Shown piece by piece: positions 1 to 64,000 of a DNA stretch of 64,000 nt. Under the pieces are notes generated by a model, which had not been told where the DNA came from, did not search any database, and saw nothing but the letters and a program-made list of their open reading frames with translations. Origin of the DNA: an uncultured delta proteobacterium (GTDB lineage Bacteria > Desulfobacterota > BSN033 > UBA1163). The DNA lies in contig CAVPSJ010000014.1 in NCBI GenBank assembly GCA_963708295.1, positions 160,001-224,000 of the forward strand, given 5' to 3'. Within the stretch, counting starts at the first letter, position 1, and the number at the start of each line of letters is the position of its first letter. The position numbers were made by a program, and so were the translations under genes.

Positions 1-721
1 CTATTCGCAGATTGTGGGAGCCCAGGCCGTAGAGAATGTCGTTTCGGGTGAGCGCTATAAACAGATAACGGATGAGGCCATCAAGTACGTTCTCGGGTAT
101 TACGGAGAGCCAGTTGTCCCGGTGGACCAAAATGTCATGGACCGGATCATGGGCTTACCGAGGACCAAAGAATTTCTCAATTGGAAACCTGAAGGGTACC
201 TGAAGTGCGTCGAAGAGCTGCGTCAAGAAATCGGCCCGGAACTTTCCGATGACGATCTTCTGCTGAGGATCCTGATACCGGGAAAACCTCTCAAGCGCGG
301 TGAGCCCAAGGGACAGGTCAAAGCGCCTGTGGTCAAACCTATGGCGCCTGTTAGCCCATCCACGGACTTCCCGACGGAATTTACCGTTGATGTAGATGGT
401 GACGTATTTAACGTTAAAATCTCGCCGGTGTGGGACGGGGCCGGAAAAACCGAAAGAACTATGGTGGGAGAGAGACCGGAGGCAACAAAGAGGCCGAAGG
501 AACTCCCCTCGGGGGCGGTGCTTTGCGGGATGGCGGGGTTGGTACTTTCGTTCGAAGTGAAGGTGGGCGACAGTGTCAATGCGGGCGATCTGGTGGCATT
601 GATCGAAGCAATGAAGATGAGGAGACATGTCAATTCACCCCGTAGCGGGGTGGTAAAAGAGATTTGGGCCCGTGAAGGTGAGATAGTCAGTCCTGAGGAT
701 GTCTTGATGGTGGTGGAATGA
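1..721 (+). CDS. C-terminal part of pyruvate carboxylase subunit B / oxaloacetate decarboxylase alpha-like protein with biotinyl domain (5' end outside window)
   Basis: EAMKM biotinylation motif at C-terminus; 'VGAQAVENVVSGERYK' matches the post-HMGL region; adjacent to biotin carboxylase. Confidence 0.85.
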   Translation, partial: YSQIVGAQAVENVVSGERYKQITDEAIKYVLGYYGEPVVPVDQNVMDRIMGLPRTKEFLNWKPEGYLKCVEELRQEIGPELSDDDLLLRILIPGKPLKRGEPKGQVKAPVVKPMAPVSPSTDFPTEFTVDVDGDVFNVKISPVWDGAGKTERTMVGERPEATKRPKELPSGAVLCGMAGLVLSFEVKVGDSVNAGDLVALIEAMKMRRHVNSPRSGVVKEIWAREGEIVSPEDVLMVVE

Positions 722-723
722 AG

Positions 724-886
724 TTCACCGCAGAGTCGCCGAGATCGCTGAGGATAAGATAAAAAGAGGATGATAGCTGGTATCTATCCAAGGCTTATTG
801 TGAAAAGACAGAAGCCTTTTTATTTGGCGGCCTCTCACCGCCAAATAAAAACTGTTTCTCCGCGTTCTCTGCGCCTTTGCGGTGAA
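724..886. repeat. REP-like palindromic element (CACCGCAGAG...CTTTGCGGTG) with internal hairpin TTTTATTTGGCGG-N6-CCGCCAAATAAAA
   Basis: Terminal inverted arms and internal hairpin; related copy at 37461-37690. Confidence 0.7.
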
Positions 887-903
887 AAACATTTTGGACA
901 AGA

Positions 904-2392
904 GTGATGATTAAGAAGATTCTCATCGCCAATCGCGGTGAAATAGCTATTCGCGTCATGCGAGCGTGCCGGGAAATGGACATTGCCTCCGTCGCCGTCT
1001 ATTCCGAAGCGGACAGAGAGGCATTATTTGCCAAGTATGCTGATGAGGCCTATTGCATCGGGCCTCCACCGGCCACGGTGAGCTATCTCAACATCCAAAA
1101 AGTGATTGAGGCGGCAAAGGAAAGCGGGGCTGACGCAATCCATCCCGGTTACGGATTCCTTGCTGAGAATCCAAAATTTGCCCGTGCCTGTGAAGAAGAA
1201 GGCATCAAATTCATCGGACCATCGAGCCGAGTGCTCGAACTCATGGGCGATAAAGTAGCGGCTCGGCGTGAGATGGTCAAGGCGGGCGTCCCTGTGGTGC
1301 CGGGCACGGATGAGTGCGTGGCGGAGTTTGATCAAGCAAGGGATATCGCCAATGAGATCGGATATCCGGTGATCATCAAGCCCTCCGGTGGCGGAGGAGG
1401 GATCGGCATGACCATTGTCGCGAACGAAGGGGAACTGGCGAAGGCGCTCGAATCCACGCAGGCGATTGCGACGACCACCTTCGGTCTTTGTGATGTTTAC
1501 ATTGAAAAATACTTATCCAATCCCCGCCACATCGAGTTTCAGATATTGGGAGATTCAAAGGGGAATGCCATTCACCTGGGGGAACGGGAATGCTCTATCC
1601 AGCGGAGACATCAAAAGCTGATCGAGGAATCTCCTTCGGCGGCGGTGACTCCAGCCATGCGCGCCAAGATGGGGAAGTTGGCCGCGAAGGCCGCCAGATT
1701 TGTGGGCTATGAAGGAGCAGGAACGATGGAGTTCCTTTTCTCCGACGGAAAGTTCTACTTCCTGGAGGTGAACGCCCGGGTCCAGGTGGAGCACCCGGTG
1801 ACCGAGATGGTGACAGGGGTGGATATTGTCAAGGAGCAGATACGGATCGCCTCGGGACTCCCCCTCAGCATCAAACAAGAAGAGGTCCGGATGAATGGCA
1901 GCGCGATCGAATGCCGCATCAATGCCGAAGATCCTTTGAACGACTTTGTCCCCACACCGGGCAAGATCAAGAGCTATCATTCCCCGGGAGGAACTGGACA
2001 TTCGAGTGGATAGCGGCGTCTATACCTCGTACACCATACCTCCCTTCTACGACCCGATGATATCAAAGCTCATCGTCTGGGGCAGGGACCGGGATGAGGC
2101 GATCGCGAGAATGCGGCGGGCCCTCTTCGAATATATCATTGTCGGGATTAAGAGCAATATTCCATTCCACAAAGCGGTCATGGAAAACCCGCGCTTTATC
2201 AAGGGTGAACTGGGGACTCATTTTATCGATAGCGAAACCACCCTGATAGAAGATATGAAGCGAATGATGGAGCGGGAGAAACCGTTAGAGGAAAGGTTAC
2301 CCCATCCTTCGGAGGAAAAAAAGAGAATCGCCGCTATTGCTGCTGTGACTGCCCTCACCCAGATGGGTGGTCACGTACAGCCCAAGCAGTAA
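904..2392 (+). CDS. Biotin carboxylase subunit (PycA/AccC), frameshift near 1999
   Basis: ANRGEIA, HPGYGFLAEN, ERECSIQRRHQK, RVDSG..YDPMISKL motifs split over ORFs 904-2013 and 1946-2392. Confidence 0.9.
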
Positions 2393-2467
2393 TGGTGGAG
2401 ACTGAGTTCCTCTTACCGAGGGTCTCATAACAGTCCGTACATTGGCGCTGTCGGCAGAGAGAATCAT

Positions 2468-2570
2468 AACCCCACCTAACCTTCCCTTACCTCAAGGGGA
2501 GGGGTAACCCCTCTTCATCCCCCCTTAACTTAAGGGGGGACAGAGGGGGGTTAAGAGGGGGCTGGGGAGT
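2468..2570. repeat. C-run/G-run palindromic REP-like element
   Basis: CCCTTACCTCAAGGGG and CCCCCCTTAACTTAAGGGGGG hairpins; similar family at 20100-20215. Confidence 0.55.
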
Positions 2571-2668
2571 TACTTCTATTGGGTGCAAGTCTGAATTCCT
2601 TGCATGGTGTGTCCAGTCTGTTATGAGCCTGTTAAAAAGAAGAAAGAAATCAGACAGAGGAGGAAAAG

Positions 2669-3383
2669 ATGCCTGTCCATAAGATCTATGAGTCCTGTGA
2701 TCGAGCGGTCGCCGACATTTTTGACGGGGCAACGATCATGATCGGTGGGTTCGGTTCTTTTGGTGGATTACCCATTCACCTGCTTGTTGCCCTGGCAAAA
2801 CAAGGAGCAAAGAATCTAACCGTTATCGCCAATCAGGGTGGCGTGGGTTTTGAGTTAAGCAAGAGAATAAAACCCGGCGGATATCCGGACATCGGCGTTC
2901 TGGTCCAGAACGGACAGGTGAAGAAATTTATCGGATCCGTGCCCGCCTTAGGAGGGATGCCTCCCACTTCTCCCATCGAGACATTACCATCGTGAAGGAA
3001 AAATTGAAATAGAGCTGGTTCCTCAGGGGACTTTGGCGGAAAGAATACGGGCAGGGGCCGGGGGGCTCGGAGGGTTCTACACCCCGACCGGGGTAGGGAC
3101 TCCTGTTGAATTGGGGAAAGAGAGGAGAGTGATCAATGGTAGGGAGTATCTGTTGGAATTTCCGCTCACCGCAGATTTCGCCCTGATCAAGGCGCATAAA
3201 GCCGACACCTTGGGCAACCTGGTCTATCGGGGAACGGCAAGATGCTTCAACCCTCCAATGGCGATGGCTGCCAAGATGACGATTGTTGAGGTTGATCAGC
3301 TTGTTCAAGTGGGAGAACTGGATCCGGAAGCGGTCGTCACACCCCATCTCTTTGTGGGCCGCATTGTGGAGGTGCCAAGATGA
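2669..3383 (+). CDS. 3-oxoacid CoA-transferase subunit A (frameshift near 2986)
   Basis: [11 protein letters not shown]; [30 protein letters not shown]; NFNP-like CFNPPMA. Confidence 0.88.
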
Positions 3384-4042
3384 AGATGCGATTGGACGAG
3401 GAAACGATCGCCCTGAGGGCGGCAAAGGAGTTTGAAGACGGGATGGTGGTGAATTTAGGGTATGGAATGCCTGGACTCTGTGCAAATTTCATCCCCGAAG
3501 GAAGAACGGTCTTCTTCCAGGCCGAAAACGGCATCCTGGGATACGGACCTCTGCTGACCGATGAAGAGAAGGATTATGAATTGATCAATGCCTCAGATCA
3601 ACCCGTTACCCGCATGCCAGGCATGTGTTTCTTTGACAGTGCCATATCGTTTGACATGATTCGAGGCGGGCACATTGACGTGGTCATCCTGGGGGCTTAT
3701 CAGGTATCTGAAAAGGGCGACCTGGCGAACTGGGGTCGGCCGGGTCGACCTGCAACGGGGATGGGAGGCGGCATGGACCTGGCTGTGGGAGGCAAAAAAC
3801 TGATGGTGATGATGCTGCATACCACCAAGGAGGGAGGCCCACGGATCGTCCGACAATGTACGTTTCCTCTCACGGCAAAAAATTGTGTCAAAAAGATATT
3901 TACCGACATTGCTGTTATCGATGTCACAAAACAGGGACTCGTTCTTCGGGAGGTTGCCCCCGCCTGGACTGCAGAAGAGGTACAAGCCCTTACCGAAGCA
4001 AAGCTCATCGTAGGCGAGGATTTAAAGGAAATTGAGCTGTAG
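3380..4042 (+). CDS. 3-oxoacid CoA-transferase subunit B
   Basis: VNLGYGMP, catalytic [13 protein letters not shown]; ATGA overlap with subunit A. Confidence 0.92.
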
Positions 4043-4134
4043 CTCTTTCCAAGTCATATTTGATCATTCCATTAAGACGGTTGCACATACGAAAGGGTGT
4101 GCGATCTCTTGATCGAAGAAGAAGGAGGGTTGAA

Positions 4135-4896
4135 ATGAGGCTGAAGGATAAGGTCGCAATCATCACAGGCGCAGCACGAGGCATTGGAGCGGCATTTGCC
4201 GTTGGGTTTGCAAAAGAAGGGGCGAAGATCGTCATCTGTAGTGACATCCTGGACGGAAAAGAGACGGTGGAAGCCGTCAAGAAAGCGGGGAGTCAGGCGA
4301 TCTTTGTGAAGACGGACGTTCGCAAACAGGATCAATGTGACGCTCTGGCTCGGGCAGCCATGGATCGCTTTGGGTCTATCGACATCCTGGTTAATAACGC
4401 GGCGGTTTTGGTTACGCTCAAGCCCTTCACGGAAGTCACGACGGAAGAATGGATGCATGTGATGGAAGTCAACACTGCAGGTCCCTTCCACTGCACCAAG
4501 GCTGTTTTCCCCTATATGAAAGAGAAGGGGGGGAAGATCATCAATATGTCTTCTGCTGTCATATTCGAAGGCGTCCCGGGGATGCCCCATTACGCCTCCT
4601 CAAAGGGGGCTATAGTGGCCTTTACGCGTTCCATGGCCCGGGAGTTGGGTGCTTACAACATCAATGTCAACACGATCGCTCCGGGGTTTACCCATTCTGC
4701 CGGCGGGGATGAATTCGACAGAAGGAAGACCTTTCCACCCGTTCCCCTTGACGAGATCCAACTCCCGCTCAAATGCCTGAAAAAACCCGCATACCCGGAA
4801 GATCTCGTTGGGACCGCAGTCTTCCTGGCCAGCGATGATAGTCGTTTTATTACAGGACAATTAATCTTGCACGACGGCGGGCTGTCTTTCCACTAA
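4135..4896 (+). CDS. Short-chain dehydrogenase/reductase
   Basis: TGAARGIG, NNAA, YASSK motifs; RBS AGGAGG. Confidence 0.92.
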   Translation: MRLKDKVAIITGAARGIGAAFAVGFAKEGAKIVICSDILDGKETVEAVKKAGSQAIFVKTDVRKQDQCDALARAAMDRFGSIDILVNNAAVLVTLKPFTEVTTEEWMHVMEVNTAGPFHCTKAVFPYMKEKGGKIINMSSAVIFEGVPGMPHYASSKGAIVAFTRSMARELGAYNINVNTIAPGFTHSAGGDEFDRRKTFPPVPLDEIQLPLKCLKKPAYPEDLVGTAVFLASDDSRFITGQLILHDGGLSFH

Positions 4897-5028
4897 ATGA
4901 GCCGGCCAAGGGCCCTTCCAGAGGGATGCGGCGATATGCCGCGATTCTAGGTTTTTTGAAGTCTGCCTGCCCTCTTGGGACCAAATGACTCGAATTCAAT
5001 TTTTTCAAACCTTCTGTAGGAGGACGTG

Positions 5029-5793
5029 ATGAACCGGGTTCTGGGCAAAGTAGGAATTGTGACGGGTGCCGGAGGCGCCATTGGGAGAGCCATAGCCCTT
5101 TCAATGGCAAGAGAAGGGGCAAAAGTCACGATAAGCGACACCCATGAGGTGAATGGAAGGAAAGTGGCAGAGGAGATAAAGAGGGGAGGGGGTGAGGCAA
5201 TCTTTGTGAAACATGATGTCACTCGTGAAGCCGACTGGGGAGAGGTCATGCGGACAACCGTGGACCGGTTCGGCAAGCTGGATATCCTCGTCAATAATGC
5301 GGGTGTGATGTTATGGAAGAACATTGAGAATACGTCGCTGGAGGAATGGCGCTGGCTGATGGGGGTCAATTTGGAGGGAGTGTTTTTGGGTACGAAATAT
5401 GCCATAGGAGCCATGAAGAAGAGTGGAGGAGGGTCAATCATCAATATATCTTCAGTCGCAGGTTTGGTCGGCACTCTCGATACCTCGGCCTACCACGCCA
5501 GCAAGGGGGGTGTGAGAATCTTTACCAAGGCCGCTGCCTTCGAGTGCTCGAAGGCGGGTTATGACTATAACATCCGGGTTAACTCCGTCCATCCGGGGGT
5601 CATTAAAACACCCATGGTGGAGGAGCTGTTCAAAGATGAAGAGAAGATGAGAACCGCATTGAGCTGGCACCTCGTCGGACGGTTTGGTGAGCCGGAAGAC
5701 GTTGCCTACGGCGTCCTTTACTTGGCCTCTGACGAATCCAAATTCGTTACCGGGGCTGAGCTGGTCATCGACGGTGGCTGGACAGCGCACTGA
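5029..5793 (+). CDS. Short-chain dehydrogenase/reductase (cyclopentanol/hydroxysteroid dehydrogenase-like)
   Basis: TGAGGAIG, NNAG, YHASK, IRVNSVHPG, ELVIDGG. Confidence 0.92.
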   Translation: MNRVLGKVGIVTGAGGAIGRAIALSMAREGAKVTISDTHEVNGRKVAEEIKRGGGEAIFVKHDVTREADWGEVMRTTVDRFGKLDILVNNAGVMLWKNIENTSLEEWRWLMGVNLEGVFLGTKYAIGAMKKSGGGSIINISSVAGLVGTLDTSAYHASKGGVRIFTKAAAFECSKAGYDYNIRVNSVHPGVIKTPMVEELFKDEEKMRTALSWHLVGRFGEPEDVAYGVLYLASDESKFVTGAELVIDGGWTAH

Positions 5794-5911
5794 GGTCAGC
5801 CCCAGGATCAGATGGACACATGAACGTAAATAGGCTTTGCAGGGTGAAAGGGGAGAATCAAAGGAGATCCCTTGTGGAGTATGAACTGGAAATGGAGGGA
5901 AGGAGCAAGAA

Positions 5912-6009
5912 ATGATTACCACAACAATCTTTCCGGGTCGCTCTATTCAGGGTCACGGAGCGATCAAAAGGCCGCAGATGATGACGGAAGGCTAAGGAAA
6001 CGAGACTGA
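5912..6009 (+). pseudogene. gldA: Deletion scar of a glycerol dehydrogenase-family gene (N- and C-termini only)
   Basis: RBS then MITTTIFPGRSIQGHGAIK, joined out of frame to KAADDDGRLRKRD*; both resemble glycerol dehydrogenase termini (from recall, not searched). Confidence 0.7.
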
Positions 6010-6046
6010 CGTCATTCCACAAAACAATTAAAGAAAGGAGTCGACT

Positions 6047-7921
6047 ATGTATTCAGGCGGGTATATGGGGAAGGTACTTCGGATCAACCTGACACGGAAG
6101 ACCTCGAAAGAAGAGAAACTGCCTCCAGAGGTGGCCAAGGATTTTATCGGAGGCGCTGGATTTGGAATCAAGTACCTATTTGACGAAGTGAGGTCTGGCA
6201 CGGACCCTCTCGGGCCTGATAACAAGCTGATCTTTGTTCCCGGTCCATTTACGGGGACGACCATTCCCTGTGCGAGCCGGATGGCCGTTGTCGGGAAATC
6301 TCCCTTGACGGGTGCGGTGGGCATGGCCCTTACAGGAGGACAGTTCCCCGCGGAGCTGAAGTTTGCCGGCTGGGATGTGGTCATTATCGAAGGGAAGGCT
6401 GAAAAGCCAACGTATGTCTCCATCAAAGACAGCGCCGTCCGATTTCATGACGCGCAGAGTGTGTGGGGGACCATGACCAGCGACTGTCAGCAGATCATCA
6501 AGGACGCTCTCCGGGATCAGAATACGCGGGTGATCTGTATCGGGCCTGCGGGTGAACATTTGAACAAGATTGCATGTATCATCAATGAGAGGAGAGCCCC
6601 GGGGCGGAAGGGACTCGGAGCCGTCATGGGATCGAAGAATTTGAAGGCCATCGCCGTCCGGGGAAGCGGGTCTGTCGTCATCGCTTCCCAAGAGAAGTAT
6701 AAGGCCGGCAGGTCCTCGATGTTGAAGGCGATGAAAGAAAGCCCCGTGCTCTATTCCCACTTCGCAGACGCAGGAACGCCCATGGTTCTTGACCTGACGG
6801 CTGCCATGGGAATCCTCTCGGCCAAGAACTGGTCGGCTACCGGCGAGTTTGCCCCGGTGGAAGGACTGGGGCTCGAAGCCCAGAACACCCGAAAAATCGG
6901 CAAGGAACATTGCTACGACTGCCCGGTGGGGTGCAGTCAGATGAAGCTCGCCAAGAGCGGGCCCTACTCCGGCATCCTGACCGAGGGTCCTGAGTTTGAG
7001 ACCCTTTACTCCTTTGGCAGCGGGACCGGGGTGGCGAACCTGGACGCTGTGATCGCAGCCGATCGGCTCTCTGATGAGTTGGGATTTGACACGATGTCGG
7101 CAGGCGTGACGGTTGCCTTTGCAATGGAACTCTTTGAAAGAGGGATTCTCACGCTCAAGGAGACAGGCGGGCTGGAATTGAAGTTCGGCAATGACCAGGC
7201 CATGATGACGGTGCTGCGTCAAATGGCGTATCGCGAGGGGATCGGCGACCTCCTTGCCGATGGCACGAGGGCAGCGGCTCAAAAGATCGGCAAAGGAGCG
7301 GAAAAGTATGCGATGCATATCAAGGGCCTCGAGCTGCCCGCCTATGATGTGCGGGGCGCCAAGGCTCATGGCTTAAACTATGCGACATCCTATACCGGCG
7401 CAGACCACAACCGGGGTTATGCCTTCCAGGAGATATTCGGAATTCCAGTTCCCTGGGCAGTGGATCGATTTGCCGTAGAAGGGAAAGGGAAACTGACCAA
7501 GTGGAATCAGGATGTGAGGGCGGCGACCTGCGACTGCCCGACCATGTGCGCCTTTATCCTGGATACTGCACTTCCCGGTACCGCTACCCAGAACACAGCT
7601 ACTCTCATGGAGGCTGTGACAGGACTTCCGTTTACCCCAGAAGAAGTCGAGAAGGTCGGTGAAAGAGTCAATAATCTGGCCAAGGCTTTCAACGTCAGGG
7701 AGGGCTTCACGCGGGCAGATGACACATTCCCGGAAAGGCTGATGACAGAGCCTTTGAAGGCCGGTGCCTCCAAGGGACAGCTGATCAGCAAAGAGGATCT
7801 CAACCTCATGTTGGATGAATACTATACCGTGAGAGGTTGGGATCTCAAAAAGGGCACTCCGACCAGGGCAAAGCTTATTGAACTTGGGCTGGGCTACGTT
7901 GCCGATGAGCTAGGGGTATAG
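6047..7921 (+). CDS. aor: Aldehyde:ferredoxin oxidoreductase (tungstopterin AOR family)
   Basis: KSPLTG, GLGAVMGSKNLKAI, CYDCPVGC, EGPEFET, KGLELPAYDVRG, EYYTVRGWD. Confidence 0.95.
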   Translation: MYSGGYMGKVLRINLTRKTSKEEKLPPEVAKDFIGGAGFGIKYLFDEVRSGTDPLGPDNKLIFVPGPFTGTTIPCASRMAVVGKSPLTGAVGMALTGGQFPAELKFAGWDVVIIEGKAEKPTYVSIKDSAVRFHDAQSVWGTMTSDCQQIIKDALRDQNTRVICIGPAGEHLNKIACIINERRAPGRKGLGAVMGSKNLKAIAVRGSGSVVIASQEKYKAGRSSMLKAMKESPVLYSHFADAGTPMVLDLTAAMGILSAKNWSATGEFAPVEGLGLEAQNTRKIGKEHCYDCPVGCSQMKLAKSGPYSGILTEGPEFETLYSFGSGTGVANLDAVIAADRLSDELGFDTMSAGVTVAFAMELFERGILTLKETGGLELKFGNDQAMMTVLRQMAYREGIGDLLADGTRAAAQKIGKGAEKYAMHIKGLELPAYDVRGAKAHGLNYATSYTGADHNRGYAFQEIFGIPVPWAVDRFAVEGKGKLTKWNQDVRAATCDCPTMCAFILDTALPGTATQNTATLMEAVTGLPFTPEEVEKVGERVNNLAKAFNVREGFTRADDTFPERLMTEPLKAGASKGQLISKEDLNLMLDEYYTVRGWDLKKGTPTRAKLIELGLGYVADELGV

Positions 7922-7972
7922 GATCAATTTAGTGTTTTGAGATCCAATGGGATTAGACTCCTGGTCAATGAT

Positions 7973-8106
7973 GCTTCCAAAGTTTTAGAATGCGGTCGTT
8001 TACAGGTTTCGGAATTGAAATGGAGTGAATGAGCAAGACGCTGGAGTGATGTTGAAGCCATCTGAACGATCCGATAAGAGGTATCCGCTCTAAAACTTTT
8101 GGAAGC
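7973..8106. repeat. ~22-bp imperfect inverted repeat flanking ~90 bp (MITE-like or long hairpin)
   Basis: GCTTCCAAAGTTTTAGAATGCGG vs CCGCTCTAAAACTTTTGGAAGC. Confidence 0.55.
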
Positions 8107-8219
8107 TTTCGCTTCCCGTAAACGCCCAGCATCAACGACCAGCGCCTTGGGTGGGCGAGGTTTCAAGGCGCTGAAGTGTTACAGCATAAAGACGGAGAGG
8201 GTGGAAAAAGGAGGGAGAT

Positions 8220-9209
8220 ATGGCTGAGATTAAGAAGGAGACGCTTCTGGCGATGTATGATCGGATGCGCCTGATTCGGACTTTCGAAGATCGGGTAGCA
8301 GACCTTTTCGTTCGCGGAAAGATGCCAGGATTTGTCCACCTCTACGCGGGACAGGAAGCCATCGCTGCGGGGGTCATCGCCCATCTTACGGATCGCGACT
8401 GGATCACATCCACCCATCGAGGGCACGGTCACTGTATCGCGAAAGGGGTTGACATCAAAGGGATGATGGCAGAGCTCTATGCCAAAGCGACTGGATTATG
8501 CAAAGGCAGGGGGAGCTCCATGCACATTGCTGACATAGGAAAAGGAATGCTGGGGGCCAACGGGATTGTTGGGGCTGGGGGTCCGCTGGCCTGCGGTTCT
8601 GCTTTAACTGCCAAAGTCCTGGGGACGGATCAGGTGACGGTATGTTTTTTTGGAGACGGAGCAGCCGCGCAGGGGACGATCCATGAGTCGATGAACTTGG
8701 CGAGCATCTGGAAGCTCCCTGTCGTCTTTGTCTGTGAGAACAACCTGTATGCCGTATCCACCCCGAGCAGCTACCATTGTGCCGCCGGAGAGATCTGCGC
8801 GCGGGCAGCGGCTTACAACATTCCTGGCTTAGCATTGGATGGAACCGATGTGATGGCAGTCTACGAGGCATCTGGCGAGGCGATTGCCCGTGCGAGACGA
8901 GGCCAGGGCCCGAGTCTGATTGAAGCTCGTGCCTTCCGGTACTATGGACACTTTGTAGGGGACCCGCAAAAGTACAAAACGAAGGAAGAGATGGAGGGCT
9001 ATAAAGCCCGTGACCCGCTTGAAGTCTTCAAAAAACGGGTCGGCGAAGCGGGTTTGATTTCGGAAGCTGAATTGGCAAAGATAGATATCCGGGCGGTGGA
9101 GGCGGTAGAGGAAGCGGTCCGTTTTGCCGAAGAGAGTCCTTTTCCGGTTCCGGAGGAGTGCTTGAAGGATGTCTACGTGAGTTATCCAGCGGAGGGAGGG
9201 GATTTATGA
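8220..9209 (+). CDS. acoA: TPP-dependent dehydrogenase E1 alpha (acetoin dehydrogenase-like)
   Basis: GFVHLYAGQEA, STHRGHGH, GDGA...NN TPP motif, RYYGHFVGD. Confidence 0.88.
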   Translation: MAEIKKETLLAMYDRMRLIRTFEDRVADLFVRGKMPGFVHLYAGQEAIAAGVIAHLTDRDWITSTHRGHGHCIAKGVDIKGMMAELYAKATGLCKGRGSSMHIADIGKGMLGANGIVGAGGPLACGSALTAKVLGTDQVTVCFFGDGAAAQGTIHESMNLASIWKLPVVFVCENNLYAVSTPSSYHCAAGEICARAAAYNIPGLALDGTDVMAVYEASGEAIARARRGQGPSLIEARAFRYYGHFVGDPQKYKTKEEMEGYKARDPLEVFKKRVGEAGLISEAELAKIDIRAVEAVEEAVRFAEESPFPVPEECLKDVYVSYPAEGGDL

Positions 9210-10228
9210 CGATACGGACATTGACTTTTCGTGAAGCGATCAATGAAGCCATCCGTCTGGAAATGCGCAGGGACCCGACTGTGATCTTGTTGGGTGAGGA
9301 TGTGGCGGGTGGGGCCACGCTTCCCCATCTTGAAGCGACCGGGGGGAGTGAGTGGGGGGGCGCCCTGGGAGTCACCGTTGGGCTGGCAAAGGAATTTGGC
9401 CGGGGGCGAGTGTTGGATACGCCGATCAGTGAATCAGGCTTTATCGGCGCAGCCGTCGGGGCAGCCGTCACCGGGCTTCGGCCAATCGCCGAGCTGATGT
9501 TTGTCGATTTTTTTGGGGTGTGCATGGACCAGATTTATAACCAGGGAGGCAAATTCCGGTACATGTTTGGAGGCAAGGTCCAGGTGCCCCTTGTCATACG
9601 GACCACGATTGGAGCGGGCTTTCGCGCGGCAGCCCAGCATTCCGGCTGCCATTATTCTGTTTTTACGCACATGCCGGGCCTCAAAACAGTGGTTCCCTCT
9701 ACTCCTCACGATGCCAAAGGGCTCTTAATCACAGCGATTCGTGATCCCGATCCTGTCCTTTTCTTTGAGCATAAGCTTCTCTATGACATCAGCGGAGAGG
9801 TGCCGGAAGGTGAGTATGTGATTCCACTGGGCGTCGCTGAAATCAAACGCAGCGGAAAGCATGTGACCGTGGTGACCATCGGGCGCATGGTGCACACAGC
9901 CATGGAAGCAGCGGAGAAGCTTTCGAAGGACGGGATAGAGTTGGAAGTCATCGATCTTCGGTGCCTGTCGCCGATGGACAATAGAACAATCTTGCAGTCA
10001 GTCAAAAAGACGCACCGACTCCTCGTCATCGATGAAGATAATCCTAGATGCAGCATGGCATGCGACATCGTAGCTCTTGTGAGCACCCGGGCATTTGACG
10101 AGTTGGATGCCCCGCCTCGAATGGTGACAGCGCCTCACACCCCGGTACCCTTCAGTCCATCCCTCGAGGACTATTATATCCCCAGCGTGGAGAAGATCAT
10201 CTCCTCAGTAAGGACCTTGGTTTCATAG
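9206..10228 (+). CDS. acoB: E1 beta subunit (acetoin dehydrogenase-like)
   Basis: GEDVAGG, DTPISE, ELMFVDF, AAQHS, FFEHK. Confidence 0.88.
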   Translation: MTIRTLTFREAINEAIRLEMRRDPTVILLGEDVAGGATLPHLEATGGSEWGGALGVTVGLAKEFGRGRVLDTPISESGFIGAAVGAAVTGLRPIAELMFVDFFGVCMDQIYNQGGKFRYMFGGKVQVPLVIRTTIGAGFRAAAQHSGCHYSVFTHMPGLKTVVPSTPHDAKGLLITAIRDPDPVLFFEHKLLYDISGEVPEGEYVIPLGVAEIKRSGKHVTVVTIGRMVHTAMEAAEKLSKDGIELEVIDLRCLSPMDNRTILQSVKKTHRLLVIDEDNPRCSMACDIVALVSTRAFDELDAPPRMVTAPHTPVPFSPSLEDYYIPSVEKIISSVRTLVS

Positions 10229-10277
10229 ACCGGTATAGCGTATTGCAACTGAAGTGGATTTTTTGGAGGTGAGAAGA

Positions 10278-11525
10278 ATGGTCTCTCAGATTGTGGCGCC
10301 CAAACTGGGCATGAGCATGAGCGATGTGACGATCGTTGAATGGAGGGTGAAAGAGGGAGAAAAGGTTGAGAAAGGGACTGCCGTACTCGTCATCGAGACA
10401 GAGAAGACCGAGTGGAATGTTGAAGCCGGAGCCTCGGGCTTTCTTCATATTTTGGTCGAGGAAGGGGAGAAGGCTAAGATCGGACAAGTGGTCGGTCTGA
10501 TTGCAGAAACCAAGGAGGAGTTTGAAAAACTCCAGAAAGAGCCTCCGCCTCAAGCATTGGCGGCGGAGGTCAAAGCGGTCTCCCCCGCTGAAGCCGTTGG
10601 AGGGAAGCCCGAAGCGGATGGGGTTACAACAGGTGAAGGAGAGCGCATCCGCATCTCCCCTATCGCTCGGAAGATGGCAGAAGAGCAGATGATCGACATC
10701 ACGCGCGTCAAAGGGACCGGCCCTGATGGGAGAATTGTAAAAGAGGATATTGAAAAGGCTTTAGAAGAGCAGAAGAAGGTGTCAGTTCTTCCGGAAGAAG
10801 TAACCCGTGCTCTTTACCAGGGCAGGAAGTTGAAAGAGACGATTCCCCTTAAAGGAATGAGGAGAGTCATCGCTGAGAGGATGCATGGCAGCCTATCCGG
10901 TTCCGCTCAGTTGAGCTTCCTGGGTAAATTCGACGCCACTGAACTCATCCAGTTTCGAAAAGCTTTATTGAATCGCGAGAAGGCCATTGGAGTTAATATC
11001 ACTTACACAGAAATCCTGGTCTATACGATTGCACGGGCGCTGAAAGATCATCCCGATATCAATGTCAGTTTGATTGAGAATGAGATCAAGGTTTGGGAGG
11101 ATATTAACATAGGGGTTGCGGTCGCCTTGGGGAAACAGGGTTTGCTTGTGCCAGTGGTAAAACAGGCGGACAAGAAATCGCTGATTGAGATTTCTCAGGA
11201 AGTAAAAAGGTTGGTGGAGAAGGCGCGAGGCGGAAAGATCTTACCCGAAGAGGTAACCGGTGGAACGTTTACGCTAACCAGCATAGGAGCGATTGGGGTG
11301 AGTGATTATCAGACACCAGTCATTAATCAACCGGAGTCAGCGATCTTAGGAACCGGACCGATCAGGGATGAAGCTGTCGTGAAGAATGGTCAGATCGTGA
11401 TCGCCTCTATGATGCCATACAGTCTGACCATTGATCACAGGGTGATCAATGGTTTTGGAGCAGAGCAGTTCCTTGCAAGCTTAAAGGAACTGGTGGAAAC
11501 CACGGGCTTGCTTTTACTCAAATAG
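10278..11525 (+). CDS. acoC: Dihydrolipoamide acyltransferase E2
   Basis: Lipoyl domain ETEK, E3-binding GTGPDGRI, catalytic DHRVING. Confidence 0.9.
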   Translation: MVSQIVAPKLGMSMSDVTIVEWRVKEGEKVEKGTAVLVIETEKTEWNVEAGASGFLHILVEEGEKAKIGQVVGLIAETKEEFEKLQKEPPPQALAAEVKAVSPAEAVGGKPEADGVTTGEGERIRISPIARKMAEEQMIDITRVKGTGPDGRIVKEDIEKALEEQKKVSVLPEEVTRALYQGRKLKETIPLKGMRRVIAERMHGSLSGSAQLSFLGKFDATELIQFRKALLNREKAIGVNITYTEILVYTIARALKDHPDINVSLIENEIKVWEDINIGVAVALGKQGLLVPVVKQADKKSLIEISQEVKRLVEKARGGKILPEEVTGGTFTLTSIGAIGVSDYQTPVINQPESAILGTGPIRDEAVVKNGQIVIASMMPYSLTIDHRVINGFGAEQFLASLKELVETTGLLLLK

Positions 11526-11583
11526 GCCGGGAAATTGCAGTGAAAAAGCCATCGGGTGTGCTAGGAAAAGAAGGAGGAAAGAC

Positions 11584-12954
11584 GTGGAGGATCGGGATGT
11601 TGTGATCATAGGCGGTGGACCGGCTGGGTATACGGCAGCGATCCGAGTGGCGCAGCTTGGAGCAAAGGCAACGATTGTTGAGAAGGAAACGATTGGGGGG
11701 ATCTGTGTAAATCATGGATGTATTCCAACAGTGGCCTTAGCAAGAGCTGTTGAATTGCTTGAGATGGGGAAGAGTGCGAAGGACTACGGAATCACTTACC
11801 AAGACGTGAAAATTGATTTTCGGAGGATGATGAGCAAGAAGGAAGCGGTTGTAAAGACTCTTGTATCCGGTGTGAAGCAGATGTTGGAGGCTTACGGGGT
11901 TGAAGTCGTAGAGGGGACAGGACGGCTCATTTCATCATCGTTGATAGAGGTACATCTTAAGGACGGAACAAAGAAAGAACTGAAGGCTCGAAAGATCATC
12001 CTCTCGACAGGTTCTCGATACCCGAAAGCCTATTTTTCTGGAGGAGCGGAGAAGGTCATCAATCCAATAGAGGCCCTCAGACTGAAGGAAATCCCAAAAT
12101 CTATATTGATTGTGGGGGGAGGGTTCATCGGGGCAGGATTCGTGACGATATTTTCGAAATTAGGGGTTAACGTGAGTATCGTGGAAGAGTCGTCCCGGAT
12201 GCTCCCTCAAGTGGATAAGGAGATTGTCTTTATTCTTGAAAAGGAGTTTAAAGATAACGATATCCAAATATACTTGAAATCCCGGGTCATGAATGTAGCG
12301 TCAGAGAAAGAAGATGGTCTGAATATTCTGATCAATGTTAAAGGAGAAGAAATAACAGCAGGAGCCCAGTATGTATTGATGACCGAACCGAGAGAGGCCA
12401 ATATCGATGGGCTTGGCCTAAGGGAAGTAGGAGTGGAGCTGAACAAGAAGGGGGGGATTTTAGTTAACGAGCGAATGGAGACGAGCATCCCAGGGATATT
12501 GGCTGTGGGCGATGTCACGATGGAACACATGTGGACCACGGTAGCCTATTTCGAAGGAATTGCGGCGGCGGAGAATGCGATGGGCCAACATTCAAAGATT
12601 GATTACAGAGCGATTCCCTTATGGACGCATTCTATTCCTGAAATCTCATGTGTGGGGATGACCGAAGAGGAGGCGGTAGCGAAGGGATATCCAGTAAGGG
12701 TTGGGAGGTTTCCCTTCGCCGGGAATGGGATGGCAGCCATTTTGGGCCAGAGGAGGGGGATGGTCAAGGTGATTAAAGAGGAGCGCTATGGGGAGGTCTT
12801 AGGGGTTCATATGATTGGGCCACGGACAGGGGATCTTATAGCCGAAGCAGCCCTTGCGATGAGGATGGAGGGGACTTCAGGAGAGATTGCCAAGACATTC
12901 CATGTCCATCCTTCTCTTTCCGAGGTCCTGTGGGAAGCGGCCAGAGGGACTTGA
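11584..12954 (+). CDS. lpdA: Dihydrolipoamide dehydrogenase E3
   Basis: GGGPAG, GGICVNHGCIP redox disulfide, HPSLSE. Confidence 0.92.
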   Translation: MEDRDVVIIGGGPAGYTAAIRVAQLGAKATIVEKETIGGICVNHGCIPTVALARAVELLEMGKSAKDYGITYQDVKIDFRRMMSKKEAVVKTLVSGVKQMLEAYGVEVVEGTGRLISSSLIEVHLKDGTKKELKARKIILSTGSRYPKAYFSGGAEKVINPIEALRLKEIPKSILIVGGGFIGAGFVTIFSKLGVNVSIVEESSRMLPQVDKEIVFILEKEFKDNDIQIYLKSRVMNVASEKEDGLNILINVKGEEITAGAQYVLMTEPREANIDGLGLREVGVELNKKGGILVNERMETSIPGILAVGDVTMEHMWTTVAYFEGIAAAENAMGQHSKIDYRAIPLWTHSIPEISCVGMTEEEAVAKGYPVRVGRFPFAGNGMAAILGQRRGMVKVIKEERYGEVLGVHMIGPRTGDLIAEAALAMRMEGTSGEIAKTFHVHPSLSEVLWEAARGT

Positions 12955-13013
12955 TCGAGATGTGAATAACCATTTCTCAACAAGAGCCGCGGCATTGAAA
13001 TGGTGTTTGGAAG

Positions 13014-13655
13014 ATGTGCGAGATTTGGGATCTTGGGATAGTGGAATATCGGGAGGCTTGGAAGCTGCAGAGAGAGCTTCATCAGCAGAGAGTCGAGGGG
13101 AGGATCCCCGACCTCCTGCTGCTCTTGGAACATCCTCCGACCATCACCATTGGCAGGTCCGGCAGCCTGGATAACGTTCTCATTTCCAGCAAGCAAATGG
13201 TCCAGGCCGGTATCCCTCTTTTCTTCATTGATAGAGGAGGCGATGTCACCTATCATGGTCTTGGCCAGCTCGTGGGCTACCCTATTCTTGACCTGAGAGA
13301 GCAAGGGGGAGACCTTCACCTCTATGTTCAGAAGCTTGAAGAGGTCATGATACGAACCTTGCGAGATTTTTCGATTGAAGCGGATTTGGATGAGCGTCAC
13401 CCCGGGGTTTGGGTCAAGGGAGAAGAGATTGGTGCCATCGGACTGGGCGTAAAGAAATGGGTAAGCATGCATGGATTTGCGCTGAACGTCAACACCGACT
13501 TAGACCATTTTGCCTTTATCAATCCCTGCGGGTTTTCCGATAAGCGAGCGACATCCATGTCCGAAGTGATCGGGCGAAAAATATCGACGGTAGAGGTGGC
13601 AAACCCTCTAAAGTCGCATTTTTGCGATATCTTTGGTTTTTCGAGGTGCATCTGA
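13014..13655 (+). CDS. lipB: Lipoyl(octanoyl) transferase
   Basis: LEHPPTITIG, RGGDVTYHG, HGFALNV, PCG. Confidence 0.93.
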   Translation: MCEIWDLGIVEYREAWKLQRELHQQRVEGRIPDLLLLLEHPPTITIGRSGSLDNVLISSKQMVQAGIPLFFIDRGGDVTYHGLGQLVGYPILDLREQGGDLHLYVQKLEEVMIRTLRDFSIEADLDERHPGVWVKGEEIGAIGLGVKKWVSMHGFALNVNTDLDHFAFINPCGFSDKRATSMSEVIGRKISTVEVANPLKSHFCDIFGFSRCI

Positions 13656-13679
13656 CCAGGAGGGAGTCCACCGAGGAGA

Positions 13680-13790
13680 ATGAAGCTGCCCGCCCGCAGG
13701 GCGGGGCTTCCCGGAGAGGAAGTTTCGTTGATATTGTGCCCCTTGACCCTGCCTACAAGGCGGGGTTTGCGGGGCACGTTCCGGCCACAC
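13680..13790. repeat. GC-rich hairpin repeat related to the element at 19457-19666
   Basis: GCGGGGTTTGCGGGGCACGTTCCGGCC is a near reverse complement of GGCCGAAACGTGCCCCGCAAGCCCCGC at ~19483. Confidence 0.6.
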
Positions 13791-13993
13791 CGACAGAGAT
13801 TAGGGCTTAGCCCGGGGTCGTAGGAGAGCTGAAGGCTGTTGTGTGATGACAGGATGGGAAGAAAAACGGGCGTGTCCTGAACTTAATTCGGGATCTGATG
13901 ATTCCGGGATTTCGGTCTCAGGGTTAAACACGTTGGGTTTTAAAGCCCCGTCCTGTGGACCGAGTTCTTTGTTAAACGAAAGGAGGAATTAAG

Positions 13994-14626
13994 ATGGATC
14001 TATCCGAGGCGATTCAAAGAAGGGTAACGATCAGAAGGTGGAAACCGACGCCGGTGGAAAAAGAGAAAATTGTAAGGGTGTTGGAGGCGGGCAGGCGGGC
14101 GCCGTCCTGGGGAAACGTTCAGCCATGGCGATATATTGTAGTCCAGGATAAGGTTAAAATAGGCGAACTGGCAAAGGTTGCAGGTGGACAGCCGCACATT
14201 AGTACTGCTCCGGTTGTTATTGTTTGTTGTGGCTTAACGGAAGCCTTCTCTCAGAAGATGCATCGAGAGTCTTTGAAGCAGCTTATAGAAGCGGGTGTGA
14301 TGGACTGGCCAGACGAAGTTCTGGATCATGTCGTCCTGGGAAGCGATTTATTTGCGCCCTACCGTCTTGGAGAACAGGTGATGACCATCAAAGCGGGTGA
14401 ACAGATTATGATTTCTCTGGCCTATATGACCCTAGAGGCTGCCAATCAGGGTCTGGGGTGTTGTTGGATGGGAGCGATATCACCCAAAAATGCTCACCAA
14501 GTCATGAACTTGCCGAAAGACTTATTTGTCCATGATTTTTTTCTTTTGGGATATCCTGACGAGGATCCCAAGCCTAGACCGAGAAAGGAGCTTGACGAAA
14601 TCGTTTTCTGGGAGAAATACGGATGA
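13994..14626 (+). CDS. Nitroreductase family protein
   Basis: RRVTIRR, APSWGNVQPW, GLGCCWMG. Confidence 0.9.
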   Translation: MDLSEAIQRRVTIRRWKPTPVEKEKIVRVLEAGRRAPSWGNVQPWRYIVVQDKVKIGELAKVAGGQPHISTAPVVIVCCGLTEAFSQKMHRESLKQLIEAGVMDWPDEVLDHVVLGSDLFAPYRLGEQVMTIKAGEQIMISLAYMTLEAANQGLGCCWMGAISPKNAHQVMNLPKDLFVHDFFLLGYPDEDPKPRPRKELDEIVFWEKYG

Positions 14627-14817
14627 TCTGAATCTTCGAACAACGTTCCTCCCCTTCCATTTCCATTCTGCCCACCAGCAGTCATAGAAATGAGTGCCGA
14701 TCATTTGCGGATGACTCTTGCGGACACTCTTTGTGAGGCTTGGAATTGCGAATGGGTGACACAAATTGACTTCCCGGCCCTTCCTTCAGCATCTCTAAAT
14801 TATTAAAAATCACACAA

Positions 14818-14863
14818 TATCAACAGCTTATGCTCATCTTTTAGATTTGGCATTAAACGTGCA
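14818..14863 (+). promoter_or_regulatory. IHF site plus sigma54 (-24/-12) promoter
   Basis: TATCAACAGCTTA fits WATCAANNNNTTR (14818-14830); TGGCATTAAACGTGCA has correctly spaced GG/GC (14848-14863). Confidence 0.6.
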
Positions 14864-14903
14864 CTATCTCCCAATTAAAGAAAATCAATCAAAGGGGGAT
14901 ACC

Positions 14904-15050
14904 ATGGTTCAATATTTAGAGCTTGTTTTAAAGCGGGATTTAGCCTCTGTCTGGGGGCTGTTTTTTGGAAAAACATCGGGAATGGACAAAGAAGAGAAGA
15001 CTGAAAAGCCGGATTGGAAAGAGAAGGCTGGAAAGAATTGGTACTATTAA
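14904..15050 (+). CDS. Small hypothetical protein (48 aa)
   Basis: RBS AAGGGGG, ATG at 14904, downstream of the candidate sigma54 promoter. Confidence 0.5.
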   Translation: MVQYLELVLKRDLASVWGLFFGKTSGMDKEEKTEKPDWKEKAGKNWYY

Positions 15051-15366
15051 ACCTGCCTGATAGGCTTAATCCCGCCATTTCGAATAAGAAACTACTTCTC
15101 TTCAATTAGCATCGAACTCCTCTGGAAATGCCAGGACACCTCTTTCTCCCTTCAGCTTGATATTGGGCGCCATTCCTTTATCACAGATGGGTTATCTTCG
15201 TCAGGAAAGATTAGCCAAGGCATCGCGTAACCCTCCCCCTGGATGAACCTGACCGGCCACGGTTCCTCCATCCATTGCTTGCTTCGTTTGCCCCTTGTCT
15301 TGTACAATTGTTGCTGGTGAACCAAGTTTGCTCACCCCCCTTCTCGGCTTGAAAAAGAGAATTATC

Positions 15367-15395
15367 TTGACAAGAAATTGTATACAGTATACATT
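15367..15395 (+). promoter_or_regulatory. Sigma70 promoter overlapped by GntR-like operator ATTGTATACAGTATAC
   Basis: TTGACA-N17-TACATT; identical 16-mer on the minus strand at 55365-55380. Confidence 0.7.
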
Positions 15396-15529
15396 TTAAA
15401 GGTCCCTTTGATCTTAGATCTCTTGCATAATCCCTTTAAATCACTGTATATATTGCAAACCCTCAGTTTACATCCGAGAAAGTGTTCAACACATTGGAAG
15501 AGAAATAGAACCATAACCTGGAGGAACAC

Positions 15530-16501
15530 ATGAGGCTACCGCCGTTTCAGTATCTTGAACCTGCGAATGTGGAAGAAGCGCTGTCCATGATCAGTATCCA
15601 CAAAGAGACGGTAAAGATCATGGCAGGTGGAACGGATCTCTTGAATCGAATGAAGTTGAGGCTGATTGAGCCCGCCTTCGTCATGAATATCGGCAAGCTC
15701 AGGGAAATGGACGGGATAGTCATCGGCGACACCGAAACTGTCATTGGCGCTAACACGCGGCTGAAAGACATTGCCGGTGCGCCGCTCGTCAATAGAAGAT
15801 TCAGGGCGCTCGCGGAAGCCGCCTTCCAGGTGGCGTCACCGACGATCACCAACATGGCGACCATAGGCGGCAATCTCCTCCAAAACACACGATGCATGTA
15901 CTATGACCAGTCCGGAATGGTGCTCAACGGGCTCGAACGCTGTCACAAAAGGGGCGGAAGCGTATGTCTGGCCGTCAAAGGCAGTAAACGCTGCTTCAGT
16001 GTCTACCAGGGTGACGTGGCGCCGGCGCTCATCGCGTTCGATGCGCGGTGTGTCGTTGAAAAAAAAGGTTCAGCACGCACGGTCTCTATAACCGAGCTAT
16101 TTACCGGGAACGGAGCAACCCCCTTTGCCATGGGCGCCGATGAATTACTGACAAGGGTCATCATCCCTCAGCCCAAGGGCATTTACAGTTCTGCGTACCG
16201 GAAGTTGCGACTCCGGGGAAGCGTTGACTACCCGCTGGCGTCCGCGGCGGCTTTTGTCTCTGTCGCGAGCAACAGGAAGGTCACCACATGCCGCGTGGTT
16301 ATTGGCGCCGCTGGAGCTGCTCCGAAGGTGATTGACGGGGCGTCTTGCGAAGCCGATTTGGAGGGTATTGCTCAGAAGGCATACGATTATGCTGAAGGGG
16401 TTGATAATCTCAAAATGCCCGGTGCCTACCGGAGGAAGATGGCAAGCGTCCTGGCGAAACGGGCCATCAAGGCGGCCATCGACGATGTTCAGGGAAAATA
16501 A
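15530..16501 (+). CDS. hcrB: 4-hydroxybenzoyl-CoA reductase-like beta (FAD, extra [4Fe-4S]) subunit
   Basis: AGGTDL, ATIGGNL, then Cys insert RCMYY...CHK...C...C typical of HcrB. Confidence 0.8.
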   Translation: MRLPPFQYLEPANVEEALSMISIHKETVKIMAGGTDLLNRMKLRLIEPAFVMNIGKLREMDGIVIGDTETVIGANTRLKDIAGAPLVNRRFRALAEAAFQVASPTITNMATIGGNLLQNTRCMYYDQSGMVLNGLERCHKRGGSVCLAVKGSKRCFSVYQGDVAPALIAFDARCVVEKKGSARTVSITELFTGNGATPFAMGADELLTRVIIPQPKGIYSSAYRKLRLRGSVDYPLASAAAFVSVASNRKVTTCRVVIGAAGAAPKVIDGASCEADLEGIAQKAYDYAEGVDNLKMPGAYRRKMASVLAKRAIKAAIDDVQGK

Positions 16502-16502
16502 G

Positions 16503-16666
16503 TTATAGGGTTTATTGTGTTCATTGAGTTCTTTGGGTTAACGCAAGAAACACAATAAAGATGACAAACCCAACAAACTCAGAATCTGTTTTGGGTTTAT
16601 TGTGTCCGTTGGGTTTTTTTTGGTTAACACAACAAACACGACGAACTCAACAAACTCAATAAACTT
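16503..16666. repeat. Two tandem palindromic units built of degenerate 9-mers (AACTCAAYA / TRTTGAGTT)
   Basis: T/G-rich arm, central GGTTAAC, A/C-rich arm; the unit occurs twice. Confidence 0.6.
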
Positions 16667-16691
16667 GTGTGATATACGGAGGGGATGTGAC

Positions 16692-17171
16692 ATGAACGAG
16701 ATGAAGAAAACAGCCATAACCCTGACTGTAAATAACGAAACCTACGATATGGTGGCCTATCCCAACCGGACACTCCTCGAGGTACTCCGCGACGATCTCC
16801 ACCTCACCGGAACGAAAGAGAGTTGTGGCGAAGGAGTATGCGGCTCCTGCACGGTACTTGTTGACGGCACGCCGGTTCGCTCCTGCCTTACCCTCGCCGT
16901 CGCCGTACAAGGCAAAGAAATCACGACCATTGAAGGCCTCAGTGCAGGTGAAAAACTCCATCCCGTCCAGGAGGCCTTTGTGAACCACCATGCGATCCAG
17001 TGCGGATTCTGCAGCCCCGGCATGATACTGACCTCTTACGCGCTCCTCAAAGAAAACCCAAGGCCCACGGAGACCGAGATACGCCGCGCGATTTCCGGGA
17101 ACGTGTGCCGCTGCACGGGCTATGCGAAAATCGTCGAAGCCGTAAAATCACTCGCTGAGGAGGGGAAATAG
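16692..17171 (+). CDS. hcrC: Mo-hydroxylase 2x[2Fe-2S] small subunit (HcrC-like)
   Basis: GTKESCGEGVCGSCTV, QCGFC, GNVCRCTGY. Confidence 0.88.
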   Translation: MNEMKKTAITLTVNNETYDMVAYPNRTLLEVLRDDLHLTGTKESCGEGVCGSCTVLVDGTPVRSCLTLAVAVQGKEITTIEGLSAGEKLHPVQEAFVNHHAIQCGFCSPGMILTSYALLKENPRPTETEIRRAISGNVCRCTGYAKIVEAVKSLAEEGK

Positions 17172-17174
17172 GCC

Positions 17175-19454
17175 ATGGAAAAGTTCTCCTATATCGGAAA
17201 AGATACGAAACGGATCGACACGGCCTCCAAGGCAACGGGTGAAGCCCTCTTCGCGGCAGACCTTGCACTACCCCGGATGCTCGTCGGAAAGGTGCTCAGA
17301 TCCCCCCATGCCCACGCGCGGATCGTGGCGATCGATACCGCAAAGGCGGAAAAACTCCCCGGCGTCAAAGCCGCCATCACCGCGAAGGATACTTGCGGCG
17401 ACAAGTGGGGTGTTTTTAAATACACCCAGGACCAGCAGTTTCTTCCCACCGAGAAGGTCCGTTATGTGGGTGAAGAGGTCGCCGCGGTGGCCGCCGTTGA
17501 CGAAGACACAGCGCTGGAGGCGCTCTCGCTCATTGACGTTACCTACGAAGTACTCCCGGCGGTCTATACCATCGAGGATGCGCTGGCGCCCGGCGCCCCT
17601 CAGCTCCATGACGTCTATCCCAATAACATCAATGTCCACGTCGTCATTGACGTGGGAGACGTTGAAAAAGGTTTCACCGGCTCCTATCTCGTCAGGGAAG
17701 ATACCTTTACCGCCCCGGAAGATTCTTATTTCCAGGGGGAACCCTACGCGGTGGCGGCGCAGTTCGACCACGCGGGAAACCTTGAAATATGGATGCCTAA
17801 CGCCGGGCCCCATCTGAAGGCAAAACCCCTCTCGAATGTGCTCAAGATCCCTCTCAACAAGGTCAGGGTACGCAAAATCACCATCGGTGGCGCCTTCGGA
17901 GGCCGTTCTGAAATATCTCCTGCCGACGTGATCTGTGCGTTCCTCGCGAAGAAGGCCCAACGGCCGGTCAAGATCGTCTACACCCGGGAAGAAAACACAG
18001 TCTGCACGCGACAGGCGCACTCGATGATCACCAAGATAAAAACCGGCGTCGATAAAGAGGGCAGGGTTGTGGCCCGTGACATTACCTGTCACATGGACGG
18101 CGGCGCATACAGCTCCACGGGCCCCATCGCGACCTCCGTGCCGTTCCTCTGCATGGAACAGGCCTACCGGATGGAGAACGTCCGGTATAACGGCTACCGG
18201 ATCCTCACGAACAAGCCTATCCGGGGTATGTTCCGCACCCACGGCAGGGCCTTTGCCTGCGGCGTTGACGTCCAGCTCGACATGATCGGCGAAGCGATGG
18301 GAATCGACCCGCTGACGATGCGGCTTCGCAACGCCAGGCAGACCGGGGACACCACGCCGACGAAGTCCTATGTGGCAAGCTGTGGCCTGACGGAAACGAT
18401 TGAGAAAACGGGTAAGATGTCGCGGTGGACAGAGAAATTCGGGAAACTGCCGCCCTACCATGGCATTGGTATTGGCTGCAATTCAGTACAGACCGGTTTC
18501 CCCATGGGGATCAGGGGTGGGTCGCAGGCCTTTATTAAACTCAACGAAGACGGCGGCGTGACGGTGATTACCGGCATCGTCGATAATGGCCAGGGCAATG
18601 ACCACATGATCGTCCAGATCGCCGCGGAAGAACTGGGACTTACCCCCGATGACGTGCAGCTCATCACTGCCGATACGGAAGTGACCCCCAGCGACCCCGG
18701 CTCGTACTCGATGTGCGAGACCTTCATCGGAGGGAACGCGGTGCGCCTTGCCGCGCAGGATGTGAAGAAGAAACTTTTCAGGATCGCCGCTGGTGAGTTT
18801 GGTGTCAGCGAGGAGGAGCTGAGCGCGAGGAACCGGAAGATCTTTGTAACGAATAACCCCCAACAAACGATGAGCATCACAAAGGCGGTCCGGATCGCGC
18901 TTTCTCGCAACGAATCGATCAGCGGAGAAGGCTCCTACTGGCCCAACGTGGACGGGAAACGCGAATGGGTCAAGAACCCCTACGGCCAGCTCTCGGAGAC
19001 CTTCTCTTTCGGCACCGTCATCTGCGAGGTGAAGGTCGATCCCGAGACGGGCCAGGTGGAGGTATTGGAGGTGACGGCGTCACAGGACGTGGGCTACGCG
19101 CTCAACCCGAAGGTCATCGAAGGACAGTTTGAAGGTGGCGTCGCTATGGGAGGCCAAGGCGGAATGCTCACGGAATACCTCCAGTGGCATGAGGGCAGGG
19201 TGTTGACCCCTACGCAGCTCGGCTATCTCGTGCCCCTCGCCATCGATATGCCGAAGATCAATAATATCATCGTTGAGACCATCGACCCCAACGGCCCTTA
19301 CGGCGCGAAAGAGGCGGGCATGTCCGTCGCCATGAGCGCGGCGCAGGCCTACTGCGGCGCAATCTCCAATGCGGTGGGCGTCTCCTTCCACGAGTATCCC
19401 ATTACGCCGGATAAAATACTGAAGGCCATCGAAGAGAAAAAGAAGCGAGGATGA
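17175..19454 (+). CDS. Xanthine dehydrogenase-family molybdopterin large subunit (HcrA-like, atypical motifs)
   Basis: RSPHAHARI, IGGAFGGR, GQG, GPYGAKEAG; RTHG replaces RG(Y/F)G. Confidence 0.85.
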   Translation: MEKFSYIGKDTKRIDTASKATGEALFAADLALPRMLVGKVLRSPHAHARIVAIDTAKAEKLPGVKAAITAKDTCGDKWGVFKYTQDQQFLPTEKVRYVGEEVAAVAAVDEDTALEALSLIDVTYEVLPAVYTIEDALAPGAPQLHDVYPNNINVHVVIDVGDVEKGFTGSYLVREDTFTAPEDSYFQGEPYAVAAQFDHAGNLEIWMPNAGPHLKAKPLSNVLKIPLNKVRVRKITIGGAFGGRSEISPADVICAFLAKKAQRPVKIVYTREENTVCTRQAHSMITKIKTGVDKEGRVVARDITCHMDGGAYSSTGPIATSVPFLCMEQAYRMENVRYNGYRILTNKPIRGMFRTHGRAFACGVDVQLDMIGEAMGIDPLTMRLRNARQTGDTTPTKSYVASCGLTETIEKTGKMSRWTEKFGKLPPYHGIGIGCNSVQTGFPMGIRGGSQAFIKLNEDGGVTVITGIVDNGQGNDHMIVQIAAEELGLTPDDVQLITADTEVTPSDPGSYSMCETFIGGNAVRLAAQDVKKKLFRIAAGEFGVSEEELSARNRKIFVTNNPQQTMSITKAVRIALSRNESISGEGSYWPNVDGKREWVKNPYGQLSETFSFGTVICEVKVDPETGQVEVLEVTASQDVGYALNPKVIEGQFEGGVAMGGQGGMLTEYLQWHEGRVLTPTQLGYLVPLAIDMPKINNIIVETIDPNGPYGAKEAGMSVAMSAAQAYCGAISNAVGVSFHEYPITPDKILKAIEEKKKRG

Positions 19455-19456
19455 GA

Positions 19457-19666
19457 AGGGTGAACCCCATCAGAAAGTCTTCGGCCGAAACGTGCCCCGC
19501 AAGCCCCGCCCTTATATGGGCGGGGAGCTTCACTTTCCAACGGGACGACTCACATGGGGCTTTGTACCACGTGTTGGCTCAGAAAGGAAGCTTATTTTCG
19601 TCCCCGCTACAAGCCCTGCACCGCATGGTGTACAGGGCAAGCAGCGGGCTTTCTAACGGGGTGAAC
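19457..19666. repeat. Palindromic MITE-like element with ends ACCCCRTYAGAAAG / CTTTCTAACGGGGT
   Basis: Inverted ends, GGGTGAACC at both boundaries; the same GGGCTTTCTAACGGGGT end occurs at ~34383. Confidence 0.6.
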
Positions 19667-19667
19667 C

Positions 19668-20090
19668 ATGAAAATAGAGAAGATCGATCATATCTGTTTC
19701 GCTGTGAAAGATCTTGAAAAAACGAAAAAGGCATACCAAGAAGATTTTGGGTTAATCCCAACCTATGAATATATTGCAGAATCAGAAAAGATCAAAGTCG
19801 CCAGGTATTCTATCGGTGAGGTTGCGGTGGAGTTTATGGAATCCACTGCGCCGGATGGAGAAGTTGCTAAATTCATCGAGAGCAGAGGTGAAGGTGCCTA
19901 CCTGATAGCCTATAAAGTAGATGATCTTTCAAAGGCAATGGAGGAACTCAAAGATAAAAATGTCAAACTCATCGATCGTCAGCCCAGGGAGCTCTTCGGG
20001 ACCCGATATGCCTTCGTACACCATCCCAATAAGCTTCACGGCGTGCTTACCGAACTTCTGGAAGGGGATTTCGATATAAACAAGCAATAA
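19668..20090 (+). CDS. VOC family protein, methylmalonyl-CoA epimerase-like
   Basis: KIDHICFAVKDLE, AKFIESRGEG, FVHHP..HGVLTEL. Confidence 0.8.
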   Translation: MKIEKIDHICFAVKDLEKTKKAYQEDFGLIPTYEYIAESEKIKVARYSIGEVAVEFMESTAPDGEVAKFIESRGEGAYLIAYKVDDLSKAMEELKDKNVKLIDRQPRELFGTRYAFVHHPNKLHGVLTELLEGDFDINKQ

Positions 20091-20266
20091 CACCATTCCG
20101 ATCCCCCTCCCAGCCTCCCCCTTGAAGGGGGAGGAAGATAGCGATTCCCCTCCCCGTCAGGGGGAGGGAAAGGGCACGCGGCGGAAGCGCCTGCGTTGCG
20201 CGTGGGGGTGGGGTTCATTAGATACCTATTCAATTGTGGACCGATGAGCAAAAGGAGGGAGTGAGA

Positions 20267-21409
20267 ATGAATGCGTTAGTTTTAGGCGGAACGGGGGGAA
20301 TGGGCCAGGGAGTCGCCCGGGACCTCATTAAGCAGGAGCAGATCAGGAAGGTCATTCTGGGTGATATCCTTACAGACCCCGGCAGGTTGCAAGAGAAGTT
20401 GCGGGCCAGTGAAAAGGTATCGCTCAGGAAAATCGATGTGAACGACCACAATGGCTTGGTCAGCTCGATCAGGGATGCCGATGTGGTCGTCAACTGCGCA
20501 GGGCCATTCTACAAGACGGCAGTGGCAGTCGCCAGGGCAGCGGTTGAAGCAAAGGTGAATTATATCGATATTTGCGATGACTATGAGGCGACTGAGATTC
20601 TTTTTGCATCGGATATCGATAGGGCCGCTCGGGAAGCGGGGATCACCGTCCTGACGGGAATGGGATCGGATCCGGGAACAAACAACGTCATCGTCAAGTG
20701 GTACGCCAATCGACTGGATCGGGTTGATGAGATCGCCTTATTCTGGGTCGTCAGTATCGCCGAGCTCGCGGGTGCAGCCTGGGATCATAGCCTCCATATG
20801 ACCTTAGGCAAAATCCCCCAGTACTTGGACGGTAAGCTGGAATATGTTGAAGGAGGGACCGGCCTAGAGACGGCTCAATTCCTTGAACCCCTTGGTACGT
20901 GTCAGGTTCGCTATGTGGGTCACCCTCAGCCACTCACCATCCCCCGCTATATTCAAGGGGTGAAAAGAGTGGTGATCAAAGGGGCGCTCATTCCTCCTTG
21001 GGTAGACGAACTCATCAAAGAACAGAAGGAGACAGGTTTTCTCAGTAAAGAGCCGATAGAGGTCAAAGGGACCAAAGTCGTCCCCTATGATCTGACTTTG
21101 CGGCTCTGGAATGCCATTCCCAATAACCGGGATAAAGGACCTTTCGCTTCCGGCTTGAAAGTGATCGTCAAGGGAGAGAGGGAAGGAAAACAGGTGACCT
21201 ACACGGCCGACATCGTGGGCAGGATGGCGCCGGGAACAGGACTTCCCGCCTCGATCGCAGCTCTGATGCTGGACGCCGGCGATGTCAAGGTCAAGGGAGT
21301 GGTTGCCCCGGAGGGCTGCATCGATCCGGAAAAGTTCCTTGCCGAATTACTCAAGAGGGGCGCCAGAATACATCAAACGGAAACGATCAAGTCCATGCTT
21401 GAAGTTTAG
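20267..21409 (+). CDS. Saccharopine dehydrogenase-like NAD(P)-dependent oxidoreductase
   Basis: LGGTGGMG, VVNCAGPF, YIDICDD, GMGSDPG, GHPQP, GVVAPE. Confidence 0.85.
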   Translation: MNALVLGGTGGMGQGVARDLIKQEQIRKVILGDILTDPGRLQEKLRASEKVSLRKIDVNDHNGLVSSIRDADVVVNCAGPFYKTAVAVARAAVEAKVNYIDICDDYEATEILFASDIDRAAREAGITVLTGMGSDPGTNNVIVKWYANRLDRVDEIALFWVVSIAELAGAAWDHSLHMTLGKIPQYLDGKLEYVEGGTGLETAQFLEPLGTCQVRYVGHPQPLTIPRYIQGVKRVVIKGALIPPWVDELIKEQKETGFLSKEPIEVKGTKVVPYDLTLRLWNAIPNNRDKGPFASGLKVIVKGEREGKQVTYTADIVGRMAPGTGLPASIAALMLDAGDVKVKGVVAPEGCIDPEKFLAELLKRGARIHQTETIKSMLEV

Positions 21410-21412
21410 TAT

Positions 21413-21594
21413 CAGGCTGCTGAAAAACGCCCATCTGCTGCGTTTCCCGCTACGCCTCTGGCCGACTCACCAACTCGTCGGCGTGGCAAGATGTCGCTCT
21501 TTATTCGTCGCGACGCCACTCTCAGGGTTTCGGGGGCCTTGCATTTGGGCATTTTTGAGCAGCCTGGAAAGAGTTGCTTATTCAACAACCTGAT
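21413..21594. mobile_element. MITE-like element copy 1 (TIR CAGGCTGCTGAAAAA...TTTTTGAGCAGCCTG)
   Basis: Terminal inverted repeats; internal sequence shared with 46141-46437 and 59317-59499. Confidence 0.7.
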
Positions 21595-21623
21595 GGCCCT
21601 GGAATGTGAGGAGGAGGAACTTT

Positions 21624-22886
21624 ATGTCTATGAAAGAGATTAAGAAACTAAACATAGCGAAAAGTCTGGAGCTTTTTGGAGAGGCCACGAAGATTATTCC
21701 CGGAGGAGTCCTGGGTGCCAGAAAACCCAGTGATTTTATCGAAGGAGAATATCCCATCTTTCTTGAATGTGGCAAGGGCTGCAGATTAACCGATGTTGAT
21801 GGAAATGAATATATCGACTTCCTCTGTGGCTATGGGCCGATCATCCTGGGCTATCGAGAAGAGGAAGTGGATGAAGCGGTGATCAGGCAAATCAGAGACA
21901 AGGGCTTCTGCTTCACGCTCACGCAGAGGTATCAGAATCAGCTCGCGAAGAAGCTGAGCGAACTCGTCCCCTCCTCCGAAATGAGCATTTTTTTAAAGAC
22001 CGGTTCCGATGCCACCACGGCAAGCATCCGTATTGCAAGGGCATACACAAATCGCATCAAGGTCGTGCGCTGCGGCTATCACGGATGGCATGACTGGTGC
22101 GTCGAAATGAAAGGGGGCATTCCTGAAAAGTTCTACGAAGATGTGTATGAATTTCGTTACAACAATCTCCATCAGCTCGAGGATTTGATGGTGAGATATG
22201 GCGATCAGACCGCTGCCATCATTATGACCCCATTTGGGCATCCCAACCATCAGAAAATGGAAGAACCTCAACCGGGTTTTCTTGAAGGAGTGAGAGAAAT
22301 CGCTACCCGGTACGGCGCAGTGCTCATCTTTGATGAAGTCCGCACCAATTTCAGGCTCAGCATGGGGGGCGCCCAAAAGCTGTATGGAGTCACGCCGGAC
22401 TTATCGGTCCTTGGAAAGAGTATGGCCAACGGATATGCGATCAGTGCCGTCAGCGGAAAAAATGAGGTCATGATGGCTGCAGAAAAGAAGCTTTTCATAT
22501 CGTCCACCTTCTTCCCGAACAGTGATGGTTATGTTGCCGCCCTCAAGACCATTGAAATCCTGGAACGTGAGAATGTGATTGACCACATATGGGAAAAGGG
22601 TAACCGCTTTCTGGAGAAAGTTCGGGATATCATCGGCAGGTATCCTGTGGGAGCGGAACTGACCGGTGTTGCACCGATGTTTTATATCACTTTCAAAAAG
22701 GATGCAGCGGAGACTCACAGAAAGAGACGGGATGATTTCTATACTCAACTTATCCGCAAGGGCATCTTTTTGCACCCACACCACCACGGATACATCAGCT
22801 ACAGACATACCGAACAGGATCTGGGCATGACTGTTCAAGCCATCGATGAAGCCCTGGCCTACGTAAAAGATAAACATCAAAAATAG
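21624..22886 (+). CDS. Class III PLP aminotransferase (GSA aminomutase-like)
   Basis: DVDGNEYID, TGSDA, GYHGWHD, FDEV, PLP lysine in LGKSMANG. Confidence 0.88.
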   Translation: MSMKEIKKLNIAKSLELFGEATKIIPGGVLGARKPSDFIEGEYPIFLECGKGCRLTDVDGNEYIDFLCGYGPIILGYREEEVDEAVIRQIRDKGFCFTLTQRYQNQLAKKLSELVPSSEMSIFLKTGSDATTASIRIARAYTNRIKVVRCGYHGWHDWCVEMKGGIPEKFYEDVYEFRYNNLHQLEDLMVRYGDQTAAIIMTPFGHPNHQKMEEPQPGFLEGVREIATRYGAVLIFDEVRTNFRLSMGGAQKLYGVTPDLSVLGKSMANGYAISAVSGKNEVMMAAEKKLFISSTFFPNSDGYVAALKTIEILERENVIDHIWEKGNRFLEKVRDIIGRYPVGAELTGVAPMFYITFKKDAAETHRKRRDDFYTQLIRKGIFLHPHHHGYISYRHTEQDLGMTVQAIDEALAYVKDKHQK

Positions 22887-22961
22887 CCTGTTCAATGAAA
22901 TAAAAAGCCATCATTTTCGCTACGAGGGACGGGAGGACCTTCTGAAGATATAAATTACCTA

Positions 22962-22990
22962 TTGACACATCAACCTAAGTGATGTATATT
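22962..22990 (+). promoter_or_regulatory. Sigma70 promoter with inverted-repeat operator (TA autoregulation)
   Basis: TTGACA-N17-TATATT; ACATCA-N7-TGATGT between the boxes. Confidence 0.7.
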
Positions 22991-22997
22991 TTTATAC

Positions 22998-23255
22998 ATG
23001 AAAAGCTTAAAGAAAAAACCCATTCAGATCTATATTGAGCCCCAGCAGGATTATGTTTTGGGGAACCTTGCCAAAAAGAGAGGAATATCCAAAGCGGAGA
23101 TCATCCGAAATAGTCTTGACAAGTTTCTAAGAGAGATCCCCTTGGAAGAAGATCCTGGAATGGGTTTGGTTGGACTTGGAAAATCTGGTCAGAGGGATCT
23201 CTCTGATCATCATGATAAATATCTTGCCAAATATGCGAGACCAAAGAAAAAGTGA
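22998..23255 (+). CDS. Ribbon-helix-helix (CopG) antitoxin, VapB-like
   Basis: IQIYI..LAKKRGISKAEIIR RHH; DLSDHHDKYL tail; precedes PIN gene. Confidence 0.85.
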   Translation: MKSLKKKPIQIYIEPQQDYVLGNLAKKRGISKAEIIRNSLDKFLREIPLEEDPGMGLVGLGKSGQRDLSDHHDKYLAKYARPKKK

Positions 23256-23668
23256 TGATGCTCGAGGATATATTTGTAGATAGTAGTGCTTGGATTGCCT
23301 TAGCCGATAAAGATGATTCACACCACAAGCAGGCCGCTTCAAGTTATCTCCCGATTTTTAAGGATCATAAAACTTTAATCACAAGCAATCTCGTCGTCGC
23401 CGAAACCTATATCGTCCTCCTAAAAGAACTGGGGCATAAGGCAGCCATCGAATTTCTTGAGAGAATAAAGGCAAGCCCAAGGATTTTGAAAATCTTTTCA
23501 AACGAGAACATTGAAGCGGAGGCTGAAGGGATATTAGTGAAGTATATCGATCAGGAGTTCAGTTATGTAGATGCTGTCAGTTTTGTGATCATGAAGAGGC
23601 AAAAGATTAAAAAGGCTTTTTGCTTTGATAAACATTTTGTGACAGCAGGTTTTATGAATGTCCCGTAA
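23252..23668 (+). CDS. vapC: PIN-domain toxin
   Basis: FVDSSAW, VVAE, SYVDAVSF, FDKHF acidic PIN residues. Confidence 0.88.
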   Translation: MMMLEDIFVDSSAWIALADKDDSHHKQAASSYLPIFKDHKTLITSNLVVAETYIVLLKELGHKAAIEFLERIKASPRILKIFSNENIEAEAEGILVKYIDQEFSYVDAVSFVIMKRQKIKKAFCFDKHFVTAGFMNVP

Positions 23669-24076
23669 ACTCCCTCAGTGCCTCAGAAAACAATTCTCAA
23701 AACTAAAAACGAGCAAGCCAAAACAGATCCCTATAGACGAGAATGGGTTTGGTAGAAAGAGAAAGCGCTTCCGTGGGACGGACAATTATAGAGAAGCCTC
23801 AGAGTTATCGGAAAGATTTGAGGGAAAAGAGGACTTCTACCCGAATTCAATAAAATGCCCCTCTTTGTTTTCAATGCAGATTTCAACCAGATATCTTCAG
23901 TTTTAGCAAAGTGTAGGAAGTGGCAAGATATATTCATCTTCCGATACCGCCAAAACCTGGGACCGTGGAGTATTTCCTGTAACTGTTGACTAACAGATTT
24001 TGACCATAATGCATGACTTTAATCGTTACCTACAATACTGGTCTAAAACCTTTGTCTATTTGGTGGCCTTTTTTTC

Positions 24077-24105
24077 TTGACATACAACCCCCTTTTTTAT
24101 ATGCT
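24077..24105 (+). promoter_or_regulatory. Sigma70 promoter of the Rid gene
   Basis: TTGACA-N17-TATGCT. Confidence 0.55.
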
Positions 24106-24222
24106 CAACTCGCTTTAATGCAAGGCCCGACGGACGCCACAATTTCGATGCGATCTTGTGTGCAGATAGTGATCAGGAGGGGTGGTCGAGAAGCACATCA
24201 TTTCCTAAAAGGAGGCAGGAAG

Positions 24223-25512
24223 ATGGACTGGGAAGTGAAATATTATCCGGAATACTGGGATGGGAAGAAGCTGGCTTATCCCCATGTGCCAAAAGAATCG
24301 CCGAAGTTCGCCAGGAGTATGACCGTTGGTAACCTCATCTTCGTTTCTGGCTGCACCGGCCAGGATACGATTACCGGCAAACCCACAGCAGAAAAATTTG
24401 AGGACCAGATGATCATGGCCCTGACCAAGGTCAAAATGGCCATGGAAGAGGCGGGAAGCTCCATGGAGAACGTCGTCAAGACCGTTATGCTGGTCAAACG
24501 ACTGGCTGATTACCCCAAGATGCGCAAGACAGAGGTGGAGTTTTATCAGAAGCATGCACCCTATCTGGTAGAAAACCCTCCGGCAAGCACGTTCATCGCT
24601 CCCGCCTCTCTGGCAAAGCCCGAGTTCCTGATCGAGGTTGACGTGATTGGCGTCATCAACAGAAACGCACCTGACTGGAACGTCAAATATTATGCGGAAT
24701 ACTGGGGCGGCAAGAAGCTGGCTTATCCGCATGTGCCAAAAGAACACCCCAAGTTTGCCCGAACCGAGGTGGTTGGGAACCTGGTGATTGTCTCAGGCTG
24801 TGAGGCCCTAAATCATGACACGGTGAAGGTGGAAACGAGCGACTTCAAAGAACAGACAAGGATCTGTTTAGAGAAGATTAAAGTCGGTATGGCAGAAACG
24901 GGCGGTTCTATCGATAACCTGGTCAAGACTTACGTTCTGCTTAAAGATATAAAGGATTACCCTCGTATACCGAGAGGTGGAGCAGGAGTTTTTCAAGAAA
25001 CATGCCCCCAGATTTAGCCAAGAACCCGCCCGCCAGCACCGTCATTAATGTCAGCAGTCTGGCACTTCCTGAGTTTCTGGTGGAGGTTGAGGCTTTCGGA
25101 GTGATTGATCAAAAGACTCCCGGCTGGACGACGAAATACTATCCAGGAAGCAAAGAAGCTTCCAGCAGCGCTTCAGCGGGCAAGCTGCTTTTCCTTTCCG
25201 GTTGTGATGGATCGAATCCCAAAACCGGTAAGATGGAAACCGCAGTCATTGAACAGCAGATCAACATCGCTCTGGATAAGGTTAAAGCAGCCCTGGAACG
25301 AGCCGGGAGTTCAATGGAAAAGGTGGTGAAGACCTTTATGCTCCTGAAGCACCTGGAGGATTATCCCAAGATGCGCAAGGCAGAGGTGGAATATTATCAG
25401 AAGCATGCGCCGCACTTGGTTGATAACCCTCCGGTCAGCACCTTCATGCAACTGATCCAGCATGACAAATCCAGAGGCGCTGTTTGAGATAGACGTAACA
25501 GCCGTTCTTTAG
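24223..25512 (+). CDS. Protein of three tandem Rid (YjgF/YER057c/UK114) domains; frameshifts near 24965 and 25455
   Basis: Three repeats of (L/I)xxSGC...A(G)xSxxxxVK...NPP(A/V)ST...(I/V/F)E(V/I)(D/E). Confidence 0.8.
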
Positions 25513-25748
25513 GTTGAAGCAAGATGCAATTGATTTACGTTGGTTCGGGCCGAAGTCCGTATGGATTGATTTTACCATGTTTGAGAATTCTTTTTGGACG
25601 GTTTTTCTTGACCTATGACCCATAATCCCTTTTTTGTTTTATAGTTAGCCCATCATTTTGTTTATCCGTTGGAGTCGGCATATATTATATAATGATCACT
25701 GTACTCAGGAGGGTGAAGGTCTCTTAGCTCGAATTTAAGGAGGGATTG

Positions 25749-26690
25749 ATGGAATACCGGAATCTTGGCAATTCAGGGCTCAAGGTGTCAGTTCTGGGGC
25801 TGGGAGCGAACAATTTTGGCTGGTGGATAGACGAGCAGCGTTCAACGACAGTCATCAACCATGCCCTGGAACTCGGCATCAATTTTATTGACACCGCGGA
25901 CTGGTATGACAATGGTCGGTCGGAGGAATATATCGGTTCGACGCTTAAAGGGAGACGAACAGGGGTTCTTATCGCTACCAAATTCTCCCAACCCATGGGG
26001 GAAGGTCCCAATGATCGCGGCGGTTCGCGCTGGTATATTAAGAGGGCGGTGGAGGCCAGCTTGAAACGGCTCAACACCGACTATATTGACCTGTACCAGA
26101 TGCACCATCCTGACCCAACGACGCCCATTGAAGAAACGTTGCGCGCTCTTGATGACCTTGTGAAAGCCGGCAAGGTGCGCTACATCGGTTGCTCCAACTT
26201 CAACGGGTGGCAACTTTCCGAGGCGATGTGGACATCCCGAGTCAACAACTTGAATTCCTTTGTAACGGTGCAGCCTAGGTACAACCTCTTTGAGCGCCAG
26301 ATTGAGCAGGAGCTGGTGCCCTGCTGTAAGGCACACGGAGTTGGAGTCATACCTTGGGGTCCCCTAGCAGGGGGATTCCTGACCGGTAAGTACCGCCGTG
26401 GCGAACAACCCCCGCCCCCGGCTTCGGGTGCAAATCCCGCTAAGGCCTTCACCGAATTGTATAATGCTGTTATCACAGACGTGAACTGGGAGAGACTCGG
26501 GAAGCTTGACGCCTTTGCCAAAACCCGGGGGCACAAGGTGAGCGAGCTGGCTATTGCCTGGCTGCTTTCGCTTCCGTGGGTGTGTTCGGTCATTGCCGGC
26601 GCTACCACGCCGGAGCAACTTGATGCGAACTTAGCCGGGGCCCACTGGAAGTTGACCGCAGAGGAAGTTACCCGGATTGAGCAAATCTGA
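25749..26690 (+). CDS. Aldo/keto reductase
   Basis: LGNSGLKVS, DTADWY, ATKF, DYIDLYQMH, GKVRYIGCSN. Confidence 0.93.
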   Translation: MEYRNLGNSGLKVSVLGLGANNFGWWIDEQRSTTVINHALELGINFIDTADWYDNGRSEEYIGSTLKGRRTGVLIATKFSQPMGEGPNDRGGSRWYIKRAVEASLKRLNTDYIDLYQMHHPDPTTPIEETLRALDDLVKAGKVRYIGCSNFNGWQLSEAMWTSRVNNLNSFVTVQPRYNLFERQIEQELVPCCKAHGVGVIPWGPLAGGFLTGKYRRGEQPPPPASGANPAKAFTELYNAVITDVNWERLGKLDAFAKTRGHKVSELAIAWLLSLPWVCSVIAGATTPEQLDANLAGAHWKLTAEEVTRIEQI

Positions 26691-26780
26691 GCCTCCGCTG
26701 GGTTCGTTCATCTTCGGCGGGAAAGTACGATCACCAAAGACTACCCTTAACCCTGCTTCGTTAGATGTGCCCGCCCCGCA

Positions 26781-27548
26781 CTAACCGTGTCCACGTTCCC
26801 CTGCCCACGGCATAAAGATTCGCTCAGCAAGAACTACGGCGGCGAACAAAAGAATGCCAAGTACACTCAGTGCAACCAATGAGGCCCATGCCAGGGGGCT
26901 GTTGATCTGCGAGTTTGCAACCATCAACAGGTTACCAAGCCCCTCCGTCGATCCAACGAATTCCCCGATGACCCCGCCGATCACCGCCAACGTTACAGCC
27001 ACCTTGGCGCCTGAGAACACGAAGGGCAGCGCCGCCGGGAACTGAATCTTCCTGAAAATCTGGAACCTGGATGCACGAAGGGACCGGGCGAGATCGAGCA
27101 ATTCGGGAGGAGTCGACTGCAGGCCTGCGGCTGTATCCACCACAACCGGGAAGAAGGCCACCAAGAAAGCCACCGCGAGCTTGGATTCCAATCCGATTCC
27201 AAGCCACACCAGTATGATGGGTGCCACGGCCACCTTGGGGATAGACTGAGTGCCAACCAAGAGGGGGTAGAACGTCAGGCTCAGGATCCTTGAACTGGTC
27301 AGGGCCACGGCAATGGGGATGCCCAGCACCATCGCCAGCGCAAAACCGTAGAGGCATTCCTTGAAGGTAATCCAGCCTTCTGACAATAGCAGTGCGTGCT
27401 TGTCGACAATGGCACCGAGAACTAGGGTGGGCTTCGGCAGGACCACTGTTGATACGTTGAATTGGACTACATAAAATTGCCAGACGGCAACCACCAGCAT
27501 GATGCCTAAAACCGGGAAAAAAATCTTTGAGAGGGTTTGTGTGGTCAT
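26781..27548 (-). CDS. ABC transporter permease (NitT/TauT family)
   Basis: Hydrophobic; ARSLRAS..PAALP, VIGEFVG..GLG. Confidence 0.9.
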   Translation of the reverse strand: MTTQTLSKIFFPVLGIMLVVAVWQFYVVQFNVSTVVLPKPTLVLGAIVDKHALLLSEGWITFKECLYGFALAMVLGIPIAVALTSSRILSLTFYPLLVGTQSIPKVAVAPIILVWLGIGLESKLAVAFLVAFFPVVVDTAAGLQSTPPELLDLARSLRASRFQIFRKIQFPAALPFVFSGAKVAVTLAVIGGVIGEFVGSTEGLGNLLMVANSQINSPLAWASLVALSVLGILLFAAVVLAERIFMPWAGERGHG

Positions 27549-28324
27549 CTTGTGACGCTGGTTGTTACGCCAGGGGTCATGCATGCCGTTTTTGTCACAC
27601 CTAAGGCAATACTCGCGTTCATCTGGAACTCGCAGAAGTGCTCTGTGTATCGGATTTCGGATGAGCGAGGATAAGGGAAATCGATCCTTAACCGGGTGGC
27701 AATTTGAGCCGGTCGCGTGGTAAAAACCAGCACCTGATCCGAGAGATAAATGGCTTCCGTGATGCTGTGAGTGACGAACACGACTGTCGCATTGGTTACT
27801 TTCCGGATGTCCAGCAGAATGTCGTTCATCTCCATCCTGGTGAGCTCATCCAACGCTCCAAACGGCTCATCCATCAGCAAAAAAGACGGTTTGTGGATGA
27901 TGGCCCTGCAGAGCGCGGCCCGTTGCTGCATGCCTCCTGAGAGTTGGTTCGGCCACACTTTTTCGAAGCCTCCCAGGCCGACGAGCTCAAGCAGCTCCAG
28001 CGCCCGCCGCCGGGCGTCCGAGTTCTTCTGCTTGAGGATCTCCATGGGAAACAGCACATTATCCAGCACGGTCCGCCAGGGCATTAGGTTAGGCGTTTGA
28101 AATACGAAGCCGAAATCGGGATGCGGACCAGTAACATCCTCTCCCCGAATTTGTACCGTTCCTTGCGATGCATTGGTTAGACCCGCAAATATTCGAAGTA
28201 AGGTTGTCTTCCCGCATCCACTCGGCCCAAGGAAAGAGACAAGTTCCCCTTCCTCGAACTCGCAGGATATCCCGTCAATAACAACCAGGGGCTCTTTGTC
28301 CCGCCGCTCAAAGACCTTTCGCAC
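27545..28324 (-). CDS. ABC transporter ATP-binding protein (true start probably ~28371)
   Basis: GPSGCGKT, LSGGMQQR, LMDEPFGALD. Confidence 0.92.
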   Translation of the reverse strand: MRKVFERRDKEPLVVIDGISCEFEEGELVSFLGPSGCGKTTLLRIFAGLTNASQGTVQIRGEDVTGPHPDFGFVFQTPNLMPWRTVLDNVLFPMEILKQKNSDARRRALELLELVGLGGFEKVWPNQLSGGMQQRAALCRAIIHKPSFLLMDEPFGALDELTRMEMNDILLDIRKVTNATVVFVTHSITEAIYLSDQVLVFTTRPAQIATRLRIDFPYPRSSEIRYTEHFCEFQMNASIALGVTKTACMTPGVTTSVTR

Positions 28325-28416
28325 ATTTTCTAAGCGGCCGAACGGCGTTTTAGTGTTTCTCTCCCCCCCATGGCTTCGGTCACGACTTGTCGCCTTTCCT
28401 GCCGTCCTGATGGTTG

Positions 28417-29439
28417 CTAAGGAAAAACTGGGGGCTCGGGCAGAAAGCCGGTTGCATAGAGATCTTCTGGTTTCGGCGGAGAACCCGTGACACTCAGATT
28501 TGTGAGTACGAACTCAAGGCTCGCCTTCATCTTGGCCGGAGCAAACCAGCCCAGACCGTTCTTCTGGGTATCGGGAACGATGGCGAGATTCTTGAGGACA
28601 CCAAGCTCAGCCACAATGGTGCTACGGTCGAGCCCCTTGGCATACTTGAGCTGGCGATCGGCGGCGTCTTCGGGATTCGACAGGGCGTCTTTCCAACCCC
28701 GCAGAGATGCTCGCACGAAAGCCTGCACGACCTTGGGATTCTTCTTCAGATACTCCTCCTTGGCCCCGATGCCGTTGGAATAGAGGACCAGTCCGTGGTC
28801 TCCCAAAAGGAAGGTCCTCAGTGTTGCCCCTTTGACTTCACGCTCGAGCGACGGTTTCGACATGAGAAAGAACTCAATCGATTTGAGCTGACCACTCAGC
28901 AACATCGTGGCCTTCGCAGCCGGCGCAACATTAACTACCTTTAGCGTATTGGGATCCAGGCCATGCATCTTCATGAAGCCTTTGATCACGTTGGGGACGA
29001 AACTCCCCGAACTGCTCCCCAACTCCAGTCCCTCTAGATCCTTTACTTTTGTGACGTTGGCGCCCGGATCGAGCGAGAAGATCGCAAAAGGGGGCTTCTG
29101 GTAGTTGACGGCGACCATTTTGATCGTAGAACCGCTCGCTCGACCGAGAACAATCCCGACGACGTCGACGAACCCAATCTCAGCCAGCCCCGATTCTACG
29201 GCCTGCATCACCTGAGCCGTCCCCTGGCCAGGTATGATTTTTACATTCAGGCCTTCTTCTTTGTAGTAGCCCTTATCAAGGGCTACGTACCATGGGGCGT
29301 GACGGCCCAAGACGATGAAATCCAGAGAAAAAGTGATGTCAATCGGACTGGCTGCAAATGAGGCCGAGCTTCCAACAACCCCCCAGACGAGAACGGTGGC
29401 AACAAAAACTGCAAAAAGGCAACCCATTTTTTTGCGCAT
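28417..29439 (-). CDS. ABC transporter substrate-binding protein (NMT1/THI5-like)
   Basis: Signal peptide; HAPWYVALDKGYYKEEGL. Confidence 0.88.
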   Translation of the reverse strand: MRKKMGCLFAVFVATVLVWGVVGSSASFAASPIDITFSLDFIVLGRHAPWYVALDKGYYKEEGLNVKIIPGQGTAQVMQAVESGLAEIGFVDVVGIVLGRASGSTIKMVAVNYQKPPFAIFSLDPGANVTKVKDLEGLELGSSSGSFVPNVIKGFMKMHGLDPNTLKVVNVAPAAKATMLLSGQLKSIEFFLMSKPSLEREVKGATLRTFLLGDHGLVLYSNGIGAKEEYLKKNPKVVQAFVRASLRGWKDALSNPEDAADRQLKYAKGLDRSTIVAELGVLKNLAIVPDTQKNGLGWFAPAKMKASLEFVLTNLSVTGSPPKPEDLYATGFLPEPPVFP

Positions 29440-29547
29440 AGAATCCCCCTTTCCTTCGGTTGAAGATAAGTTAATTTGGAAAACGATATCTCACCCTGCG
29501 GAAATCTTTTTAAAAAGTTTGTCAGGCCACTCCGCTTTGAATCGGAG

Positions 29548-30219
29548 CTATTCGAGCAGATAGGCGATGGCTCTTGCAGGCGCCCCGTCTCCCGCCTTCA
29601 TTCTTATCGGCAGGCAGATCAGGTAGATTCTTTTGTTCAGCAGGTGTTTGGCCTCGCTACTGATTTCTTCTATCAGTGGGATACCATTGCCCAGCAAAAG
29701 GTTATGTGCAGGGTTCGTTTTGTCTCCGTACTGATCGATGCTGAAGAAGTCGATGCCTACGGATTTGACTTTTTTCTGCACGAGCCATTCTGCTCCGCTC
29801 TTTTCCAGATACGTATACTTCGAGTTGATCCATGACTCCCCAAGATGGTTGGAACAGCCCGTGTAAAGAATGACGATGTCTTCAAGCCGGACCAAGTCCG
29901 AAAATTTCTTCAGATCATCCGCGCCAATACCGGAACCGATCTCTTTGAAGGAGAGGTCTAGAACGACGCCTTCACCCATGAACCGATTCAAGTCCAACTC
30001 TTCCAGAGGCTTACCCTCATTCGACAGATGACGGGGTGCATCCACGTGGGTTCCGTGGTGCGTGGCCATGGTGATCTTGTGAACATTGAATCCTCCCTGC
30101 TCGACGCTTGAGACCTGTTCGAGTTGCACTGGGAAACTTGCCGGATAGTAGGGCATCTTCTCCCAGACTGGATTAGAGAGGTCATAATACCTTCCTTTGA
30201 ATTTAGGAACCGGTTCCAT
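29548..30219 (-). CDS. Cyclase family metal hydrolase (kynurenine formamidase / isatin hydrolase family)
   Basis: HHGTHVDAPRH motif, VGID, GDGAPARA. Confidence 0.88.
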   Translation of the reverse strand: MEPVPKFKGRYYDLSNPVWEKMPYYPASFPVQLEQVSSVEQGGFNVHKITMATHHGTHVDAPRHLSNEGKPLEELDLNRFMGEGVVLDLSFKEIGSGIGADDLKKFSDLVRLEDIVILYTGCSNHLGESWINSKYTYLEKSGAEWLVQKKVKSVGIDFFSIDQYGDKTNPAHNLLLGNGIPLIEEISSEAKHLLNKRIYLICLPIRMKAGDGAPARAIAYLLE

Positions 30220-31011
30220 GCTTGAATCCTCCTCTGATTATAAGTTAACAGGCGGGACCCGTGTTTCTTCCAACCGAACGATAAAAGGGAAAGAAAAAAA
30301 TTCCCTTTGGGCGGATCAAATATACGAAAAAACGGAGCGGTCTGTCAAGCAAAAATCGAAAAATGACCGCGAGCCGAAGAGACATCGACTCGAATGTTGT
30401 TATTGAGATAAGAACTTGCTTTGGACGAAGTGAATATGCAAAAGCAAGTCCTCACAGTTTGAGTAAACAGGATTGGGTACGACCGAGTCCGGATTAATCG
30501 ACATAGTAAAAGAGTCCCCCCATATGCTGAGACTTGGGTGAATACACCTCAGAGGGCAGTGATGTCACAATTTCCAACTCTGGCTGCTCTATGGCTGAAC
30601 CCATTGATTGGATAGTAGATCTGATTTCCTCTTGTCAGCAATGAGTTCAGTTAGGAATTCGCTCATTCTCTCTTTCATTCGGAAACCAATAAGTCTTAGT
30701 GCCGATCGATAGGCTGACTTTGTAGATGTTGTGCCTCCCCCCCCTTTGATAGACTCCCTGCGATAATCGTCATTTTCAAATCTTGCCAAACAATATAACG
30801 CCTTAAGTAATCATTGACAATAAAGTTACCCATGCGAATAATGCGTCATGAAAAATAATGGATTGTATGGGATGCCTCTATCCATATAATTCATGTTGAC
30901 TTTCCCAAGCAGAATCATTAGGATTTAATTGAAACATGAAGTTTTAGTAGGCTAAATTCAATACCATATAAAAATAATGGTTGTGATCTCCAAGTAGAAA
31001 GAGGGTTTACT

Positions 31012-31833
31012 ATGAGAATGATCGATACCCATTTCCACATCGGCGTTATCCCCCACGAATGGCAGCATATCCTCGGGCTCTGTGAATTGGACACGGTGAT
31101 CGTTCCCTCGGATCAGATGATTCCCGACTATTCTACCCTAGACATGGTGAAGGATCATTACGACCGAATCCTCACGGAAAAAACTGAAAATGCCCATGAC
31201 TTTGGGATTTTCAATGTCTTTTTGGCCGTCACATATCCCATGTGGGGGCTCCCATTGTCCCTGCTGGATAAAGGGATTGAGCTCTTGGAACAGTATATCG
31301 GGAAACCTCGCGTCGTAGGGGTCGGCGAGGCAGGAATGGATACGGTTACCGTTGAGCATGAGGAAGTCGTGTTCAAGGCAATGGTCGCTTTTGCGAAGGA
31401 ACACAAGGTGCCTATTATCATCCACACCCCGCCCCCGCGCCATTCCCCCTATCTTGGCCGTGAGAAAACGGATTATGACAAACGGAAGGTGATGGAACGG
31501 ATTATCAAAATTCTTGTCAATTCCGGAATCGATCCTAAAAAGGTGATCCTCGACCATATGAACAAGGAAACCCTTGAGATGGCCTGGGGCTATGAGTCCT
31601 GGCTGGGCCTGAGTTGCTGTTTGGACAAACTGAGCGGCCCTGAGATCGTCTCCTTTTACAGGGAGTACGGGCCAGATCGCTTTATCGTCAATAGTGAATG
31701 GGGATTCTCTGGAGGGGGTAACCGATCTGTCCCCAAGGTAGTTGTCGATATGAAGGCCGCGAATGCGCCTCTTGAAGATATCCAGAAGATGGTTTTCAAA
31801 AATGCAAAAACTTTCTTCAACCTGACGATCTGA
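31012..31833 (+). CDS. TatD-related metal-dependent hydrolase
   Basis: IDTHFH, GVGEAG, IIHTP, ILDH, VNSE. Confidence 0.8.
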   Translation: MRMIDTHFHIGVIPHEWQHILGLCELDTVIVPSDQMIPDYSTLDMVKDHYDRILTEKTENAHDFGIFNVFLAVTYPMWGLPLSLLDKGIELLEQYIGKPRVVGVGEAGMDTVTVEHEEVVFKAMVAFAKEHKVPIIIHTPPPRHSPYLGREKTDYDKRKVMERIIKILVNSGIDPKKVILDHMNKETLEMAWGYESWLGLSCCLDKLSGPEIVSFYREYGPDRFIVNSEWGFSGGGNRSVPKVVVDMKAANAPLEDIQKMVFKNAKTFFNLTI

Positions 31834-32411
31834 TTTTTTTGCCAAATCGTCTATTCTCAAATTCTCACTCAAGAAGATTCCGAGACCTTAATCCCCTCAG
31901 TTGTGATCTATCCATTTGTGTTAACCTGACTGCTTTTTGTGTAATGCAGGAGAAAGAAATTTCTGCGAAATAAACCCAGATCAATGCTCTCCTTACTACA
32001 CTCACTTTCTCATGGTGATCATCAATGTATTACATCAATTGATTCCGGGGACTTGCGAAAGAAATAACCGAAGGGGACTCGGAAAAACTCCATTTTACGA
32101 ATGCTCAATAGCTGCTATCTATCCTTCGTTTTTAGACCCCGTAAAATGTTTCGATACGATTCTTCTATTGAATCTGGATCCGTGATACCAGTAATCGTCG
32201 ACGTCAAGAGTTGCCCAGAGGGAAGACTTCTGAAGCCCTTAGCCATCAAATTAGCCACCCCTTTCTCTTGAGGCGTCTAGAGGGTTCTTATTAATCTTTT
32301 GACCCCCATCCTGCTTAGAAAATCTTCCAGAACTTCTCCGACGCCTCTTCTCGCCTTGACACCCATTTTATATTTTGTTATCCGTTGTATGTGAGAAAGG
32401 TGAATGAGAGA

Positions 32412-34115
32412 ATGATGCGTGATCAAGCAGTTTCCGGCGACGCTTCTCCGAATACCGTTTTCAGCAATGCCACCCTTTTCAACGCTTTCACCAGAGAGTT
32501 TATCAAAGGCCAATCCCTCTGGGTCAAAGACGGCATCATTGCCTACGTGGGTCGTGCGGCCGAATTTCCCAAGAGTGAGAAGACCGTAACGATCGACGCA
32601 GATGGAATGGTCCTTCTTCCCGGATTGATTGATGGCCACACCCACACCTTGAGTCACCGGTACAGTGTCGAGGAATTCATCAAGCACGCGATTCCATCCG
32701 GTGTCACAACGGTGATTACAGAAACCATCGAACTTGCGACCATCGCGGGGAAAGATGGCATAGAATATTTTGCAAAAGGGTTGGAAGGACAACCGATCCG
32801 ATTGTATTACACGGTCGCGCCTCTCTGCGGTCTCACCCCAACAGAAGAAATCATTGCCCCGACCCTTGAAGAATTTGAGTCCATCCTGAAAGACCCCAAA
32901 TGTCTCGGCATCGGCGAGATCTATTGGGGGAACCTTTTCTTAGAGGGAAAACAGGGAGAGCGATTGAAGGAGCTTATTTCGACGGCTCTGGAGATGAAGA
33001 AAGTGGTGGAGGGCCATACCGCAGGTGCAAAAGGACAGAAACTTCAGACCTATGCCAGTTTTGGTATCTCCTCGTGCCATGAGCCCATTACGGAAAAGGA
33101 GGTATTGGAGAGACTTCGGTTGGGTTACTGGATCATGATTCGGGAAGGGGGGATCCGGAAGGAACTGGAGGGAGTCAAGGGAATTTTCAAGAAGAAGATT
33201 GACTTTAGAAGATTGGCCTTGGCAACGGATGGGGTCGATCCCGAGGGATTTTTCACCGAGGGCTATCTTGACGCCTCTCTGAGGAGTTTGCTGAAGTTGG
33301 GGGTTCCGCCGAAGCTGGCTTATCAGATGGTAACCATCAATGTCGCAGAGCATTTCCGCCTTGACCCTCTCCTCGGGTCTCTTTCACCCGGGAGAATGGC
33401 TGATCTTCTAATCATTCCCAGCCCGAATGAATTTTCGCCCCAGCTGGTGATGTGCGACGGCAAGATTATTTTCAAGGATGGCAAATCCCTGGCGGGGCCA
33501 CAAAAGGTCTTTTTTCCGGAAGCCATGTTTAACACGGTAAGAATCAAGGACTACTGTTTTCCTCCTGTCCCCAAAAAAGGGAAGGTCAGGACAATGGAAC
33601 TGGTGACGAGACTGGTTACCCAGGAAAGAATCATCGATCTTGAAGATCCTGAGGAATCGAAAGATGTGGTCATGATCTTCGTCATCAACAGGCTGGGAAC
33701 TGGAAAGGCCTTTATGGGTCTTCTCAAGGGATTCGGCCTTCAACGAGGAGCTTACGGGACGACGACAAGCTGGGATATGCCTGATATGATTGTCGTGGGA
33801 TGTGATACTCAATCGATGGAAACAGTGATCGGAAGACTCGAAGAAATTGGAGGGGGATGTGCTTATGCAATCGGGAAAGAGATCGTTGCAGAATTACCCG
33901 CTCCTCTCTGTGGCGTCATTTCTTTAAAACCGATGGAGACGGTTGGAAGCGAGGTTAAGAAACTGGAAGAATCTCTGAAGAAGAACGGAGTCAAATGGGA
34001 AAAACCTATCCTCACGGTTGACACTTTCGGAACCCCCGCTATTCCAAGCTTAAGAATTACCGATCATGGATACGTCAGGCTAAAAGACCGGGAAATTCTT
34101 TCTCTGGAGATATGA
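32412..34115 (+). CDS. Adenine deaminase-like amidohydrolase (divergent)
   Basis: PGLIDGHTH, EGH, SCHE, IREG, TDG, AEHFRL..GSLSPGRMAD; ETIE replaces DPHE. Confidence 0.8.
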   Translation: MMRDQAVSGDASPNTVFSNATLFNAFTREFIKGQSLWVKDGIIAYVGRAAEFPKSEKTVTIDADGMVLLPGLIDGHTHTLSHRYSVEEFIKHAIPSGVTTVITETIELATIAGKDGIEYFAKGLEGQPIRLYYTVAPLCGLTPTEEIIAPTLEEFESILKDPKCLGIGEIYWGNLFLEGKQGERLKELISTALEMKKVVEGHTAGAKGQKLQTYASFGISSCHEPITEKEVLERLRLGYWIMIREGGIRKELEGVKGIFKKKIDFRRLALATDGVDPEGFFTEGYLDASLRSLLKLGVPPKLAYQMVTINVAEHFRLDPLLGSLSPGRMADLLIIPSPNEFSPQLVMCDGKIIFKDGKSLAGPQKVFFPEAMFNTVRIKDYCFPPVPKKGKVRTMELVTRLVTQERIIDLEDPEESKDVVMIFVINRLGTGKAFMGLLKGFGLQRGAYGTTTSWDMPDMIVVGCDTQSMETVIGRLEEIGGGCAYAIGKEIVAELPAPLCGVISLKPMETVGSEVKKLEESLKKNGVKWEKPILTVDTFGTPAIPSLRITDHGYVRLKDREILSLEI

Positions 34116-34508
34116 TGTTTTATTTCATGATCCATTCCAATAGATAAAAAACCTTGACAACCCGATCAATTATTGTTATTTGGAAATTTAGGCGTTAAGA
34201 ACCGAAGAACCGGGCCCACAGGGTGGGGCTCTGAAACCCATTTTCTCTAACCCAAAACCCAGATCGAGAATTCAATAGATTGGACAAAGGCTTTTCTGCC
34301 ATTGGCAAACACGTCTTTTACCTCCCCCATTCCCGTCAACCGCAGGCCCTGGTCCCGACCGAGGGCGGGGCAGGCAAAGGACGGGCTTTCTAACGGGGTA
34401 AACGTTGAAGGCAAAAAGCAAAAAGATGAAAGGAGGTGATCGGGGGGACATGGAACAGAGTTTTTTTGTAGTTTCATTTAACTCTTTTTCCGATAGAAGG
34501 AGGAGATT

Positions 34509-35906
34509 ATGAAGGAGTACAAAGTTTTTCTTAGAGAGGATGAGATTCCGAAGCAATGGTACAATATCCAGGCAGACTTACCCAGCCCCCTGCAGCCGCC
34601 CCTCCACCCGGCAACAAAACAACCGATCGGTCCTCAAGACCTTGCCCCCGTTTTCCCCATGAATCTCATCGAGCAGGAGGTCAACACCAAGGATCGGTGG
34701 ATTGATATCCCCCAAGAGGTGATGGAAAAACTCCTCATCTGGAGGCCTACTCCTCTCCGTCGGGCTCATGGATTAGAAAAAGCCCTGGGAACACCCGCCA
34801 GGATTTATTACAAGGATGAAGGGGTGAGCCCTCCAGGAAGCCATAAGCCGAACACAGCCGTTGCACAGGCTTATTACAACAAGGTTTTTGGGATTAAACG
34901 GATTGCGACAGAAACCGGTGCAGGGCAATGGGGAAGCGCCCTTAGTTTTGCTTGCGGTCTCTTCGGCCTGGAGTGTAAGGTCTATATGGTCAGGATCAGT
35001 TATGACCAAAAACCTTATCGCCGCTTGATGATGAATACCTGGGGAGCCAACTGTGTTCCCAGTCCGAGCAAAGACACCAATGTGGGGAGAAAGATTCTGG
35101 AGGCGAACCCGGATTCTCCCGGAAGTCTCGGAATTGCCATCAGCGAGGCTGTTGAAGACGCGGTCACGTCAAAGGACACCCGATACTCCCTGGGAAGCGT
35201 TTTGAACCATGTCCTCATGCATCAAACCATCATCGGTCTTGAGGCGAAGAAGCAGTTGGAGAAATTTGGGGAGAAGAAAGTCGATATCGTCACCGGGTGT
35301 GCGGGCGGGGGAAGCAACTTTGGTGGCCTTGCCTTTCCTTTTGTCCTGGATAAGATCAATGGTGCCAAGATTACCATTATTCCCGCGGAACCCACTTCTT
35401 GCCCCACCATGACCCGGGCGCCGTTTGTCTATGACTTTGGGGATAACGTAGGAATGGCACCCATGGTTCCGATGCACAGTCTCGGACATTCCTTTATCCC
35501 GGCACCCATCCATGCGGGAGGACTTCGCTATCATGGGATGGCTCCCCTCGTCAGCCAATTGATCGTTGACGAACTCTTGGAGCCTCGGGCTTATAATCAA
35601 CTCGAGTGCTATGCCAATGCGGTCCTCTGGGCGAGGACCGAAGGGTTCATCCCCGCACCTGAGACCAGTCATGGTATCTCTGTCGTAGTTGAAGAAGCGA
35701 AGAAGGCGAAGCAAGAGGGAAAGGAAAAAGTCATCCTTCTCAACTGGAGCGGCCATGGCATCATGGACCTCGGTGGTTATGAATCTTATTTCAGCGGAAG
35801 GCTCGTTGACTACCCGCTACCACAGGAAGAGATGATGAAATCCCTGAAGGATATTGAAGGATGGCCGAAACCCAAGATTATGAAAATGGGTAAAGTCGTT
35901 GGATAA
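34509..35906 (+). CDS. trpB2: TrpB2 (stand-alone tryptophan synthase beta-like, PLP)
   Basis: [47 protein letters not shown]; no adjacent trpA. Confidence 0.93.
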
Positions 35907-35918
35907 GTGAGTGATGGG

Positions 35919-35955
35919 ATCCTACGGGCCTTTCGGGGCCCGTAGGATTTTTTAT
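35919..35955 (+). terminator. Rho-independent terminator
   Basis: ATCCTACGGGCC-TTTCGG-GGCCCGTAGGAT followed by a T run. Confidence 0.8.
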
Positions 35956-36065
35956 TAAATTCGCATCTGAAAACCCCTCCCTGTGCCTGCCTGCCGGTAG
36001 ACAGGGACGGGGGTTCTCTACTGAACGAGCTTGTACCCAATTCCTTAAAGCCTGCCGGAACACCG

Positions 36066-36335
36066 ATGATTGAAGAACATGATGCCCTGATCATCCGTTG
36101 CCCTCAGCTGGGTGGCGAGATTCCCTTCCGATATTGTCGAACCGTTAATGAACACCTGCCATGCCGGAGAATAATGGTCTGCTGGGAGTTTCGAATGGAG
36201 ATATCAAAATTCATAGGGGAACATTATTCCGTTGATCAAGTCCAATGCGCCTTGACACCTCCGACCAAGACAAGGCTTGATACCATTCTCGAACTCATCG
36301 AAAAGGCCAAGAAGATCAAAGAAGAAGGAGAGTGA
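36066..36335 (+). CDS. Small Cys-rich hypothetical protein
   Basis: CPQLGG..FRYC..PC..CW pattern; tightly coupled to the next gene. Confidence 0.65.
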   Translation: MIEEHDALIIRCPQLGGEIPFRYCRTVNEHLPCRRIMVCWEFRMEISKFIGEHYSVDQVQCALTPPTKTRLDTILELIEKAKKIKEEGE

Positions 36336-36339
36336 CAGG

Positions 36340-37434
36340 ATGCTGATCTCTGATCGATTAAGAAATATTAAGCCCTCGGGGGTGAGGCGAATCTTTGATT
36401 TGGCACGCCGGATGAAAGATCCGATCAATCTGAGCATCGGCGAACCCGATTTTGATATCCCGGAACCTCTTAAAGAGGAAGGCATTAAATGGATCAAAAA
36501 GGGGTTCAACAAATATACTCCCACCCAGGGCATCCCTGAATTGAGGGAAAAAATCGCCTCCCATTTAAAGAAGAAGGGGATCCATTTCGAGGAGGTCATG
36601 GTGACAGCGGGCGTGACCGGCGGTCTTCTCCTGGCCAGCCTTGCCCTGATCAACCCGGGGGATGAAGTCATCATCCCCGATCCGTTTTTTGTGATGTATG
36701 AGTATCAGGTTCTTCTTATGGGAGGGGTCCCTGTCTTCGTCGATACCTATCCTGATTTCCGACTGAAGGAGGAAGAATTCATCAAGAAATTATCGAAGAA
36801 GACGAAGTTCATTATCATCAACAGCCCGAATAACCCCACGGGGGCGATCTTTCCAAAGGAAGATCTGATGGGGGTGGTCCGGACCGCCCGGGAAAGAAAT
36901 CTTTTAATTCTCTCCGATGACATCTACGATAACTTTGTTTTCGACGCCCCTTCGTGCCCCTGTATCGGACAATTCTATGAGAACACGTTAACGTTGGGCG
37001 GATTCTCAAAGGGTTGGGGGATGACCGGTTGGAGACTGGGTTATGCGGCCGGCCCTAAGGAGATCCTCCAGCAGATGATCACCCTTCAGCAATATACATT
37101 CTCCAGTGTCAACTCCTTTGCTCAGAAAGCAGCGATCAAGGCCCTGGACTTCAATGTGGAGGATTACATTAAAGGCTATAAAAAGAAAAGAGATTTGATC
37201 TACCATGGGCTCAAAGAAAAGTTTAATGTCGAAAAGCCACAAGGCGCTTTTTATATCTTTCCGGAGGTCCCGGGAGGAAACGGAGAGGCCTTTGTAGAAA
37301 AAGCCATCGAACAGAATCTCTTTATTGTGCCGGGTAGCGTTTTTTCCAAGAGAAATACCCACGTCAGGATCTCATTTGCAGCATCGGATGAAACCCTTCA
37401 AAAAGGCATTGAGACCCTTAATCGAATCAGCTAA
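36340..37434 (+). CDS. Class I/II PLP aminotransferase (aspartate/aromatic type)
   Basis: IGEPDF, NSPNNPTG, SDDIY, GFSKGWGMTGWRLG. Confidence 0.92.
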   Translation: MLISDRLRNIKPSGVRRIFDLARRMKDPINLSIGEPDFDIPEPLKEEGIKWIKKGFNKYTPTQGIPELREKIASHLKKKGIHFEEVMVTAGVTGGLLLASLALINPGDEVIIPDPFFVMYEYQVLLMGGVPVFVDTYPDFRLKEEEFIKKLSKKTKFIIINSPNNPTGAIFPKEDLMGVVRTARERNLLILSDDIYDNFVFDAPSCPCIGQFYENTLTLGGFSKGWGMTGWRLGYAAGPKEILQQMITLQQYTFSSVNSFAQKAAIKALDFNVEDYIKGYKKKRDLIYHGLKEKFNVEKPQGAFYIFPEVPGGNGEAFVEKAIEQNLFIVPGSVFSKRNTHVRISFAASDETLQKGIETLNRIS

Positions 37435-37460
37435 AATTAAGGCAATAGATAAAATTCAGG

Positions 37461-37690
37461 TTTACCGCGGAGGCGCAGAGAACGCAAAGCATGTTTTGAT
37501 GAACCAATCCCGCGAGATGCGGTATTGGTTCATCAACGCTTCCCCTTCGGGACCAGGCCTCATCTATGTTTCAAGGCTATAGCGCTGCAAGAATGTAGTT
37601 TGACTTAGGAGCAGACTTTTTATTTGGCGGCTCCTCACCGTCAAATAGAAAAATCACTCCTCCGCGTTCTCGGCGGCTCTGCGGTGAGAT
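37461..37690. repeat. REP-like element, same family as 724-886
   Basis: TACCGCGGAGGCGCAGAG...CTCTGCGGTG; internal TTTATTTGGCGG..CCGTCAAATA hairpin. Confidence 0.7.
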
Positions 37691-37717
37691 TTCTGAGAAA
37701 GCGGAATAGAGGGATAG

Positions 37718-38257
37718 ATGCCAATCGATTTGCAGGCAGTGTGCGAAATCATTGAAAGGCACGGCTATCAAAAGGCTTCCCTGATCGGAATCCTCCAGGA
37801 TATTCAGGGGGAAATGAGCTACCTTCCTCGAAAGGCATTGGTTCAGGTAGGGAAAAGCCTCGATATTCCCCTGACTCACATTTACGAAGTTGCGACTTTC
37901 TATAAGGCCTTCAGTCTCGAGCCCAGGGGAAAACATACCATCCAGGTATGCCTGGGAACAGCCTGCCACGTCCGAGGAGGGTCCAGAGTTCTCGACTATC
38001 TTGAGAATCGACTGAAGGTAAAACCGGGAGGAACCACAAAAGACCTATCCTTTACCTTGGAAAGTGTCAACTGTCTGGGGGCCTGCGCGTTGGGACCCAT
38101 GATGGTGATTGATAAGAAATATTACGGAAAAATCAACACGAATAAGATTGAATCCATTCTGGAAAAATATCAGTCTCGAAATGAATCACCGCATCCAAAG
38201 TATCTCCGATCTTCGGAAGCTCCGCCAGTCCTTGAAAAAGTTAAGAGACAGGAATAG
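37718..38257 (+). CDS. NuoE/HydC-like [2Fe-2S] subunit
   Basis: [20 protein letters not shown]. Confidence 0.9.
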
Positions 38258-40036
38258 GCCGTCCGTCACAATCTGCGCAGGAACGGGCTGTCAGGCAACG
38301 GGTGCTTTAGAAGTGGTGGAGAAATTCAAACAAGAAATCTTAAGCCGGCATCTGGAGGAGAAAATTGATGTTCGCGCCAGCGGATGCCACGGTTTTTGCG
38401 AGCGAGGGCCCCTGGTGGTCATCCGGCCTGAGAAGATCTGCTACATGAATGTAGAGGCGACGGACGCGTCTCAGATTCTTGCGGACACGGTTCTCGATGG
38501 GAAAGTGATCGACCGCCTTCTCTACCAGGACCCCTTGACGAAGGAAAAGATCATTCACGAAGAGGAAATCCCATTTTACAAATTTCAGCAGAGGGTCGTT
38601 TTCGGGAGCAACGGAGAGATCGATCCAACTCGGATCGATGACTATATTGCGTTGGGCGGTTACCAGGGGTTGGAAAAGGTCTTATCCGAAAAAACCCCGG
38701 AAGAGGTTATTGAAACCATCAAACAATCCGGTCTGAGAGGCCGGGGGGGTGGAGGTTTTCCAACCGGCGCAAAATGGGAGTCTTGTCGAAAAGCACGGGG
38801 GAAGGAAAAGTTTGTCATCTGTAACGCCGATGAAGGAGACCCCGGCGCTTATATGGATCGGTCCCTGCTGGAGGGGAACCCGCACCGTGTGATTGAAGGA
38901 ATGCTCATCGGAGCTTATGCCATTGGTTCCGGGGAAGGGTACGTTTATGTGCGCAATGAGTATCCCCTCGCTGTTGCAAATCTCAGCCGCGCTATCGACC
39001 AGGCGAAGGATTACGGTCTGCTCGGAAAGAATATTCTGGGGTCGGGATTTACATTCGTCCTCAAGATCAGCCGCGGGGGAGGGGCCTTCGTGTGCGGCGA
39101 GTCAACCGCCCTCATGGCTTCTCTGGAGGGAAAAGTCGGAGAGCCTCGGGCCAAATATATTCACACCGTCGAGCACGGCCTCTGGGATCAACCCAGCAAC
39201 CTGAATAATGTTGAGACATGGGCCAATGTCCCCATCATCATCAACCGGGGTGTTGATTGGTATACCTCCATCGGGACAGAAGGGTCAAAGGGAACGAAGA
39301 TTTTCTCGCTGGTCGGAAAGATTAACAATACCGGTCTTGTCGAGGTCCCGATGGGAATCACGTTGCGCCAGATCGTTTACGATATCGGCGGTGGCATTCC
39401 GGGAAGCAAGCGCTTCAAGGCCATCCAGACAGGGGGGCCCTCCGGCGGCTGTATTCCGGAGACGCTTCTTGACCTTCCCATCGATTTCGATCGACTTCAG
39501 GATGCCGGATCCATGATGGGTTCGGGCGGCATGATCGTCATGGATGAAGACAATTGTATGGTGGACATGGCTCGATATTTTGTTGGGTTTCTTCAGGAGG
39601 AATCGTGCGGCAAATGTGTTCCCTGCCGGGAGGGACTTCAACAGATGGGCGAGATCCTTAACCGGATCTGCGAAGGGAACGGGGGGAGGGAGACATTCAA
39701 CTTCTGCAAAACCTCTCTCAGGTGATGGTTGACACATCGCTTTGCGGCCTCGGACTAACAGCACCCAACCCTGTCTTGTCAACCGTCCGATATTTCAGAG
39801 AGGAATACGAAGCCCATATTAGAGATAGAAAGTGCCCGGCCAAATACTGTAAAGGGCTTATCTCTCTTTCCATCGACCCTGAAAAGTGCACCGGCTGCGG
39901 AGCTTGTTTGAAGGTTTGTCCTGTGGATGCGATTGCCGGTGAGAAAAAGAAACCTCATCAGCTCGATGGAGATAAATGCGTAAAGTGCCGGGCCTGCTAC
40001 GAGGCCTGTATGTTTGATGCAGTACTAATTCAATAA
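38181..40036 (+). CDS. NuoF/HydB-like FMN/NADH subunit with N-terminal [2Fe-2S] and C-terminal 2x[4Fe-4S]; frameshift near 39690
   Basis: [58 protein letters not shown]. Confidence 0.9.
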
Positions 40037-40148
40037 CGATAGAGGTTGGAGGAGCATCCCGCTTCGCGGGATTTGAGGATAGAGGTTAATAATGTTTTGC
40101 CTCAAGCCTCAAGCGAAGCGCTCCTCGAACATCATTTGTGGTTCCGTT

Positions 40149-41465
40149 ATGATCACTTTAACCATTAACGGCAAAAAAGTAAGAGCCAAAAAAGATACGA
40201 CCCTTTTGGAAATCTGCCGGAAGATGTCCATCTCGATTCCGACGCTCTGTTATCATCCGGATCTCGGACCTCATGGTTCCTGCCGGTTTTGCACCGTGGA
40301 AGTATTCGAAAATGGAAAGGCCCGAATGGTGACCTCCTGCAATTATCCAGCTCGGGAGGGGATCAAAGTGGAAACTCATTCTGACAAGGTCATTCAGGCA
40401 CGACGAGTTCTGGTCGAGCTTCTCCTGGCACGATGTCCTCAGGTTCCCTTCGTTCAGAATTTCGCCCGGAAACTGGGTGTTGAAAAAACTCCCTTCAAGA
40501 CTGAAAATCCGGAAAACGATTGCATCCTTTGCGGTCTTTGTGTTCGCACCTGCCATGAAATCGTGGGGGCCAATGCCATCGGGTTTTCCAACAGAGGAAC
40601 TCAGAAAAAGATTGGGACACCTTTTGAGATCGATTCCGAACAGTGTCTGGCCTGCGGGGCCTGTGAATATATCTGCCCCACCGGAGCCGTTAAAATGGAG
40701 ATGAACCGGATCAGGAAAATCAAGCGATCCGACACCGGGACGCTGCGGTATTGCCGGTATATGCGCCTCGGATTACTCGATTTTATGGTCTGTTCGAACG
40801 GCTTCGAATGCTGGCGTTGCGAGGTGGACCAGGGGATGGAAGACCGGTTTGGAACCCACCCCGCCTTTGCCGTAAAACCAGCGAAAGACAAGCACCCTTT
40901 GCAGGTGAATGGATTTACCTTCTACCCCGAACTTTTTTACAGCGAAGAACATCTCTGGGCCAGACCCATGGACCGGAATATCAAGGTAGGACTCAACGAC
41001 CTAGTTTGCACCTTTGCCATGGAAGCAGATTCCATCCGCCTTCCTCCAGCGGGCACCGTTCTGAAGAAGAGACAGGTCCTTGCGGAAATTACGGCAACGG
41101 GGAAAAAGGCAAGAGTCCGTTCTCCTTTTACGGGAACGATTTCTGTCATCAACCACGACGTGGAAGAATCTCCGAACCTGGCCTGGAGGGATCCCTATGG
41201 CCGGGGATGGCTGCTCATCTTGCATCCTGATCCTCCGGATCAGATTTTGCAGCTTTATTCGGGTGAACCCGCAAAGACCTGGTTTACAAAACAGGCCACG
41301 AATTTGGCCACGCTTTTTATAAAATGGGCTCCCAAGCCCTCTAAAAAAGAGTCCCAGGATGGGCAGTTGATTCGAAAGATCGTCCGTGATCGCTGGGATC
41401 AGCTGACCGAGATCCTGCTGCATTCCAACGTGAAAAAAAGAGATGCTGAAAGAAGTTCAGGTTGA
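40149..41465 (+). CDS. NuoG/HydA N-terminal FeS module fused to a Cys4 motif and a GcvH-like domain
   Basis: IPTLC..GSCRFC..SC, CILCGLCVRTC, CLACGACEYICP; HLWAR..KVGL..SPFTG..DPYGRGWL. Confidence 0.8.
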   Translation: MITLTINGKKVRAKKDTTLLEICRKMSISIPTLCYHPDLGPHGSCRFCTVEVFENGKARMVTSCNYPAREGIKVETHSDKVIQARRVLVELLLARCPQVPFVQNFARKLGVEKTPFKTENPENDCILCGLCVRTCHEIVGANAIGFSNRGTQKKIGTPFEIDSEQCLACGACEYICPTGAVKMEMNRIRKIKRSDTGTLRYCRYMRLGLLDFMVCSNGFECWRCEVDQGMEDRFGTHPAFAVKPAKDKHPLQVNGFTFYPELFYSEEHLWARPMDRNIKVGLNDLVCTFAMEADSIRLPPAGTVLKKRQVLAEITATGKKARVRSPFTGTISVINHDVEESPNLAWRDPYGRGWLLILHPDPPDQILQLYSGEPAKTWFTKQATNLATLFIKWAPKPSKKESQDGQLIRKIVRDRWDQLTEILLHSNVKKRDAERSSG

Positions 41466-41565
41466 CAAGTAGGGCGAGAAGTATCATTCATACCTTGGTT
41501 GTCATCCCGAACTCGTTTCGGGATCTGGATTTGCAGTGTGAGGGACCCTTAAGAAGGGATTAGTC

Positions 41566-44500
41566 ATGTCAGATAAAGAACAAAGAGTAGTTCTTGGAAA
41601 CGAAGCGATTGCCAGAGGCGTGGTGGAGAGCGGGTGTCAATTTTTTGCGGCCTATCCCGGCACTCCCAGCTCGGAGATCCTCCCCGCGATTGTTCGTTTC
41701 AAAAAGGAAAACAATCTGGAGATCTATGTTGAATGGTCTACGAATGAGAAAGTCGCTTTTGAGAATGCGTTGGTGGCCTCTTATACAGGGAAACGAGCTG
41801 CCGTGGCCATGAAGCAGGTGGGGTTGAATGTCGCGACGGATCCCCTGATGAGCTCCGCCTATATCGGAACGATCGGAGGGTTTGTCATCATCAGTTGTGA
41901 CGATCCTGGGCCCTATTCTTCCCAGACCGAACAGGACACCCGGTTTATGGCCATGTTTGCGAAGGTCCCGGTTTTTGATCCTGCCAGTCCGAAAGAGGCC
42001 CAAGAGATGTTACCCATTGCCTTTGAGCTTTCCGAAAAATATCAGATTCCCGTTATCCTCCGTCCCGTCATGAGGGTCTCCCATGCCCAGCAAACCATCA
42101 CGTTCAACCCTATTCACAGAGTTGAAAGGAAAGCCGATTTTCAGCGCAATCCCCAGCGATGGAGCGCCACACCCAGATTTCGGTTTTTGCTCCATAAGCA
42201 GCTCAACGTGAAGCTTCAAAAAATTGCCGAAGAGTTCAGTTCCATGACCTCTCTCAATTTCGTCGAGCATGATCGGGAAAGAGCTTCTCTCGGAATCATC
42301 GCCGGAGGGATCGGTTATGCGATTGCCCGGGATATCGTCAATGAAATGGGCCTCCGGGAAGCGATTCCGATTCTCAAGATCGGGACTCCTTTCCCCTTTC
42401 CGAAAGAGATCGTAGAGGCCTTTATTAAGAAATGTGATCATGTGCTGATTCTCGAAGAAACGGAGCCGGTGATCGAGCTTCAAATACGTGACAAGTCGAA
42501 AGTCACCGGGAGATTGGACGGAAGGATTCCCAACGAAGGAGAAATGCTTCCCGAAGTCATTACCCAGGTGATCTCGGACCTATGTAAAAAGTTCTCCATT
42601 CCCGTAGGGGAGGTTCCTTCTTCAGGACCTCTTGAGAAGCTGGTGGCCGGGCTGGGCTTGCCCATTCGTCGACCGACGCTTTGTTCGGGATGTCCCCATC
42701 GGGCTTCTTTCTTTGCCATCAAGAAAGCTTTCCCGAATGGGATTTTCCCGAGTGACATCGGGTGTTACACCCTGGGGATGAATATGGAGTCTGTCGATAC
42801 CTGCCACGACATGGGAGCAGCCATCACCTTCGCCAGCGGTCTCTACCAGACTTTTCATCAGGATGGCAAAGAGATTCCCATCATCTCCACGATCGGAGAT
42901 TCAACGTTCTATCATTCCGGAGCTCCAGGACTCCTGAATTCCGTCTATAATGGCTCCCGTTTCATTCTTGTGATCCTCGACAACTCCATTACAGCCATGA
43001 CGGGTATGCAGCCGACCCCGGAATCCGGAACCACGGCGGATGGCCATCCGGGCAAAACCCTTTCTCTCGAAGAACTGGTGAAAGGATGTGGCGTCAAATA
43101 CATTCGCGTCGTCAATCCTTACGACATCAAGGGCATGATTCTCGAGGCGAGAAAGGCCTACGAGTATACCAAACAGCACGAGGGGGGGATGGCCGTACTG
43201 ATTTCCCGTTATCCCTGCATCACCTATCAAAAAGAGATCCTCAAGGTTAAGCCTAACAAGGTTGATATCCGCCATATGCCTCCTCCGGAGAAAGATCTTT
43301 CCCAGGTGAAAAGCGGGGCCATGCCGCAATCGCTTTTGCCTGTGTATCAAGACAGAATCGCACCCTGCACCGGGGCCTGTCCAATCCAGGTCGATGCCAG
43401 GGGCTATATCGATCTCATATCAAAAGGAAAGTTTGATGAAGCGCTCGCTCTTGTTCGTCAGCAGAACCCATTCCCTGCCATCACGGGCAGACTCTGCGCC
43501 CGGCCGTGCGAGAAGATCTGCCGAAGGGGGGATGTGGATCAACCGATTGCAATCGACCTTTTGAAACGGTTCGTTGCAGAACGGGAAAACGCCCCTGTCA
43601 TTTAATATCACGCCAGGCCCTGAAAAGGCAGCAAAGGTGGCCATTGTGGGATCTGGCCCCACAGGGCTGATGGCTGCTTATGATTTGCGACGCCATGGCT
43701 ATCCGGTGACCGTCTTTGAGGCCCTTCCTCTACCCGGCGGGACCATGGCCGTGGGGACAGGGCGATTTCGACTGCCGGAGGAGGTACTCAATCGAGAGAT
43801 CGATATCGTCAAGAAACTTGGAGCGAATTTCAAATTCAATACGCGGATTGGTGGCGAGACCTCTCTCAACAGCCTCAGGGCTCAAGGGTTCAAGGCCATC
43901 CTTCTGGCCACAGGAGCTCACAAAGCCAAAAAGTTGAATCTTCCAGGACACGAGGCCAAAGGTGTCGTGGATACCCTGACGTTTCTTAAGAAAGTTACCC
44001 TGAAACAAAAACTTCCTGCTTTTTCGAGGGTGGTGGTGCTGGGTGGAAGTGACCGGGCCCTGGATGCAGCACGGACAGCGCTGAGACTTGGAGCGAAATC
44101 GGTGACGGTTCTATTCAGCCGTTCGCAAAGGGAAATGCCTGCCGAGGCTTCGGAAATCGCTGAGGCAGAGAGAGAGGGAGTGTCCTTTCAGTTTTTCTCG
44201 GTTCCGTCAAAGATTACAGCTTCCCAGGGTAAAGCGATCGGGATCTCCTTCAGAAAAGCCATTCTCAGCGCTCCCACAAGCCTCGGGAGAACAAGGGTGC
44301 AATCTTTACAAGGCCATGAGAAAAAATTGAAGGTTGATCTGGTCATTACCTCACCCACCCTATGTTCCGGATCTTTCTTACTTTGGAGAAGTCGTTCCGC
44401 AAACTGCCTGGAATACAATCCAGGTCGACCCGCTGACATTAGCTACGTCTGTGAAGGGAGTCTTTGCTGGAGGGGATGCAGTCACAGGCCCCAAGAATTT

Positions 44501-45092
44501 TATTGAAGGTCTGGCAGCAGGAAGAAAGGCGGCCCTCTCTATCCATCGTTATTTAAAAGGGGAAGCCCTGGGGAAAAACCGCGAGGTGGAAGGAGCTTCC
44601 ACAGAACTGGTCTCGGTCAATATCGACAGAGTGGAAACCCAGCCAAGAGTGGAGGAATCTGTTCTTCCCGTTGAATCCCGCAAGAAGAATTTTAAGGAGG
44701 TTCATCTTCTACCTTCCGAAGAGGCGTTGATCGCAGAGGCGAAGAGATGCCTCCACTGCGGGGCTTGCACTCAATGCGACACGTGTTCGATCCAGTGCCC
44801 GGAGGGAGCGATTTCCAAGACGGAAGGCGGCTATGTCATCGATTATAGCAAGTGCACAGGCTGCCGGGTTTGTGTCCAGGAGTGCCCGACCTCAGCGATC
44901 GAGATGCCGGCCGTGGGCGCCTGTATTGCCTGCGGGTTCTGTCTCAAGCGGTTCGAATGTCCCTCGTTGCTCAAGGGAGAGGACGGCCGCGTGGAAATCG
45001 ATCGATTAACCTGCGTGGACTGCGGCCTGTGCGCAGAGGTGTGCTGTCAGGAAGGAATCTATCAGGTCAGCTGGATGATGATACAAATGTGA
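41566..45092 (+). CDS. iorA: Indolepyruvate:ferredoxin oxidoreductase alpha with inserted GltD/NfnB-like flavin module; frameshifts near 43590 and 44360
   Basis: LGNEAIARG, YPGTPSSE, MKQVGLNVA, CSGCPH, SDIGCY, IGDSTFYHSG; APC..CP..NPFP..C; GSGPTG; FAGGD; C-terminal CIACGFC..FECP. Confidence 0.82.
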
Positions 45093-45127
45093 AGCTTCAC
45101 TGGCCATAGGCCAGTGCTTAGAAGTCC

Positions 45128-45316
45128 TAAACTCGAAATCGTAAACTCTGATAAAACTCAAATGATCCAAACTGCAAAGTCTCGAACTGAAAAATTACCT
45201 TTTGAGTTTCATATATTTTCGATTTGTTTAGGGTTTAGAGTTTGGTGTTTGAGAGTTTAAATAATTCGGATTGGTCCGAGGCGGACGCTGCGTCCCGATA
45301 TTCGGATTTCGGATTT
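45128..45316. repeat. Degenerate heptamer (AAATCCG/AAATTCG) palindromic repeat tract
   Basis: Same family at 49912-49975, 50320-50405, 50900-51060, 61845-61870, 63910-63935; ~45 bp shared in reverse with 50903-50945. Confidence 0.65.
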
Positions 45317-45333
45317 GGCCAAAGGGCAGTACG

Positions 45334-45900
45334 ATGAATATCCAGATGATCATCTCCGGTGTGGGCGGGCAGGGCGTTCTCCTGGTGACACGGATCTTTT
45401 CAGCCTTTTCCCTTCAAGAAGGGTACCCCCTCATTGGTTCGGAAGACCACGGGATGAGCCAGCGGGGAGGATCGGTGATGACCCATTTGAAAATTGGAAA
45501 TTTCGATAGCCCCCTTGTGAAGAAGGGGAGCGCTGACATTCTCTTATCCCTCGAAAAAAATGAAGCCTACAAGACCCTTCACTATCTCCGAGACGGCGGT
45601 CTCTGTTTTATCAATGCCTCAGATCCGAACGATATGAACCGGGAGATCATGGGGTACCTGAAAGAAAGAGGGATGGAAGCTTATGTGGTTGGAGCGGACC
45701 AGCTTGCGAGGGGTATGGGATCGCCTCAATCGGCCAATATCGCTCTCATCGGGTTTGCCGCATCCCATCCCAGGTTTCCCTTTCCCCATGACAAACTCAG
45801 AGACGCCATCGACCGGGTGACCCCCCAGAGGTTTCGGGAAGCGAGTCTCAAAGTATTTGAGAAAGGGCTCGCTGAAGGCCGAAAATCTGTAAAACCGTAA
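45334..45900 (+). CDS. iorB: Indolepyruvate oxidoreductase beta subunit
   Basis: GVGGQG, HGMSQRGGSV. Confidence 0.9.
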   Translation: MNIQMIISGVGGQGVLLVTRIFSAFSLQEGYPLIGSEDHGMSQRGGSVMTHLKIGNFDSPLVKKGSADILLSLEKNEAYKTLHYLRDGGLCFINASDPNDMNREIMGYLKERGMEAYVVGADQLARGMGSPQSANIALIGFAASHPRFPFPHDKLRDAIDRVTPQRFREASLKVFEKGLAEGRKSVKP

Positions 45901-46140
45901 TTCTTATTTTCAGCCGTCTCTTTTGCAGGCCTGAATTACCTCCCCATCTTCGAATGAGCATTCTATCCTTTGCCTTAGGTCTGTGCGCGCAGGAGAATAC
46001 TCTCTCAATTTTAACCTCAAAATTGGGATTTCCAGCCTGAAACCAGCCTTCATCTTTCAGAGATGATCAAACCGATGAAGCGGTTATTTTGGTCCGACGC
46101 GAGTCCCCGGCTCAAGAACCTGTTCGGAGACGCTTTTTTT

Positions 46141-46437
46141 AGGGCTGATCAAAAATGGACCTGCCTCCGCCGAAACGGCTCCGCGCAGGCAGGCAGACAA
46201 AATTCTTTGAGGGAACGGTCTAGACCCGCTCCCTACCGCTCGACGCTCCAACAAAGCTGCCCCGTGCTTGATACGGGAAGGACGAGGGGTGCCGTTGCGA
46301 CGAATAAGGAGCAACTCTTGGCACGCCCGTGAGACGGTGAACGGGCCGGAAGCCGTTGCGACGAATAAGGAGCGACTCATCGCTACGTCCCCGAAGGGGA
46401 CCGGATAACGTCGTAGATGGGCGTTTTCCAGCAGCCT
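46141..46437. mobile_element. MITE-like element copy 2 (reverse orientation, expanded)
   Basis: AGATGGGCGTTTTCCAGCAGCCT end; internal TTGCGACGAATAAGGAGC duplicated. Confidence 0.65.
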
Positions 46438-46457
46438 TGTCAAAATGCCGAAGTCAA

Positions 46458-47288
46458 TTATGATTTCTTCTTCTTGCTGGCCTTAGCTTTTGAAGGAGAC
46501 TGAGCCATTTCCTTAAAAGTATTCTCCCATTTATCGATCATGGTTTTCAGCTCGTCCAATTTAGCTTTCGCTTCAACGGGCGCGGAGACAAGCATCTTTT
46601 TTGACTTCTCCAAACCCTGGTTAATCGCTTTGGCATCGGTCGTCCAGGCCTGTTTCTTGTCTTTGAGTTTCTTCTCCATTTTTTTGGCCGTGGCCCGCAA
46701 TTTTTTCCAATCTGCCTCAACGGTTTTCAGGGCCGCCTTCGCGTGATTGACAACGGCCTTTTTCCCGGCTTCCACGCCTTCTGCGGCCTTTTCAAAAGCA
46801 GCTTTTGCCCCGATATAACTTTCCTTCGCCCCTCTGTACTTCTCCTCCTTCATCTGGGATTCTGCTCCATCCCATGCCTTCCTGGCGGCTTCGAGATCGG
46901 CAGAGGCGTACTTATCCGCTCCGGCCGACATCGCGGCATCCATCGCTTTCTTGGCAGCCTCTTTTTCCGCATTCGCCTGGTCGGCAGCCGCTTTCTTCCC
47001 GGCTTCAACGGATGCAGCCGCTTTTTCGAAAGCAGCCTTCGCTCCGATATAACTCTCTTTCGCTTCCTTGTACTTTTCCTCTTTCATCTGGGATTCTGCG
47101 GTATCCCATAGCTTATTGGCAGCGTCCAGATCGGCAGAGGCGTATTGATCTGCGCCGGCTGAAAAGGCGGCATTCATCGCTTTCTTGGCAGCTTCTTTCT
47201 CTGCTTCGGGCGGTTTTGAACAACCCACCAATATCATTCCCAGTACAAGAACCACCCATACGAATACGGATAACTTGGTCATTCTCAT
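46458..47288 (-). CDS. Lipoprotein with two ~78-aa Ala/Lys-rich helical repeats (DUF4398-like)
   Basis: Lipobox ILVGC; tandem AEKEAAKKAM...EAGKKA repeats. Confidence 0.8.
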   Translation of the reverse strand: MRMTKLSVFVWVVLVLGMILVGCSKPPEAEKEAAKKAMNAAFSAGADQYASADLDAANKLWDTAESQMKEEKYKEAKESYIGAKAAFEKAAASVEAGKKAAADQANAEKEAAKKAMDAAMSAGADKYASADLEAARKAWDGAESQMKEEKYRGAKESYIGAKAAFEKAAEGVEAGKKAVVNHAKAALKTVEADWKKLRATAKKMEKKLKDKKQAWTTDAKAINQGLEKSKKMLVSAPVEAKAKLDELKTMIDKWENTFKEMAQSPSKAKASKKKKS

Positions 47289-47598
47289 AAACCCATTCCC
47301 TCCTCCGATGATATTTGGTAAAACGTGAAAACTATAAATCAAGTTCTCCTATATCGCAATAGCTGAGCCCGGGAGCAGAACATGGCTTCGTCATAAGGGC
47401 GAATCTCTCCGTAAATGAAATGACGCCAGCCTCAGAAGATAAAATTTTATTGGCGGTCAGGGCACATCAAGGTCAATTTTGGATAGGCGTGTCACAAACC
47501 CGTCACACGTGAAAAGACCCGTCGGCGTTGAATATGATTATTGGTGTTAAGATTCACGTTCTGACCCTAAAATGATATGACCCGAATACTGGTAACTC

Positions 47599-49893
47599 TC
47601 AACCTTGTTTTTCTTTCAGTGCGGCCAATACCTTTTCCGGGGTGATAGGAAGATCTTTGATCCTCACCCCTACGGCATCATAAATGGCATTGGCGATGGC
47701 CGGTGCGGTCGGGACTGATCCCGGTTCACCGATTCCCTTGGCCCCAAAGGGACCGAAGGGATCATTCGTTTCGATCACAATCGGCTCAATATTCGGAACA
47801 TCCTTTGCGGTGAGCATCTTATAGTCGAGGAAGTTTGAATTCATTACCTTGCCATCCTTCAGGATGAGTCTTTCAGTCAGAGCATAACCGATTCCCATGG
47901 TCGCCCCGCCATAAACCTGACCTTCCAGGAGCATGGGATTGATCGCTTTCCCTACGTCGTGGGCAGCAATATATTTGAGGATCTTCACCTGACCGGTTTC
48001 CTTATCCACCTCGACCTCTACGCCGTGTGTCCCATAGGCATAGGTGACCGAGAGATTCCCTTTAAATTCTCTGTCCAAATTCTCGTTGGGGGGATCGTAA
48101 AAGTAGTCTGCCATGATCATGCTTCCACCGGCGGTATAGTGGGCCGCTCTCAGGACCTTTCCCAGGGGAGACTTCTTTTCGAGGTCCTTCTTTGAAAAGA
48201 CCGTTCTATCCCGGATATCTAAATCCTCAGGGTTTTCACCCAATGACTTGGCGGCCACTTCGAGGAGTTGGTTCTTTACTTTCTTCGCTGCCCCCCGGGC
48301 AGAATTTCCAGCCACAAAGGTGGTTCGACTCGCGTGGGCCCCGACATCCCAGGGACAGATATCCGTATCCGTATGGGTGACGACGATATCTTCCACTCTA
48401 ACTCCGAGTTCTTCAGCGGTGATTTGAGCGATCACCGTATCCGAGCCCTGTCCCATATCGGTCGCACCGGTGATCACGTTGACCGTTCCGAAATCGTCGA
48501 TTTTGATGATGGTCCCGCACCCGTCCGATTTATAGACCCGGGCGCCTCCGCCCACATGGATCATCGAAGCCATCCCGATTCCTCTCCCGTCTCCTCTTCC
48601 CCGGTTCTGGCGCCAATCCAACTTTTCTGCCACGACATCGATGCACTCCCTCAGGCCGCAGGTATTGATCTTGAAACTCTGGGGCGTCACTTCACCGGGG
48701 GTGTTGGCATTTCTCATTCTGAAGTCAAGAGGGTCGATCCCGGCCATCTCCGCTAAGATATCAATCTGGGAATCGATCGCAAAGGTCGCTTGAGGGTTTC
48801 CATACCCCCGCATGGCCTGAGAATAGGTATTGTTGGTATAAACACATTTGGCGACATACCGGATATTGGGCACTTTATAGAGGGAGGAGATGGGCATCAT
48901 CATCACCGAAGGCGTGGTGGCGCCCCAGGAAGTATAGGCCCCATTGTCGAGGATCATTCGGATATCGCGAAAGGTCAGTCTTCCATCCTTGGTACAACCC
49001 TGAGCAATATCGATAATCGCAGGCTGTCTGGGAGAGGTGGCAAAAAACTCCTCTTCCCGATTAAAGAGGATCTTGACAGGTTTCCGGGTCTTGTGAGCTA
49101 ATAAGATAGCGACATACTCGAAGGCATAGGTATCGAGTTTGCTTCCAAATCCGCCGCCGATCATCGTTTTGATCACGCGAACCTTCCTGTCCTTCAATCC
49201 CATCGTAGCGAGGGCGTCCATGTAATCCCGCTGAGCGAGAGACGGAATCTGAGTGATGCTGTACATCGTGAGATTATTCTTCTGGTCGAACTGAGCCACA
49301 CAGCCACTCGTTCCCAGGCAACAGTGAGCCACCCAGGTCACTCTAAAACGATCCTCAGCGATGTGAGCAGAGTTTTTTCTTGCTTCATCCACATCTCCCG
49401 CCATTAGCCTCCAGGGGAGGTTGAGGACGTTGGTCGGCTTTTTCTCTTTGCCGCCCACATGTTCTTCGTGGATCAGGACGGCCCCTTCTTTCATGGCTTC
49501 CTCAGGGTCGAAGATGGCAGGAAGAATTTCATATTCGACCTTGATCAGATGGAGCGCCTCCTCGGCGATCTCGGGATCTGCGGCAGCGACCGCAGCGATC
49601 TCATCCCTAAACGAGCAGACCTTATTTGCCTTGAGAGGAACATTGTCTTTATAAACACCAAACTTAATGGGAGGGATGTTGTAACCCGTTAAGACGGCCT
49701 TCACCCCGGGAAGCTTTTCCGCTTTAGAGGTATCGATGCTTTTTATCTTTGCATGGGCATGGGAACTGTAAAGAATTTTTCCATAAAGCATCCCCGGAAT
49801 CTTCAGGTCGTGAATATAAACCGCCTTGCCCGTGACCTTTTCCTCCGCATCCATCTTGGGGATTCGTTTTCCAACGTTGATAAACTCTTCCAT
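47599..49893 (-). CDS. Xanthine dehydrogenase-family Mo large subunit
   Basis: IGGGFGSK, AMRGYG, MGQG, ASR, EGQVYGG, GAKGIGEP (catalytic Glu present). Confidence 0.92.
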   Translation of the reverse strand: MEEFINVGKRIPKMDAEEKVTGKAVYIHDLKIPGMLYGKILYSSHAHAKIKSIDTSKAEKLPGVKAVLTGYNIPPIKFGVYKDNVPLKANKVCSFRDEIAAVAAADPEIAEEALHLIKVEYEILPAIFDPEEAMKEGAVLIHEEHVGGKEKKPTNVLNLPWRLMAGDVDEARKNSAHIAEDRFRVTWVAHCCLGTSGCVAQFDQKNNLTMYSITQIPSLAQRDYMDALATMGLKDRKVRVIKTMIGGGFGSKLDTYAFEYVAILLAHKTRKPVKILFNREEEFFATSPRQPAIIDIAQGCTKDGRLTFRDIRMILDNGAYTSWGATTPSVMMMPISSLYKVPNIRYVAKCVYTNNTYSQAMRGYGNPQATFAIDSQIDILAEMAGIDPLDFRMRNANTPGEVTPQSFKINTCGLRECIDVVAEKLDWRQNRGRGDGRGIGMASMIHVGGGARVYKSDGCGTIIKIDDFGTVNVITGATDMGQGSDTVIAQITAEELGVRVEDIVVTHTDTDICPWDVGAHASRTTFVAGNSARGAAKKVKNQLLEVAAKSLGENPEDLDIRDRTVFSKKDLEKKSPLGKVLRAAHYTAGGSMIMADYFYDPPNENLDREFKGNLSVTYAYGTHGVEVEVDKETGQVKILKYIAAHDVGKAINPMLLEGQVYGGATMGIGYALTERLILKDGKVMNSNFLDYKMLTAKDVPNIEPIVIETNDPFGPFGAKGIGEPGSVPTAPAIANAIYDAVGVRIKDLPITPEKVLAALKEKQG

Positions 49894-49979
49894 TATGGCC
49901 TCCATGCTTCTAAATCCGAAATTCGAATATCGAATCCAGGAAACAAATCCTAAATTCAAATGATCAAATTTCCAAAACT

Positions 49980-50341
49980 TTATTCGCTTTTTCTTAAAAT
50001 AGATCCAAAAATATTCGTAAGTTCTGAAGCTTCGTTCTCTAAATCTTTTCGATCACTTTCCTGCTCCAGTTCATCACAAGGGTCGATTAACCTTAACCAA
50101 TATCGGCTTTCCTTGGCTTCTTTACAGCAGATCTTTATCCTCATAATAAAATCTTGCTTAGCGCTTCATTAGCTTCAATATAATTCGAACCGACAGAGCC
50201 AGAGGCCCTGATAAGCTGCTTGCCATCTTCAATATTCCCTGTTGTTTTGGATAATTTTTTTATGAAAGTTCTAACCTTTCTTGCGAAATTAAGTGTACGA
50301 TCTTCTAAGTCATATGTTTTTGAATTTTGAGTTTTGGTCAT
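49980..50341 (-). CDS. Four helix bundle protein (23S rRNA IVS protein family); frameshift near 50155
   Basis: DLEDRT..F, QLIRASGSVGSNYIEANE, then KEAKESRYWL in the next frame; low GC. Confidence 0.82.
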
Positions 50342-50413
50342 TTGAAATTGGGTTTCGAGTTGATCCCTGCTGGGATGCTTCGCCCGGATTTCGTGCTTCG
50401 AATTTATATTTTT

Positions 50414-50878
50414 TCACTGACCACTGGCTGCTTTGATGGCCTGGACGATTTGCAGATAACCCGTGCAGCGGCACAGATTCCCGGCAATTCCTGTTCGAAT
50501 CTCCGCCTCGGTTGGTTTTGGATTCTCGTCCAGGAGCGCTTTAGCAGAGAGAACCATGCCCGGGGTGCAGAAACCGCATTGGATGGCTCCGTATTCGATG
50601 AAAGCCTTCTGGATGGGGTGGAGTTTTCCCTGGGCATCGGTGAGGCCTTCAATGGTGACCACACTCTTCCCATCCACCTCCATGGCAGGGAAGATGCAGG
50701 AGTTGACGGACTTTCCATCCAAAAGGACGGTGCAGGCGCCGCATTCTCCCATGCCACATCCTTCTTTCGTTCCTGTCAGTTCCAATTGGTTTCTCAATAA
50801 TTGCAGAAGAGTGAGATGAGGTTCGATCTCCACCTCCGCAGACTCACCATTTAACGTGAAACGCAACGACTTCTTCAT
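50414..50878 (-). CDS. Mo-hydroxylase 2x[2Fe-2S] small subunit
   Basis: GTKEGCGMGECGACTV, QCGFCTPG, GNLCRCTGY. Confidence 0.93.
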   Translation of the reverse strand: MKKSLRFTLNGESAEVEIEPHLTLLQLLRNQLELTGTKEGCGMGECGACTVLLDGKSVNSCIFPAMEVDGKSVVTIEGLTDAQGKLHPIQKAFIEYGAIQCGFCTPGMVLSAKALLDENPKPTEAEIRTGIAGNLCRCTGYLQIVQAIKAASGQ

Positions 50879-51075
50879 TGTTTAAGCTCCTTTATTGCTA
50901 AAAATCCGAAATCCGAATATCGGGCGAAGCGTCCGCCTCGGACCAATTCGAAACAAATCCAAATTTCCAATTTTCAAAATTCAAAACTTGTTCGTTTGGG
51001 TCATTTGTATTTCGAAAATTCGTGCTTGTTTCGAACTTCGGATTTCGTGCTTCGAATTTTGTCTTTAAACCATGG

Positions 51076-52047
51076 TTACCACAGCCTTTCCGGGAAGAGG
51101 GTCTCTTCAGGCTGAACCACTCTCTCGATGGATTTCATCGCCATTCGCTTGACCAGGACTCGAACCATATCTTTGCGGTACCACGCCTCTCCCCGAAGAG
51201 TGTCCCTCGGTTGGGCTTCCCGGGAGGCGGTATCGGCCGCCTCCTCCAGGAGTTCGTCACTCAGTTTTCTACCCTTGAGAAGGGCTTCGGCCTTCAATGC
51301 CCTCATCGGCGTCGGCGCTGCCACTCCCAAAGCGATCCTCACGTCCTTGCAGAGGATTTCATCTTCCTCCATCTGATGGAGGATGGTAGAAATAGGGGAA
51401 GCCGTACAGAGCAGGTCTGAACAGGTGACTTTGTTCTTATCGAGTGATAGGAGAACGGAGACCCCTAAGATAGGAAGGTCCAACGCAAGTCGCCTCTGAA
51501 GTTTATGGTAAGCGGAACCGGTATTCGGCAAAAGCTTAGGGACCCATAGCTCTTTAACCATTTCCCCTGTTTTCAAAACGGTTTCCCCCGGCCCCGTGAA
51601 GAACTCCTCAATGGGAACGATTCTTTCTTCCTTAACGCTTTTGATCCTGACCTGCGTTCCGAGAACCAGAAGGGGAGTGGCCGTATCCGCCGAGGGGGCA
51701 GCGGTACAGATGTTCCCGCCAATGGTTGCCACATTACGGATCTGGATAGAGCCGAGATAATCCACCGCATCGGCTAAGGCGGAGAAATCTTTTTTGATGA
51801 TTTCGGATTTCTCAATCGCCCGGTGAGTGACCATCGGTCCGATACTCAAAGATCCATTGTATTGAATCCGGTCCAGACCCGGGATTCCCTGCAGAGAGAT
51901 AAGGATATCTGGAACGATCGTTTTCTGTTTGATCATGACGATGACATCCGTCCCCCCCGCAATCCATTTTGCTTTCTCGCCATATTGATCAAAAAGGCTG
52001 AGAGCTTCGTCGAAGGTCTTTGGTTTAAAATAATCAAACGTTTTCAT
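51076..52047 (-). CDS. Mo-hydroxylase FAD medium subunit
   Basis: AGGTDV, IRNVATIGGN..APSAD; no HcrB-type FeS insert. Confidence 0.92.
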   Translation of the reverse strand: MKTFDYFKPKTFDEALSLFDQYGEKAKWIAGGTDVIVMIKQKTIVPDILISLQGIPGLDRIQYNGSLSIGPMVTHRAIEKSEIIKKDFSALADAVDYLGSIQIRNVATIGGNICTAAPSADTATPLLVLGTQVRIKSVKEERIVPIEEFFTGPGETVLKTGEMVKELWVPKLLPNTGSAYHKLQRRLALDLPILGVSVLLSLDKNKVTCSDLLCTASPISTILHQMEEDEILCKDVRIALGVAAPTPMRALKAEALLKGRKLSDELLEEAADTASREAQPRDTLRGEAWYRKDMVRVLVKRMAMKSIERVVQPEETLFPERLW

Positions 52048-52110
52048 AGAAGCCTCCGATATCCCCTTTCGACAAATTCCCCATCGGGGAGGATGAATAT
52101 TGGCCGAGTT

Positions 52111-53418
52111 CTATCTCACAAGATCTGACAAAACCAAAACGGTCCAGTAGGGGGAGAGACATAGGAGAATATTTGCAATGATGTAAGTCGGTATGTAGTA
52201 TACGGCGCCTCTGAAGACAGTTCCGATGGGAATATCCTTGGCCATCCCGGCGACGACATAACAACAGATCCCGATCGGTGGCATAAGGGCTCCCATGGTG
52301 GTGGTGATCGTAATGATCTGCCCATACCAGATCGGGTCATAACCCATTCCCTGGACGATCGGGTAGAAGATGGGGAGGGAGATTAAGAGAAAAGCCAACG
52401 CATCCATGACGCAACCGCCGATCATATAGCAGAAGAGGATGATCCAGAGGAGCATCCAATTTGGCAACGCGAGCGTACTGATCCACGATGCGGCTTCGAA
52501 GGGGAGCCGGGTCACGGCAAGAAAACGGCCAAAAATCGTAGCGCCAGCAACAATCATAAAAACCAGGCATGAAATACGAAGCGTGTCAACACAGGAAGCA
52601 ACAAATCCCTTCCATGTCAGTTTTTTTCTTATAATACAGATAATCAGGCCCACAGCGCTGCTTGCGGCCGCAGCCTCTGTCGCGGTTACCATCCCCGTAA
52701 AGAGAGCAACCATGATGATAAGAAATAGGATGACGATATCGATCGCATCGGGAAGGGACCTCCATCTTTCTTTCCAGGTACTTTTAGGCCCTTTTGGACC
52801 CCAGTCCGGATGTCGATAACAGATGTAGACGACGGTGGCTGCAATTAAAATGGTCAGGATGGCACTGGGGATCACATTTCCGAAAAATAGTTTACCAATG
52901 GACTGTCCGGTGTAGATTGCATAAACAACCAGTACAATACTCGGAGGGATCATGACGCCGAGGGTGGAGCCAGCCACGACCGACCCTGCACTGAGCATCG
53001 GATGGTAGTTATACTTTTTCATTTCCGGGATGGCCACGGTACTCATGGTTGCCGCCGTTGCCGTATTTGAGCCGCTGATGGCCGAAAAAGCAGCACAGGC
53101 CATAATCGTGGTGATCGCTAAACCGCCTTTATAATGGCCGAACCATTTGTAGGTCGTAAAATAGAGCGTATTATTATAGCCTCCGTAGTGGGCAAATTCT
53201 CCCACCAGGATGAACATCGGAATGACCGTCAGGCCATAATTCGAGAAGATATTCCACATATCGGTGCCGATCATTCCAAAGGCTGCTTTGAAACCGGCCA
53301 CATAACTAAACCCTAAGAACCCAACCAATGCCATCGTAAACCCGACGGGGATCCTGAGCAGGAAAAGAACGACGAACATGAGTAGAATTCCGTAGACTCC
53401 AACGATCGGACCTTCCAT
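52111..53418 (-). CDS. dctM: TRAP transporter large permease
   Basis: IPMF, ISGSNTATA, GTLG-like STLGVMIPPS, TATEAA, PPIG. Confidence 0.92.
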   Translation of the reverse strand: MEGPIVGVYGILLMFVVLFLLRIPVGFTMALVGFLGFSYVAGFKAAFGMIGTDMWNIFSNYGLTVIPMFILVGEFAHYGGYNNTLYFTTYKWFGHYKGGLAITTIMACAAFSAISGSNTATAATMSTVAIPEMKKYNYHPMLSAGSVVAGSTLGVMIPPSIVLVVYAIYTGQSIGKLFFGNVIPSAILTILIAATVVYICYRHPDWGPKGPKSTWKERWRSLPDAIDIVILFLIIMVALFTGMVTATEAAAASSAVGLIICIIRKKLTWKGFVASCVDTLRISCLVFMIVAGATIFGRFLAVTRLPFEAASWISTLALPNWMLLWIILFCYMIGGCVMDALAFLLISLPIFYPIVQGMGYDPIWYGQIITITTTMGALMPPIGICCYVVAGMAKDIPIGTVFRGAVYYIPTYIIANILLCLSPYWTVLVLSDLVR

Positions 53419-53497
53419 CTCCTATTCAGTCCTCCTTGCTCTTGAAGTTAATCCGCAATTCGCAATCCGCATTCCGCAATTGACTTCCATCCTTCAG

Positions 53498-53986
53498 TCA
53501 GTCCTCCTTGCTTTTCAAGTTCTTGACAAAATCGATAATCAGTGTGAGGGAGAAGACTGCGAATCCGAAGGAAACGCTGTAGATAAAAGGATGGAAAATG
53601 ATTTTCAATGTTTCCGAAACCTCTCCTGATTTCGATATCTTCATGCCCCAGACGAATACCTGCCAGGAGATGATGGCAAAGAAAATCATCGTAATGAAAT
53701 AATTGATCCCGTCGAGAACGCGATTGACCCGCTTCGGAAACTTTTCTGTCAAGATGTCGACAACGATATGATCTTTTCTTTTCTGGGTGTAGCCGAGTGC
53801 AAAGGCGATGACGATGGCTCCTAAGAACCCAACGGTTTCATAAGCTCCTCGCCAGGTCGATTTAATAAAGGGGACTCTCAAGAAGGCATTCGTTGTGGCG
53901 ATGGCCATAAGGAGGAGTACGGCGACACTGCCTAAGACCATCAGGATTTTGTTGAGGAAATCATTTATCCTTTCGAGAGTATGCAT
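53498..53986 (-). CDS. dctQ: TRAP transporter small permease
   Basis: Four TM segments; HIVVD motif; between dctP and dctM. Confidence 0.88.
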   Translation of the reverse strand: MHTLERINDFLNKILMVLGSVAVLLLMAIATTNAFLRVPFIKSTWRGAYETVGFLGAIVIAFALGYTQKRKDHIVVDILTEKFPKRVNRVLDGINYFITMIFFAIISWQVFVWGMKISKSGEVSETLKIIFHPFIYSVSFGFAVFSLTLIIDFVKNLKSKED

Positions 53987-54023
53987 TCTTTTCCCTCGCC
54001 CCAATCTCCACAGACTCATCGGT

Positions 54024-54239
54024 AAGGCGGTTGGGTGTGCTTAGGCGGCCCAAAATAAAATAGACAATTACCATTGCCGGGCGATTTATCGCTCATACCT
54101 TTACAGCGGTACCTTTAAACGTTTGGCCCTCCTCATTTTCAGACACATCCTAGGCCCCCTCCAGCTGACATCGCGTGTTACCCATAAAACATCGTAAAAA
54201 ACCGCTTGGTAAAGATTGGAAAGCATACTCAACCGCCTT
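54024..54239. repeat. 216-bp element closed by a 19-bp inverted repeat
   Basis: AAGGCGGTTGGGTGTGCTT ... AAGCATACTCAACCGCCTT; right end homologous to ~59555-59620. Confidence 0.6.
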
Positions 54240-54300
54240 TTTCATAACAATATCTGGATAAATAGGGTGCACGGAGAATCCCCGGGCACCCTATGGTTCT

Positions 54301-55323
54301 TTACTTGTACTGCTTTTCGTACTTTTCTTTCAACGCGTAGACATCCTTCATGATCTGACTGCCTGGCAGCCCCGCTTTCGTCACTCTCTCGACGTAGGTG
54401 TCGATCAGGGGTTTAATGAGTTTGGATACCTCTGCGTTTTCGCCGGCAGGAAGTTCAAAGATCTGAAGGTTATATTTTTCTTTTGACCACTTGAGGGACT
54501 CCTGGACATGGTTGTCGACATAGTTCCCTGTCCAGAGCGCCCATTCCTTTTTCATGTCATCGATCACTTTCTTTACGTCGGCAGGCAGTGCGTCCCACTT
54601 CCCCTTATTCATCACCACGCTGAAGGTGACCACCCACAGGTTTGCGATGGTTGCATTCGCTGTGTAGGAAGCGTAGTTAAAGTCTTTGAGGACTTCCATG
54701 GAAGAGACATGGCCCTTTACTGTCCCCTTCTGGAGCGCCTCGGGTGTGTCGGACTGCGGCATGGCGACCGGTATCCCACCCAGATTCTTTATGATGTCTG
54801 CTTGAGTTCCCCCCACCCTCAATTCGAGTCCCTTTAGGTCCTTAAGGGATTTCACCGGCTTGATGGTCATGATATTCGCCGGGGGGCATGTGAACAAGGT
54901 GATGATCTTCACCTGTTCAAACTCTTTGGGCTTATATTTTTCGATAAGATCATAAAGGGCGAGGCTTGCGGCTTTTGCACTTGAGAATCCGACAGGTTGA
55001 TCAATCGCCTCCGAGACAGGGAAACGGCCGGGTTGGTAGCTCATCGCCAAACAACCGATGTCCGCTGTTCCGGAGATGACCCCTTCGAACATGTTTTTCG
55101 GATTGAGCAGCGTGCTGCCGGGGAAGGTTTGGATGGCCACCTTTCCGCCGGTCCTCTTCTCAACCTCTTTTTTCCATTCCTCCATTTGGACACATGGGAA
55201 AGTTGGAGCTGGGGGGAAGTTTGCATAAGTCAATTTAATCTGGGCCTGGACAGGGACGGATAATACACTGATCCCCAACAAGAAGGCCGCTAATACCATC
55301 ATGGACATGCTCTTTTGTTTCAT
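54301..55323 (-). CDS. dctP: TRAP transporter substrate-binding protein
   Basis: Signal peptide; YQPGRFP, DLKGLELR, EALQKGTV. Confidence 0.92.
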   Translation of the reverse strand: MKQKSMSMMVLAAFLLGISVLSVPVQAQIKLTYANFPPAPTFPCVQMEEWKKEVEKRTGGKVAIQTFPGSTLLNPKNMFEGVISGTADIGCLAMSYQPGRFPVSEAIDQPVGFSSAKAASLALYDLIEKYKPKEFEQVKIITLFTCPPANIMTIKPVKSLKDLKGLELRVGGTQADIIKNLGGIPVAMPQSDTPEALQKGTVKGHVSSMEVLKDFNYASYTANATIANLWVVTFSVVMNKGKWDALPADVKKVIDDMKKEWALWTGNYVDNHVQESLKWSKEKYNLQIFELPAGENAEVSKLIKPLIDTYVERVTKAGLPGSQIMKDVYALKEKYEKQYK

Positions 55324-55364
55324 TTTCTCTAGACCTCCTTTCTAAGTCTGATGAGCCATTCGCC

Positions 55365-55396
55365 GTATACTGTATACAATAAACCCGATTTGTCAA
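55365..55396 (-). promoter_or_regulatory. Promoter (TTGACA) with GntR-like operator ATTGTATACAGTATAC
   Basis: Identical 16-mer to 15377-15392; 42 bp upstream of dctP. Confidence 0.7.
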
Positions 55397-55442
55397 GCTT
55401 TTTCTTGAGTGCTCCCACCTCCTTTTTTTGATTTAAATCGCA

Positions 55443-55961
55443 TCATATTTCTCCGATGGTTCGTTCGGTTTCCCCGTAAGGAAGCGGAACGATAAACACC
55501 GGTCTTCTGGCTCGATCCAATACCGAGCGGGCTACACTCCCCAGAAAGGTCTGTTTCAAGAACCCCTTTCCATGGGTTCCGAGAACGATCATGCTGCAGT
55601 CCTCATCGTCCGCTGCCTTCAATATCTCCTCAACAGGATATCCCGGACGGACCAGGATGCTCGAAACCTGGGCAAGGCATTGAGGAGCCTCTTGGGTTTC
55701 TTGCTTACAAAATTCCTGTAACCGTTTTTTAATCCGTTCAATGGCTATATCTTGCTCATATTTGATCTTTTCTTCCCATTTAGACTCATCCACATAAATT
55801 TTCATATAATGTTTTGCCATGGAGGGAATGGGCTCAATAACATGTAAAATGACAATCGCTGCATCATATTTTTCCGCCATCTTTGTGGCATATCGAAATG
55901 CATAGACAGAGTTCTTACTCAGGTCGGTCGCATAGAGGATTTTCGTTATTTGTGGGACCAT
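55443..55961 (-). CDS. Universal stress protein
   Basis: KILYATDLS, ILHVI, IVLGTHG..FLGSVA..V. Confidence 0.9.
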   Translation of the reverse strand: MVPQITKILYATDLSKNSVYAFRYATKMAEKYDAAIVILHVIEPIPSMAKHYMKIYVDESKWEEKIKYEQDIAIERIKKRLQEFCKQETQEAPQCLAQVSSILVRPGYPVEEILKAADDEDCSMIVLGTHGKGFLKQTFLGSVARSVLDRARRPVFIVPLPYGETERTIGEI

Positions 55962-56052
55962 CTGTCACTCCAAAGAAAATGGCTAAGGGTTCAAGGGTTA
56001 CGGGCCAAATCTCTTCTGTTCCGCATTCCACATTCTGCATTCCGCATTCGAT

Positions 56053-57345
56053 TCAGATGCCCCGGTTGTCAAAAACTCGTTTGCTCTTCCGCTCCGATCT
56101 CGGAAGGCTTCCGTAGTTCACGATCTCCACTTTGCCGCTGACCAGAATCTGTTTCTTAATTTCCTCTTCAATCGATCTGACCAGGACGGGATCTTCCGCC
56201 GAAAGACCCCCTTCCGTCCTTTCGACCTTGATCGTCATGTAGTCCTTACCGTCTTCTTTCTGGTCAAGGTGAATCTGGTATTCACTCCCCACGCCCTTGG
56301 TGTTGGATAGGATATGATCAATCTGGCCGGGGTAGATGTTGACGGCCCGGATAATAAACATATCGTCCGAACGGCCCAACAATCGGTCATGCATCGGAAG
56401 TACGGAGCCACAAGAGCACCGCTTCGGAATGAGTCTGGTGAGGTCCCGGGTCCGGTAGCGGACAAGAGGGGCAGCTTCTTTCCGAAGGGTCGTGATCACC
56501 ATTTCTCCCGTCTCTCCGGGTGGAACGGGAAGAAGCGTTTCAGGGTCGAGAAGTTCAAGAATGTAGTAGTCTGCCCAGTAATGGATGCCCTCATGATAGA
56601 TGCAATCAAGGCCGGTGCCGGGGCCGTAGAGTTCGGTCAATCCGGGAATATCGAAGACGTGCTCCACGCCCAGAAGCTCCTTCATCTTCTTTCTCTGGGA
56701 ATCGCTCGAACGCTCAGAGCCCATGATCACTTTTTTGAGAGCGATCTTATTCCTCAGGCTCCTCTTTTCGATTTCCTCTGCCATGAGGATGCCCATCGAG
56801 GCGGTGCAGCATAAGACGGTCGATTGGAAGTCTTCCAGGAACTGACATTGCATGTCGATATTGCCCGGACCCACGGGAATGGCCATCGCCCCCAAACGTT
56901 CTACCCCTAGCTGAAAACCAACTCCCGCCGTCCATACGCCGTATCCTACTGCAATCTGGACCCGGTCCTTGGTCGTCAATCCAGCCATTTCATAACAGCG
57001 GGCAAACATGTTGGCCCAGTCCTGAATATCCTTCTGTGTGTAGCAGAGGACCTTTCGTTTTCCGGTCGTTCCCGAGGAAGCATGGATTCGAACAATCTTC
57101 TCAAAAGGGATGGATCTCAGCGGAAAAGGGTATCCCTCCTGAAGGTCTTTCGAGGTGGTGAAGGGAAGTCTAGAGATATCCTTGAGAGATTTGACTTGAC
57201 GGGGCTTCACTCCCGCCTCCTCAAATCGTTTTCGATAGAATTCGGAATTCTTATAAACATGGTTTATCGTCCATTGAAGCCCTTCCGTCTGAACCCGCTT
57301 CAGCTCCCTCTCTGTCCTGATTTTAGGCATGAAGGTTCGTCCCAT
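56053..57345 (-). CDS. Phenylacetate-CoA ligase family (aryl/indole-acetate-CoA ligase)
   Basis: RIHASSGTTG, YGVWTAG, RYRTRDLT, GRSDDMFIIRAVN. Confidence 0.9.
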   Translation of the reverse strand: MGRTFMPKIRTERELKRVQTEGLQWTINHVYKNSEFYRKRFEEAGVKPRQVKSLKDISRLPFTTSKDLQEGYPFPLRSIPFEKIVRIHASSGTTGKRKVLCYTQKDIQDWANMFARCYEMAGLTTKDRVQIAVGYGVWTAGVGFQLGVERLGAMAIPVGPGNIDMQCQFLEDFQSTVLCCTASMGILMAEEIEKRSLRNKIALKKVIMGSERSSDSQRKKMKELLGVEHVFDIPGLTELYGPGTGLDCIYHEGIHYWADYYILELLDPETLLPVPPGETGEMVITTLRKEAAPLVRYRTRDLTRLIPKRCSCGSVLPMHDRLLGRSDDMFIIRAVNIYPGQIDHILSNTKGVGSEYQIHLDQKEDGKDYMTIKVERTEGGLSAEDPVLVRSIEEEIKKQILVSGKVEIVNYGSLPRSERKSKRVFDNRGI

Positions 57346-57429
57346 GAGTTATCCCCCGACTGTCTTATTCTTCGAACGCTTATGAATGTGCTTATAAAAA
57401 ATATCGGTTATTGACGATGGCCATAATAC

Positions 57430-57508
57430 CGTCATTCCGGTGGAAACCGGAATCCAGAACGTGATGAAAGATGAAGTCTCCTGGACTCCGGCTTTCGCCG
57501 GAGTGACG
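57430..57508. repeat. REP pair GTCATTCCG..GGAATCCAG / CTGGACTCCG..CGGAGTGAC
   Basis: Inverted REP doublet; related singlets at ~13873, ~41500, ~63963. Confidence 0.7.
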
Positions 57509-57568
57509 AGTGAATGCTCTCGTGGATTTATATTTTATAGGAAACCCTTCTTATCCTCTATGACCTGT

Positions 57569-59302
57569 TTATACCCTCCTCAAAGACTCTCTGAGCTTTC
57601 GGGTTGCCTCCTCGTCAAGCGCCAGGGTTTTGGGATGGAGGATGACCCCATAATCCTCCATGGCCTTTTCAAGAGTCACATATCCTTCGACCACATCGCG
57701 CTTTACCCCTTCAGGTTCACGGTCCAGCGGATTTCCATAGCCTCCTCCACCGGCGGCATCGATGGTCACGACATCACCGGGTTTGAGCTGCGTTAGCCCG
57801 AAAGGATTTCCGGGCGCCCCGTTTACCAGAAACTGTGCTCTCGCTCCGGGTTTGCCGCCGTAGAGTCCCTCCGGAGGATGGATGTGCCTTCCCGCCTGTA
57901 TCCCTAAGTTTACAGGCGGAAGAGGGGCATACTGGTCATCGGGCACTCTAAAAACTTCTCTTTGCCCAATTCCTCCTTTCATCCTGCCCGGGCCCCCCGA
58001 ATCGGGAAGGAGTTCCCTGTTTTCCACAAGGAGGGGCGTGTCGCTTTCGAAAATCTCGATCGGCGTATTCGCACCGTTCGCAGGGAAGATGTAGACGTAA
58101 TTTCCATCGCTGACGGAGCTCGCTCCCATTCCGCCGCCCCGGATGACCACGGAATGCCATGGCCTTCCGTCATTCCTTCTCCCGTAGAAGACGTTCATCT
58201 GGGCAGGCGTGCCCCCGCTTGCAGCAATCACCTTGTTCGGTGCGACGTTGGAGAGGGCTCTGTAAATGATCTCCGTGATGTAATGCCCGATCACGAGCCG
58301 GGCCGCCACGGCCGCAGGAAATTTGCAGTGGACCACCGTCCCCTCCGGGGCCTTCAATGTGACGGGTCTTGCGCAGCCGTCATTGTTGGGGATATCCGGC
58401 CCAAACATGCTCTTGACGCCATGAACACATACGCATAGGTGAAGTTGTAGACCACGTTGCCGCCCCAGTGGACCTGAGGAGAAGACCCGTCGAGGTCCAC
58501 CGATGATATCGCTTCCTTTTACTTCAACGGCGGCTTTAATCAGCACATCCTGCTTGCCCCTTCATCTGTTCGATGATGCCTTCCGCGCGGTAAATGCCGT
58601 CGGGAATCTTCTCGATCTCCTCTCTCATGCTCTTCTCTGTTCTGCCGATGACCTCATCTGCGAGGTCATCCAGGTTCTCCAAATCGTTTTCCTGAGCATC
58701 TGGCCAATCTTCTCCGAGCACACATGATTGGCTGCGATCTGGGAGCGGATATCTCCGATCACCTCATCGGGCGTGCGCACATTCCAGCGAATCATGTCCA
58801 GCACTGAATGATTGAGCACCCCTCCGTCATAGAGCTTCACGAGGGGAATGAAGAGTCCTTCCTCGAAGACATCATGGTTGTCCGAGGAGACGCGACCGCC
58901 GATATCCGAATGATGAAACACGCAGGCCGTGAAGGCCACTACCTTATTTTTGTAGAAGATCGGGCTCATCACGCAGACATCGTTCAGATGGCCGGCCAGG
59001 GCCCAGGGGTCGTTGGTGATGAAGATATCGCCGGGTTTGTAAGCTTCCAAAGGGAGTTTGGCGACGAGATTCTTGATTCCGAGGGCCATGGCTCCGGATT
59101 GGCCGGGAGTTGCAAATGACCCTTGTGCAAGTTCCCGACCTTTCTGATCCGTGAACATGCAGGTGTAGTCGTGGGCGTCCCTCAACAGGCTTGAAAAGGC
59201 CGTTCGGGCAACGGAGCTATCGGACTCATCCACGATGGAGATCAATCTTCGCCAGAGTATTTCCAATGTGATTGGATCGAATACGCGTCCCCTCCGTCCC
59301 AT
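57569..59302 (-). CDS. Hydantoinase B/oxoprolinase subunit (several frameshifts 58430-58700)
   Basis: DPITLEI, TNDPW..GHLND, HHSDIGG, EEGLFIP, PNNDG, NTPIE, GGGGYGNP. Confidence 0.85.
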
Positions 59303-59316
59303 CTCATTCCTCCTGT

Positions 59317-59499
59317 CAGGTTGTTAAGAAACGCCCATCTGCGGCGTATCTCTCATCCTTCGTCGTTGCGGAGTACTGCTTAGTACACCTCAAGCCGGCT
59401 CACCCACTCACCGGCGTGGCAAGAAGTCGCTCCTTATTCGTTGCGACGCCACTCTCAGGATTTCGAGAGCCTTGCATCTGGGCATTTCTTAGCAACCTG
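59317..59499. mobile_element. MITE-like element copy 3
   Basis: CAGGTTGTTAAGAAACGCCCATCTGC...GGGCATTTCTTAGCAACCTG; core nearly identical to the 21413 copy. Confidence 0.7.
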
Positions 59500-59637
59500 A
59501 AGAAATTGTTTTCTCAACACCGCATCCAAACCAGCACACTCGGTGAACAAAAATCGTTCCCAGAATAAAACACTTCAAGATGCGCTTCGTAAAGGTCTGG
59601 AAGTGCCCTCAACCGCCTTTCCACTGCAGTCACTGGG

Positions 59638-61835
59638 TTAACGCTTCGATTTTCCCCGGGCCGAAGTCTTGGGTTTTTCCCTCGTGGATGGGGGCCGACT
59701 TTTTTGACCTTGCCCCATGGGAGCGGGCTCTGGTGTTCTCGAAATATCAATCCACAGAAATCCAAAGTCATCCACTGAAACCGAGGCGTTCTCGCCGACG
59801 ATGACGGTCGATTCTTTCTCTTCAATGATCGCAGGGCCTTTAAACTTTGCTTTCGGAAAAAGTTTGTATCGATCGTAGACCGTGTAGGGGATGAAATCCC
59901 TGGCCACAGGAGAGTAAGCCTTGCGCTTTCCTTTGATCGCCCGATCAGGAGACTTCCCCTTGCTTTCAAGTTTCGGGAACTTGAATCAAGCCGTTCAGGA
60001 AGACTCGCTCTCACCTTGAAGTTGATGAATTCCACTTCCGAGTCAGGATAGGTTCTTCCGTAGAGCTTTTCATAGACTTGATCAAAGCGCCGGCCGGACT
60101 CCTTCTTTCTTCATCCTGGCGAAGTCTCCTCCGGCGACCGGGACGTTGGTTTCCGATCCCTGCCCGACAAACCGCATATCCAGGGATCTCTCGAATCTGA
60201 ATCTCTTTTTCGCTGCCTGCTTTCTTGAGAGATTCTTGTCGCCTCCGCTTCCAGCCCCGGAAGATCTTTTCAACTTCATTAAAATGGGCAGCCGCCAGGG
60301 ACACCTTATGGCTCCTCACAAGGTCAAAGGCTCGAGGAGCAGTGAAGAAGCCGAGGGCCGAATCCGACTCCTGCATTCGGCGGAACGAGCAAGCTCGGCG
60401 CTCCCAGTTTCTTGCGCAAGGCCATAAGCATGCACCGGCCCTGCTCCGCCGAAAGCCACGACCGTGACGATCTTGGGGTTTCCGCCCTTTTCGGCAATGT
60501 GCGTTTTCGCTGCAGCGGCCATGGTCTCGTTGATGAGATCATGGATTCCCCAGATGGCCTGAATAAAGGAGACCCCCAGAGGCTTGGCGATCTTTTCCGT
60601 CGACGCCACGTCTGGCAGCCTCCTTGTCGAGCTTCATTTCGCCGCCCAGGAAGTAGTTCTCGTCGAGATAGCCCAATAAGAGGTCGGCATCGGTGACGCA
60701 TGGGTCTTGTCCCTCCATCTCGCGTAACAGATGGGCCCGGGGTCTGCGCCCGAGCTTTCCGGCCCCACCTGAAGTGTTCCCAGTTCTGCTCACTTTGGCA
60801 ATGCTCCCGCCTCCCGCTCCGATCTCCATCAAGTCAACCACGGGCACCTGAATGGTCAGGCCGCTCCCCTTCATGAACCGTTGGACCCGGCCGACCTCGA
60901 AGGTCGGGCACGACACCGGCCACCCCTCGTTGAATCAGGCAGGACTTGGCGGTTGTCCCTCCCATGTCAAAACAGAACATTTCTGAAAGGCTGAAGAGTT
61001 TGCCATAGTACTGGCCCGCGATCACTGCCGCGGTCGGACCGGATTCGATGATCCTAACGGGAAACTGGGCGGCCGTATCAACGGACGTCACCCCGCCGCT
61101 TGAAAGCATGATGAAAAGCTTTCCTTTGCAACCAACGGACTCCAGCCTACCGGACAACTTGGAAAGGTATCTTTCGGTCAGAGGCTTGACATAGGCGTTG
61201 GTCACTGTGGTGCTGGTCCTCTCATACTCCCTGATCTGCGGTAAAACCTGATAGGAGATGGAGATCGATATTCCGGGAGCCTCCTTCTCGATGATCTCTT
61301 TGATCATGAGTTCGTGGGTTGGGTTTTCAAAGGAATTGATGAGACAGACGGCGATCGATTCTACGCCCATGTTGAGGAGAGACCGGACCCGTTGACTCGC
61401 CTCCCCGGGATCGAGGGGCTTTAGGACCGTCCCGTCGCTCCGAATCCGTTCGTCCACTTCGACGCGGAATTGTCTCGGGATCAAGGGTTTGGGGAATTCA
61501 GCGAAAACATCGTAAGGCGCATACCGTATCCCCCTCCCGATTTCCAAAACATCCTTGAAGCCCTTTGTGGTGATGAGACCTGTTTTGGCGCCCTTTCTCT
61601 CGATAATAGAGTTGATGACGAGGGTTGTCCCATGGATCACTTCGTCCATCTTTTCTACAAAGGCCGGTGTGTTTTTCTCCATTTCTCTGATGCCATGCTC
61701 CACGGCATCGGAGGGATCTTTAGGAGTGGTCAGACACTTGTAGATCTTCAGCTCTCCGGTTTGATCGTTCAGCAGGACGAAGTCGGTGAAGGTGCCGCCG
61801 ATGTCGCAGCCTAATCGATAGAGGTTTCCAGCCAT
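59638..61835 (-). CDS. Hydantoinase A/oxoprolinase ATP-dependent subunit (multiple frameshifts 59980-60910)
   Basis: DIGGTFTD, HGTT, EYERTST, ESGP, DMGGTT, IGAGGGS, VTDAD, FGGAGP, GPAIIEE. Confidence 0.85.
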
Positions 61836-61899
61836 GGATGCCTCCTGAATTCAAATTCGAAATCCGAATATTGACACCCCTGCCTTCGCGCAGGGTTCC

Positions 61900-62161
61900 T
61901 CCTTCTTGGATCCCTGGAGGTGAGATTATAGAACAGACCTGCATTCAAGGCATTAGAAAAAGTTTTTCGACGAGAGAGGATAGCCCGTTTGGGGAGTCCT
62001 GTTGTTCCTGAAGTATACCCGCGGTCAAGAAGGCGAGGGCAGAGTCGATTGGCGCGGAGGGTTAACTGCCGGTAGGTGAATGGACGATCTTCAAAGATTA
62101 GAGTTCTCTTGCGAGGTTGAAGAGAGTTCCATTTTCTTATCCAATCACCGACGTTGATCAC
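61900..62161 (-). pseudogene. Internally deleted remnant of an AMP-forming acyl-CoA ligase
   Basis: N-terminus (..FTYRQL..RANRL) abuts YTSGTTGLPK directly, then truncates. Confidence 0.7.
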
Positions 62162-62268
62162 GGGACCATTCAAGTATGGAATGCTGGAATACCGGGGAGA
62201 TGGGATAAGGGGTTTAAAGAATTTCCTCATTTATGGTCCAATCATCCGTCGTTCCGATATTCCGTGTT

Positions 62269-63897
62269 TTAAAATATGGAGGGTTCTTTAAATTCTCCGT
62301 AGATACCCTTAAAGACCTTCGTCATCTCGCCCACCGTTGCATAGGCCTTACAGCATTCCAGGAGATAGGGCATGACGTTCTTTTCAGCTCTTGCAGCGCT
62401 CTCGAGGTCTTTCAGCAACTGTGAAACCTTTCGATTGTCCCTTTCGCGCTTCACCTCCCGGAGCCGCCGGACTTGCTCTTCTGCAGATCCCAATCGGTAT
62501 TCATGGAGATCAACCTCCATCTCCTCTCCTTCGGTGTATTTGTTTACTCCGACTTTGATCAGCTCTCCCTTTTGGACCCCTTTCTCAAACTCGTAGGCCT
62601 GCCTTGCAACTTCTTTCTGAACGTAGCCGGTCTCTACGGCCTTGATCATCCCTCCCAGGTCATCGACCCGCTTCATTTCCTCAACGATTTTTTCCTCCAT
62701 CTGCTTCGTCAAGGTTTCGATAAAGTAGGAACCCGCCAGAGGATCGACCGTGTCCCTTAACCCGATCTCTTCCATCAGAATCTGGAATGTCCTGAGGGAG
62801 AGGAGGGCTGCCCGGGGGGTTGGAATCGTATAAGCTTCGTCAAAGGAGCACAGGGCCGTCGTTTGAGCGCCCCCTAAAGCCGCCGCCAGGGCATAGCAAG
62901 CACCTCGAATGATATTGTTTTCGGGCTGCGCTTTGGTCATCCCATATCCGCCGCCTCCGAAGATTCCCCGCAAGAGAAGGGAGCGATTGTCCTTGGCCCC
63001 GTAGCGCTCCTTCAGATTGCTTGCCCAGAGTTTCCTTGCCGCGCGGAACTTAGCCACCTGTTCCCAAAGGTTTCCGAAGACATTAAGGTTAAAAGTAAAG
63101 CCCCGGACAAAATCGTCAATGCGATGGCCCCGGCGCAAAACTTCCTCGATATAGGCATTGGCTATCTGGAAGGCGTAGGCAATTTCCTGAGCTGGAGAAC
63201 AACCCGATTCGCGAATGTGATAACCACAAACACTGACAGGGTTGGTTCGGGGGAGTTCCTTCATCGCATATTCGATCGTATCGCCGATGAGCCGCACGGC
63301 GGGTTTTGCTGGAAAGATCCACGCCCCCCGTCCGATCATCTCTTTGAGAATATCATTCTGAGGAGTCGCGCTCACCCGGTCTTTCTTGAATCCGTATTTT
63401 TCGGCGGTCGCCTGGAACATGGCCAGCATGATGCTCGCTACCGCATTGATCGTCAGCCCGGCGCCAATTCGGTCCAGAGGGATGTCCTGGAAAGCGACTT
63501 CAAAGTCTCTCAGCGAATCCACCGCCATCCCCACTCTTCCCACTTCCCCTTCCGCCAGCGGGTCGTCGGAATCGAGACCCATTTGTGTGGGAAGATCGAA
63601 GGCGACATTCAGACCGGTCTGGCCGTGGGAGATCATCAGTTTGAAACGCTCGTTGGTCTCTTCGGGTGTTCCGAAACCCGTATACTGCCGAGTGGTCCAC
63701 TCCCGACTCCGGTACCCGAGAGAATGGATTCCCCGGGTGTAAGGATACTCGCCTGGAAGAGCCAAGTCCTTGTCTGGGTCAAAACCGATCGCTTCTAAGT
63801 CCTTCCTCGTATAGAGAGGCTTGACGTGGATGCCGGACTGGAGGATCACATCCTGAACCTCATCTTTTTCATTTTTTATATATTTTGCAACACCCAT
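62269..63897 (-). CDS. B12-dependent acyl-CoA mutase, large (substrate-binding) subunit
   Basis: PGEYPYTRG, RQYTGFG, AFDLPTQMG, QNDILKE, GYHIRE, DPLAGSY; no B12-binding domain. Confidence 0.92.
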   Translation of the reverse strand: MGVAKYIKNEKDEVQDVILQSGIHVKPLYTRKDLEAIGFDPDKDLALPGEYPYTRGIHSLGYRSREWTTRQYTGFGTPEETNERFKLMISHGQTGLNVAFDLPTQMGLDSDDPLAEGEVGRVGMAVDSLRDFEVAFQDIPLDRIGAGLTINAVASIMLAMFQATAEKYGFKKDRVSATPQNDILKEMIGRGAWIFPAKPAVRLIGDTIEYAMKELPRTNPVSVCGYHIRESGCSPAQEIAYAFQIANAYIEEVLRRGHRIDDFVRGFTFNLNVFGNLWEQVAKFRAARKLWASNLKERYGAKDNRSLLLRGIFGGGGYGMTKAQPENNIIRGACYALAAALGGAQTTALCSFDEAYTIPTPRAALLSLRTFQILMEEIGLRDTVDPLAGSYFIETLTKQMEEKIVEEMKRVDDLGGMIKAVETGYVQKEVARQAYEFEKGVQKGELIKVGVNKYTEGEEMEVDLHEYRLGSAEEQVRRLREVKRERDNRKVSQLLKDLESAARAEKNVMPYLLECCKAYATVGEMTKVFKGIYGEFKEPSIF

Positions 63898-64000
63898 GAT
63901 AGACTCCCAAAATCCGAATATCGAAATTCTGAATAAATCCTCCGATGATGGTTTTGCTCATAGTCGTCTCACCGGTGAAAACCGGTGCCCAGTATTCTCA

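Follow-up and report, generated by a model that had tools for sequence, protein, structure and literature searches.

A candidate island for indole-ring catabolism in a strict anaerobe of the Thermodesulfobacteriota that degrades aromatics

The minus-strand block and its continuation

The window, i.e. the entire stretch of 64,000 nucleotides analysed here, harbors two convergent gene blocks, in line with the original prediction, and all gene families named there were recovered at their positions as Pfam and NCBIfam profile matches. The frame breaks, a fusion of IorA with a GltD-like module and the continuation of the cluster past the window had however escaped it. The underlying observation is confirmed, and its interpretation is partly supported.

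The minus-strand block begins with an XDH-family Mo enzyme (47599-52047), consisting of a Mo subunit (47599-49959), an FeS subunit (50414-50878) and an FAD subunit without Cys loop (51076-52047). It is a candidate indoleacetyl-CoA hydroxylase; among solved structures, the Mo subunit comes closest to that of 4-hydroxybenzoyl-CoA reductase, an enzyme with a CoA ester as substrate. On the same strand follow DctM, DctQ and DctP of a TRAP transporter (52111-55323), a position occupied instead by an ABC transporter in the congener G010, a universal stress protein (Usp, 55443-55961), a PaaK-family, IaaB-like aryl-acetate CoA ligase (56053-57345), and an ATP-dependent lactamase of the hydantoinase type, with the HydB-type beta subunit in two ORFs (57569 to about 59311) and the HydA-type alpha subunit in at least four (about 59514-61835). 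Between hydA and hydB, a dispersed repeat roughly 200 nt long is inserted (59310-59520), with 82 blastn matches in the genome, its own included, and a word depth of up to 9534. A 139-residue remnant of an AMP-binding enzyme (61811-62230), missing in G010 and skipped in one metagenome contig, and the IaaG-like large subunit of a B12-dependent acyl-CoA mutase (62269-63897) complete the block.

Against NCBIfam, the mutase subunit reached 454 bits, where MCM requires 876, and the ligase 403 bits, where PaaK requires 646. HydA and HydB had caprolactamase as top profile, also under the cut-off, and no 5-oxoprolinase model among their matches. Judged by these profile matches, mutase, ligase and lactamase are not the housekeeping equivalogs. 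A BamA/Oah gene in the genome scored 552 with a cut-off of 464.

The flanking stretch examined (L001, equivalent to window positions 63001-83000) holds a B12-binding mutase subunit (64221-64622, minus strand), a GntR/FCD regulator (64729-65481, minus), a family III CoA-transferase (CoA_transf_3, 65533-66828, plus) and an IaaF-like acyl-CoA dehydrogenase (66885-68045, plus), all four being expected beyond position 64000; the thiolase expected alongside them was not detected downstream of the dehydrogenase in L001, and neither was an enoyl-CoA hydratase or ETF. Instead, about 2 kb of ORF-poor, repeat-bearing sequence leads on to a tadA-like deaminase gene, two tRNA genes, the SRP RNA, dnaX and recR. 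The dehydrogenase reads LLYGGGTHEV, with G368, G369 and G370 invariant in all nine aligned homologues. In the accessible text of PMC8360864, GGG replacing YEG is specific to IaaF orthologues, all within iaa-type clusters. Two of the 120 listed homologues, at 64-65% identity, are named benzylmalonyl-CoA dehydrogenase at the source.

Since the B12-binding subunit, the GntR regulator, the CoA-transferase and the GGG-motif dehydrogenase are found past the window end, the minus block with its continuation is, judged by its sequences, an iaa-type anaerobic indoleacetate cluster, with the full set of iaa enzyme families. The likeness to the iaa operon of Aromatoleum aromaticum and Azoarcus evansii is one of family and of published description, as far as the accessible description extends, and comprises the CoA ligase, the XDH-family Mo enzyme, the HydAB-type lactamase, the family III CoA-transferase, the two-subunit B12 mutase, the GGG-motif decarboxylating dehydrogenase, a solute-binding protein and a regulator. 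The AMP-binding remnant parallels iaaD, which the available sections of PMC8360864 describe as truncated. An ETF pair, reported there for iaa operons of strict anaerobes, adjoins the IaaF-like gene in the relatives G010 and G048 and in most loci, but not in this genome. Iaa operons of strict anaerobes were already predicted in print for Desulfatiglans anilini, strain NaphS2, Desulfocarbo indianensis and Ferroglobus placidus (accessible text of PMC8360864, citing Schuhle 2016). Further differences from the iaa operons, as far as that text describes them, are the attached TrpB2-aminotransferase-IOR operon and a second Mo enzyme of the 4-hydroxybenzoyl-CoA-reductase type that has the same putative operator.

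The latter, again of the XDH family and composed of FAD, FeS and Mo subunits (15530-19454, plus strand), carries a four-Cys insertion loop in its FAD subunit and is preceded by a 15-bp palindrome, TTGTATACAGTATAC (7-1-7, 15378-15392), directly downstream of a TTGACA box. Another copy is located upstream of dctP (55365-55379) and a further site lies in the coaT/gntR promoter. The 10-mer core occurs exactly three times in the 4.95-Mb genome, each time at a promoter of this region. The palindrome is hence a candidate GntR/FCD operator, and the regulator probably controls the iaa operons via TGTATACAGTATACA. It was also looked for upstream of the genes for TrpB2, the aminotransferase and NuoE, where it is absent.

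The plus-strand block and its linkage to the iaa genes

The plus-strand block opens with TrpB2 (34509-35906), a TrpB-like PLP enzyme scoring 708 bits with NF009057 (cut-off 366) and also passing the cut-off of TIGR01415; it is the sole TrpB-type gene found across this genome. For stand-alone enzymes of this kind, indole salvage is the proposed role. As in these, trpA does not adjoin and TrpB1 co-occurs in relatives (G010, G003 and G048), but here TrpB2 opens an IOR operon and adjoins iaa genes in two families. Next come a class I/II aminotransferase (36277-37434), a NuoE-like 2Fe-2S subunit (37718-38257), a NuoF-like FMN/NADH subunit with C-terminal ferredoxin domain (38109-39725, in another frame to 40036), a 2Fe-2S/4Fe-4S protein with a fused GcvH-like domain and an N-terminus similar to HydA, HoxU and NuoG (40092-41465), IorA in three frames (41566-45092) and IorB (45271-45900).

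Compared with IorAB, the indolepyruvate:ferredoxin oxidoreductase, IorB matches the IOR_beta models and the N-terminal part of IorA matches TIGR03336 (613 bits over profile positions 2-547 of 595, with a cut-off of 650.9, scored on the frame-broken 679-residue ORF). IorA is however a fusion of about 1,170 residues, in which a GltD-like insertion of about 470 residues (Fer4_20 and Pyr_redox_2) precedes the terminal ferredoxin domain. The IorA::GltD family is widespread, 92 of the 120 listed homologues spanning 1,158-1,231 residues; at the source the long forms are named only 'FAD-dependent oxidoreductase' or 'IorA'. Three more IorAB sets are present elsewhere in the genome.

The NuoE-like, NuoF-like and FeS proteins resemble BfuC, BfuB (with its extra FeS domains) and BfuA (with its HydA/NuoG-like N-terminus), respectively, of the BfuABC family, to which Por-Bfu and NfnABC belong (accessible parts of PMC9304861 and PMC11829005). 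With NfnABC the block has in common a GltD-like NADPH module, and with Por-Bfu a TPP-dependent 2-oxoacid oxidoreductase. Unlike both, within what these sources describe, the oxidoreductase is an IOR, the operon begins with TrpB2, the GltD-like module lies inside IorA rather than on BfuA, and BfuA carries a GcvH-like domain.

The two blocks adjoin in G000 and in the congener G010, in which synteny is conserved; the dedicated electron-transfer module of the prediction would here be NuoE/NuoF/FeS, and the NuoEF/GltD module is absent from the block of G010. In G148, TrpB2-aminotransferase-IorAB lies 13-14 kb from the CoA-transferase and IaaF, and the one-contig genome G048, of another family, carries in succession a full iaa set, ETF, a second Mo enzyme, and trpB2 with IorA::GltD within about 31 kb; G301 shares these genes, arranged in a different order. 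Listed matches of IaaF and TrpB2 share a contig in six sampled genomes, 8-31 kb apart in five of them. In 7/80 loci, from at least four lineages, an IaaF-like gene has IorAB-like genes no more than 10 kb away, and TrpB2 was found within that distance in 0/80 IaaF-centred loci. TrpB2 occurs in 209 of the 301 sampled genomes of the phylum, against 41 for the IaaF marker, and G003 keeps TrpB2-aminotransferase-IorAB without an iaa-type mutase (best match 45% identity, which is paralogue level). As TrpB2 and IOR adjoin iaa genes again in another family and in another order, the physical link is not a matter of chance. Furthermore, all four genomes checked of family f21 (G048, G156, G301 and G326) also keep canonical TrpB1, thus TrpB2 is not the housekeeping synthase there; in G010 and G003, TrpB1 adjoins TrpA.

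Proposed pathway and competing readings

We give an even chance to reading the region as an island for indole-ring catabolism, in which the plus block feeds the iaa pathway. For the iaa part (47599-63897 and about 4 kb beyond), the steps follow from family assignment and the published pathway. Indoleacetate would be taken up by the TRAP transporter, activated to indoleacetyl-CoA by the PaaK-type ligase and hydroxylated to 2-oxoindoleacetyl-CoA by the Mo enzyme, with ring opening to (2-aminophenyl)succinyl-CoA by the HydAB lactamase. The CoA-transferase would then move the CoA on this intermediate, the B12 mutase would yield (2-aminobenzyl)malonyl-CoA, and the GGG-motif dehydrogenase would oxidize and decarboxylate it to 2-aminocinnamoyl-CoA, with beta-oxidation and the benzoyl-CoA pathway, presumably encoded elsewhere in the genome, as final steps.

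Gene content, GGG motif, synteny and recurrence of the linkage are observed; we infer every substrate, and also which way flux runs through the second part (34509-45900). This second part, an operon physically linked to the iaa part, would have its own regulation. TrpB2 may convert indole and serine to tryptophan, the aminotransferase tryptophan to indolepyruvate, and IOR indolepyruvate to indoleacetyl-CoA, the first CoA intermediate of the iaa part; tryptophan and indole would therefore enter without the ligase. Owing to the IorA::GltD fusion and the Bfu-like module, the IOR (IorA::GltD, IorB and NuoE/NuoF/FeS) is presumably NAD(P)(H)- as well as ferredoxin-linked. TrpB2 as a catabolic entry point is inference only, and the recurrence of its operon beside iaa genes in a second family suggests that indole and tryptophan feed into the iaa pathway.

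An anabolic role of the plus block is a live rival, if a rather unlikely one, because TrpB2 is widespread, the predicted operator is absent from the plus block, and the shikimate and tryptophan genes searched for were not found. TrpB2 would here turn scavenged indole into tryptophan. The Bfu-type IOR would run reductively, using NAD(P)H and ferredoxin to carboxylate indoleacetyl-CoA, and perhaps further arylacetyl-CoAs, to the 2-oxo acid from which the aminotransferase would form the amino acid. The use of indoleacetyl-CoA by both blocks would explain why they adjoin. Anabolic IOR is known from methanogens and rumen bacteria. Congruent with such a role, TrpA, IGPS, TrpD, chorismate-binding enzymes and chorismate synthase had no match in this genome (91.5% complete), with all 14 control genomes matched, and the losses recur in relatives (TrpA above cut-off in 14/31 and chorismate synthase in 20/31, compared to TrpB2 in 25/31); trp genes usually form one operon, however, and their joint absence could reflect a single gap. 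The block persists in G003 without iaa genes and lies outside the predicted GntR regulon, and a reductive, pyruvate-forming role is proposed for the analogous, itself uncharacterised Por-Bfu (PMC9304861, accessible text). On the other hand, the genomes above that keep TrpB1 (G048, G156, G301, G326, and with TrpA beside it G010 and G003) all have TrpB2-IOR, which adjoins iaa genes in G048, G156, G301 and G010, the last without the NuoEF/GltD module. A chance proximity of the two blocks, with the plus block as a general aromatic amino-acid fermentation/IOR operon without metabolic tie to iaa, is very unlikely: the additional IorAB sets, the lack of an operator shared with the iaa promoters and the hydAB-mutase part on a separate contig in G008 and G011 would fit, but the linkage returns in the second family in a different gene order and, with CoA-transferase-IaaF, in G008, G148, L021 and L033, and in MAGs of Actinomycetota, Thermoleophilia and Myxococcota the iaa-like loci themselves contain IOR-like genes.

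It is also improbable that the minus block applies iaa enzyme logic to another lactam or aryl-succinate-type substrate, e.g. another N-heterocyclic acid. The family scores all remain under equivalog cut-offs, the substrate is predicted from sequence only, and the HydAB proteins of iaa-like loci fall into two strongly differing types (identity to the G010 query proteins 66-100% in 8/80 loci and 30-37% in 6/80, with G048 in the divergent class); yet the enzyme complement matches in full, the GGG-motif subclass is reported from iaa-type clusters only (PMC8360864, as far as accessible), and the recurring neighbours IOR and TrpB2 are both indole-related. More improbable still is a decaying pathway, with hydA, hydB, iorA and nuoF as true pseudogenes and ETF lost. 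These four genes are indeed frame-broken in this assembly: relative to G010, hydA has eleven 1-2 bp indels between 59980 and 60906 and hydB four 1-bp indels, nuoF has one break near 39692-39704 and iorA two, at about 43574-43659 and about 44355. The repeat between hydA and hydB, the missing ETF and the ORF-poor 2 kb after the IaaF-like gene would likewise agree with decay. However, two of the breaks are close to homopolymer runs: that in nuoF adjoins a G run, and the second one in iorA is near an A run and several short runs of C. Other genes in this assembly are fragmented as well (paralogues on C2, C13, C18, C12 and C17), and orthologues are intact in G010 and in G021 (NuoF-like 623 residues, IorA 1,170 residues). 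In the frame-broken parts of hydA and hydB, substitutions still fall mostly on third codon positions (e.g. 7/4/48 per 100 codons), as they do in intact neighbours. Metagenome contigs, which may derive from related strains, have the frame-restoring state at nine indel sites; at 58416, 58503 and 60783 this holds for all covering contigs in those runs that report the indel. The codon-position bias, the intact orthologues of relatives and the metagenome contigs thus point to assembly errors rather than decay, and the frame-broken genes are probably functional.

Identity and extent of the probable iaa-type block

The window lies on contig C14 (370 kb) of a 4.95-Mb genome (G000; 20 contigs, estimated 91.5% complete), and scanning the ORFs at 34509-63897 with Pfam and NCBIfam models confirmed all gene families that the original prediction had named there. 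The plus block (34509-45900) encodes TrpB2, a class I/II aminotransferase, NuoE-like and NuoF-like proteins, an FeS protein with a fused GcvH-like domain, IorA and IorB, the TrpB-like PLP enzyme passing the TrpB2 models (NF009057: 708 bits versus a cut-off of 366). The minus block (47599-63897) encodes a three-subunit XDH-family Mo enzyme, a TRAP transporter, Usp, a PaaK-family ligase, hydantoinase B and A, a 139-aa AMP-binding remnant and the large subunit of a B12 acyl-CoA mutase, and runs past the window into L001, a locus equivalent to 63001-83000 in window numbering carried past the window end. There, a B12-binding small subunit and a GntR/FCD regulator are followed, divergently, by a family III CoA-transferase and an acyl-CoA dehydrogenase (window-equivalent 66885-68045). 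These parts had been anticipated beyond 64000, but the thiolase expected with them was not found, and downstream of the dehydrogenase L001 contains no thiolase, hydratase or ETF gene.

The steps of the iaa pathway were reportedly established by Ebenau-Jehle in 2012. Published details are available in PMC8360864 and PMC5214803. [quoted passage not shown] IaaF orthologues carry GGG in place of the YEG of other acyl-CoA dehydrogenases and all derive from iaa-type clusters, some of which belong to strict anaerobes (e.g. Desulfatiglans anilini, NaphS2, Desulfocarbo, Ferroglobus), where IaaF is accompanied by an ETF pair (PMC8360864). Iaa clusters of strict anaerobes have already been described, and the present island differs as a variant with TrpB2/IOR attached, IOR denoting indolepyruvate:ferredoxin oxidoreductase.

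The dehydrogenase of L001 displays the IaaF-type motif, LLYGGGTHEV, with the GGG invariant in 9/9 aligned homologues of 65-87% identity, and benzylmalonyl-CoA dehydrogenase is the source name of two of its 120 database homologues among the matches listed. The adjoining CoA-transferase (CoA_transf_3, E = 3.9e-75) corresponds by family to IaaL, and in the majority of the loci inspected the two genes are likewise neighbors. The mutase combines an MM_CoA_mutase domain with a separate B12-binding ORF, the two-subunit arrangement of IaaGH, a mutase distinct from methylmalonyl-CoA mutase; with the mutase of the congener G010 as query, paralogues in G000 are 35-45% identical versus 57-74% for mutases of iaa-like loci in other lineages. 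The iaa-like loci of G048, a genome of another family (f21), and of Actinomycetota MAGs contain a 63-67% identical ligase. The molybdenum hydroxylase has the three XDH-family subunits of iaa clusters, and the nearest solved structure to its Mo subunit is 4-hydroxybenzoyl-CoA reductase (4-HBCR), a CoA-ester enzyme. HydA and HydB are represented by family, with broken frames in G000, and the intact G010 proteins have caprolactamase as best model, below its cut-off. A housekeeping identity, the alternative entertained in the original prediction, was not seen: the mutase reaches a domain-level model alone, with 454 bits on the methylmalonyl-CoA mutase model NF006944 versus a cut-off of 876, the ligase scores 403 bits versus the PaaK cut-off of 646, and no 5-oxoprolinase model is among the NCBIfam hits of G010 HydA and HydB. 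Taken together, we consider the minus block likely to represent an iaa-type cluster, and we infer that its proteins are orthologous to the characterized Aromatoleum IaaB, IaaL and IaaF. No Iaa-specific NCBIfam model is among the hits, and a profile scan of genome contigs with the IaaF alignment recovered MAG loci only, with no Aromatoleum, Ferroglobus or Desulfatiglans record. The BamA/Oah gene of G000 scores above its cut-off, and thus the organism can handle benzoyl-CoA.

Several local features accompany the block. An ORF-poor stretch of ~2 kb 3' of the IaaF-like gene (L001 5046-7062; window-equivalent 68046-70062), where relatives have ETF genes, holds a second dispersed repeat (~340 nt) and a short FixX-like open frame, with no ETF remnant detected by tblastn (E < 1e-5); beyond it lie a tadA-like gene, two tRNAs, an SRP RNA, dnaX and recR. 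At gathering thresholds, Rfam returned nothing within the window, neither riboswitch nor leader, and beyond it only the SRP RNA and the two tRNAs. Another dispersed repeat of ~200 nt separates hydA from hydB (59310-59520), with further copies at 21451-21587 and 46289-46346 and 82 blastn hits in the genome, its own match counted; in four metagenome runs its word depth is very high, and contigs of three runs skip a 61-nt internal stretch. The 139-aa AMP-binding remnant (61811-62230, motif TSGTTGLPK) sits between the mutase gene and hydA, lacks a counterpart in G010 and is skipped by one metagenome contig. By description only, it resembles the truncated iaaD of Aromatoleum; comparison ruled out that it is a copy of the cluster ligase.

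Frame breaks in the assembled genes

As assembled, hydB is split into two ORFs and hydA into at least four, while nuoF occupies two frames and iorA three. Relative to the syntenic G010 region, four single-base indels are found in hydB and 11 short ones (1-2 bp) in hydA, the latter within 59980-60906. We argue that these breaks are consensus errors, on the basis of codon-position bias, intact relatives, homopolymer runs and metagenome contigs, and hold it very unlikely that the genes are true pseudogenes in decay. Substitutions in the broken segments are still concentrated at third codon positions (e.g. 7/4/48 and 8/2/42 per 100 codons), a pattern shared by the intact ligase and mutase genes, and the counterparts are intact in G010 (HydA, 743 aa; HydB, 600 aa) and in G021, a genome of the same class and a different family (NuoF, 623 aa; IorA, a single ORF of 1,170 aa). 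Moreover, the nuoF break adjoins a G run, and an A run and short C runs occur close to the second break of iorA. In four public metagenome runs, short-read contigs have the frame-restoring state at 58416, 58503, 58553, 58691, 60599, 60707, 60722, 60783 and 62229. At 58416, 58503 and 60783 this holds for all contigs covering the site, counted over the runs in which the indel is reported; the window's own state prevails among contigs at 58691 and 60599. These contigs are 90-99% alike and may represent related strains, so that they do not settle the state of the G000 DNA; the best sequencing run shares 0.25 of the stretch's words, no run reaches half, and sites without contig cover or a listed indel are uninformative. 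Elsewhere in G000, mutase, ETF-alpha, NuoE and XDH paralogues on contigs C2, C12, C13, C17 and C18 also occupy several frames or contain internal stops, suggesting frequent indel errors in the assembly.

The IOR module and its linkage to iaa genes

The gene set around IorAB differs between relatives. In the syntenic region of G010, a 725-aa IorA is encoded directly 3' of the aminotransferase gene, and the nuoE, nuoF and FeS-GcvH genes as well as a 1.4-kb iorA segment (43351-44762) are absent. G021 has, all intact, trpB2, nuoE, nuoF, FeS-GcvH, iorA with a GltD-like insert and iorB, in this order. Searching databases with the insert, 92 of the 120 proteins among the matches listed are 1,158-1,231 aa long and combine POR_N/TPP with Fer4_20/Pyr_redox_2 domains; among these matches the source names of the IorA::GltD homologues are just 'FAD-dependent oxidoreductase' or 'IorA'. 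The Bfu architecture of electron-bifurcating complexes, as defined in PMC9304861, comprises BfuA, BfuB and BfuC, and an uncharacterized Por-Bfu is listed there. Since the plus block encodes, with its partner enzyme, a NuoE-like protein (BfuC), a NuoF-like protein with additional FeS domains (BfuB) and an FeS protein with an N-terminus similar to HydA, HoxU and NuoG (BfuA), the set fits this architecture, and the GltD-like module of IorA is reminiscent of NfnABC. The IOR of the plus block is thus predicted from its sequence to be a Bfu/Nfn-type complex rather than a plain IOR. Literature searches within an open-access collection revealed no TrpB2-IOR-iaa island and no IOR-type Bfu; the supplements of PMC9304861 may list Bfu partners.

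A Por-Bfu-like cluster is also present ~12-18 kb beyond the window (L001 12340-17940; window-equivalent 75340-80940), in the order 2-oxoacid:ferredoxin oxidoreductase alpha (with an N-terminal ferredoxin), beta, NuoE-like, an intact 623-aa NuoF-like protein and a BfuA-like FeS protein. The GcvH-like domain fused to the BfuA-like protein of the plus block (40092-41465; L102 11139-12455 in G021) is kept at 61% identity in G021, with ITATGKKA in place of the usual ESVKA lipoylation context. A Phe-rich mini-ORF in the trpB2 leader was dropped from consideration, since it is not conserved in G010.

TrpB2/IOR genes are indeed physically associated with iaa genes, and this arrangement recurs in two families. 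The two blocks are adjacent in G000 and G010, and in G148, another genus of the same family, TrpB2-AT-IorAB (AT, aminotransferase) lies 13-14 kb upstream of the CoA-transferase and IaaF genes. The single-contig genome of G048 (IaaF 59% identical) harbors the iaa and TrpB2/IOR genes within ~31 kb, one strand encoding XDH, ligase, HydBA, mutase, a FixC-like protein, ETF, IaaF and the CoA-transferase, the other a second Mo enzyme, a CoxE-like protein, TrpB2 and IorA::GltD; G301, of the same family, has these genes in a different order. Synteny in related MAGs, a check put forward in the original prediction, holds in the congener G010, and the linkage is seen in G148, G048 and G301; G008 and G011 have the hydAB-mutase part on another contig. 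In G008, CoA-transferase, IaaF and ETF genes share a contig with IorB and lie ~12 kb downstream of it, and in the iaa-like loci L021 and L033 IorAB is 6-7 kb from the CoA-transferase-IaaF pair.

Across the phylum sample, the IaaF marker was detected in 41/301 genomes and TrpB2 in 209/301. At least six genomes have both on one contig among the matches listed, a count with 60 TrpB2 matches outside it; the distance among these matches is 8-31 kb in five of the six (G000, G148, G048, G156 and G301, representing just two families) and 200 kb in G111. Within 10 kb of an IaaF-like gene, IorAB-like genes occur in 7/80 loci, MAGs of Actinomycetota, Thermoleophilia and Myxococcota included, and TrpB2 in 0/80. 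All four f21 genomes checked also encode canonical TrpB1, and thus their TrpB2 is an extra enzyme. The trp operon of G048, ~11 kb from IorA::GltD, was left unused as linkage evidence, the arrangement not being conserved in G301.

Regulation, the second Mo enzyme and direction of flux

A 15-bp palindrome, TTGTATACAGTATAC (given also as TGTATACAGTATACA), resembles a GntR operator. Its 10-bp core has three occurrences genome-wide, all at promoter positions of this region: in the divergent gntR/coaT promoter, upstream of dctP, and upstream of the second Mo enzyme at 15530. The palindrome is a candidate GntR operator that may delimit a regulon. The full 15-mer recurs in L091, an iaa-like locus of Desulfarculaceae, and in G008, 3.5 kb upstream of trpB2. 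The G008 copy precedes the gene of a 663-aa OYE/FadH-like Fe-S flavoenzyme (L098 3252-5444), which ends ~1.4 kb upstream of trpB2.

The second XDH-family enzyme (15530-19454; region 15378-19454, 4-HBCR type) has a FAD-subunit insertion loop, C-x15-C-x7-C-x8-C, the cysteines of which we take to match the [4Fe-4S] ligands in the 4-HBCR beta-subunit loop. It remains below the NCBIfam equivalog cut-offs for 4-HBCR (628 versus 994 and 208 versus 404 bits), as does the cluster Mo enzyme (alpha 648 versus 994, beta 113 versus 404), which is devoid of the Cys loop. Speculatively, the second enzyme is a candidate reductive deaminase for 2-aminobenzoyl-CoA. Enzymes with this loop also adjoin iaa genes in G010, G048 and G301.

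TrpB2 has a proposed role in indole salvage, IOR works anabolically in methanogens and rumen bacteria, and an oxindole/isatin route of anaerobic indole degradation exists. For the present island, the plus block could well be a catabolic funnel into the iaa pathway. Several observations count against a simple version of this: no palindrome or shared operator was found upstream of trpB2, the aminotransferase gene or nuoE; TrpB2-AT-IorAB is conserved in G003, where the best mutase match is 45% identical, i.e. at paralogue level; the hydAB-mutase part is detached in G008 and G011; and searches for TrpA, IGPS, TrpD, chorismate-binding enzymes, chorismate synthase and TrpB1 were negative in G000, at 91.5% completeness, while 14/14 control genomes matched each of the five Pfam families and 13/14 exceeded the TrpB1 model cut-off. 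Among 31 relatives, G000 included, 14 have an above-cut-off score for TrpA and 20 for chorismate synthase, and 25 have TrpB2, the Trp/shikimate losses being patchy and extending to genomes estimated 95-100% complete. An anabolic or salvage role for the plus block, which we regard as possible and yet rather doubtful, would let an organism without the canonical route make tryptophan from indole by TrpB2, or from indoleacetyl-CoA by IOR working reductively together with the aminotransferase. An analogous reductive role is put forward for Por-Bfu in PMC9304861.

The catabolic reading may be extended, though we consider this unlikely, to an unrecognized O2-independent mineralization of indole and tryptophan with TrpB2 as the committed step. 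TrpB2 would activate indole by joining it with serine to tryptophan, followed by transamination; an NAD(P)-linked IOR supercomplex of Bfu/Nfn type (IorA::GltD, IorB, NuoE, NuoF, FeS-GcvH) would perform the oxidative decarboxylation to indoleacetyl-CoA; iaa enzymes would degrade the latter; and the co-regulated second Mo enzyme of 4-HBCR type would reductively strip the amino group from 2-aminobenzoyl-CoA.

To our knowledge, full O2-free degradation of indole and tryptophan is understood only in outline, without genes assigned, and we know of biochemical studies of the iaa pathway in denitrifiers only. The island and its second-family counterpart provide a concrete, testable gene set that, in strict anaerobes of wetlands and sediments, connects the benzoyl-CoA pathway with indole, tryptophan and indoleacetate. 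They also bring out a widespread, unstudied IorA::GltD fusion paired with a Bfu-like module, a candidate regulon-defining GntR operator and a second Mo enzyme of 4-HBCR type recurring beside iaa genes. The anabolic reading, if true, would reveal tryptophan formation from indole and auxin in lineages without shikimate and Trp pathways.

Two further genes neighbor the island. An adenine-deaminase-like amidohydrolase adjoins the trpB2-IOR operon in both G000 (32385-34115, 576 aa) and G021 (L102 17827-19560, 577 aa), with a mutual identity of just 31%. Upstream, at 29548-30219, lies a PF04199 'putative cyclase' gene, of a family that presumably includes kynurenine formamidase and isatin hydrolase.

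Follow-up and report, generated by a model that had tools for sequence, protein, structure and literature searches.

A conserved BfuABC-type module encoded with an IOR-type oxidoreductase fusion, its BfuA subunit ending in a Cys4 motif and an H-protein fold without the lipoyl lysine

In the window (64,000 nucleotides of DNA from an uncultured delta proteobacterium), a conserved and undescribed gene configuration was identified, in which BfuABC is encoded together with an IOR-type 2-oxoacid oxidoreductase that carries a fused NfnB-like module and would be linked to BfuABC via the C-terminal tail of BfuA. The tail consists of a Cys4 motif, a GcvH-like domain with Gly in place of the lipoyl Lys and a helical extension. 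This type of BfuA tail is absent from solved structures and belongs to a large, undescribed family of Cys4-GcvH-like proteins. Bfu/HydABC-type modules are a major route by which anaerobes make or use low-potential electrons, and structures showing how diverse catalytic partners attach to the invariant BfuBC core are only now emerging. The BfuA tail offers a first clue to the function of a very large, uncharacterised family of H-protein-like proteins without the lysine.

Results

Subunits of the BfuABC module

The positions of the determined features are presented in Table 1.

Table 1. Features of the BfuABC-IOR gene block, with positions in the window.
Feature	Position	Strand	Evidence
TrpB-like PLP enzyme, first conserved gene of the block	34509..35906	+	NCBIfam PRK12391, 708 bits (cut-off 366)
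Class I/II aminotransferase	36277..37434	+	Pfam Aminotran_1_2, E 1.5e-67
BfuC, NuoE-like [2Fe-2S] subunit	37718..38257	+	2Fe-2S_thioredx, E 1.2e-51, full profile
BfuB, NuoF-HydB-like, N-terminal 501 residues	38181..39725	+	Pfam, tblastn
G6 run, frame break of BfuB; one added G restores the frame	39681..39686	+	Sequence
BfuB C-terminal part, end of NADH_4Fe-4S and 2x[4Fe-4S]	39686..40036	+	Pfam Fer4/Fer4_7
BfuA-type subunit fused to Cys4 + GcvH-like module	40149..41465	+	Pfam; ORF opens at 40092
BfuA N-terminal domain, [2Fe-2S] A1 and two [4Fe-4S] (A2, A4), without A3	40149..40697	+	Alignments
Near-invariant stretch, residues 216-263	40737..40880	+	C221-x12-C234-x5-C240-x2-C243, H256
GcvH-fold domain without lipoyl lysine	40935..41279	+	Pfam GCV_H; Gly337 at 41100-41102, Lys338 at 41103-41105
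Helical tail (W397, W412, W435), conserved with the module	41280..41426	+	Model helices 187-252
IorA + GltD/NfnB-like NAD(P)H-FAD module + 2x[4Fe-4S] domain	41566..45092	+	Three frames in the window; Pfam, NCBIfam
IorB (POR gamma-type), start uncertain	45271..45900	+	Pfam POR, E 5.8e-30

By sequence, the BfuC, BfuB and BfuA subunits are assigned to Type 2 of the BfuABC (HydABC) family of NADH/ferredoxin electron-bifurcating enzymes, and bifurcation is predicted. The HydABC/Bam-like module of the original prediction is thus supported as a Type 2 BfuABC core. The NuoE-like, thioredoxin-type [2Fe-2S] subunit characteristic of BfuC was confirmed as well. Residues 1-152 of BfuC from the close relative L001 were aligned to 37718-38173, and the last approximately 22 residues of the window BfuC were unmatched in relatives; in one contig of run X2, two bases were missing at 38174.

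The N-terminal ORF of BfuB comprises, according to Pfam, a thioredoxin-like [2Fe-2S] domain, an FMN/NADH site (Complex1_51K), SLBB and the first half of NADH_4Fe-4S. L001 BfuB was aligned by tblastn with its residues 1-501 at 38181-39683 in frame 3 and with residues 503-618 in frame 2, and the NADH_4Fe-4S profile was divided between the two ORFs (positions 1-45 and 55-85). Intact orthologues, encoded by one gene and 618-623 aa long, had a matching domain set. The FMN/NADH site, the N-terminal [2Fe-2S], the NADH_4Fe-4S domain and the C-terminal 2x[4Fe-4S] are all those of a Type 2 BfuB. The domains of the long HydB-like NuoF predicted earlier were recovered, but not as a single gene: it is split into two ORFs by a one-base frameshift that had been overlooked.

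The likely start of BfuA is M20 (nt 40149), from which the L001 orthologue aligns. In the 40092-41465 ORF, Fer2_4 (20-97), a Fer4 dicluster (141-202) and GCV_H (282-396, E 3.8e-17) were listed by Pfam, and neither a hydrogenase nor a molybdopterin domain at E <= 0.01, in agreement with the earlier description of a third subunit with [2Fe-2S] and 2x[4Fe-4S] clusters and without a catalytic domain. The best solved match of the N-terminal approximately 180 residues was WorA of Acetomicrobium mobile WorABCSL (9mqx_A, Type 2; E 1.5e-39, about 40% identity), and BfuA 2-182 was aligned with WorA 5-184 without large gaps. In the comparison with T. kivui HydA1, BfuA was gapped opposite the extra Cys-rich stretch of HydA1. 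According to PMC9304861, Type 2 BfuA contains clusters A1, A2 and A4 without A3 and A5, and extra subunits handle the third substrate. The window BfuA corresponds to this type in its WorA-like alignment, the lack of a catalytic domain and the IOR genes located downstream, although its Cys4 motif may be an A5-like site.

Gene block and the IorA fusion

The gene order of TrpB-like enzyme, aminotransferase, BfuC, BfuB, BfuA-GcvH, IorA-GltD-ferredoxin fusion and IorB was detected in all five close syntenic relatives examined (L001, L002 and L125-L127). The TrpB-like orthologue was found at the equivalent position in L001 and L002 by Pfam PALP and in L125-L127 as 463-aa ORFs, and the aminotransferase gene lies 5' of BfuC in the relatives too. 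BfuB (618-623 aa) and the IorA fusion (1169-1172 aa) were intact in all five. As the IOR genes are present in each of these relatives, the proposed coupling to IOR is supported by synteny. In contrast, the alternative coupling to Mo enzymes gained no support, and these enzymes lie outside the conserved gene block. No Mo enzyme was listed by Pfam in the part of the flanking ORFs scanned in L001 and L002; the Pfam scan of the L125-L127 flanks covered two L125 ORFs only, and the neighbourhood HMM set was blind to Mo enzymes, having no model for them. The scanned neighbours of the BfuA-GcvH gene were Bfu and IOR genes, not gcvT or gcvP.

Three segments of the 1169-aa IorA-fusion orthologue of L001 (1-678, 676-932 and 931-1169) were matched in the window by frames 1, 2 and 3, respectively. 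In public contigs, one base was missing at 43597 and at 44354/44358, and 12 contigs from 4 runs lacked one base at 45293. From the public contigs, sequence errors are likely at three frameshift sites; the G6 site of BfuB lies outside their coverage. In the source genome, BfuB and the IorA fusion would be functional only if their frameshifts in the assembly are such errors. The L001 fusion orthologue scored 640.3 bits against the TIGR03336 cut-off of 650.9, and the window IorB 144.6 bits against 227 for NF004916; IorAB is by best match a 2-oxoacid:ferredoxin oxidoreductase of the indolepyruvate (IOR) type, with a putative substrate assignment. After its own IorA family, the nearest listed relatives of the GltD part of the fusion were the GltD-like flavoproteins of about 1480 aa that are encoded beside the module at other loci.

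Cys4 motif and conservation of the fusion

The predicted Cys4 motif at about 40750-40830 was located at nt 40752-40820, which encode C221, C234, C240 and C243. Each of the four Cys was present in all 121 sequences compared, and H256 in 119 of them. Within BfuA, conservation among these sequences peaks at residues 216-263, which had a pLDDT of 83-87 in the predicted model. With this stretch, no Pfam family beyond noise was obtained at E <= 10, and no similarity to the WorA C-terminus or to any solved chain was detected by phmmer at the same threshold. The DGC family was not matched by Pfam either, with the whole protein at E <= 0.01 or with the Cys4 stretch at E <= 10. A literature search retrieved no paper on the motif.

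The fusion is genuine. The listed homologues (n=120) were 62-90% identical and 422-478 aa long, two of them N-terminally shorter; GCV_H was found in 120/120, in each case with ferredoxin domains, and Fer2_4 in 118/120, so the domains are not split in the listed homologues. Several frameshifts occur in the operon of the same error-prone assembly, but a read-through or assembly artefact can be dismissed with near certainty: the fused architecture of the 120 homologues comes from many sources, the six-frame matches in other genomes are single open frames of 433-438 aa, and the public contigs span the fusion junction without indels.

H-protein fold without the lipoyl lysine

The model of the domain was superimposed by VIA on the pea H-protein 1dxm_A with Z 16.5 and rmsd 2.1 over 131/131 residues of 1dxm_A, the alignment ending at model residue 204. 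Other VIA scores were Z 14.7 with 8ugo_E and Z 11.7 with GcvH-L 5a35_A, and the Foldseek TM values against H-proteins, normalised by target, were 0.83-0.85. The barrel motifs H-x-W and G-W are retained. The GcvH fold placed earlier at about 40910-41230 is correct, with its Pfam span shifted slightly downstream.

When solved H-proteins were aligned by phmmer, their lipoyl Lys ('vESTKs' or 'vESVKt') fell opposite Gly337 of 'iTATGKKa', and so did that of two H-protein paralogues encoded in the same genome ('ESGK'), which confirms the predicted Gly at this position (TATGK). Among 121 close homologues, the column contained G in 100, E in 11 and R in 5. In the wider family the lipoyl position was not conserved, with K in 4 of 87. 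The domain scored far below the cut-offs of the H-protein models: 44.3 bits against 115.85 with TIGR00527 gcvH, 52.9 against 117 with PRK01202, 35.6 against 150 with NF045810 GcvH_rel_desulf and 28.4 against 144.05 with TIGR03077 not_gcvH.

Lipoylation of the adjacent Lys338, which would make the domain a normal lipoyl carrier, is highly improbable. Lys338 is kept in 111/121 close homologues, and genes for an enzyme of the lipoyl ligase type (13014-13655; LplA-B_cat, E 1.2e-49) and for a 2-oxoacid dehydrogenase that depends on lipoate lie in the window. However, Arg or Asn occupies the position in 9/121 close homologues, the column of the wider family contains G29, R23 and K14 of 87, and the gcvH equivalog score speaks against it as well. 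Lipoylation reportedly needs Lys exactly at the hairpin tip.

Stand-alone family

The Cys4 + GcvH-like module also forms a widespread family of stand-alone proteins, in which the Cys4 motif occurs once, twice, three times or more; its genes are often duplicated, arrays being present. A single cluster of the Atlas comprises 1046 members. A match at E <= 1e-15 was obtained in 248 of 301 genomes (a 300-genome phylum sample plus the window's own genome), a count that includes ordinary H-proteins. Among the 20 top stand-alone loci, a histidine kinase and a sigma-54 response regulator adjoin the gene in 18, and GltD-like flavoproteins lie beside the module in 10, with large GltD-HdrA-like proteins. 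A sigma-54 -24/-12 motif was located directly 5' of the module gene or array at 17/28 loci. The module is the sole N-terminal domain of the HisKA/HATPase_c kinase P0224, and it was also found without any Bfu or IOR gene nearby. CCG-domain proteins were encoded near the module at 6 of the 37 loci examined (L003, L117, L120, L122, L133, L137). Atlas clusters with Response_reg and GCV_H were listed, a lead only.

Discussion

Role of the BfuA tail

The tail may be a metal-stabilised adaptor that docks an electron-input partner onto BfuA, as the zinc finger and helix of WorA do; we give the proposal about an even chance. WorA ends in a four-Cys zinc finger and a helix adaptor that recruits WorS beside cluster A4, according to PMC12318220. 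The conserved fusion, the synteny with IOR and the GltD-like flavoproteins beside the module at other loci also speak for the proposal, and the missing sequence similarity between the Cys4 stretch and the WorA C-terminus speaks against it. In the window BfuA, the four Cys would bind Zn, as they do in WorA, or an additional Fe-S cluster, and the barrel and helical tail would recruit the partner, for which the GltD-like/ferredoxin portion of the IorA fusion is the likeliest candidate. Once docked, the partner would lie close enough to cluster A4 for electron transfer, and electrons derived from NAD(P)H and from the oxidation of 2-oxoacids could be exchanged between it and the BfuBC core.

A sensor or regulatory domain gating the electron flow, which would respond to the redox state or to a small ligand held in the cleft, is possible but unlikely. 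As the module occurs without Bfu or IOR genes nearby, fused to histidine-kinase domains and perhaps to response regulators, sensing fits as well as docking does: kinase P0224 has the module as its only N-terminal domain, the Response_reg clusters of the Atlas provide a lead, and a kinase and a sigma-54 regulator adjoin most of the top stand-alone loci. However, the sigma-54 motif directly before the module gene or array points to a regulated target gene rather than a sensor. Moreover, no kinase or regulator was detected near the window operon or in the examined DNA of the five syntenic relatives, no two-component system was detected near the window operon, and the sigma-54 motif had no match in the window.

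It is rather improbable that the tail is a Zn-stabilised structural remnant with no partner-specific role, serving only to stabilise BfuA. BfuA C-termini do decay elsewhere, the remnant A5 of NiFe-Bfu and Nfn-Bfu and the WorA zinc finger being examples given in PMC12318220. Against this stand the near invariance of residues 216-263 in 121 sequences otherwise 62-90% identical, and the maintenance of the module as a separate gene family, which is often duplicated and has promoters of its own.

There is an outside chance that the module represents a new class of redox carrier, in which the place of the lipoamide swinging arm is taken by a Cys-bound cluster or dithiol carried on a mobile H-protein barrel, and which shuttles electrons between GltD/HdrA flavoproteins and BfuBC cores. 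If true, this would explain why free-standing copies, bearing from one to three or more such Cys motifs, head sigma-54-controlled operons beside such flavoproteins across the Thermodesulfobacteriota. As an electron or thiol carrier, the module would do the work of lipoamide in a novel way.

There is only a slim chance that the cysteines, including C-x2-C, form a redox-active dithiol/disulfide replacing lipoamide, with the barrel as a protein-borne thiol carrier on which Hdr-like CCG proteins would act, in the manner of LbpA in sHdr systems or of DsrC with DsrK. The H-protein fold retained after the loss of the lipoyl Lys and the CCG proteins near the module at six loci are consistent with it. 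Four invariant Cys at such spacing are, however, more typical of a metal site. No CCG protein was listed in the Pfam scans of the window ORFs, and the small CCG model had no match in window positions 30001-50000 or in the examined DNA of the syntenic relatives. In addition, WorA, the closest solved BfuA, binds Zn by its four Cys, as stated in PMC12318220.

Comparison with known systems

The window BfuA shares the cluster set A1, A2 and A4 with WorA, and neither has A3 or a catalytic domain. In both, four Cys follow directly after the N-terminal domain; in WorA, these are followed by the adaptor that recruits the electron-input subunit (PMC12318220). WorA, with 247 aa, has a short zinc finger and one helix, whereas the tail of the window BfuA is about 240 aa long and includes the H-protein barrel. 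The partner of WorA is a tungsten oxidoreductase and the predicted partner of the window BfuA the IOR-GltD fusion.

NfnABC and StnABC resemble the window system in combining a BfuBC core with a GltD/NfnB-like NAD(P)H-FAD module, and part of the window BfuA matched PDB 9n5u_A (NfnA) and 8oh5_C. In the window, the GltD-like module is fused to IorA instead of BfuA. Por-Bfu, a 2-oxoacid oxidoreductase encoded with BfuABC, is described as predicted and uncharacterised in PMC9304861, the main text of which contains none of the terms 'indolepyruvate', 'IOR', 'glycine cleavage' and 'GcvH'.

The fold is shared with GcvH and with LbpA of sHdr, but the window domain has Gly for the lipoyl Lys and is fused to Fe-S domains, with the Cys4 motif before and the helical tail after it. 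The features of sHdr LbpA were lacking: there was no lipoyl Lys, and the small CCG model found no CCG/Hdr-like gene in the regions given above.

The N-terminal barrel-sandwich hybrids of RnfC and NqrA are non-lipoylated lipoyl-like barrels in NuoF-like or respiratory redox complexes. The structural matches were weak (8ahx_C, Z 3.7; 4u9o_A, Z 3.9; 8a1u_A, Z 3.6). These barrels are distant fold relatives, whereas the window domain has the full H-protein fold and is carried by BfuA, not by a flavoprotein.

The BfuABC module and its third subunit

The genes of the module are presented in the Table together with the other features of the window. A NuoE-like subunit, a long NuoF and a third subunit with Fe-S motifs and no catalytic domain had been predicted from the sequence, and all three were recovered with Pfam on the window ORFs; a hydrogenase or molybdopterin domain was absent from the Pfam listing of the third ORF. 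The Cys4 motif and the following GcvH-like domain were found close to where they had been placed, the codons of C221, C234, C240 and C243 (C-x12-C-x5-C-x2-C) lying at nt 40752-40820. The domain hits and the cysteine positions indicate that the description of 37718-41465 was correct as to the module, except that the NuoF-type gene, taken as one gene in the original prediction, is in two pieces.

Positions and domains of the Bfu-IOR genes and of other features of the window
Feature	Position (nt)	Strand	Domains and remarks
Tungsten/molybdenum aldehyde:ferredoxin oxidoreductase	6047-7921		AFOR_N/AFOR_C; outside Bfu-IOR block
Lipoate-dependent 2-oxoacid dehydrogenase, complete, then LplA/B-type lipoyl ligase	8220-13655		E1 alpha, E1 beta, lipoyl-domain E2, E3
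Xanthine-dehydrogenase-type three-subunit Mo enzymes (two)	15530-19454 and 47599-52047		Outside conserved Bfu-IOR block
TrpB-like PLP enzyme and aminotransferase	34509-37434		TrpB-like: PRK12391, 708 bits
NuoE-like gene (BfuC)	37718-38257	+	2Fe-2S_thioredx, E 1.2e-51
NuoF/HydB-like gene (BfuB)	3' of NuoE-like gene	+	Thioredoxin-like [2Fe-2S], Complex1_51K, SLBB, NADH_4Fe-4S, C-terminal 2x[4Fe-4S]
Third ORF (BfuA-type, 457 aa)	40092-41465	+	Fer2_4 20-97, Fer4 dicluster 141-202, GCV_H 282-396 (E 3.8e-17)
IorA fusion	41566-45092		IorA, GltD/NfnB-like NAD(P)H-FAD module, 2x[4Fe-4S]
IorB	45271-45900
TRAP transporter	52111-55323		Outside Bfu-IOR block
PaaK-like ligase	56053-57345		Outside Bfu-IOR block

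The best match to the N-terminal 180 residues of BfuA was WorA, the corresponding subunit of Acetomicrobium mobile WorABCSL (PDB 9mqx_A, E 1.5e-39), and the cysteine pattern is common to both. T. kivui HydA1 carries an extra Cys-rich stretch, opposite which the window BfuA has a gap. The WorA-like pattern and this gap indicate that the window BfuA possesses clusters A1, A2 and A4 and lacks A3, the combination by which Type 2 BfuA is defined in the main text of PMC9304861. The main text of the same paper presents Por-Bfu as predicted and uncharacterised and makes no mention of indolepyruvate, IOR, glycine cleavage or GcvH. The enzyme class is already known, and a 2-oxoacid-linked Bfu has already been predicted. 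In PMC12318220, on the WorABCSL complex, WorA is described as lacking the usual C-terminal domain and having instead a zinc finger formed by the four cysteines which bind cluster A5 in other enzymes; its C-terminal helix adaptor recruits WorS, placing cluster S4 at 10.7 Angstrom from A4. The window BfuA has four invariant cysteines at the equivalent place, 19 residues past the end of the N-terminal domain, and the appendage after them is much larger than that of WorA.

The H-protein domain and the missing lipoyl lysine

The mean pLDDT of the whole-protein model was 76 (47-row alignment). With the C-terminal 253 residues the value was 89.1 (87-row alignment), the barrel reaching 95-98 and the Cys4 stretch 83-87. 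In the Foldseek search with the whole model, the N-terminal part retrieved WorA, HydA and NuoG-type chains first and the C-terminal part retrieved H-proteins first. The structural search against representatives resulted in pea H-protein (1dxm_A, Z 16.5, rmsd 2.1, 131 residues), human H-protein (8ugo_E, Z 14.7) and GcvH-L (5a35_A, Z 11.7), followed by biotinyl/lipoyl-type barrels with Z about 5 and below.

A glycine at the lipoyl-lysine position had been read from the sequence by eye, and the alignments confirmed it: Gly337 aligns with the lipoyl lysine of solved H-proteins and stands opposite the lysine ('ESGK') of two H-protein paralogues from the same genome. Among 121 close family members, the lipoyl-lysine column was G100/E11/R5 and the next column K111/R7/N2; the canonical column in the wider family was G31/D11/A8/S6/E6/K4 (87-row alignment). 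The tail scored far below the cut-offs of all GcvH-type NCBIfam models. Lipoylation at the adjacent Lys338 was considered and rejected, this residue being Arg or Asn in 9 of the 121 close members and the domain scoring so low against the GcvH models.

Lipoylation enzymes are present in the organism: the window encodes a ligase of the LplA/B type as well as a 2-oxoacid dehydrogenase that depends on lipoate, and the genome gave two BPL_LplA_LipB hits. Judged from the alignments, it is the lipoyl acceptor residue, not the lipoylation machinery, that the tail domain lacks. The genome that carries this dehydrogenase resembles those of Thermodesulfobacteriota and appears to be that of an anaerobe. 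It also encodes two or more canonical H-proteins, the 'ESGK' lysine being present in L082 and L083, and a third strong GCV_H match was detected (L081).

Conservation of the fusion and its gene order with IOR

The word-seeded HMMER search with the BfuA protein resulted in 2004 proteins at E <= 0.001. The GCV_H and Fer4-type domains were present together in all 120 matches listed (62-90% identity, mostly 422-478 aa) and Fer2_4 in 118 of these, the remaining two being N-terminally shorter. A read-through artefact, of which homologues that are always split would be the sign, was therefore rejected. In the source databases the homologues are named 'bidirectional [NiFe] hydrogenase diaphorase subunit', 'glycine cleavage system H lipoate-binding protein/ferredoxin' or '2Fe-2S iron-sulfur cluster-binding protein', and the organisms, where given, belong to Thermodesulfobacteriota.

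The neighbourhoods of relatives were taken from profile searches of genomes. The syntenic set consisted of two MAG loci, L001 (72% identity) and L002 (61%), together with L125-L127, three genomes from the family to which the window belongs; the locus search with the family alignment used N-terminal ferredoxin patterns, and 3 of the 80 loci that it kept were full-length relatives. The order TrpB-like PLP enzyme, aminotransferase, BfuC, BfuB, BfuA-GcvH, IorA fusion, IorB was retained in all five close relatives, with sizes of 152-173 aa for BfuC, 618-623 aa for the intact BfuB and 424-441 aa for BfuA-GcvH. The IorA fusion was intact in these relatives (1169-1172 aa; IorA, a GltD/NfnB-like module of Fer4_20 and Pyr_redox_2, and a Fer4 dicluster). 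It makes up an extensive family of its own, in which over 100 clusters were listed at 52-89% identity and about 1168 aa.

The GcvH-bearing module had been proposed to serve IOR or the Mo enzymes. The link to IOR is supported by the common operon in the five close relatives examined. The coupling to the Mo enzymes was not substantiated, those of the window being situated outside the block conserved in relatives. The screen of relatives covered a part of the flanking ORFs of L001 and L002 and two ORFs of L125, and no xanthine-dehydrogenase-type Mo enzyme was detected by Pfam in the part covered near L001 and L002.

The TrpB-like and aminotransferase genes were always 5' of the Bfu and IOR genes. 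Their combination with IOR suggests a putative route that links indole/serine with tryptophan, indolepyruvate and indoleacetyl-CoA and could run either way.

Frame breaks in the window

The BfuB of L001 is intact (618 aa); its residues 1-501 align with 38181-39683 and residues 503-618 with 39686-40033 in another frame. The break sits in the G6 run 39681-39686, where one G more would give the usual continuation with SLCGLG, and the Pfam NADH_4Fe-4S profile is divided between the two ORFs (profile positions 1-45 and 55-85). The IorA fusion is read in three frames. Contigs of public sequencing runs closely matching the window were one base shorter at 43597 (X1, X3), at 44354 (X3) or 44358 (X1). 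At 45293, 12 contigs from all four runs were likewise one base shorter. These sites coincide exactly with the start of IorB and the two positions at which the IorA fusion changes frame, and the breaks thus look like indel errors, not like signs of pseudogenes. The frame breaks of the window are most likely errors of assembly; the G6 site stands apart, being bridged by none of the listed contig pieces and having no indel recorded. Other broken genes of the window are hydantoinase B (two ORFs), hydantoinase A (truncated) and biotin carboxylase (split) (904-2392, 57569-59302, 60834-62230). BfuC extends about 22 residues past its end in relatives (38174-38257) and shares 77 bases with the beginning of BfuB; the extension may be another indel, as one X2 contig is 2 bases shorter at 38174.

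The Cys4-GcvH family

The HMMER search with the C-terminal 248 residues against 1.84 billion cluster representatives resulted in 2691 proteins at E <= 0.001, 374 of them at E <= 1e-10. The pattern C-x(8-16)-C-x(4-7)-C-x2-C occurred in 86 of the best 150 of the 2691 proteins, once in 53, twice in 31 and three or more times in 2, with the typical consensus C-[RIV]-[WYH]-M-x-A-G-[VL]-x-x-[YF]-[KR]-[LI]-C-x-[NR]-x-[YF]-[DEQ]-C-x-x-C. The architectures included the BfuA fusion (about 430 aa), Fer4 dicluster with Cys4 and GcvH, Cys4 and GcvH alone (250-280 aa), and two Cys4 motifs with GcvH (about 300 aa). In the ESM Atlas, reached through the homologue P0175, 'hypothetical protein' clusters of the Cys4-GcvH kind had up to 1046 members, mostly from Thermodesulfobacteriota.

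When the Cys4 stretch (residues 197-293) was searched against every solved chain at E <= 10, nothing beyond chance matches was obtained, to yeast adhesins with E-values from 0.18 upwards. Four Cys4 stretches gave only noise against Pfam at E <= 10, and Pfam has no model for this stretch. The literature search was conducted at the level of titles and abstracts, subscription journals and bioRxiv supplements being outside it, and no paper on the BfuA fusion or on Cys4-GcvH proteins was found; by titles and abstracts, the 'GcvH-like' literature was all on GcvH-L, LbpA or lipoate metabolism. Neither Pfam, nor NCBIfam at cut-off, nor the searchable literature appears to describe the BfuA tail of Cys4 and lysine-less H-protein, the large family of this tail, or the IOR-GltD fusion partner.

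Proposed role of the tail

What the sequence data establish are the architecture, its conservation, the loss of the lysine and the synteny. In the favoured reading built on them, the Cys4 motif would hold a metal, zinc and an Fe-S cluster being about equally likely. The H-protein barrel and the helical tail would act as an adaptor holding the IorA-GltD-ferredoxin protein on BfuA, and through this docking the BfuBC core would be connected with NAD(P)H and with the oxidation of 2-oxoacids, in a direction of electron flow that is likewise presumed. The complex prediction with the L001 tail (residues 186-441) and the GltD-like/ferredoxin part of the L001 IorA fusion (590-1169) scored 0.16 and 0.01, the mark being 0.32, in runs without controls; it carries no weight for or against binding.

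A sensing role for the Cys4-GcvH module is a less likely alternative. The surroundings (about 5-19 kb) of the 20 stand-alone copies that scored best, each from a different genome (L130-L149), were scanned with purpose-built HMMs. In 18 of the 20 loci the gene had beside it a histidine kinase together with a response regulator of the sigma-54 type. In P0224 (505 aa, metagenome), Cys4 and GcvH form the only N-terminal domain before HisKA and HATPase_c, and ESM Atlas clusters joining GCV_H to Response_reg provide a lead only. The strict -24/-12 motif of sigma-54 (consensus TGGYAY-N5-TTGC) occurred directly 5' of the module gene or its tandem array, on the coding strand, in 17 of 28 loci; elsewhere in the 439,693 bases scanned only 3 further matches were detected, and the shuffled window gave 0.29 matches per 64 kb. 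The 64-kb window itself contained no match. The feature most often common to the window operon and the stand-alone loci was the GltD-like flavoprotein (10/20). In most of these loci its reading frame has some 1500 codons and corresponds to 'HdrA-like polyferredoxin' proteins of ~1480 aa. BfuC and BfuB were also present in four of the 20 loci, which are not independent since all come from one family.

With lower probability still, the module could carry electrons as a dithiol, with CCG proteins servicing it. A CCG protein was encoded in 2 of the 20 stand-alone loci, and P0137 (1391 aa, metagenome), which has no Cys4, combines three GCV_H domains with a GlcD-like FAD oxidase, a Fer4 dicluster and two CCG domains. 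At L003, a more distant BfuA-Cys4-GcvH fusion (39% identity) is arranged differently: a sigma-54 motif precedes a group made up of the fusion, BfuC, BfuB and a further gene of the 2xCys4-GcvH type. GltD-like, HdrA-like and CCG genes are in the vicinity, and IOR was not detected within the 19,272 bases examined at this locus. The third alternative, also of low probability, regards the tail as a structural remnant; against this, residues 216-263 are the best-conserved part of BfuA, with the four cysteines in 121/121 sequences and His256 in 119/121.

Distribution of the free-standing copies

The module profile matched at E <= 1e-15 in 248 of 301 genomes (300 sampled from the phylum and the window's own), a count that includes ordinary H-proteins; many genomes had several copies, often in tandem. 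A GltD-HdrA-like gene of ~1500 aa was often 3' of the free-standing 2xCys4-GcvH genes (L130-L149, L117-L124, L003). Three loci (L116, G009:C10; L128, G197:C6; L129, G013:C71) each had three or four GcvH-like genes of about 200-260 aa arranged in tandem; these have the helical tail of the module and no Cys4 motif. At least one Cys-less copy directly adjoined a Cys4-bearing copy in L116, L117, L119, L120 and L147. In L122 (G140:C11), two adjacent 2xCys4-GcvH genes had a GltD-HdrA-like gene (1398 aa) on one side and a CCG gene on the other, in a Wood-Ljungdahl neighbourhood with an NUBPL/ParA-type ATPase, a pterin-binding protein and CdhD.

Follow-up and report, generated by a model that had tools for sequence, protein, structure and literature searches.

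Background

The described systems closest to the locus reported here are the Bfu enzymes, the indolepyruvate oxidoreductases (IorAB) and the flavoproteins of the PorD/DsrL type. To the latter belongs the 2-oxoglutarate:NADP+ oxidoreductase (KGOR) of Azoarcus, which is said to be NADP-linked and to have a flavoprotein subunit of PRK12771-like domain order. Por-Bfu is a predicted, uncharacterised Type 2 Bfu enzyme of syntrophic Proteobacteria and Chloroflexi (Schut et al. 2022, PMC9304861), and the word "indolepyruvate" does not occur in the text of that paper or in one of its supplement files. In WorABCSL the third-substrate subunits feed the A4 cluster, according to excerpts of PMC12318220. 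The ligand of the proximal cluster is Lys in the non-bifurcating StnC and Glu in NfnB (PMC10482914, in part), and the available sections of PMC7596348 mention a linkage of DsrL-like genes to 2-oxoacid oxidoreductases. In the literature searched, no 2-oxoacid oxidoreductase with a Bfu core as partner is described as characterised, Por-Bfu being a prediction. Neither did we find a description of an IorA with a flavoprotein insert in this mostly open-access literature; Supplementary Table 1 of PMC9304861 could list such loci.

Here, we describe an IorA that contains a complete flavoprotein subunit and is encoded downstream of BfuABC genes in a stretch of 64,000 nucleotides from an uncultured delta proteobacterium, in the following called the window. 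The encoded proteins probably form an enzyme, termed Ior-Bfu, in which the oxidation of indolepyruvate supplies electrons that are divided between NAD+ and ferredoxin at BfuBC, and in which the insert acts as wire and socket and not as NAD(P) site. Electron-bifurcating enzymes of this form would not have been described before.

Results and discussion

A flavoprotein subunit nested in IorA

In the window, iorA is spread over three overlapping open reading frames on the plus strand (41566-43605, encoding 679 aa; 43574-44506; 44334-45092), which together contain, in Pfam terms and in this order, POR_N, PFOR_II, TPP_enzyme_C, Fer4_20 (profile positions 30-109), Pyr_redox_2, Fer4_20 (profile positions 1-39) and Fer4 domains. 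The identical domain order is found in intact proteins of 1158-1188 aa, which make up 89 of the 120 relatives among the matches listed. The sequence of the long form contains the ligands of TPP, of seven [4Fe-4S] clusters and of FAD.

41566..43218, plus strand: IorA core with domains I and II, TPP domain and proximal [4Fe-4S] ligands (POR_N/PFOR_II/TPP_enzyme_C)
43219..43353, plus strand: N-terminal part of the PorD-like unit, preceded by the first strand of the IorA ferredoxin; also in the 700-aa short form
43354..43590, plus strand: Fe-S domain of the flavoprotein insert with two [4Fe-4S], of which the proximal is ligated by three Cys and Lys667 (Fer4_20 30-109)
43589..43605, plus strand: frameshift 1 (+1), near 43590, in the hinge between Fe-S and FAD domains
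43598..44759, plus strand: FAD domain with embedded, apparently eroded NAD(P)H domain, ending in two Cys that complete the distal cluster (Pyr_redox_2, Fer4_20 1-39)
44355..44359, plus strand: frameshift 2 (+1), near 44357, one extra base compared with locus L003
44760..44906, plus strand: C-terminal 2x[4Fe-4S] ferredoxin of the inserted unit, PorD-like (PorD models, residues 1060-1113)
44916..45092, plus strand: IorA-type 2x[4Fe-4S] ferredoxin tail, eight Cys in 88-89 of 89 relatives
45334..45900, plus strand: IorB, beta subunit (Pfam POR; the IOR beta models match best, but under their cut-off)

The preliminary description of this DNA had proposed that the module is an insertion and not a neighbouring gene and that the IorA-type ferredoxin comes last, and both hold true. 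TPP domain and insert share one reading frame, and most of the listed relatives are intact. It had regarded the module as a complete one of the GltD/NfnB type. A flavoprotein with Fe-S and FAD domains is indeed present, but it is circularly permuted relative to GltD/NfnB and represents a whole PorD-with-flavoprotein subunit (PRK12771/DsrL-type), nested just before IorA's own ferredoxin. The NCBIfam model PRK12771 covers residues 590-1114 in a single block, and the insert follows the order of DsrL and PRK12771 with an N-terminal 2x[4Fe-4S] domain, an FAD domain with embedded NAD(P) domain, a linker and a C-terminal 2x[4Fe-4S] domain. The extra 2x[4Fe-4S] domain noticed ahead of the IorA tail is thus part of the inserted unit. 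Its eight Cys are conserved in 89/89 relatives, and it matches the stand-alone delta subunits of the loci L030 and L031, where a PorD-flavoprotein subunit lies between porC and porA/porB and is 37-38% identical over residues 592-1113. With the model NF009410 the long form scores 459.8, under the cut-off of 516, and the stand-alone L030 protein passes with 579.7. The segment 43219..43353 was delimited by the junctions in 23 loci and nine short proteins, with the plain IorA P0124 as comparison.

In the IorA core, Cys373, Cys376, Cys400 and Gly444/Asp445 are present in all 89 intact relatives and Cys551 is at least 90% conserved. The IorA model TIGR03336 (cut-off 650.9) gives 641.5 bits for the long form P0002, in which the ferredoxin tail is displaced, and 660.3 for the short form P0108. 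The gene iorB follows in 24/24 loci with a complete iorA. An AlphaFold2 model of the intact relative P0002 reached a mean pLDDT of 91.8 and a pTM of 0.77, and the insert is under purifying selection (dN/dS about 0.03-0.19 in five pairs). Automatic annotation of the long-IorA family is scattered over "IOR alpha", "glutamate synthase beta-like" and "FAD-dependent oxidoreductase".

The two iorA frameshifts, already noted in the preliminary description, are most likely sequencing errors because 89 of the 120 listed relatives are intact with equal domain order. The intact P0002 can be followed through the three frames of the window (93% identity over 1-698, 91% over 678-931, then frame 3 up to residue 1168), and the L003 gene encodes a stop-free protein of 1178 aa with 94-95% identity over the first two pieces. 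Given that the operon contains a third frameshift, in bfuB near 39682, and that a few database proteins (P0005, P0025) end prematurely close to the break sites of the window, one might suspect a pseudogene or a chimeric assembly. However, there are 89 intact proteins and eight intact genomic copies of the long iorA, the window has further broken genes, for biotin carboxylase and hydantoinase, and both iorA breaks are located at short base runs. An artefact or dead gene is therefore extremely improbable, and for the family it is refuted by these full-length homologs. The uninterrupted frames of the 89 relatives and the breaks in further genes of the window also argue against programmed frameshifting, which was therefore rejected.

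BfuABC are encoded upstream of the long iorA

The three genes preceding iorA encode the subunits of a Bfu core:

37718..38257, plus strand: BfuC, NuoE/HydC-like, [2Fe-2S] C1 (PF01257; NF005722 above cut-off)
38181..40036, plus strand: BfuB, NuoF/HydB-like, FMN, ligands of B1-B5, split by the frameshift near 39682
40149..41465, plus strand: BfuA, 438 aa, [2Fe-2S] A1 and two [4Fe-4S] (A2, A4), without the His-ligated A3
about 40731-40853, plus strand: four-Cys segment of BfuA
about 40935-41279, plus strand: GcvH-like domain of BfuA without lipoyl Lys

The cluster Cys/His and the BF-type residues of BfuB are present in the window (in two pieces) and in seven complete loci, and the truncated L019 copy retains the C-terminal ligands. 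The intact BfuB of L003 is closest to WorB (9MQX_B). Its FMN-site motif near 303 carries Phe, as in five aligned Bfu structures, and this column is presumably the Phe site near the FMN of Losey 2020. The bifurcation criteria of Losey 2020 comprise Ala/Glu and Met at positions 232/234 of T. maritima HydB and a five-residue SLBB motif at 427-431, which correspond, at a constant offset of 9, to Ala223, Met225 and the motif 418-422 in the window and the seven loci; the Phe-not-Tyr site, numbered 367 there, is not mapped by this offset.

The closest structure to BfuA is WorA (9MQX_A), collinear over residues 2-182. Cys34/45/48/64 are invariant, the window has eight ferredoxin-domain Cys, seven of which are listed as invariant, and no His/Cys set for A3 was found in columns 92-125. 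By the definition of Schut 2022, a BfuA has A1 and A2 as a minimum, and one with A1, A2 and A4 and without A3 and A5 is of Type 2; this pattern is found here. Judged by sequence, the BfuABC of the window is of Type 2 and closest to WorABC. Cys202, 215, 221 and 224 of the four-Cys segment are present in 93/93 sequences. It could not be assigned to a known domain, as there was no NCBIfam match at 1e-8, no PDB match at E up to 10 (WorA included) and no Atlas match, and only eight close matches among nine short candidates. AlphaFold2 on BfuA alone gave a pLDDT below 50 for 122-199 and 202-247, too poor for a fold search of the segment. The GcvH-like tail scores below the GcvH cut-offs. It has no conserved lipoyl-accepting Lys, since columns 315-318, the hairpin tip that we take to be the canonical position, are variable.

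The preliminary description had also suggested bifurcation together with the upstream NuoEF genes. These indeed belong with the long iorA: in GTDB genomes, nuoE-nuoF-nuoG/gcvH (BfuCBA) is found upstream in 8/8 long-form and 0/15 short-form loci with visible upstream DNA, counts that cover the fetched loci so that BfuABC could be encoded elsewhere in the short-form genomes. The gene of BfuA, the expected link, had not been mentioned. In the long-form loci BfuCBA lies between the aminotransferase gene and iorA (in L019, which is cut upstream, B and A are seen).

The sister form of about 700 aa lacks only the flavin core of the inserted unit and retains the extra ferredoxin (PorD models match residues 588-645 of P0108); short and long forms are about 80-89% identical in the core. 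The loss of the flavin core and that of BfuABC lie apart, separated by the retained 1.65-kb core, and an intermediate with only one of the two losses was not present among the loci examined. No more than one to three events in evolution may lie behind their co-occurrence. In a quick LG+G4 tree with long outgroup branches, monophyly of the long forms is rejected (AU p 0.005), the short forms being nested within them, and the data are compatible with one short clade (AU p 0.225). Several independent losses are therefore unsupported, and a recent gain of the flavin core by the short form is disfavoured, also because the distant relatives P0121 and P0122 are long. The independent-pairs test found 1-3 pairs, with the second trait identical to the first, and falls short of significance because of this small number; Fisher's p of 2e-6 ignores kinship and was not relied on.

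FAD-binding residues are retained and NAD(P)H-binding residues are eroded

The closest structures to the insert are the Nfn-BfuA subunits 9BOV, 8OH5 and 9N5U. Cys601, 605, 644, 648 and 652 together with Lys667, which aligns with StnC K170, are present in 89/89 relatives. The FAD of the insert is unlikely to be the bifurcating flavin because the proximal cluster is ligated by Lys, as in StnC, and not by Glu as in NfnB, and on this ground it was dismissed as bifurcation site. FAD binding itself appears intact: the glycines 695, 697, 700, 783 and 969 are conserved in 89/89, the FAD-binding residues overall in 85-89 of 89, and Arg735 (StnC R239) is invariant.

The residues that contact NAD(P)H in related solved structures, on the other hand, are eroded across the close family. 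The altered second Rossmann motif (44042-44059), already noticed in the preliminary description, is a family trait, as Gly828, the third Gly of GxGxxA, is found in only 14/89 of the close family but in 36/36 other homologs, and the position is free to vary between Asn, Ser, Gly and Thr. The same applies to Gly931 (13/89 versus 36/36), Ala929 (17/89 versus 36/36), Pro732 (18/89 versus 36/36) and Arg851, which would contact the NADP 2'-phosphate (3/89 versus 29/36). Gly828, Ala929 and Gly931 are kept in P0121, P0122 and 25 other IorA-flavoprotein fusions, 11 of the latter 25 sharing Asp at 829, and the NAD(P) motifs are intact in all nine aligned stand-alone or non-IorA modules. Among the folded domains, the NAD(P) domain has the lowest identity (0.59).

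A complex of long IorA and BfuA, modelled with stand-ins from other records (P0002, P0270), scored 0.74, the best of three controls 0.00. This mark is attained by 116 of 157 solved complexes, compared with 2 of 215 mismatched pairs, a calibration that is only roughly valid here, where own alignments were used. At least 85% of the contacts agree between runs and the partner pLDDT is at least 74. The pass may partly be due to likeness, because the insert and the N-terminal half of BfuA resemble parts of one Nfn-Bfu polypeptide in the solved enzymes; together they also cover the PRK12814 model. In the model, the former NAD(P)H cleft receives the four-Cys segment of BfuA, and the predicted interface on the insert takes in 828, 851-852 and 855-858. 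Clade-specific basic residues of the insert (Lys650 in 86/89, Lys or Arg855 in 78/89, Lys976 in 80/89) would face the acidic Glu184, Asp211, Glu220 and Asp227 of BfuA, all 93/93. In addition, BfuA 170-174 on the side of A4 is predicted to contact 600-606 and 645-651 around the proximal cluster of the insert. The earlier claim that the oxidoreductase is wired directly to a pyridine-nucleotide site is thus probably wrong.

Gene neighbourhood

34509..35906, plus strand: TrpB2, stand-alone tryptophan synthase beta (NF009057, TIGR01415 above cut-off)
36066..36335, plus strand: conserved 89-aa Cys-containing protein, in 26/29 IorA loci
36277..37434, plus strand: class I aminotransferase (PF00155), in 23/29 IorA loci and as a fragment in one more
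47599..63957, minus strand: convergent cluster with xanthine-dehydrogenase-family enzyme, TRAP transporter, aryl-CoA ligase, hydantoinase A/B and B12 mutase

A trpB2 gene is present in 26/29 IorA loci, the remaining three being cut by contig ends. The 89-aa protein has no Pfam or NCBIfam match, and no NfnA-type family is found among the conserved neighbours of iorA. The convergent cluster resembles the anaerobic indoleacetate (iaa) gene set and provides context outside the enzyme; in 3/31 loci, two of which are short-form, iorB is followed by the first genes of this cluster with 81-98% identity. Scans for promoters and terminators were uninformative, with 10 promoter-like sites observed and 8.7 expected. 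According to the accessible part of bioRxiv 2026.01.29.702580 the substrate cannot be read from sequence, and indolepyruvate or another arylpyruvate is suggested for IorA by the family and the trpB2/aminotransferase context only.

Proposed mechanism and alternatives

In the proposed Ior-Bfu, the long IorA would be the catalytic subunit of a soluble five-subunit complex IorA(long)-IorB-BfuA-BfuB-BfuC. IorAB would oxidatively decarboxylate indolepyruvate (or another arylpyruvate) to the acyl-CoA, and the electrons would pass from TPP over the proximal cluster and the two ferredoxin domains to the clusters of the insert, with or without FAD, and onward through A4-A2-A1 of BfuA to the B1-FMN-C1 site, where they would be split between NAD+ and ferredoxin. 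The FMN of BfuBC is expected to be the bifurcation site, with BfuA as link. As half of the electrons would go to NAD+, a near-equilibrium step could be drawn forward at low substrate. Together with TrpB2 and the aminotransferase, indole would be converted to tryptophan, indolepyruvate and indoleacetyl-CoA, which could be a route for anaerobes to activate free indole via tryptophan. The ancestor might have been an NAD(P)-linked IOR, and the short form, having lost the flavin core and BfuABC, would have reverted to a ferredoxin-only enzyme. More tentatively, the Rossmann pocket could have turned into a socket, in which the acidic four-Cys segment mimics NADP+ and places a redox-active Fe or Fe-S site against the FAD to pass flavin electrons to the bifurcating core. 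Such a coupling of a catalytic module to BfuABC would be new, its stages (intact NADP site, eroded site, deleted module) would be caught in the relatives, and in uncultured Desulfobacterota it would drive an anaerobic route from indole via tryptophan to indoleacetate.

The insert might still be a pyridine-nucleotide site, either switched from NADP(H) to NAD(H) or NADP-active, so that IorAB(long) would be a self-contained arylpyruvate:NAD(P)+ oxidoreductase like the Azoarcus KGOR and BfuABC a co-regulated but separate redox balancer. DsrL-1 enzymes that have lost only the Tyr-Arg-Arg motif use NAD(H) and have not lost binding (PMC7596348, in part), and the invariant FAD residues and Arg735, the glycines and Ala929 kept in the other fusions, and the Asp829 shared with some of them would fit such a site. 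Yet several separate NAD(P) determinants are altered together, including the pyrophosphate-loop Gly that is universal in the other homologs, position 828 varies freely, the pocket is the predicted BfuA site, and BfuA itself lacks a catalytic domain and therefore needs a partner. This alternative seems rather unlikely. Quite unlikely is also that the complex forms with a vestigial or absent FAD, so that the flavin plays no part. The insert would then act solely as scaffold and Fe-S wire, the four-Cys segment would be a structural zinc site as in WorA, and the net reaction would equal that of Ior-Bfu. The predicted BfuA contacts around the proximal cluster, the four-Cys zinc finger reported for WorA and Por-BfuA (excerpts of PMC12318220) and the low identity of the NAD(P) domain speak for it, but the FAD-binding residues are conserved and the four-Cys segment has no PDB sequence match even to WorA.

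It is very unlikely that a split Nfn-Bfu (Stn-like) transhydrogenase was fused to an IOR that works reductively, with NADPH entering at the insert and low-potential electrons from BfuBC driving the carboxylation of indoleacetyl-CoA to indolepyruvate for tryptophan salvage. Nfn-BfuA subunits are the closest structures to the insert, PRK12814 is covered by insert and BfuA N-terminus together, TrpB2 is a salvage enzyme (PMC11085991, in part) and a reductive direction has been proposed for Por-Bfu. However, Arg851 is hardly ever kept, electrons enter Nfn-Bfu through A3, which is absent from the BfuA of the window, and a catabolic-looking cluster follows. For Ior-Bfu, the locus offers a compact five-gene candidate with the 700-aa short form as natural control. 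It makes three questions accessible, namely how thiamine-dependent catalysis is connected with flavin-based bifurcation, in which direction, oxidative or reductive, such enzymes run, and whether an NAD(P)H site can be reused for protein docking.

Comparison with known systems

IorAB (TIGR03336/TIGR03334) shares the core, the TPP motif, the proximal cluster, the C-terminal ferredoxin and iorB with the present enzyme, which differs by about 545 added residues, four added clusters and FAD. The domain order of the insert is identical to that of the PRK12771 PorD-flavoproteins and DsrL, but these, like the flavoprotein of the Azoarcus enzyme, are separate subunits. By the criteria in the available sections of PMC7596348, DsrL is a stand-alone gene of a dsrAB organism that is unlinked to 2-oxoacid oxidoreductase genes, whereas the module here resides inside iorA. 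NfnB differs in having Glu instead of Lys667, the canonical instead of the permuted order, and NfnA as partner. The permuted GltD-like module, the Lys-ligated proximal cluster, the non-bifurcating FAD and the BfuBC core are shared with Nfn-Bfu/StnABC (9BOV, 8OH5, 9N5U; PMC11829005 and PMC10482914, in part). However, their module sits in BfuA, binds NADPH and feeds A3, whereas here it is located in IorA, its NADPH residues are eroded and A3 is missing.

As in Por-Bfu, the genes of a 2-oxoacid oxidoreductase adjoin BfuABC and BfuA lacks A3. Por-Bfu, however, has a four-subunit POR (DEFG), and a flavoprotein is not mentioned in the sections of the source considered, whereas the present system has a two-subunit IOR (IorA/IorB type) into which an FAD module is inserted, and its BfuA carries a four-Cys segment and a GcvH-like tail. 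WorABCSL of Acetomicrobium mobile (Wor-Bfu, PDB 9MQX) provides the closest solved BfuB and BfuA; its electrons enter via A4 and a low-potential substrate is oxidised with NAD+ and ferredoxin, both as proposed here for Ior-Bfu. The catalytic site is tungstopterin in Wor but TPP here, and Wor couples through a C-terminal helix and WorS, whereas in Ior-Bfu the four-Cys segment is predicted to reach into the Rossmann pocket.

Integrity of the iorA gene

The gene at 41566-45092 is read in three overlapping frames on the forward strand:

ORF 1 of 41566-45092, + strand: Pfam POR_N, PFOR_II and TPP domain, then Fer4_20 positions 30-109
ORF 2 of 41566-45092, + strand: Pfam Pyr_redox_2
ORF 3 of 41566-45092, + strand: Pfam Fer4_20 positions 1-39 and ferredoxin domains

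The reading frame shifts by +1 near 43590 and again by +1 near 44357, and a third break is found near 39682 in the nuoF-like gene upstream of iorA, each at a short base run. Other split genes of the window include those for biotin carboxylase and hydantoinase. Frameshift-split genes lie at 886-2389 and 57572-61850 of the window, and two of the fetched loci have them as well (L009:4743-5829, L026:10001-11652), which fits indel noise in the assemblies. A homolog search with the iorA junction region returned 248 proteins. Among the best 120, which were listed, 89 are continuous over 1158-1188 residues, and eight genomic copies are free of internal stops. The intact reference protein P0002 is 91-93% identical to the window over the first two iorA pieces. 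Judged from the intact relatives and the base runs, the breaks in iorA are most likely assembly errors. Full-length homologs thus exist, the IorA-flavoprotein architecture is genuine, and the domain order across the three ORFs, together with the 89 continuous proteins, bears out the preliminary description of a flavoprotein module inserted inside IorA. The closest relative on the tree comes from an uncultured deltaproteobacterial genome (L003), followed by Syntrophaceae genomes. Three of the eight long loci (L003:12023-12070, L005:12023-12064, L020:12026-12091), and also protein P0005, contain, in frame where the Fe-S domain hinges onto the FAD domain, a G/C-rich, palindrome-like stretch of some 30-60 bases, which looks like a repeat element tolerated within the coding region.

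Identity and loss of the inserted unit

Residues 590-1114 of P0002, whose numbering is used for IorA and the insert, match NCBIfam PRK12771 as a single block, with 459.8 bits against a cut-off of 516; PorD models match residues 1060-1113. The same PRK12771/PorD-flavoprotein unit is encoded by a stand-alone gene between porC and porA/porB in loci L030 and L031. Therefore, the inserted unit is a delta-subunit-type ferredoxin enclosing a permuted GltD-like flavoprotein. Its domain order is also that of DsrL as described in part of PMC7596348. The four-subunit oxidoreductases of L030:1519-5807 (WOR-3) and L031:4901-9168 (Latescibacterota), encoded in the order porC, PorD-flavoprotein subunit, porA, porB, may be NAD(P)-linked. 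By secondary structure and comparison with the plain IorA P0124, the unit interrupts the ferredoxin native to IorA after its first strand and ahead of its first Cys. AlphaFold2 folded the whole P0002 chain with a mean pLDDT of 91.8 and a pTM of 0.77, and the best structural matches were the Nfn-Bfu A subunits 9BOV, 8OH5, and 9N5U, followed by NfnB and GltD.

A sister form of about 700 residues lacks residues 597-1064, so that the two PorD-like ferredoxin halves are joined. The short-form junctions that were compared share the same register, with a shorter linker in L021. In a quick LG+G4 tree of the IorA core (65 rows) the short forms appear at three places within the long forms, and AU tests on 54 rows rejected monophyly of the long form (p 0.005) but not a single short clade (p 0.225). 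These trees indicate that the long form is ancestral in the clade of the window protein and that the flavin core was lost in one to three events. The distant IorA P0129 (686 residues, 49%), with two ferredoxin domains and no flavin core, is possibly an independent deletion.

Cofactor sites of the insert

Alignment A1 sets the 89 intact relatives beside 36 further homologs, made up of 2 tandem forms, 25 other fusions, and 9 non-IorA modules. The Fe-S cysteines of insert and tail are all conserved in 88-89 of the 89 intact relatives and the FAD glycines in 89/89, whereas the nucleotide site differs between the groups: Gly828 (14/89 versus 36/36), Arg851 (3/89 versus 29/36), Ala929 (17/89 versus 36/36), Gly931 (13/89 versus 36/36), and Pro732 (18/89 versus 36/36). 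Arg830 is new in the intact relatives (83/89) and absent from the common residues of the other homologs. Residues 850-852 are equivalent to the NfnB motif gripping the NADP 2'-phosphate. An eroded NAD(P) site is the favoured reading of this pattern, against which count both the retention of Gly828 and Gly931 in basal members and the DsrL-1 enzymes, which, in part of PMC7596348, use NAD(H) without the 2'-phosphate motif. The NAD(P) domain is still under purifying selection, with a dN/dS of 0.11-0.16 in four of five pairs (the fifth is not computable; dS is near saturation). The proximal cluster ligand Lys667 is invariant (89/89) and of the StnC type; the FAD of StnC is given as non-bifurcating in part of PMC10482914.

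BfuABC as a proposed partner

The 31 loci from GTDB genomes comprise 8 long forms, 16 short forms, 5 loci ending before the form is visible, and 2 stand-alone subunits. All eight long loci have nuoF-like and nuoG-like genes immediately upstream of iorA, and seven a visible nuoE-like gene (the L019 sequence ends first). Among the short loci, 15 show DNA upstream of iorA, and none of them has these genes; nor has any of the 5 cut loci, and L012 shows no upstream gene. A single deletion does not account for both losses because the IorA core separates the flavin core from BfuABC. Kinship leaves one to three independent contrasts, and the co-occurrence of flavin core and BfuABC is therefore no more than suggestive.

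The nuoF-like protein is most similar to WorB (9MQX_B) from the bifurcating WorABCSL. Its ligands for B1-B5 are complete, and it carries both signatures, Ala/Met and SLBB, that Losey et al. tied to bifurcation (PMC7311640). The nuoG-like protein is closest to WorA. It has clusters A1, A2, and A4 but neither A3 nor a catalytic domain, and by the classification of Schut et al. (PMC9304861) is thus a BfuA of Type 2. Behind its clusters follows a four-Cys segment, whose cysteines are invariant in all 93 aligned relatives (93 of 120 listed). A PDB sequence search with this segment gave no match, and AlphaFold2 on BfuA alone folded it with low certainty.

To model the complex, P0002 590-1165 and residues 1-420 of the BfuA relative P0270 were folded, each with its own alignment. 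The model scored 0.74 and the best of three controls 0.00; 116 of 157 solved complexes attained the mark, as did 2 of 215 mismatched pairs, although with own alignments these figures are only approximate. The runs agreed in at least 85% of contacts, with partner pLDDT of at least 74. The tightest predicted contacts are those of BfuA 221-231, which lies within the four-Cys segment, with the eroded nucleotide face of the insert (residues 828, 851-858, and 903-910). The interface also takes in the A4 side of BfuA (170-174) and, on the insert, residues 600-606 and 645-651. It is charge-complementary and more conserved than its surroundings (BfuA 0.91 versus 0.78; insert 0.81 versus 0.74). Each of the two chains is similar to part of a single solved polypeptide, a likeness that may help the model to pass. 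The model supports binding of BfuA to the insert. BfuA ends in a GcvH-like domain (window 40935-41279) that has no conserved lipoyl Lys and lies outside the predicted interface.

Proposed mechanism

The best explanation, which we hold to be moderately probable, is a five-subunit Ior-Bfu complex (long IorA, IorB, and BfuABC) coupling oxidative decarboxylation to a split of electrons between NAD+ and ferredoxin. The partnership with the upstream NuoEF module, suspected earlier, is kept in this proposal, and the direct wiring to an NAD(P) site is redirected to BfuA in line with the eroded NAD(P) residues and the predicted contact face. Electrons from decarboxylation at TPP would pass through seven IorA clusters to BfuA, along A4-A2-A1, and to the B1-FMN-C1 site, from which NAD+ and ferredoxin would be reduced. 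The A4-A2-A1 route is that of Wor-Bfu in part of PMC12318220, and the B1-FMN-C1 site is taken from part of PMC11829005. We infer both the cluster order and the role of FAD in Ior-Bfu. The 2-oxoacid couple lies near -500 mV. At the reported potentials of about -280 mV for NADH and -500 mV for ferredoxin, the split would make oxidation strongly favourable and carboxylation harder than with ferredoxin alone, and the oxidative direction is therefore favoured.

Operon context

The operon starts with trpB2 in 26 of 29 IorA loci. Between trpB2 and the aminotransferase gene (23/29) follows a gene for an 89-residue Cys-conserved protein (window 36066-36335; 26/29, long and short alike), for which a family match was looked for and none found. 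TrpB2-type indole salvage is documented in part of PMC11085991, and conversion of indolepyruvate to indoleacetyl-CoA by an aromatic-type enzyme of the IorA family in part of bioRxiv 2026.01.29.702580. An OYE/BaiCD-family flavoenzyme gene is found upstream of trpB2 in eight loci (L005:113-2206 and seven others), and the short-form locus L002 has split HdrA genes and an HdrC-GltD fusion (2476-7721) immediately upstream of trpB2. In the window, the upstream region (20234-33000) instead contains an adenine-deaminase-like gene, a cyclase, and an NMT1-type ABC transporter. Glyoxalase/epimerase-like genes of 12 loci and the window group together. A convergent cluster resembles, in gene content, the anaerobic indoleacetate cluster:

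47599-63957, - strand: xanthine-dehydrogenase-family genes, TRAP transporter, USP, aryl-CoA ligase, hydantoinase A/B, B12 mutase large subunit

The anaerobic indoleacetate pathway has molybdoenzyme and hydantoinase steps. It includes a CoA ligase and a mutase, and its operons are also found in sulfate reducers, as described in parts of PMC8360864 and PMC9613470. The first genes of the cluster are behind iorB in only 3 of 31 loci (L003, L015, L023).

Comparison with known systems

Fusions of IorA and flavoprotein are widespread: of the 149 representatives newly listed at 50% identity, 39 contain both. Most of the other fusions listed have the flavoprotein followed by one ferredoxin, and the tandem-ferredoxin tail is found only in P0121 and P0122 among the 39. 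These two have the layout of the window protein, yet their NADP motifs are canonical and position 667 holds Glu, a ligand of the NfnB type. A broad set of other fusions among P0123-P0185 (33-44% identity) have a single ferredoxin behind the flavoprotein and keep the NAD(P) glycines, making them candidate single-chain arylpyruvate:NADP+ oxidoreductases; in P0126, IorB is fused on as well. Flavoprotein-linked 2-oxoacid oxidoreductases are known, reportedly KGOR among them. The GltD-family tree of PMC10134865 also points to such enzymes and names no IorA fusion, and none with a flavoprotein was found in the available part of a 2026 review of pyruvate oxidoreductases (PMC13768988). Our search of the openly available literature found no description of IorA with an inserted flavoprotein. 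The proposed complex falls outside the definitions of Por-Bfu, Nfn-Bfu, NfnB, and DsrL. The BfuABC sequence features tested are clearly present but for one: the offset that fits the other positions does not place the Phe numbered 367 near the FMN site, and at the putative equivalent near 303 L003 has Phe, as do five aligned Bfu structures. Ior-Bfu would share its mode of working with Wor-Bfu and with Por-Bfu, which is itself a prediction.
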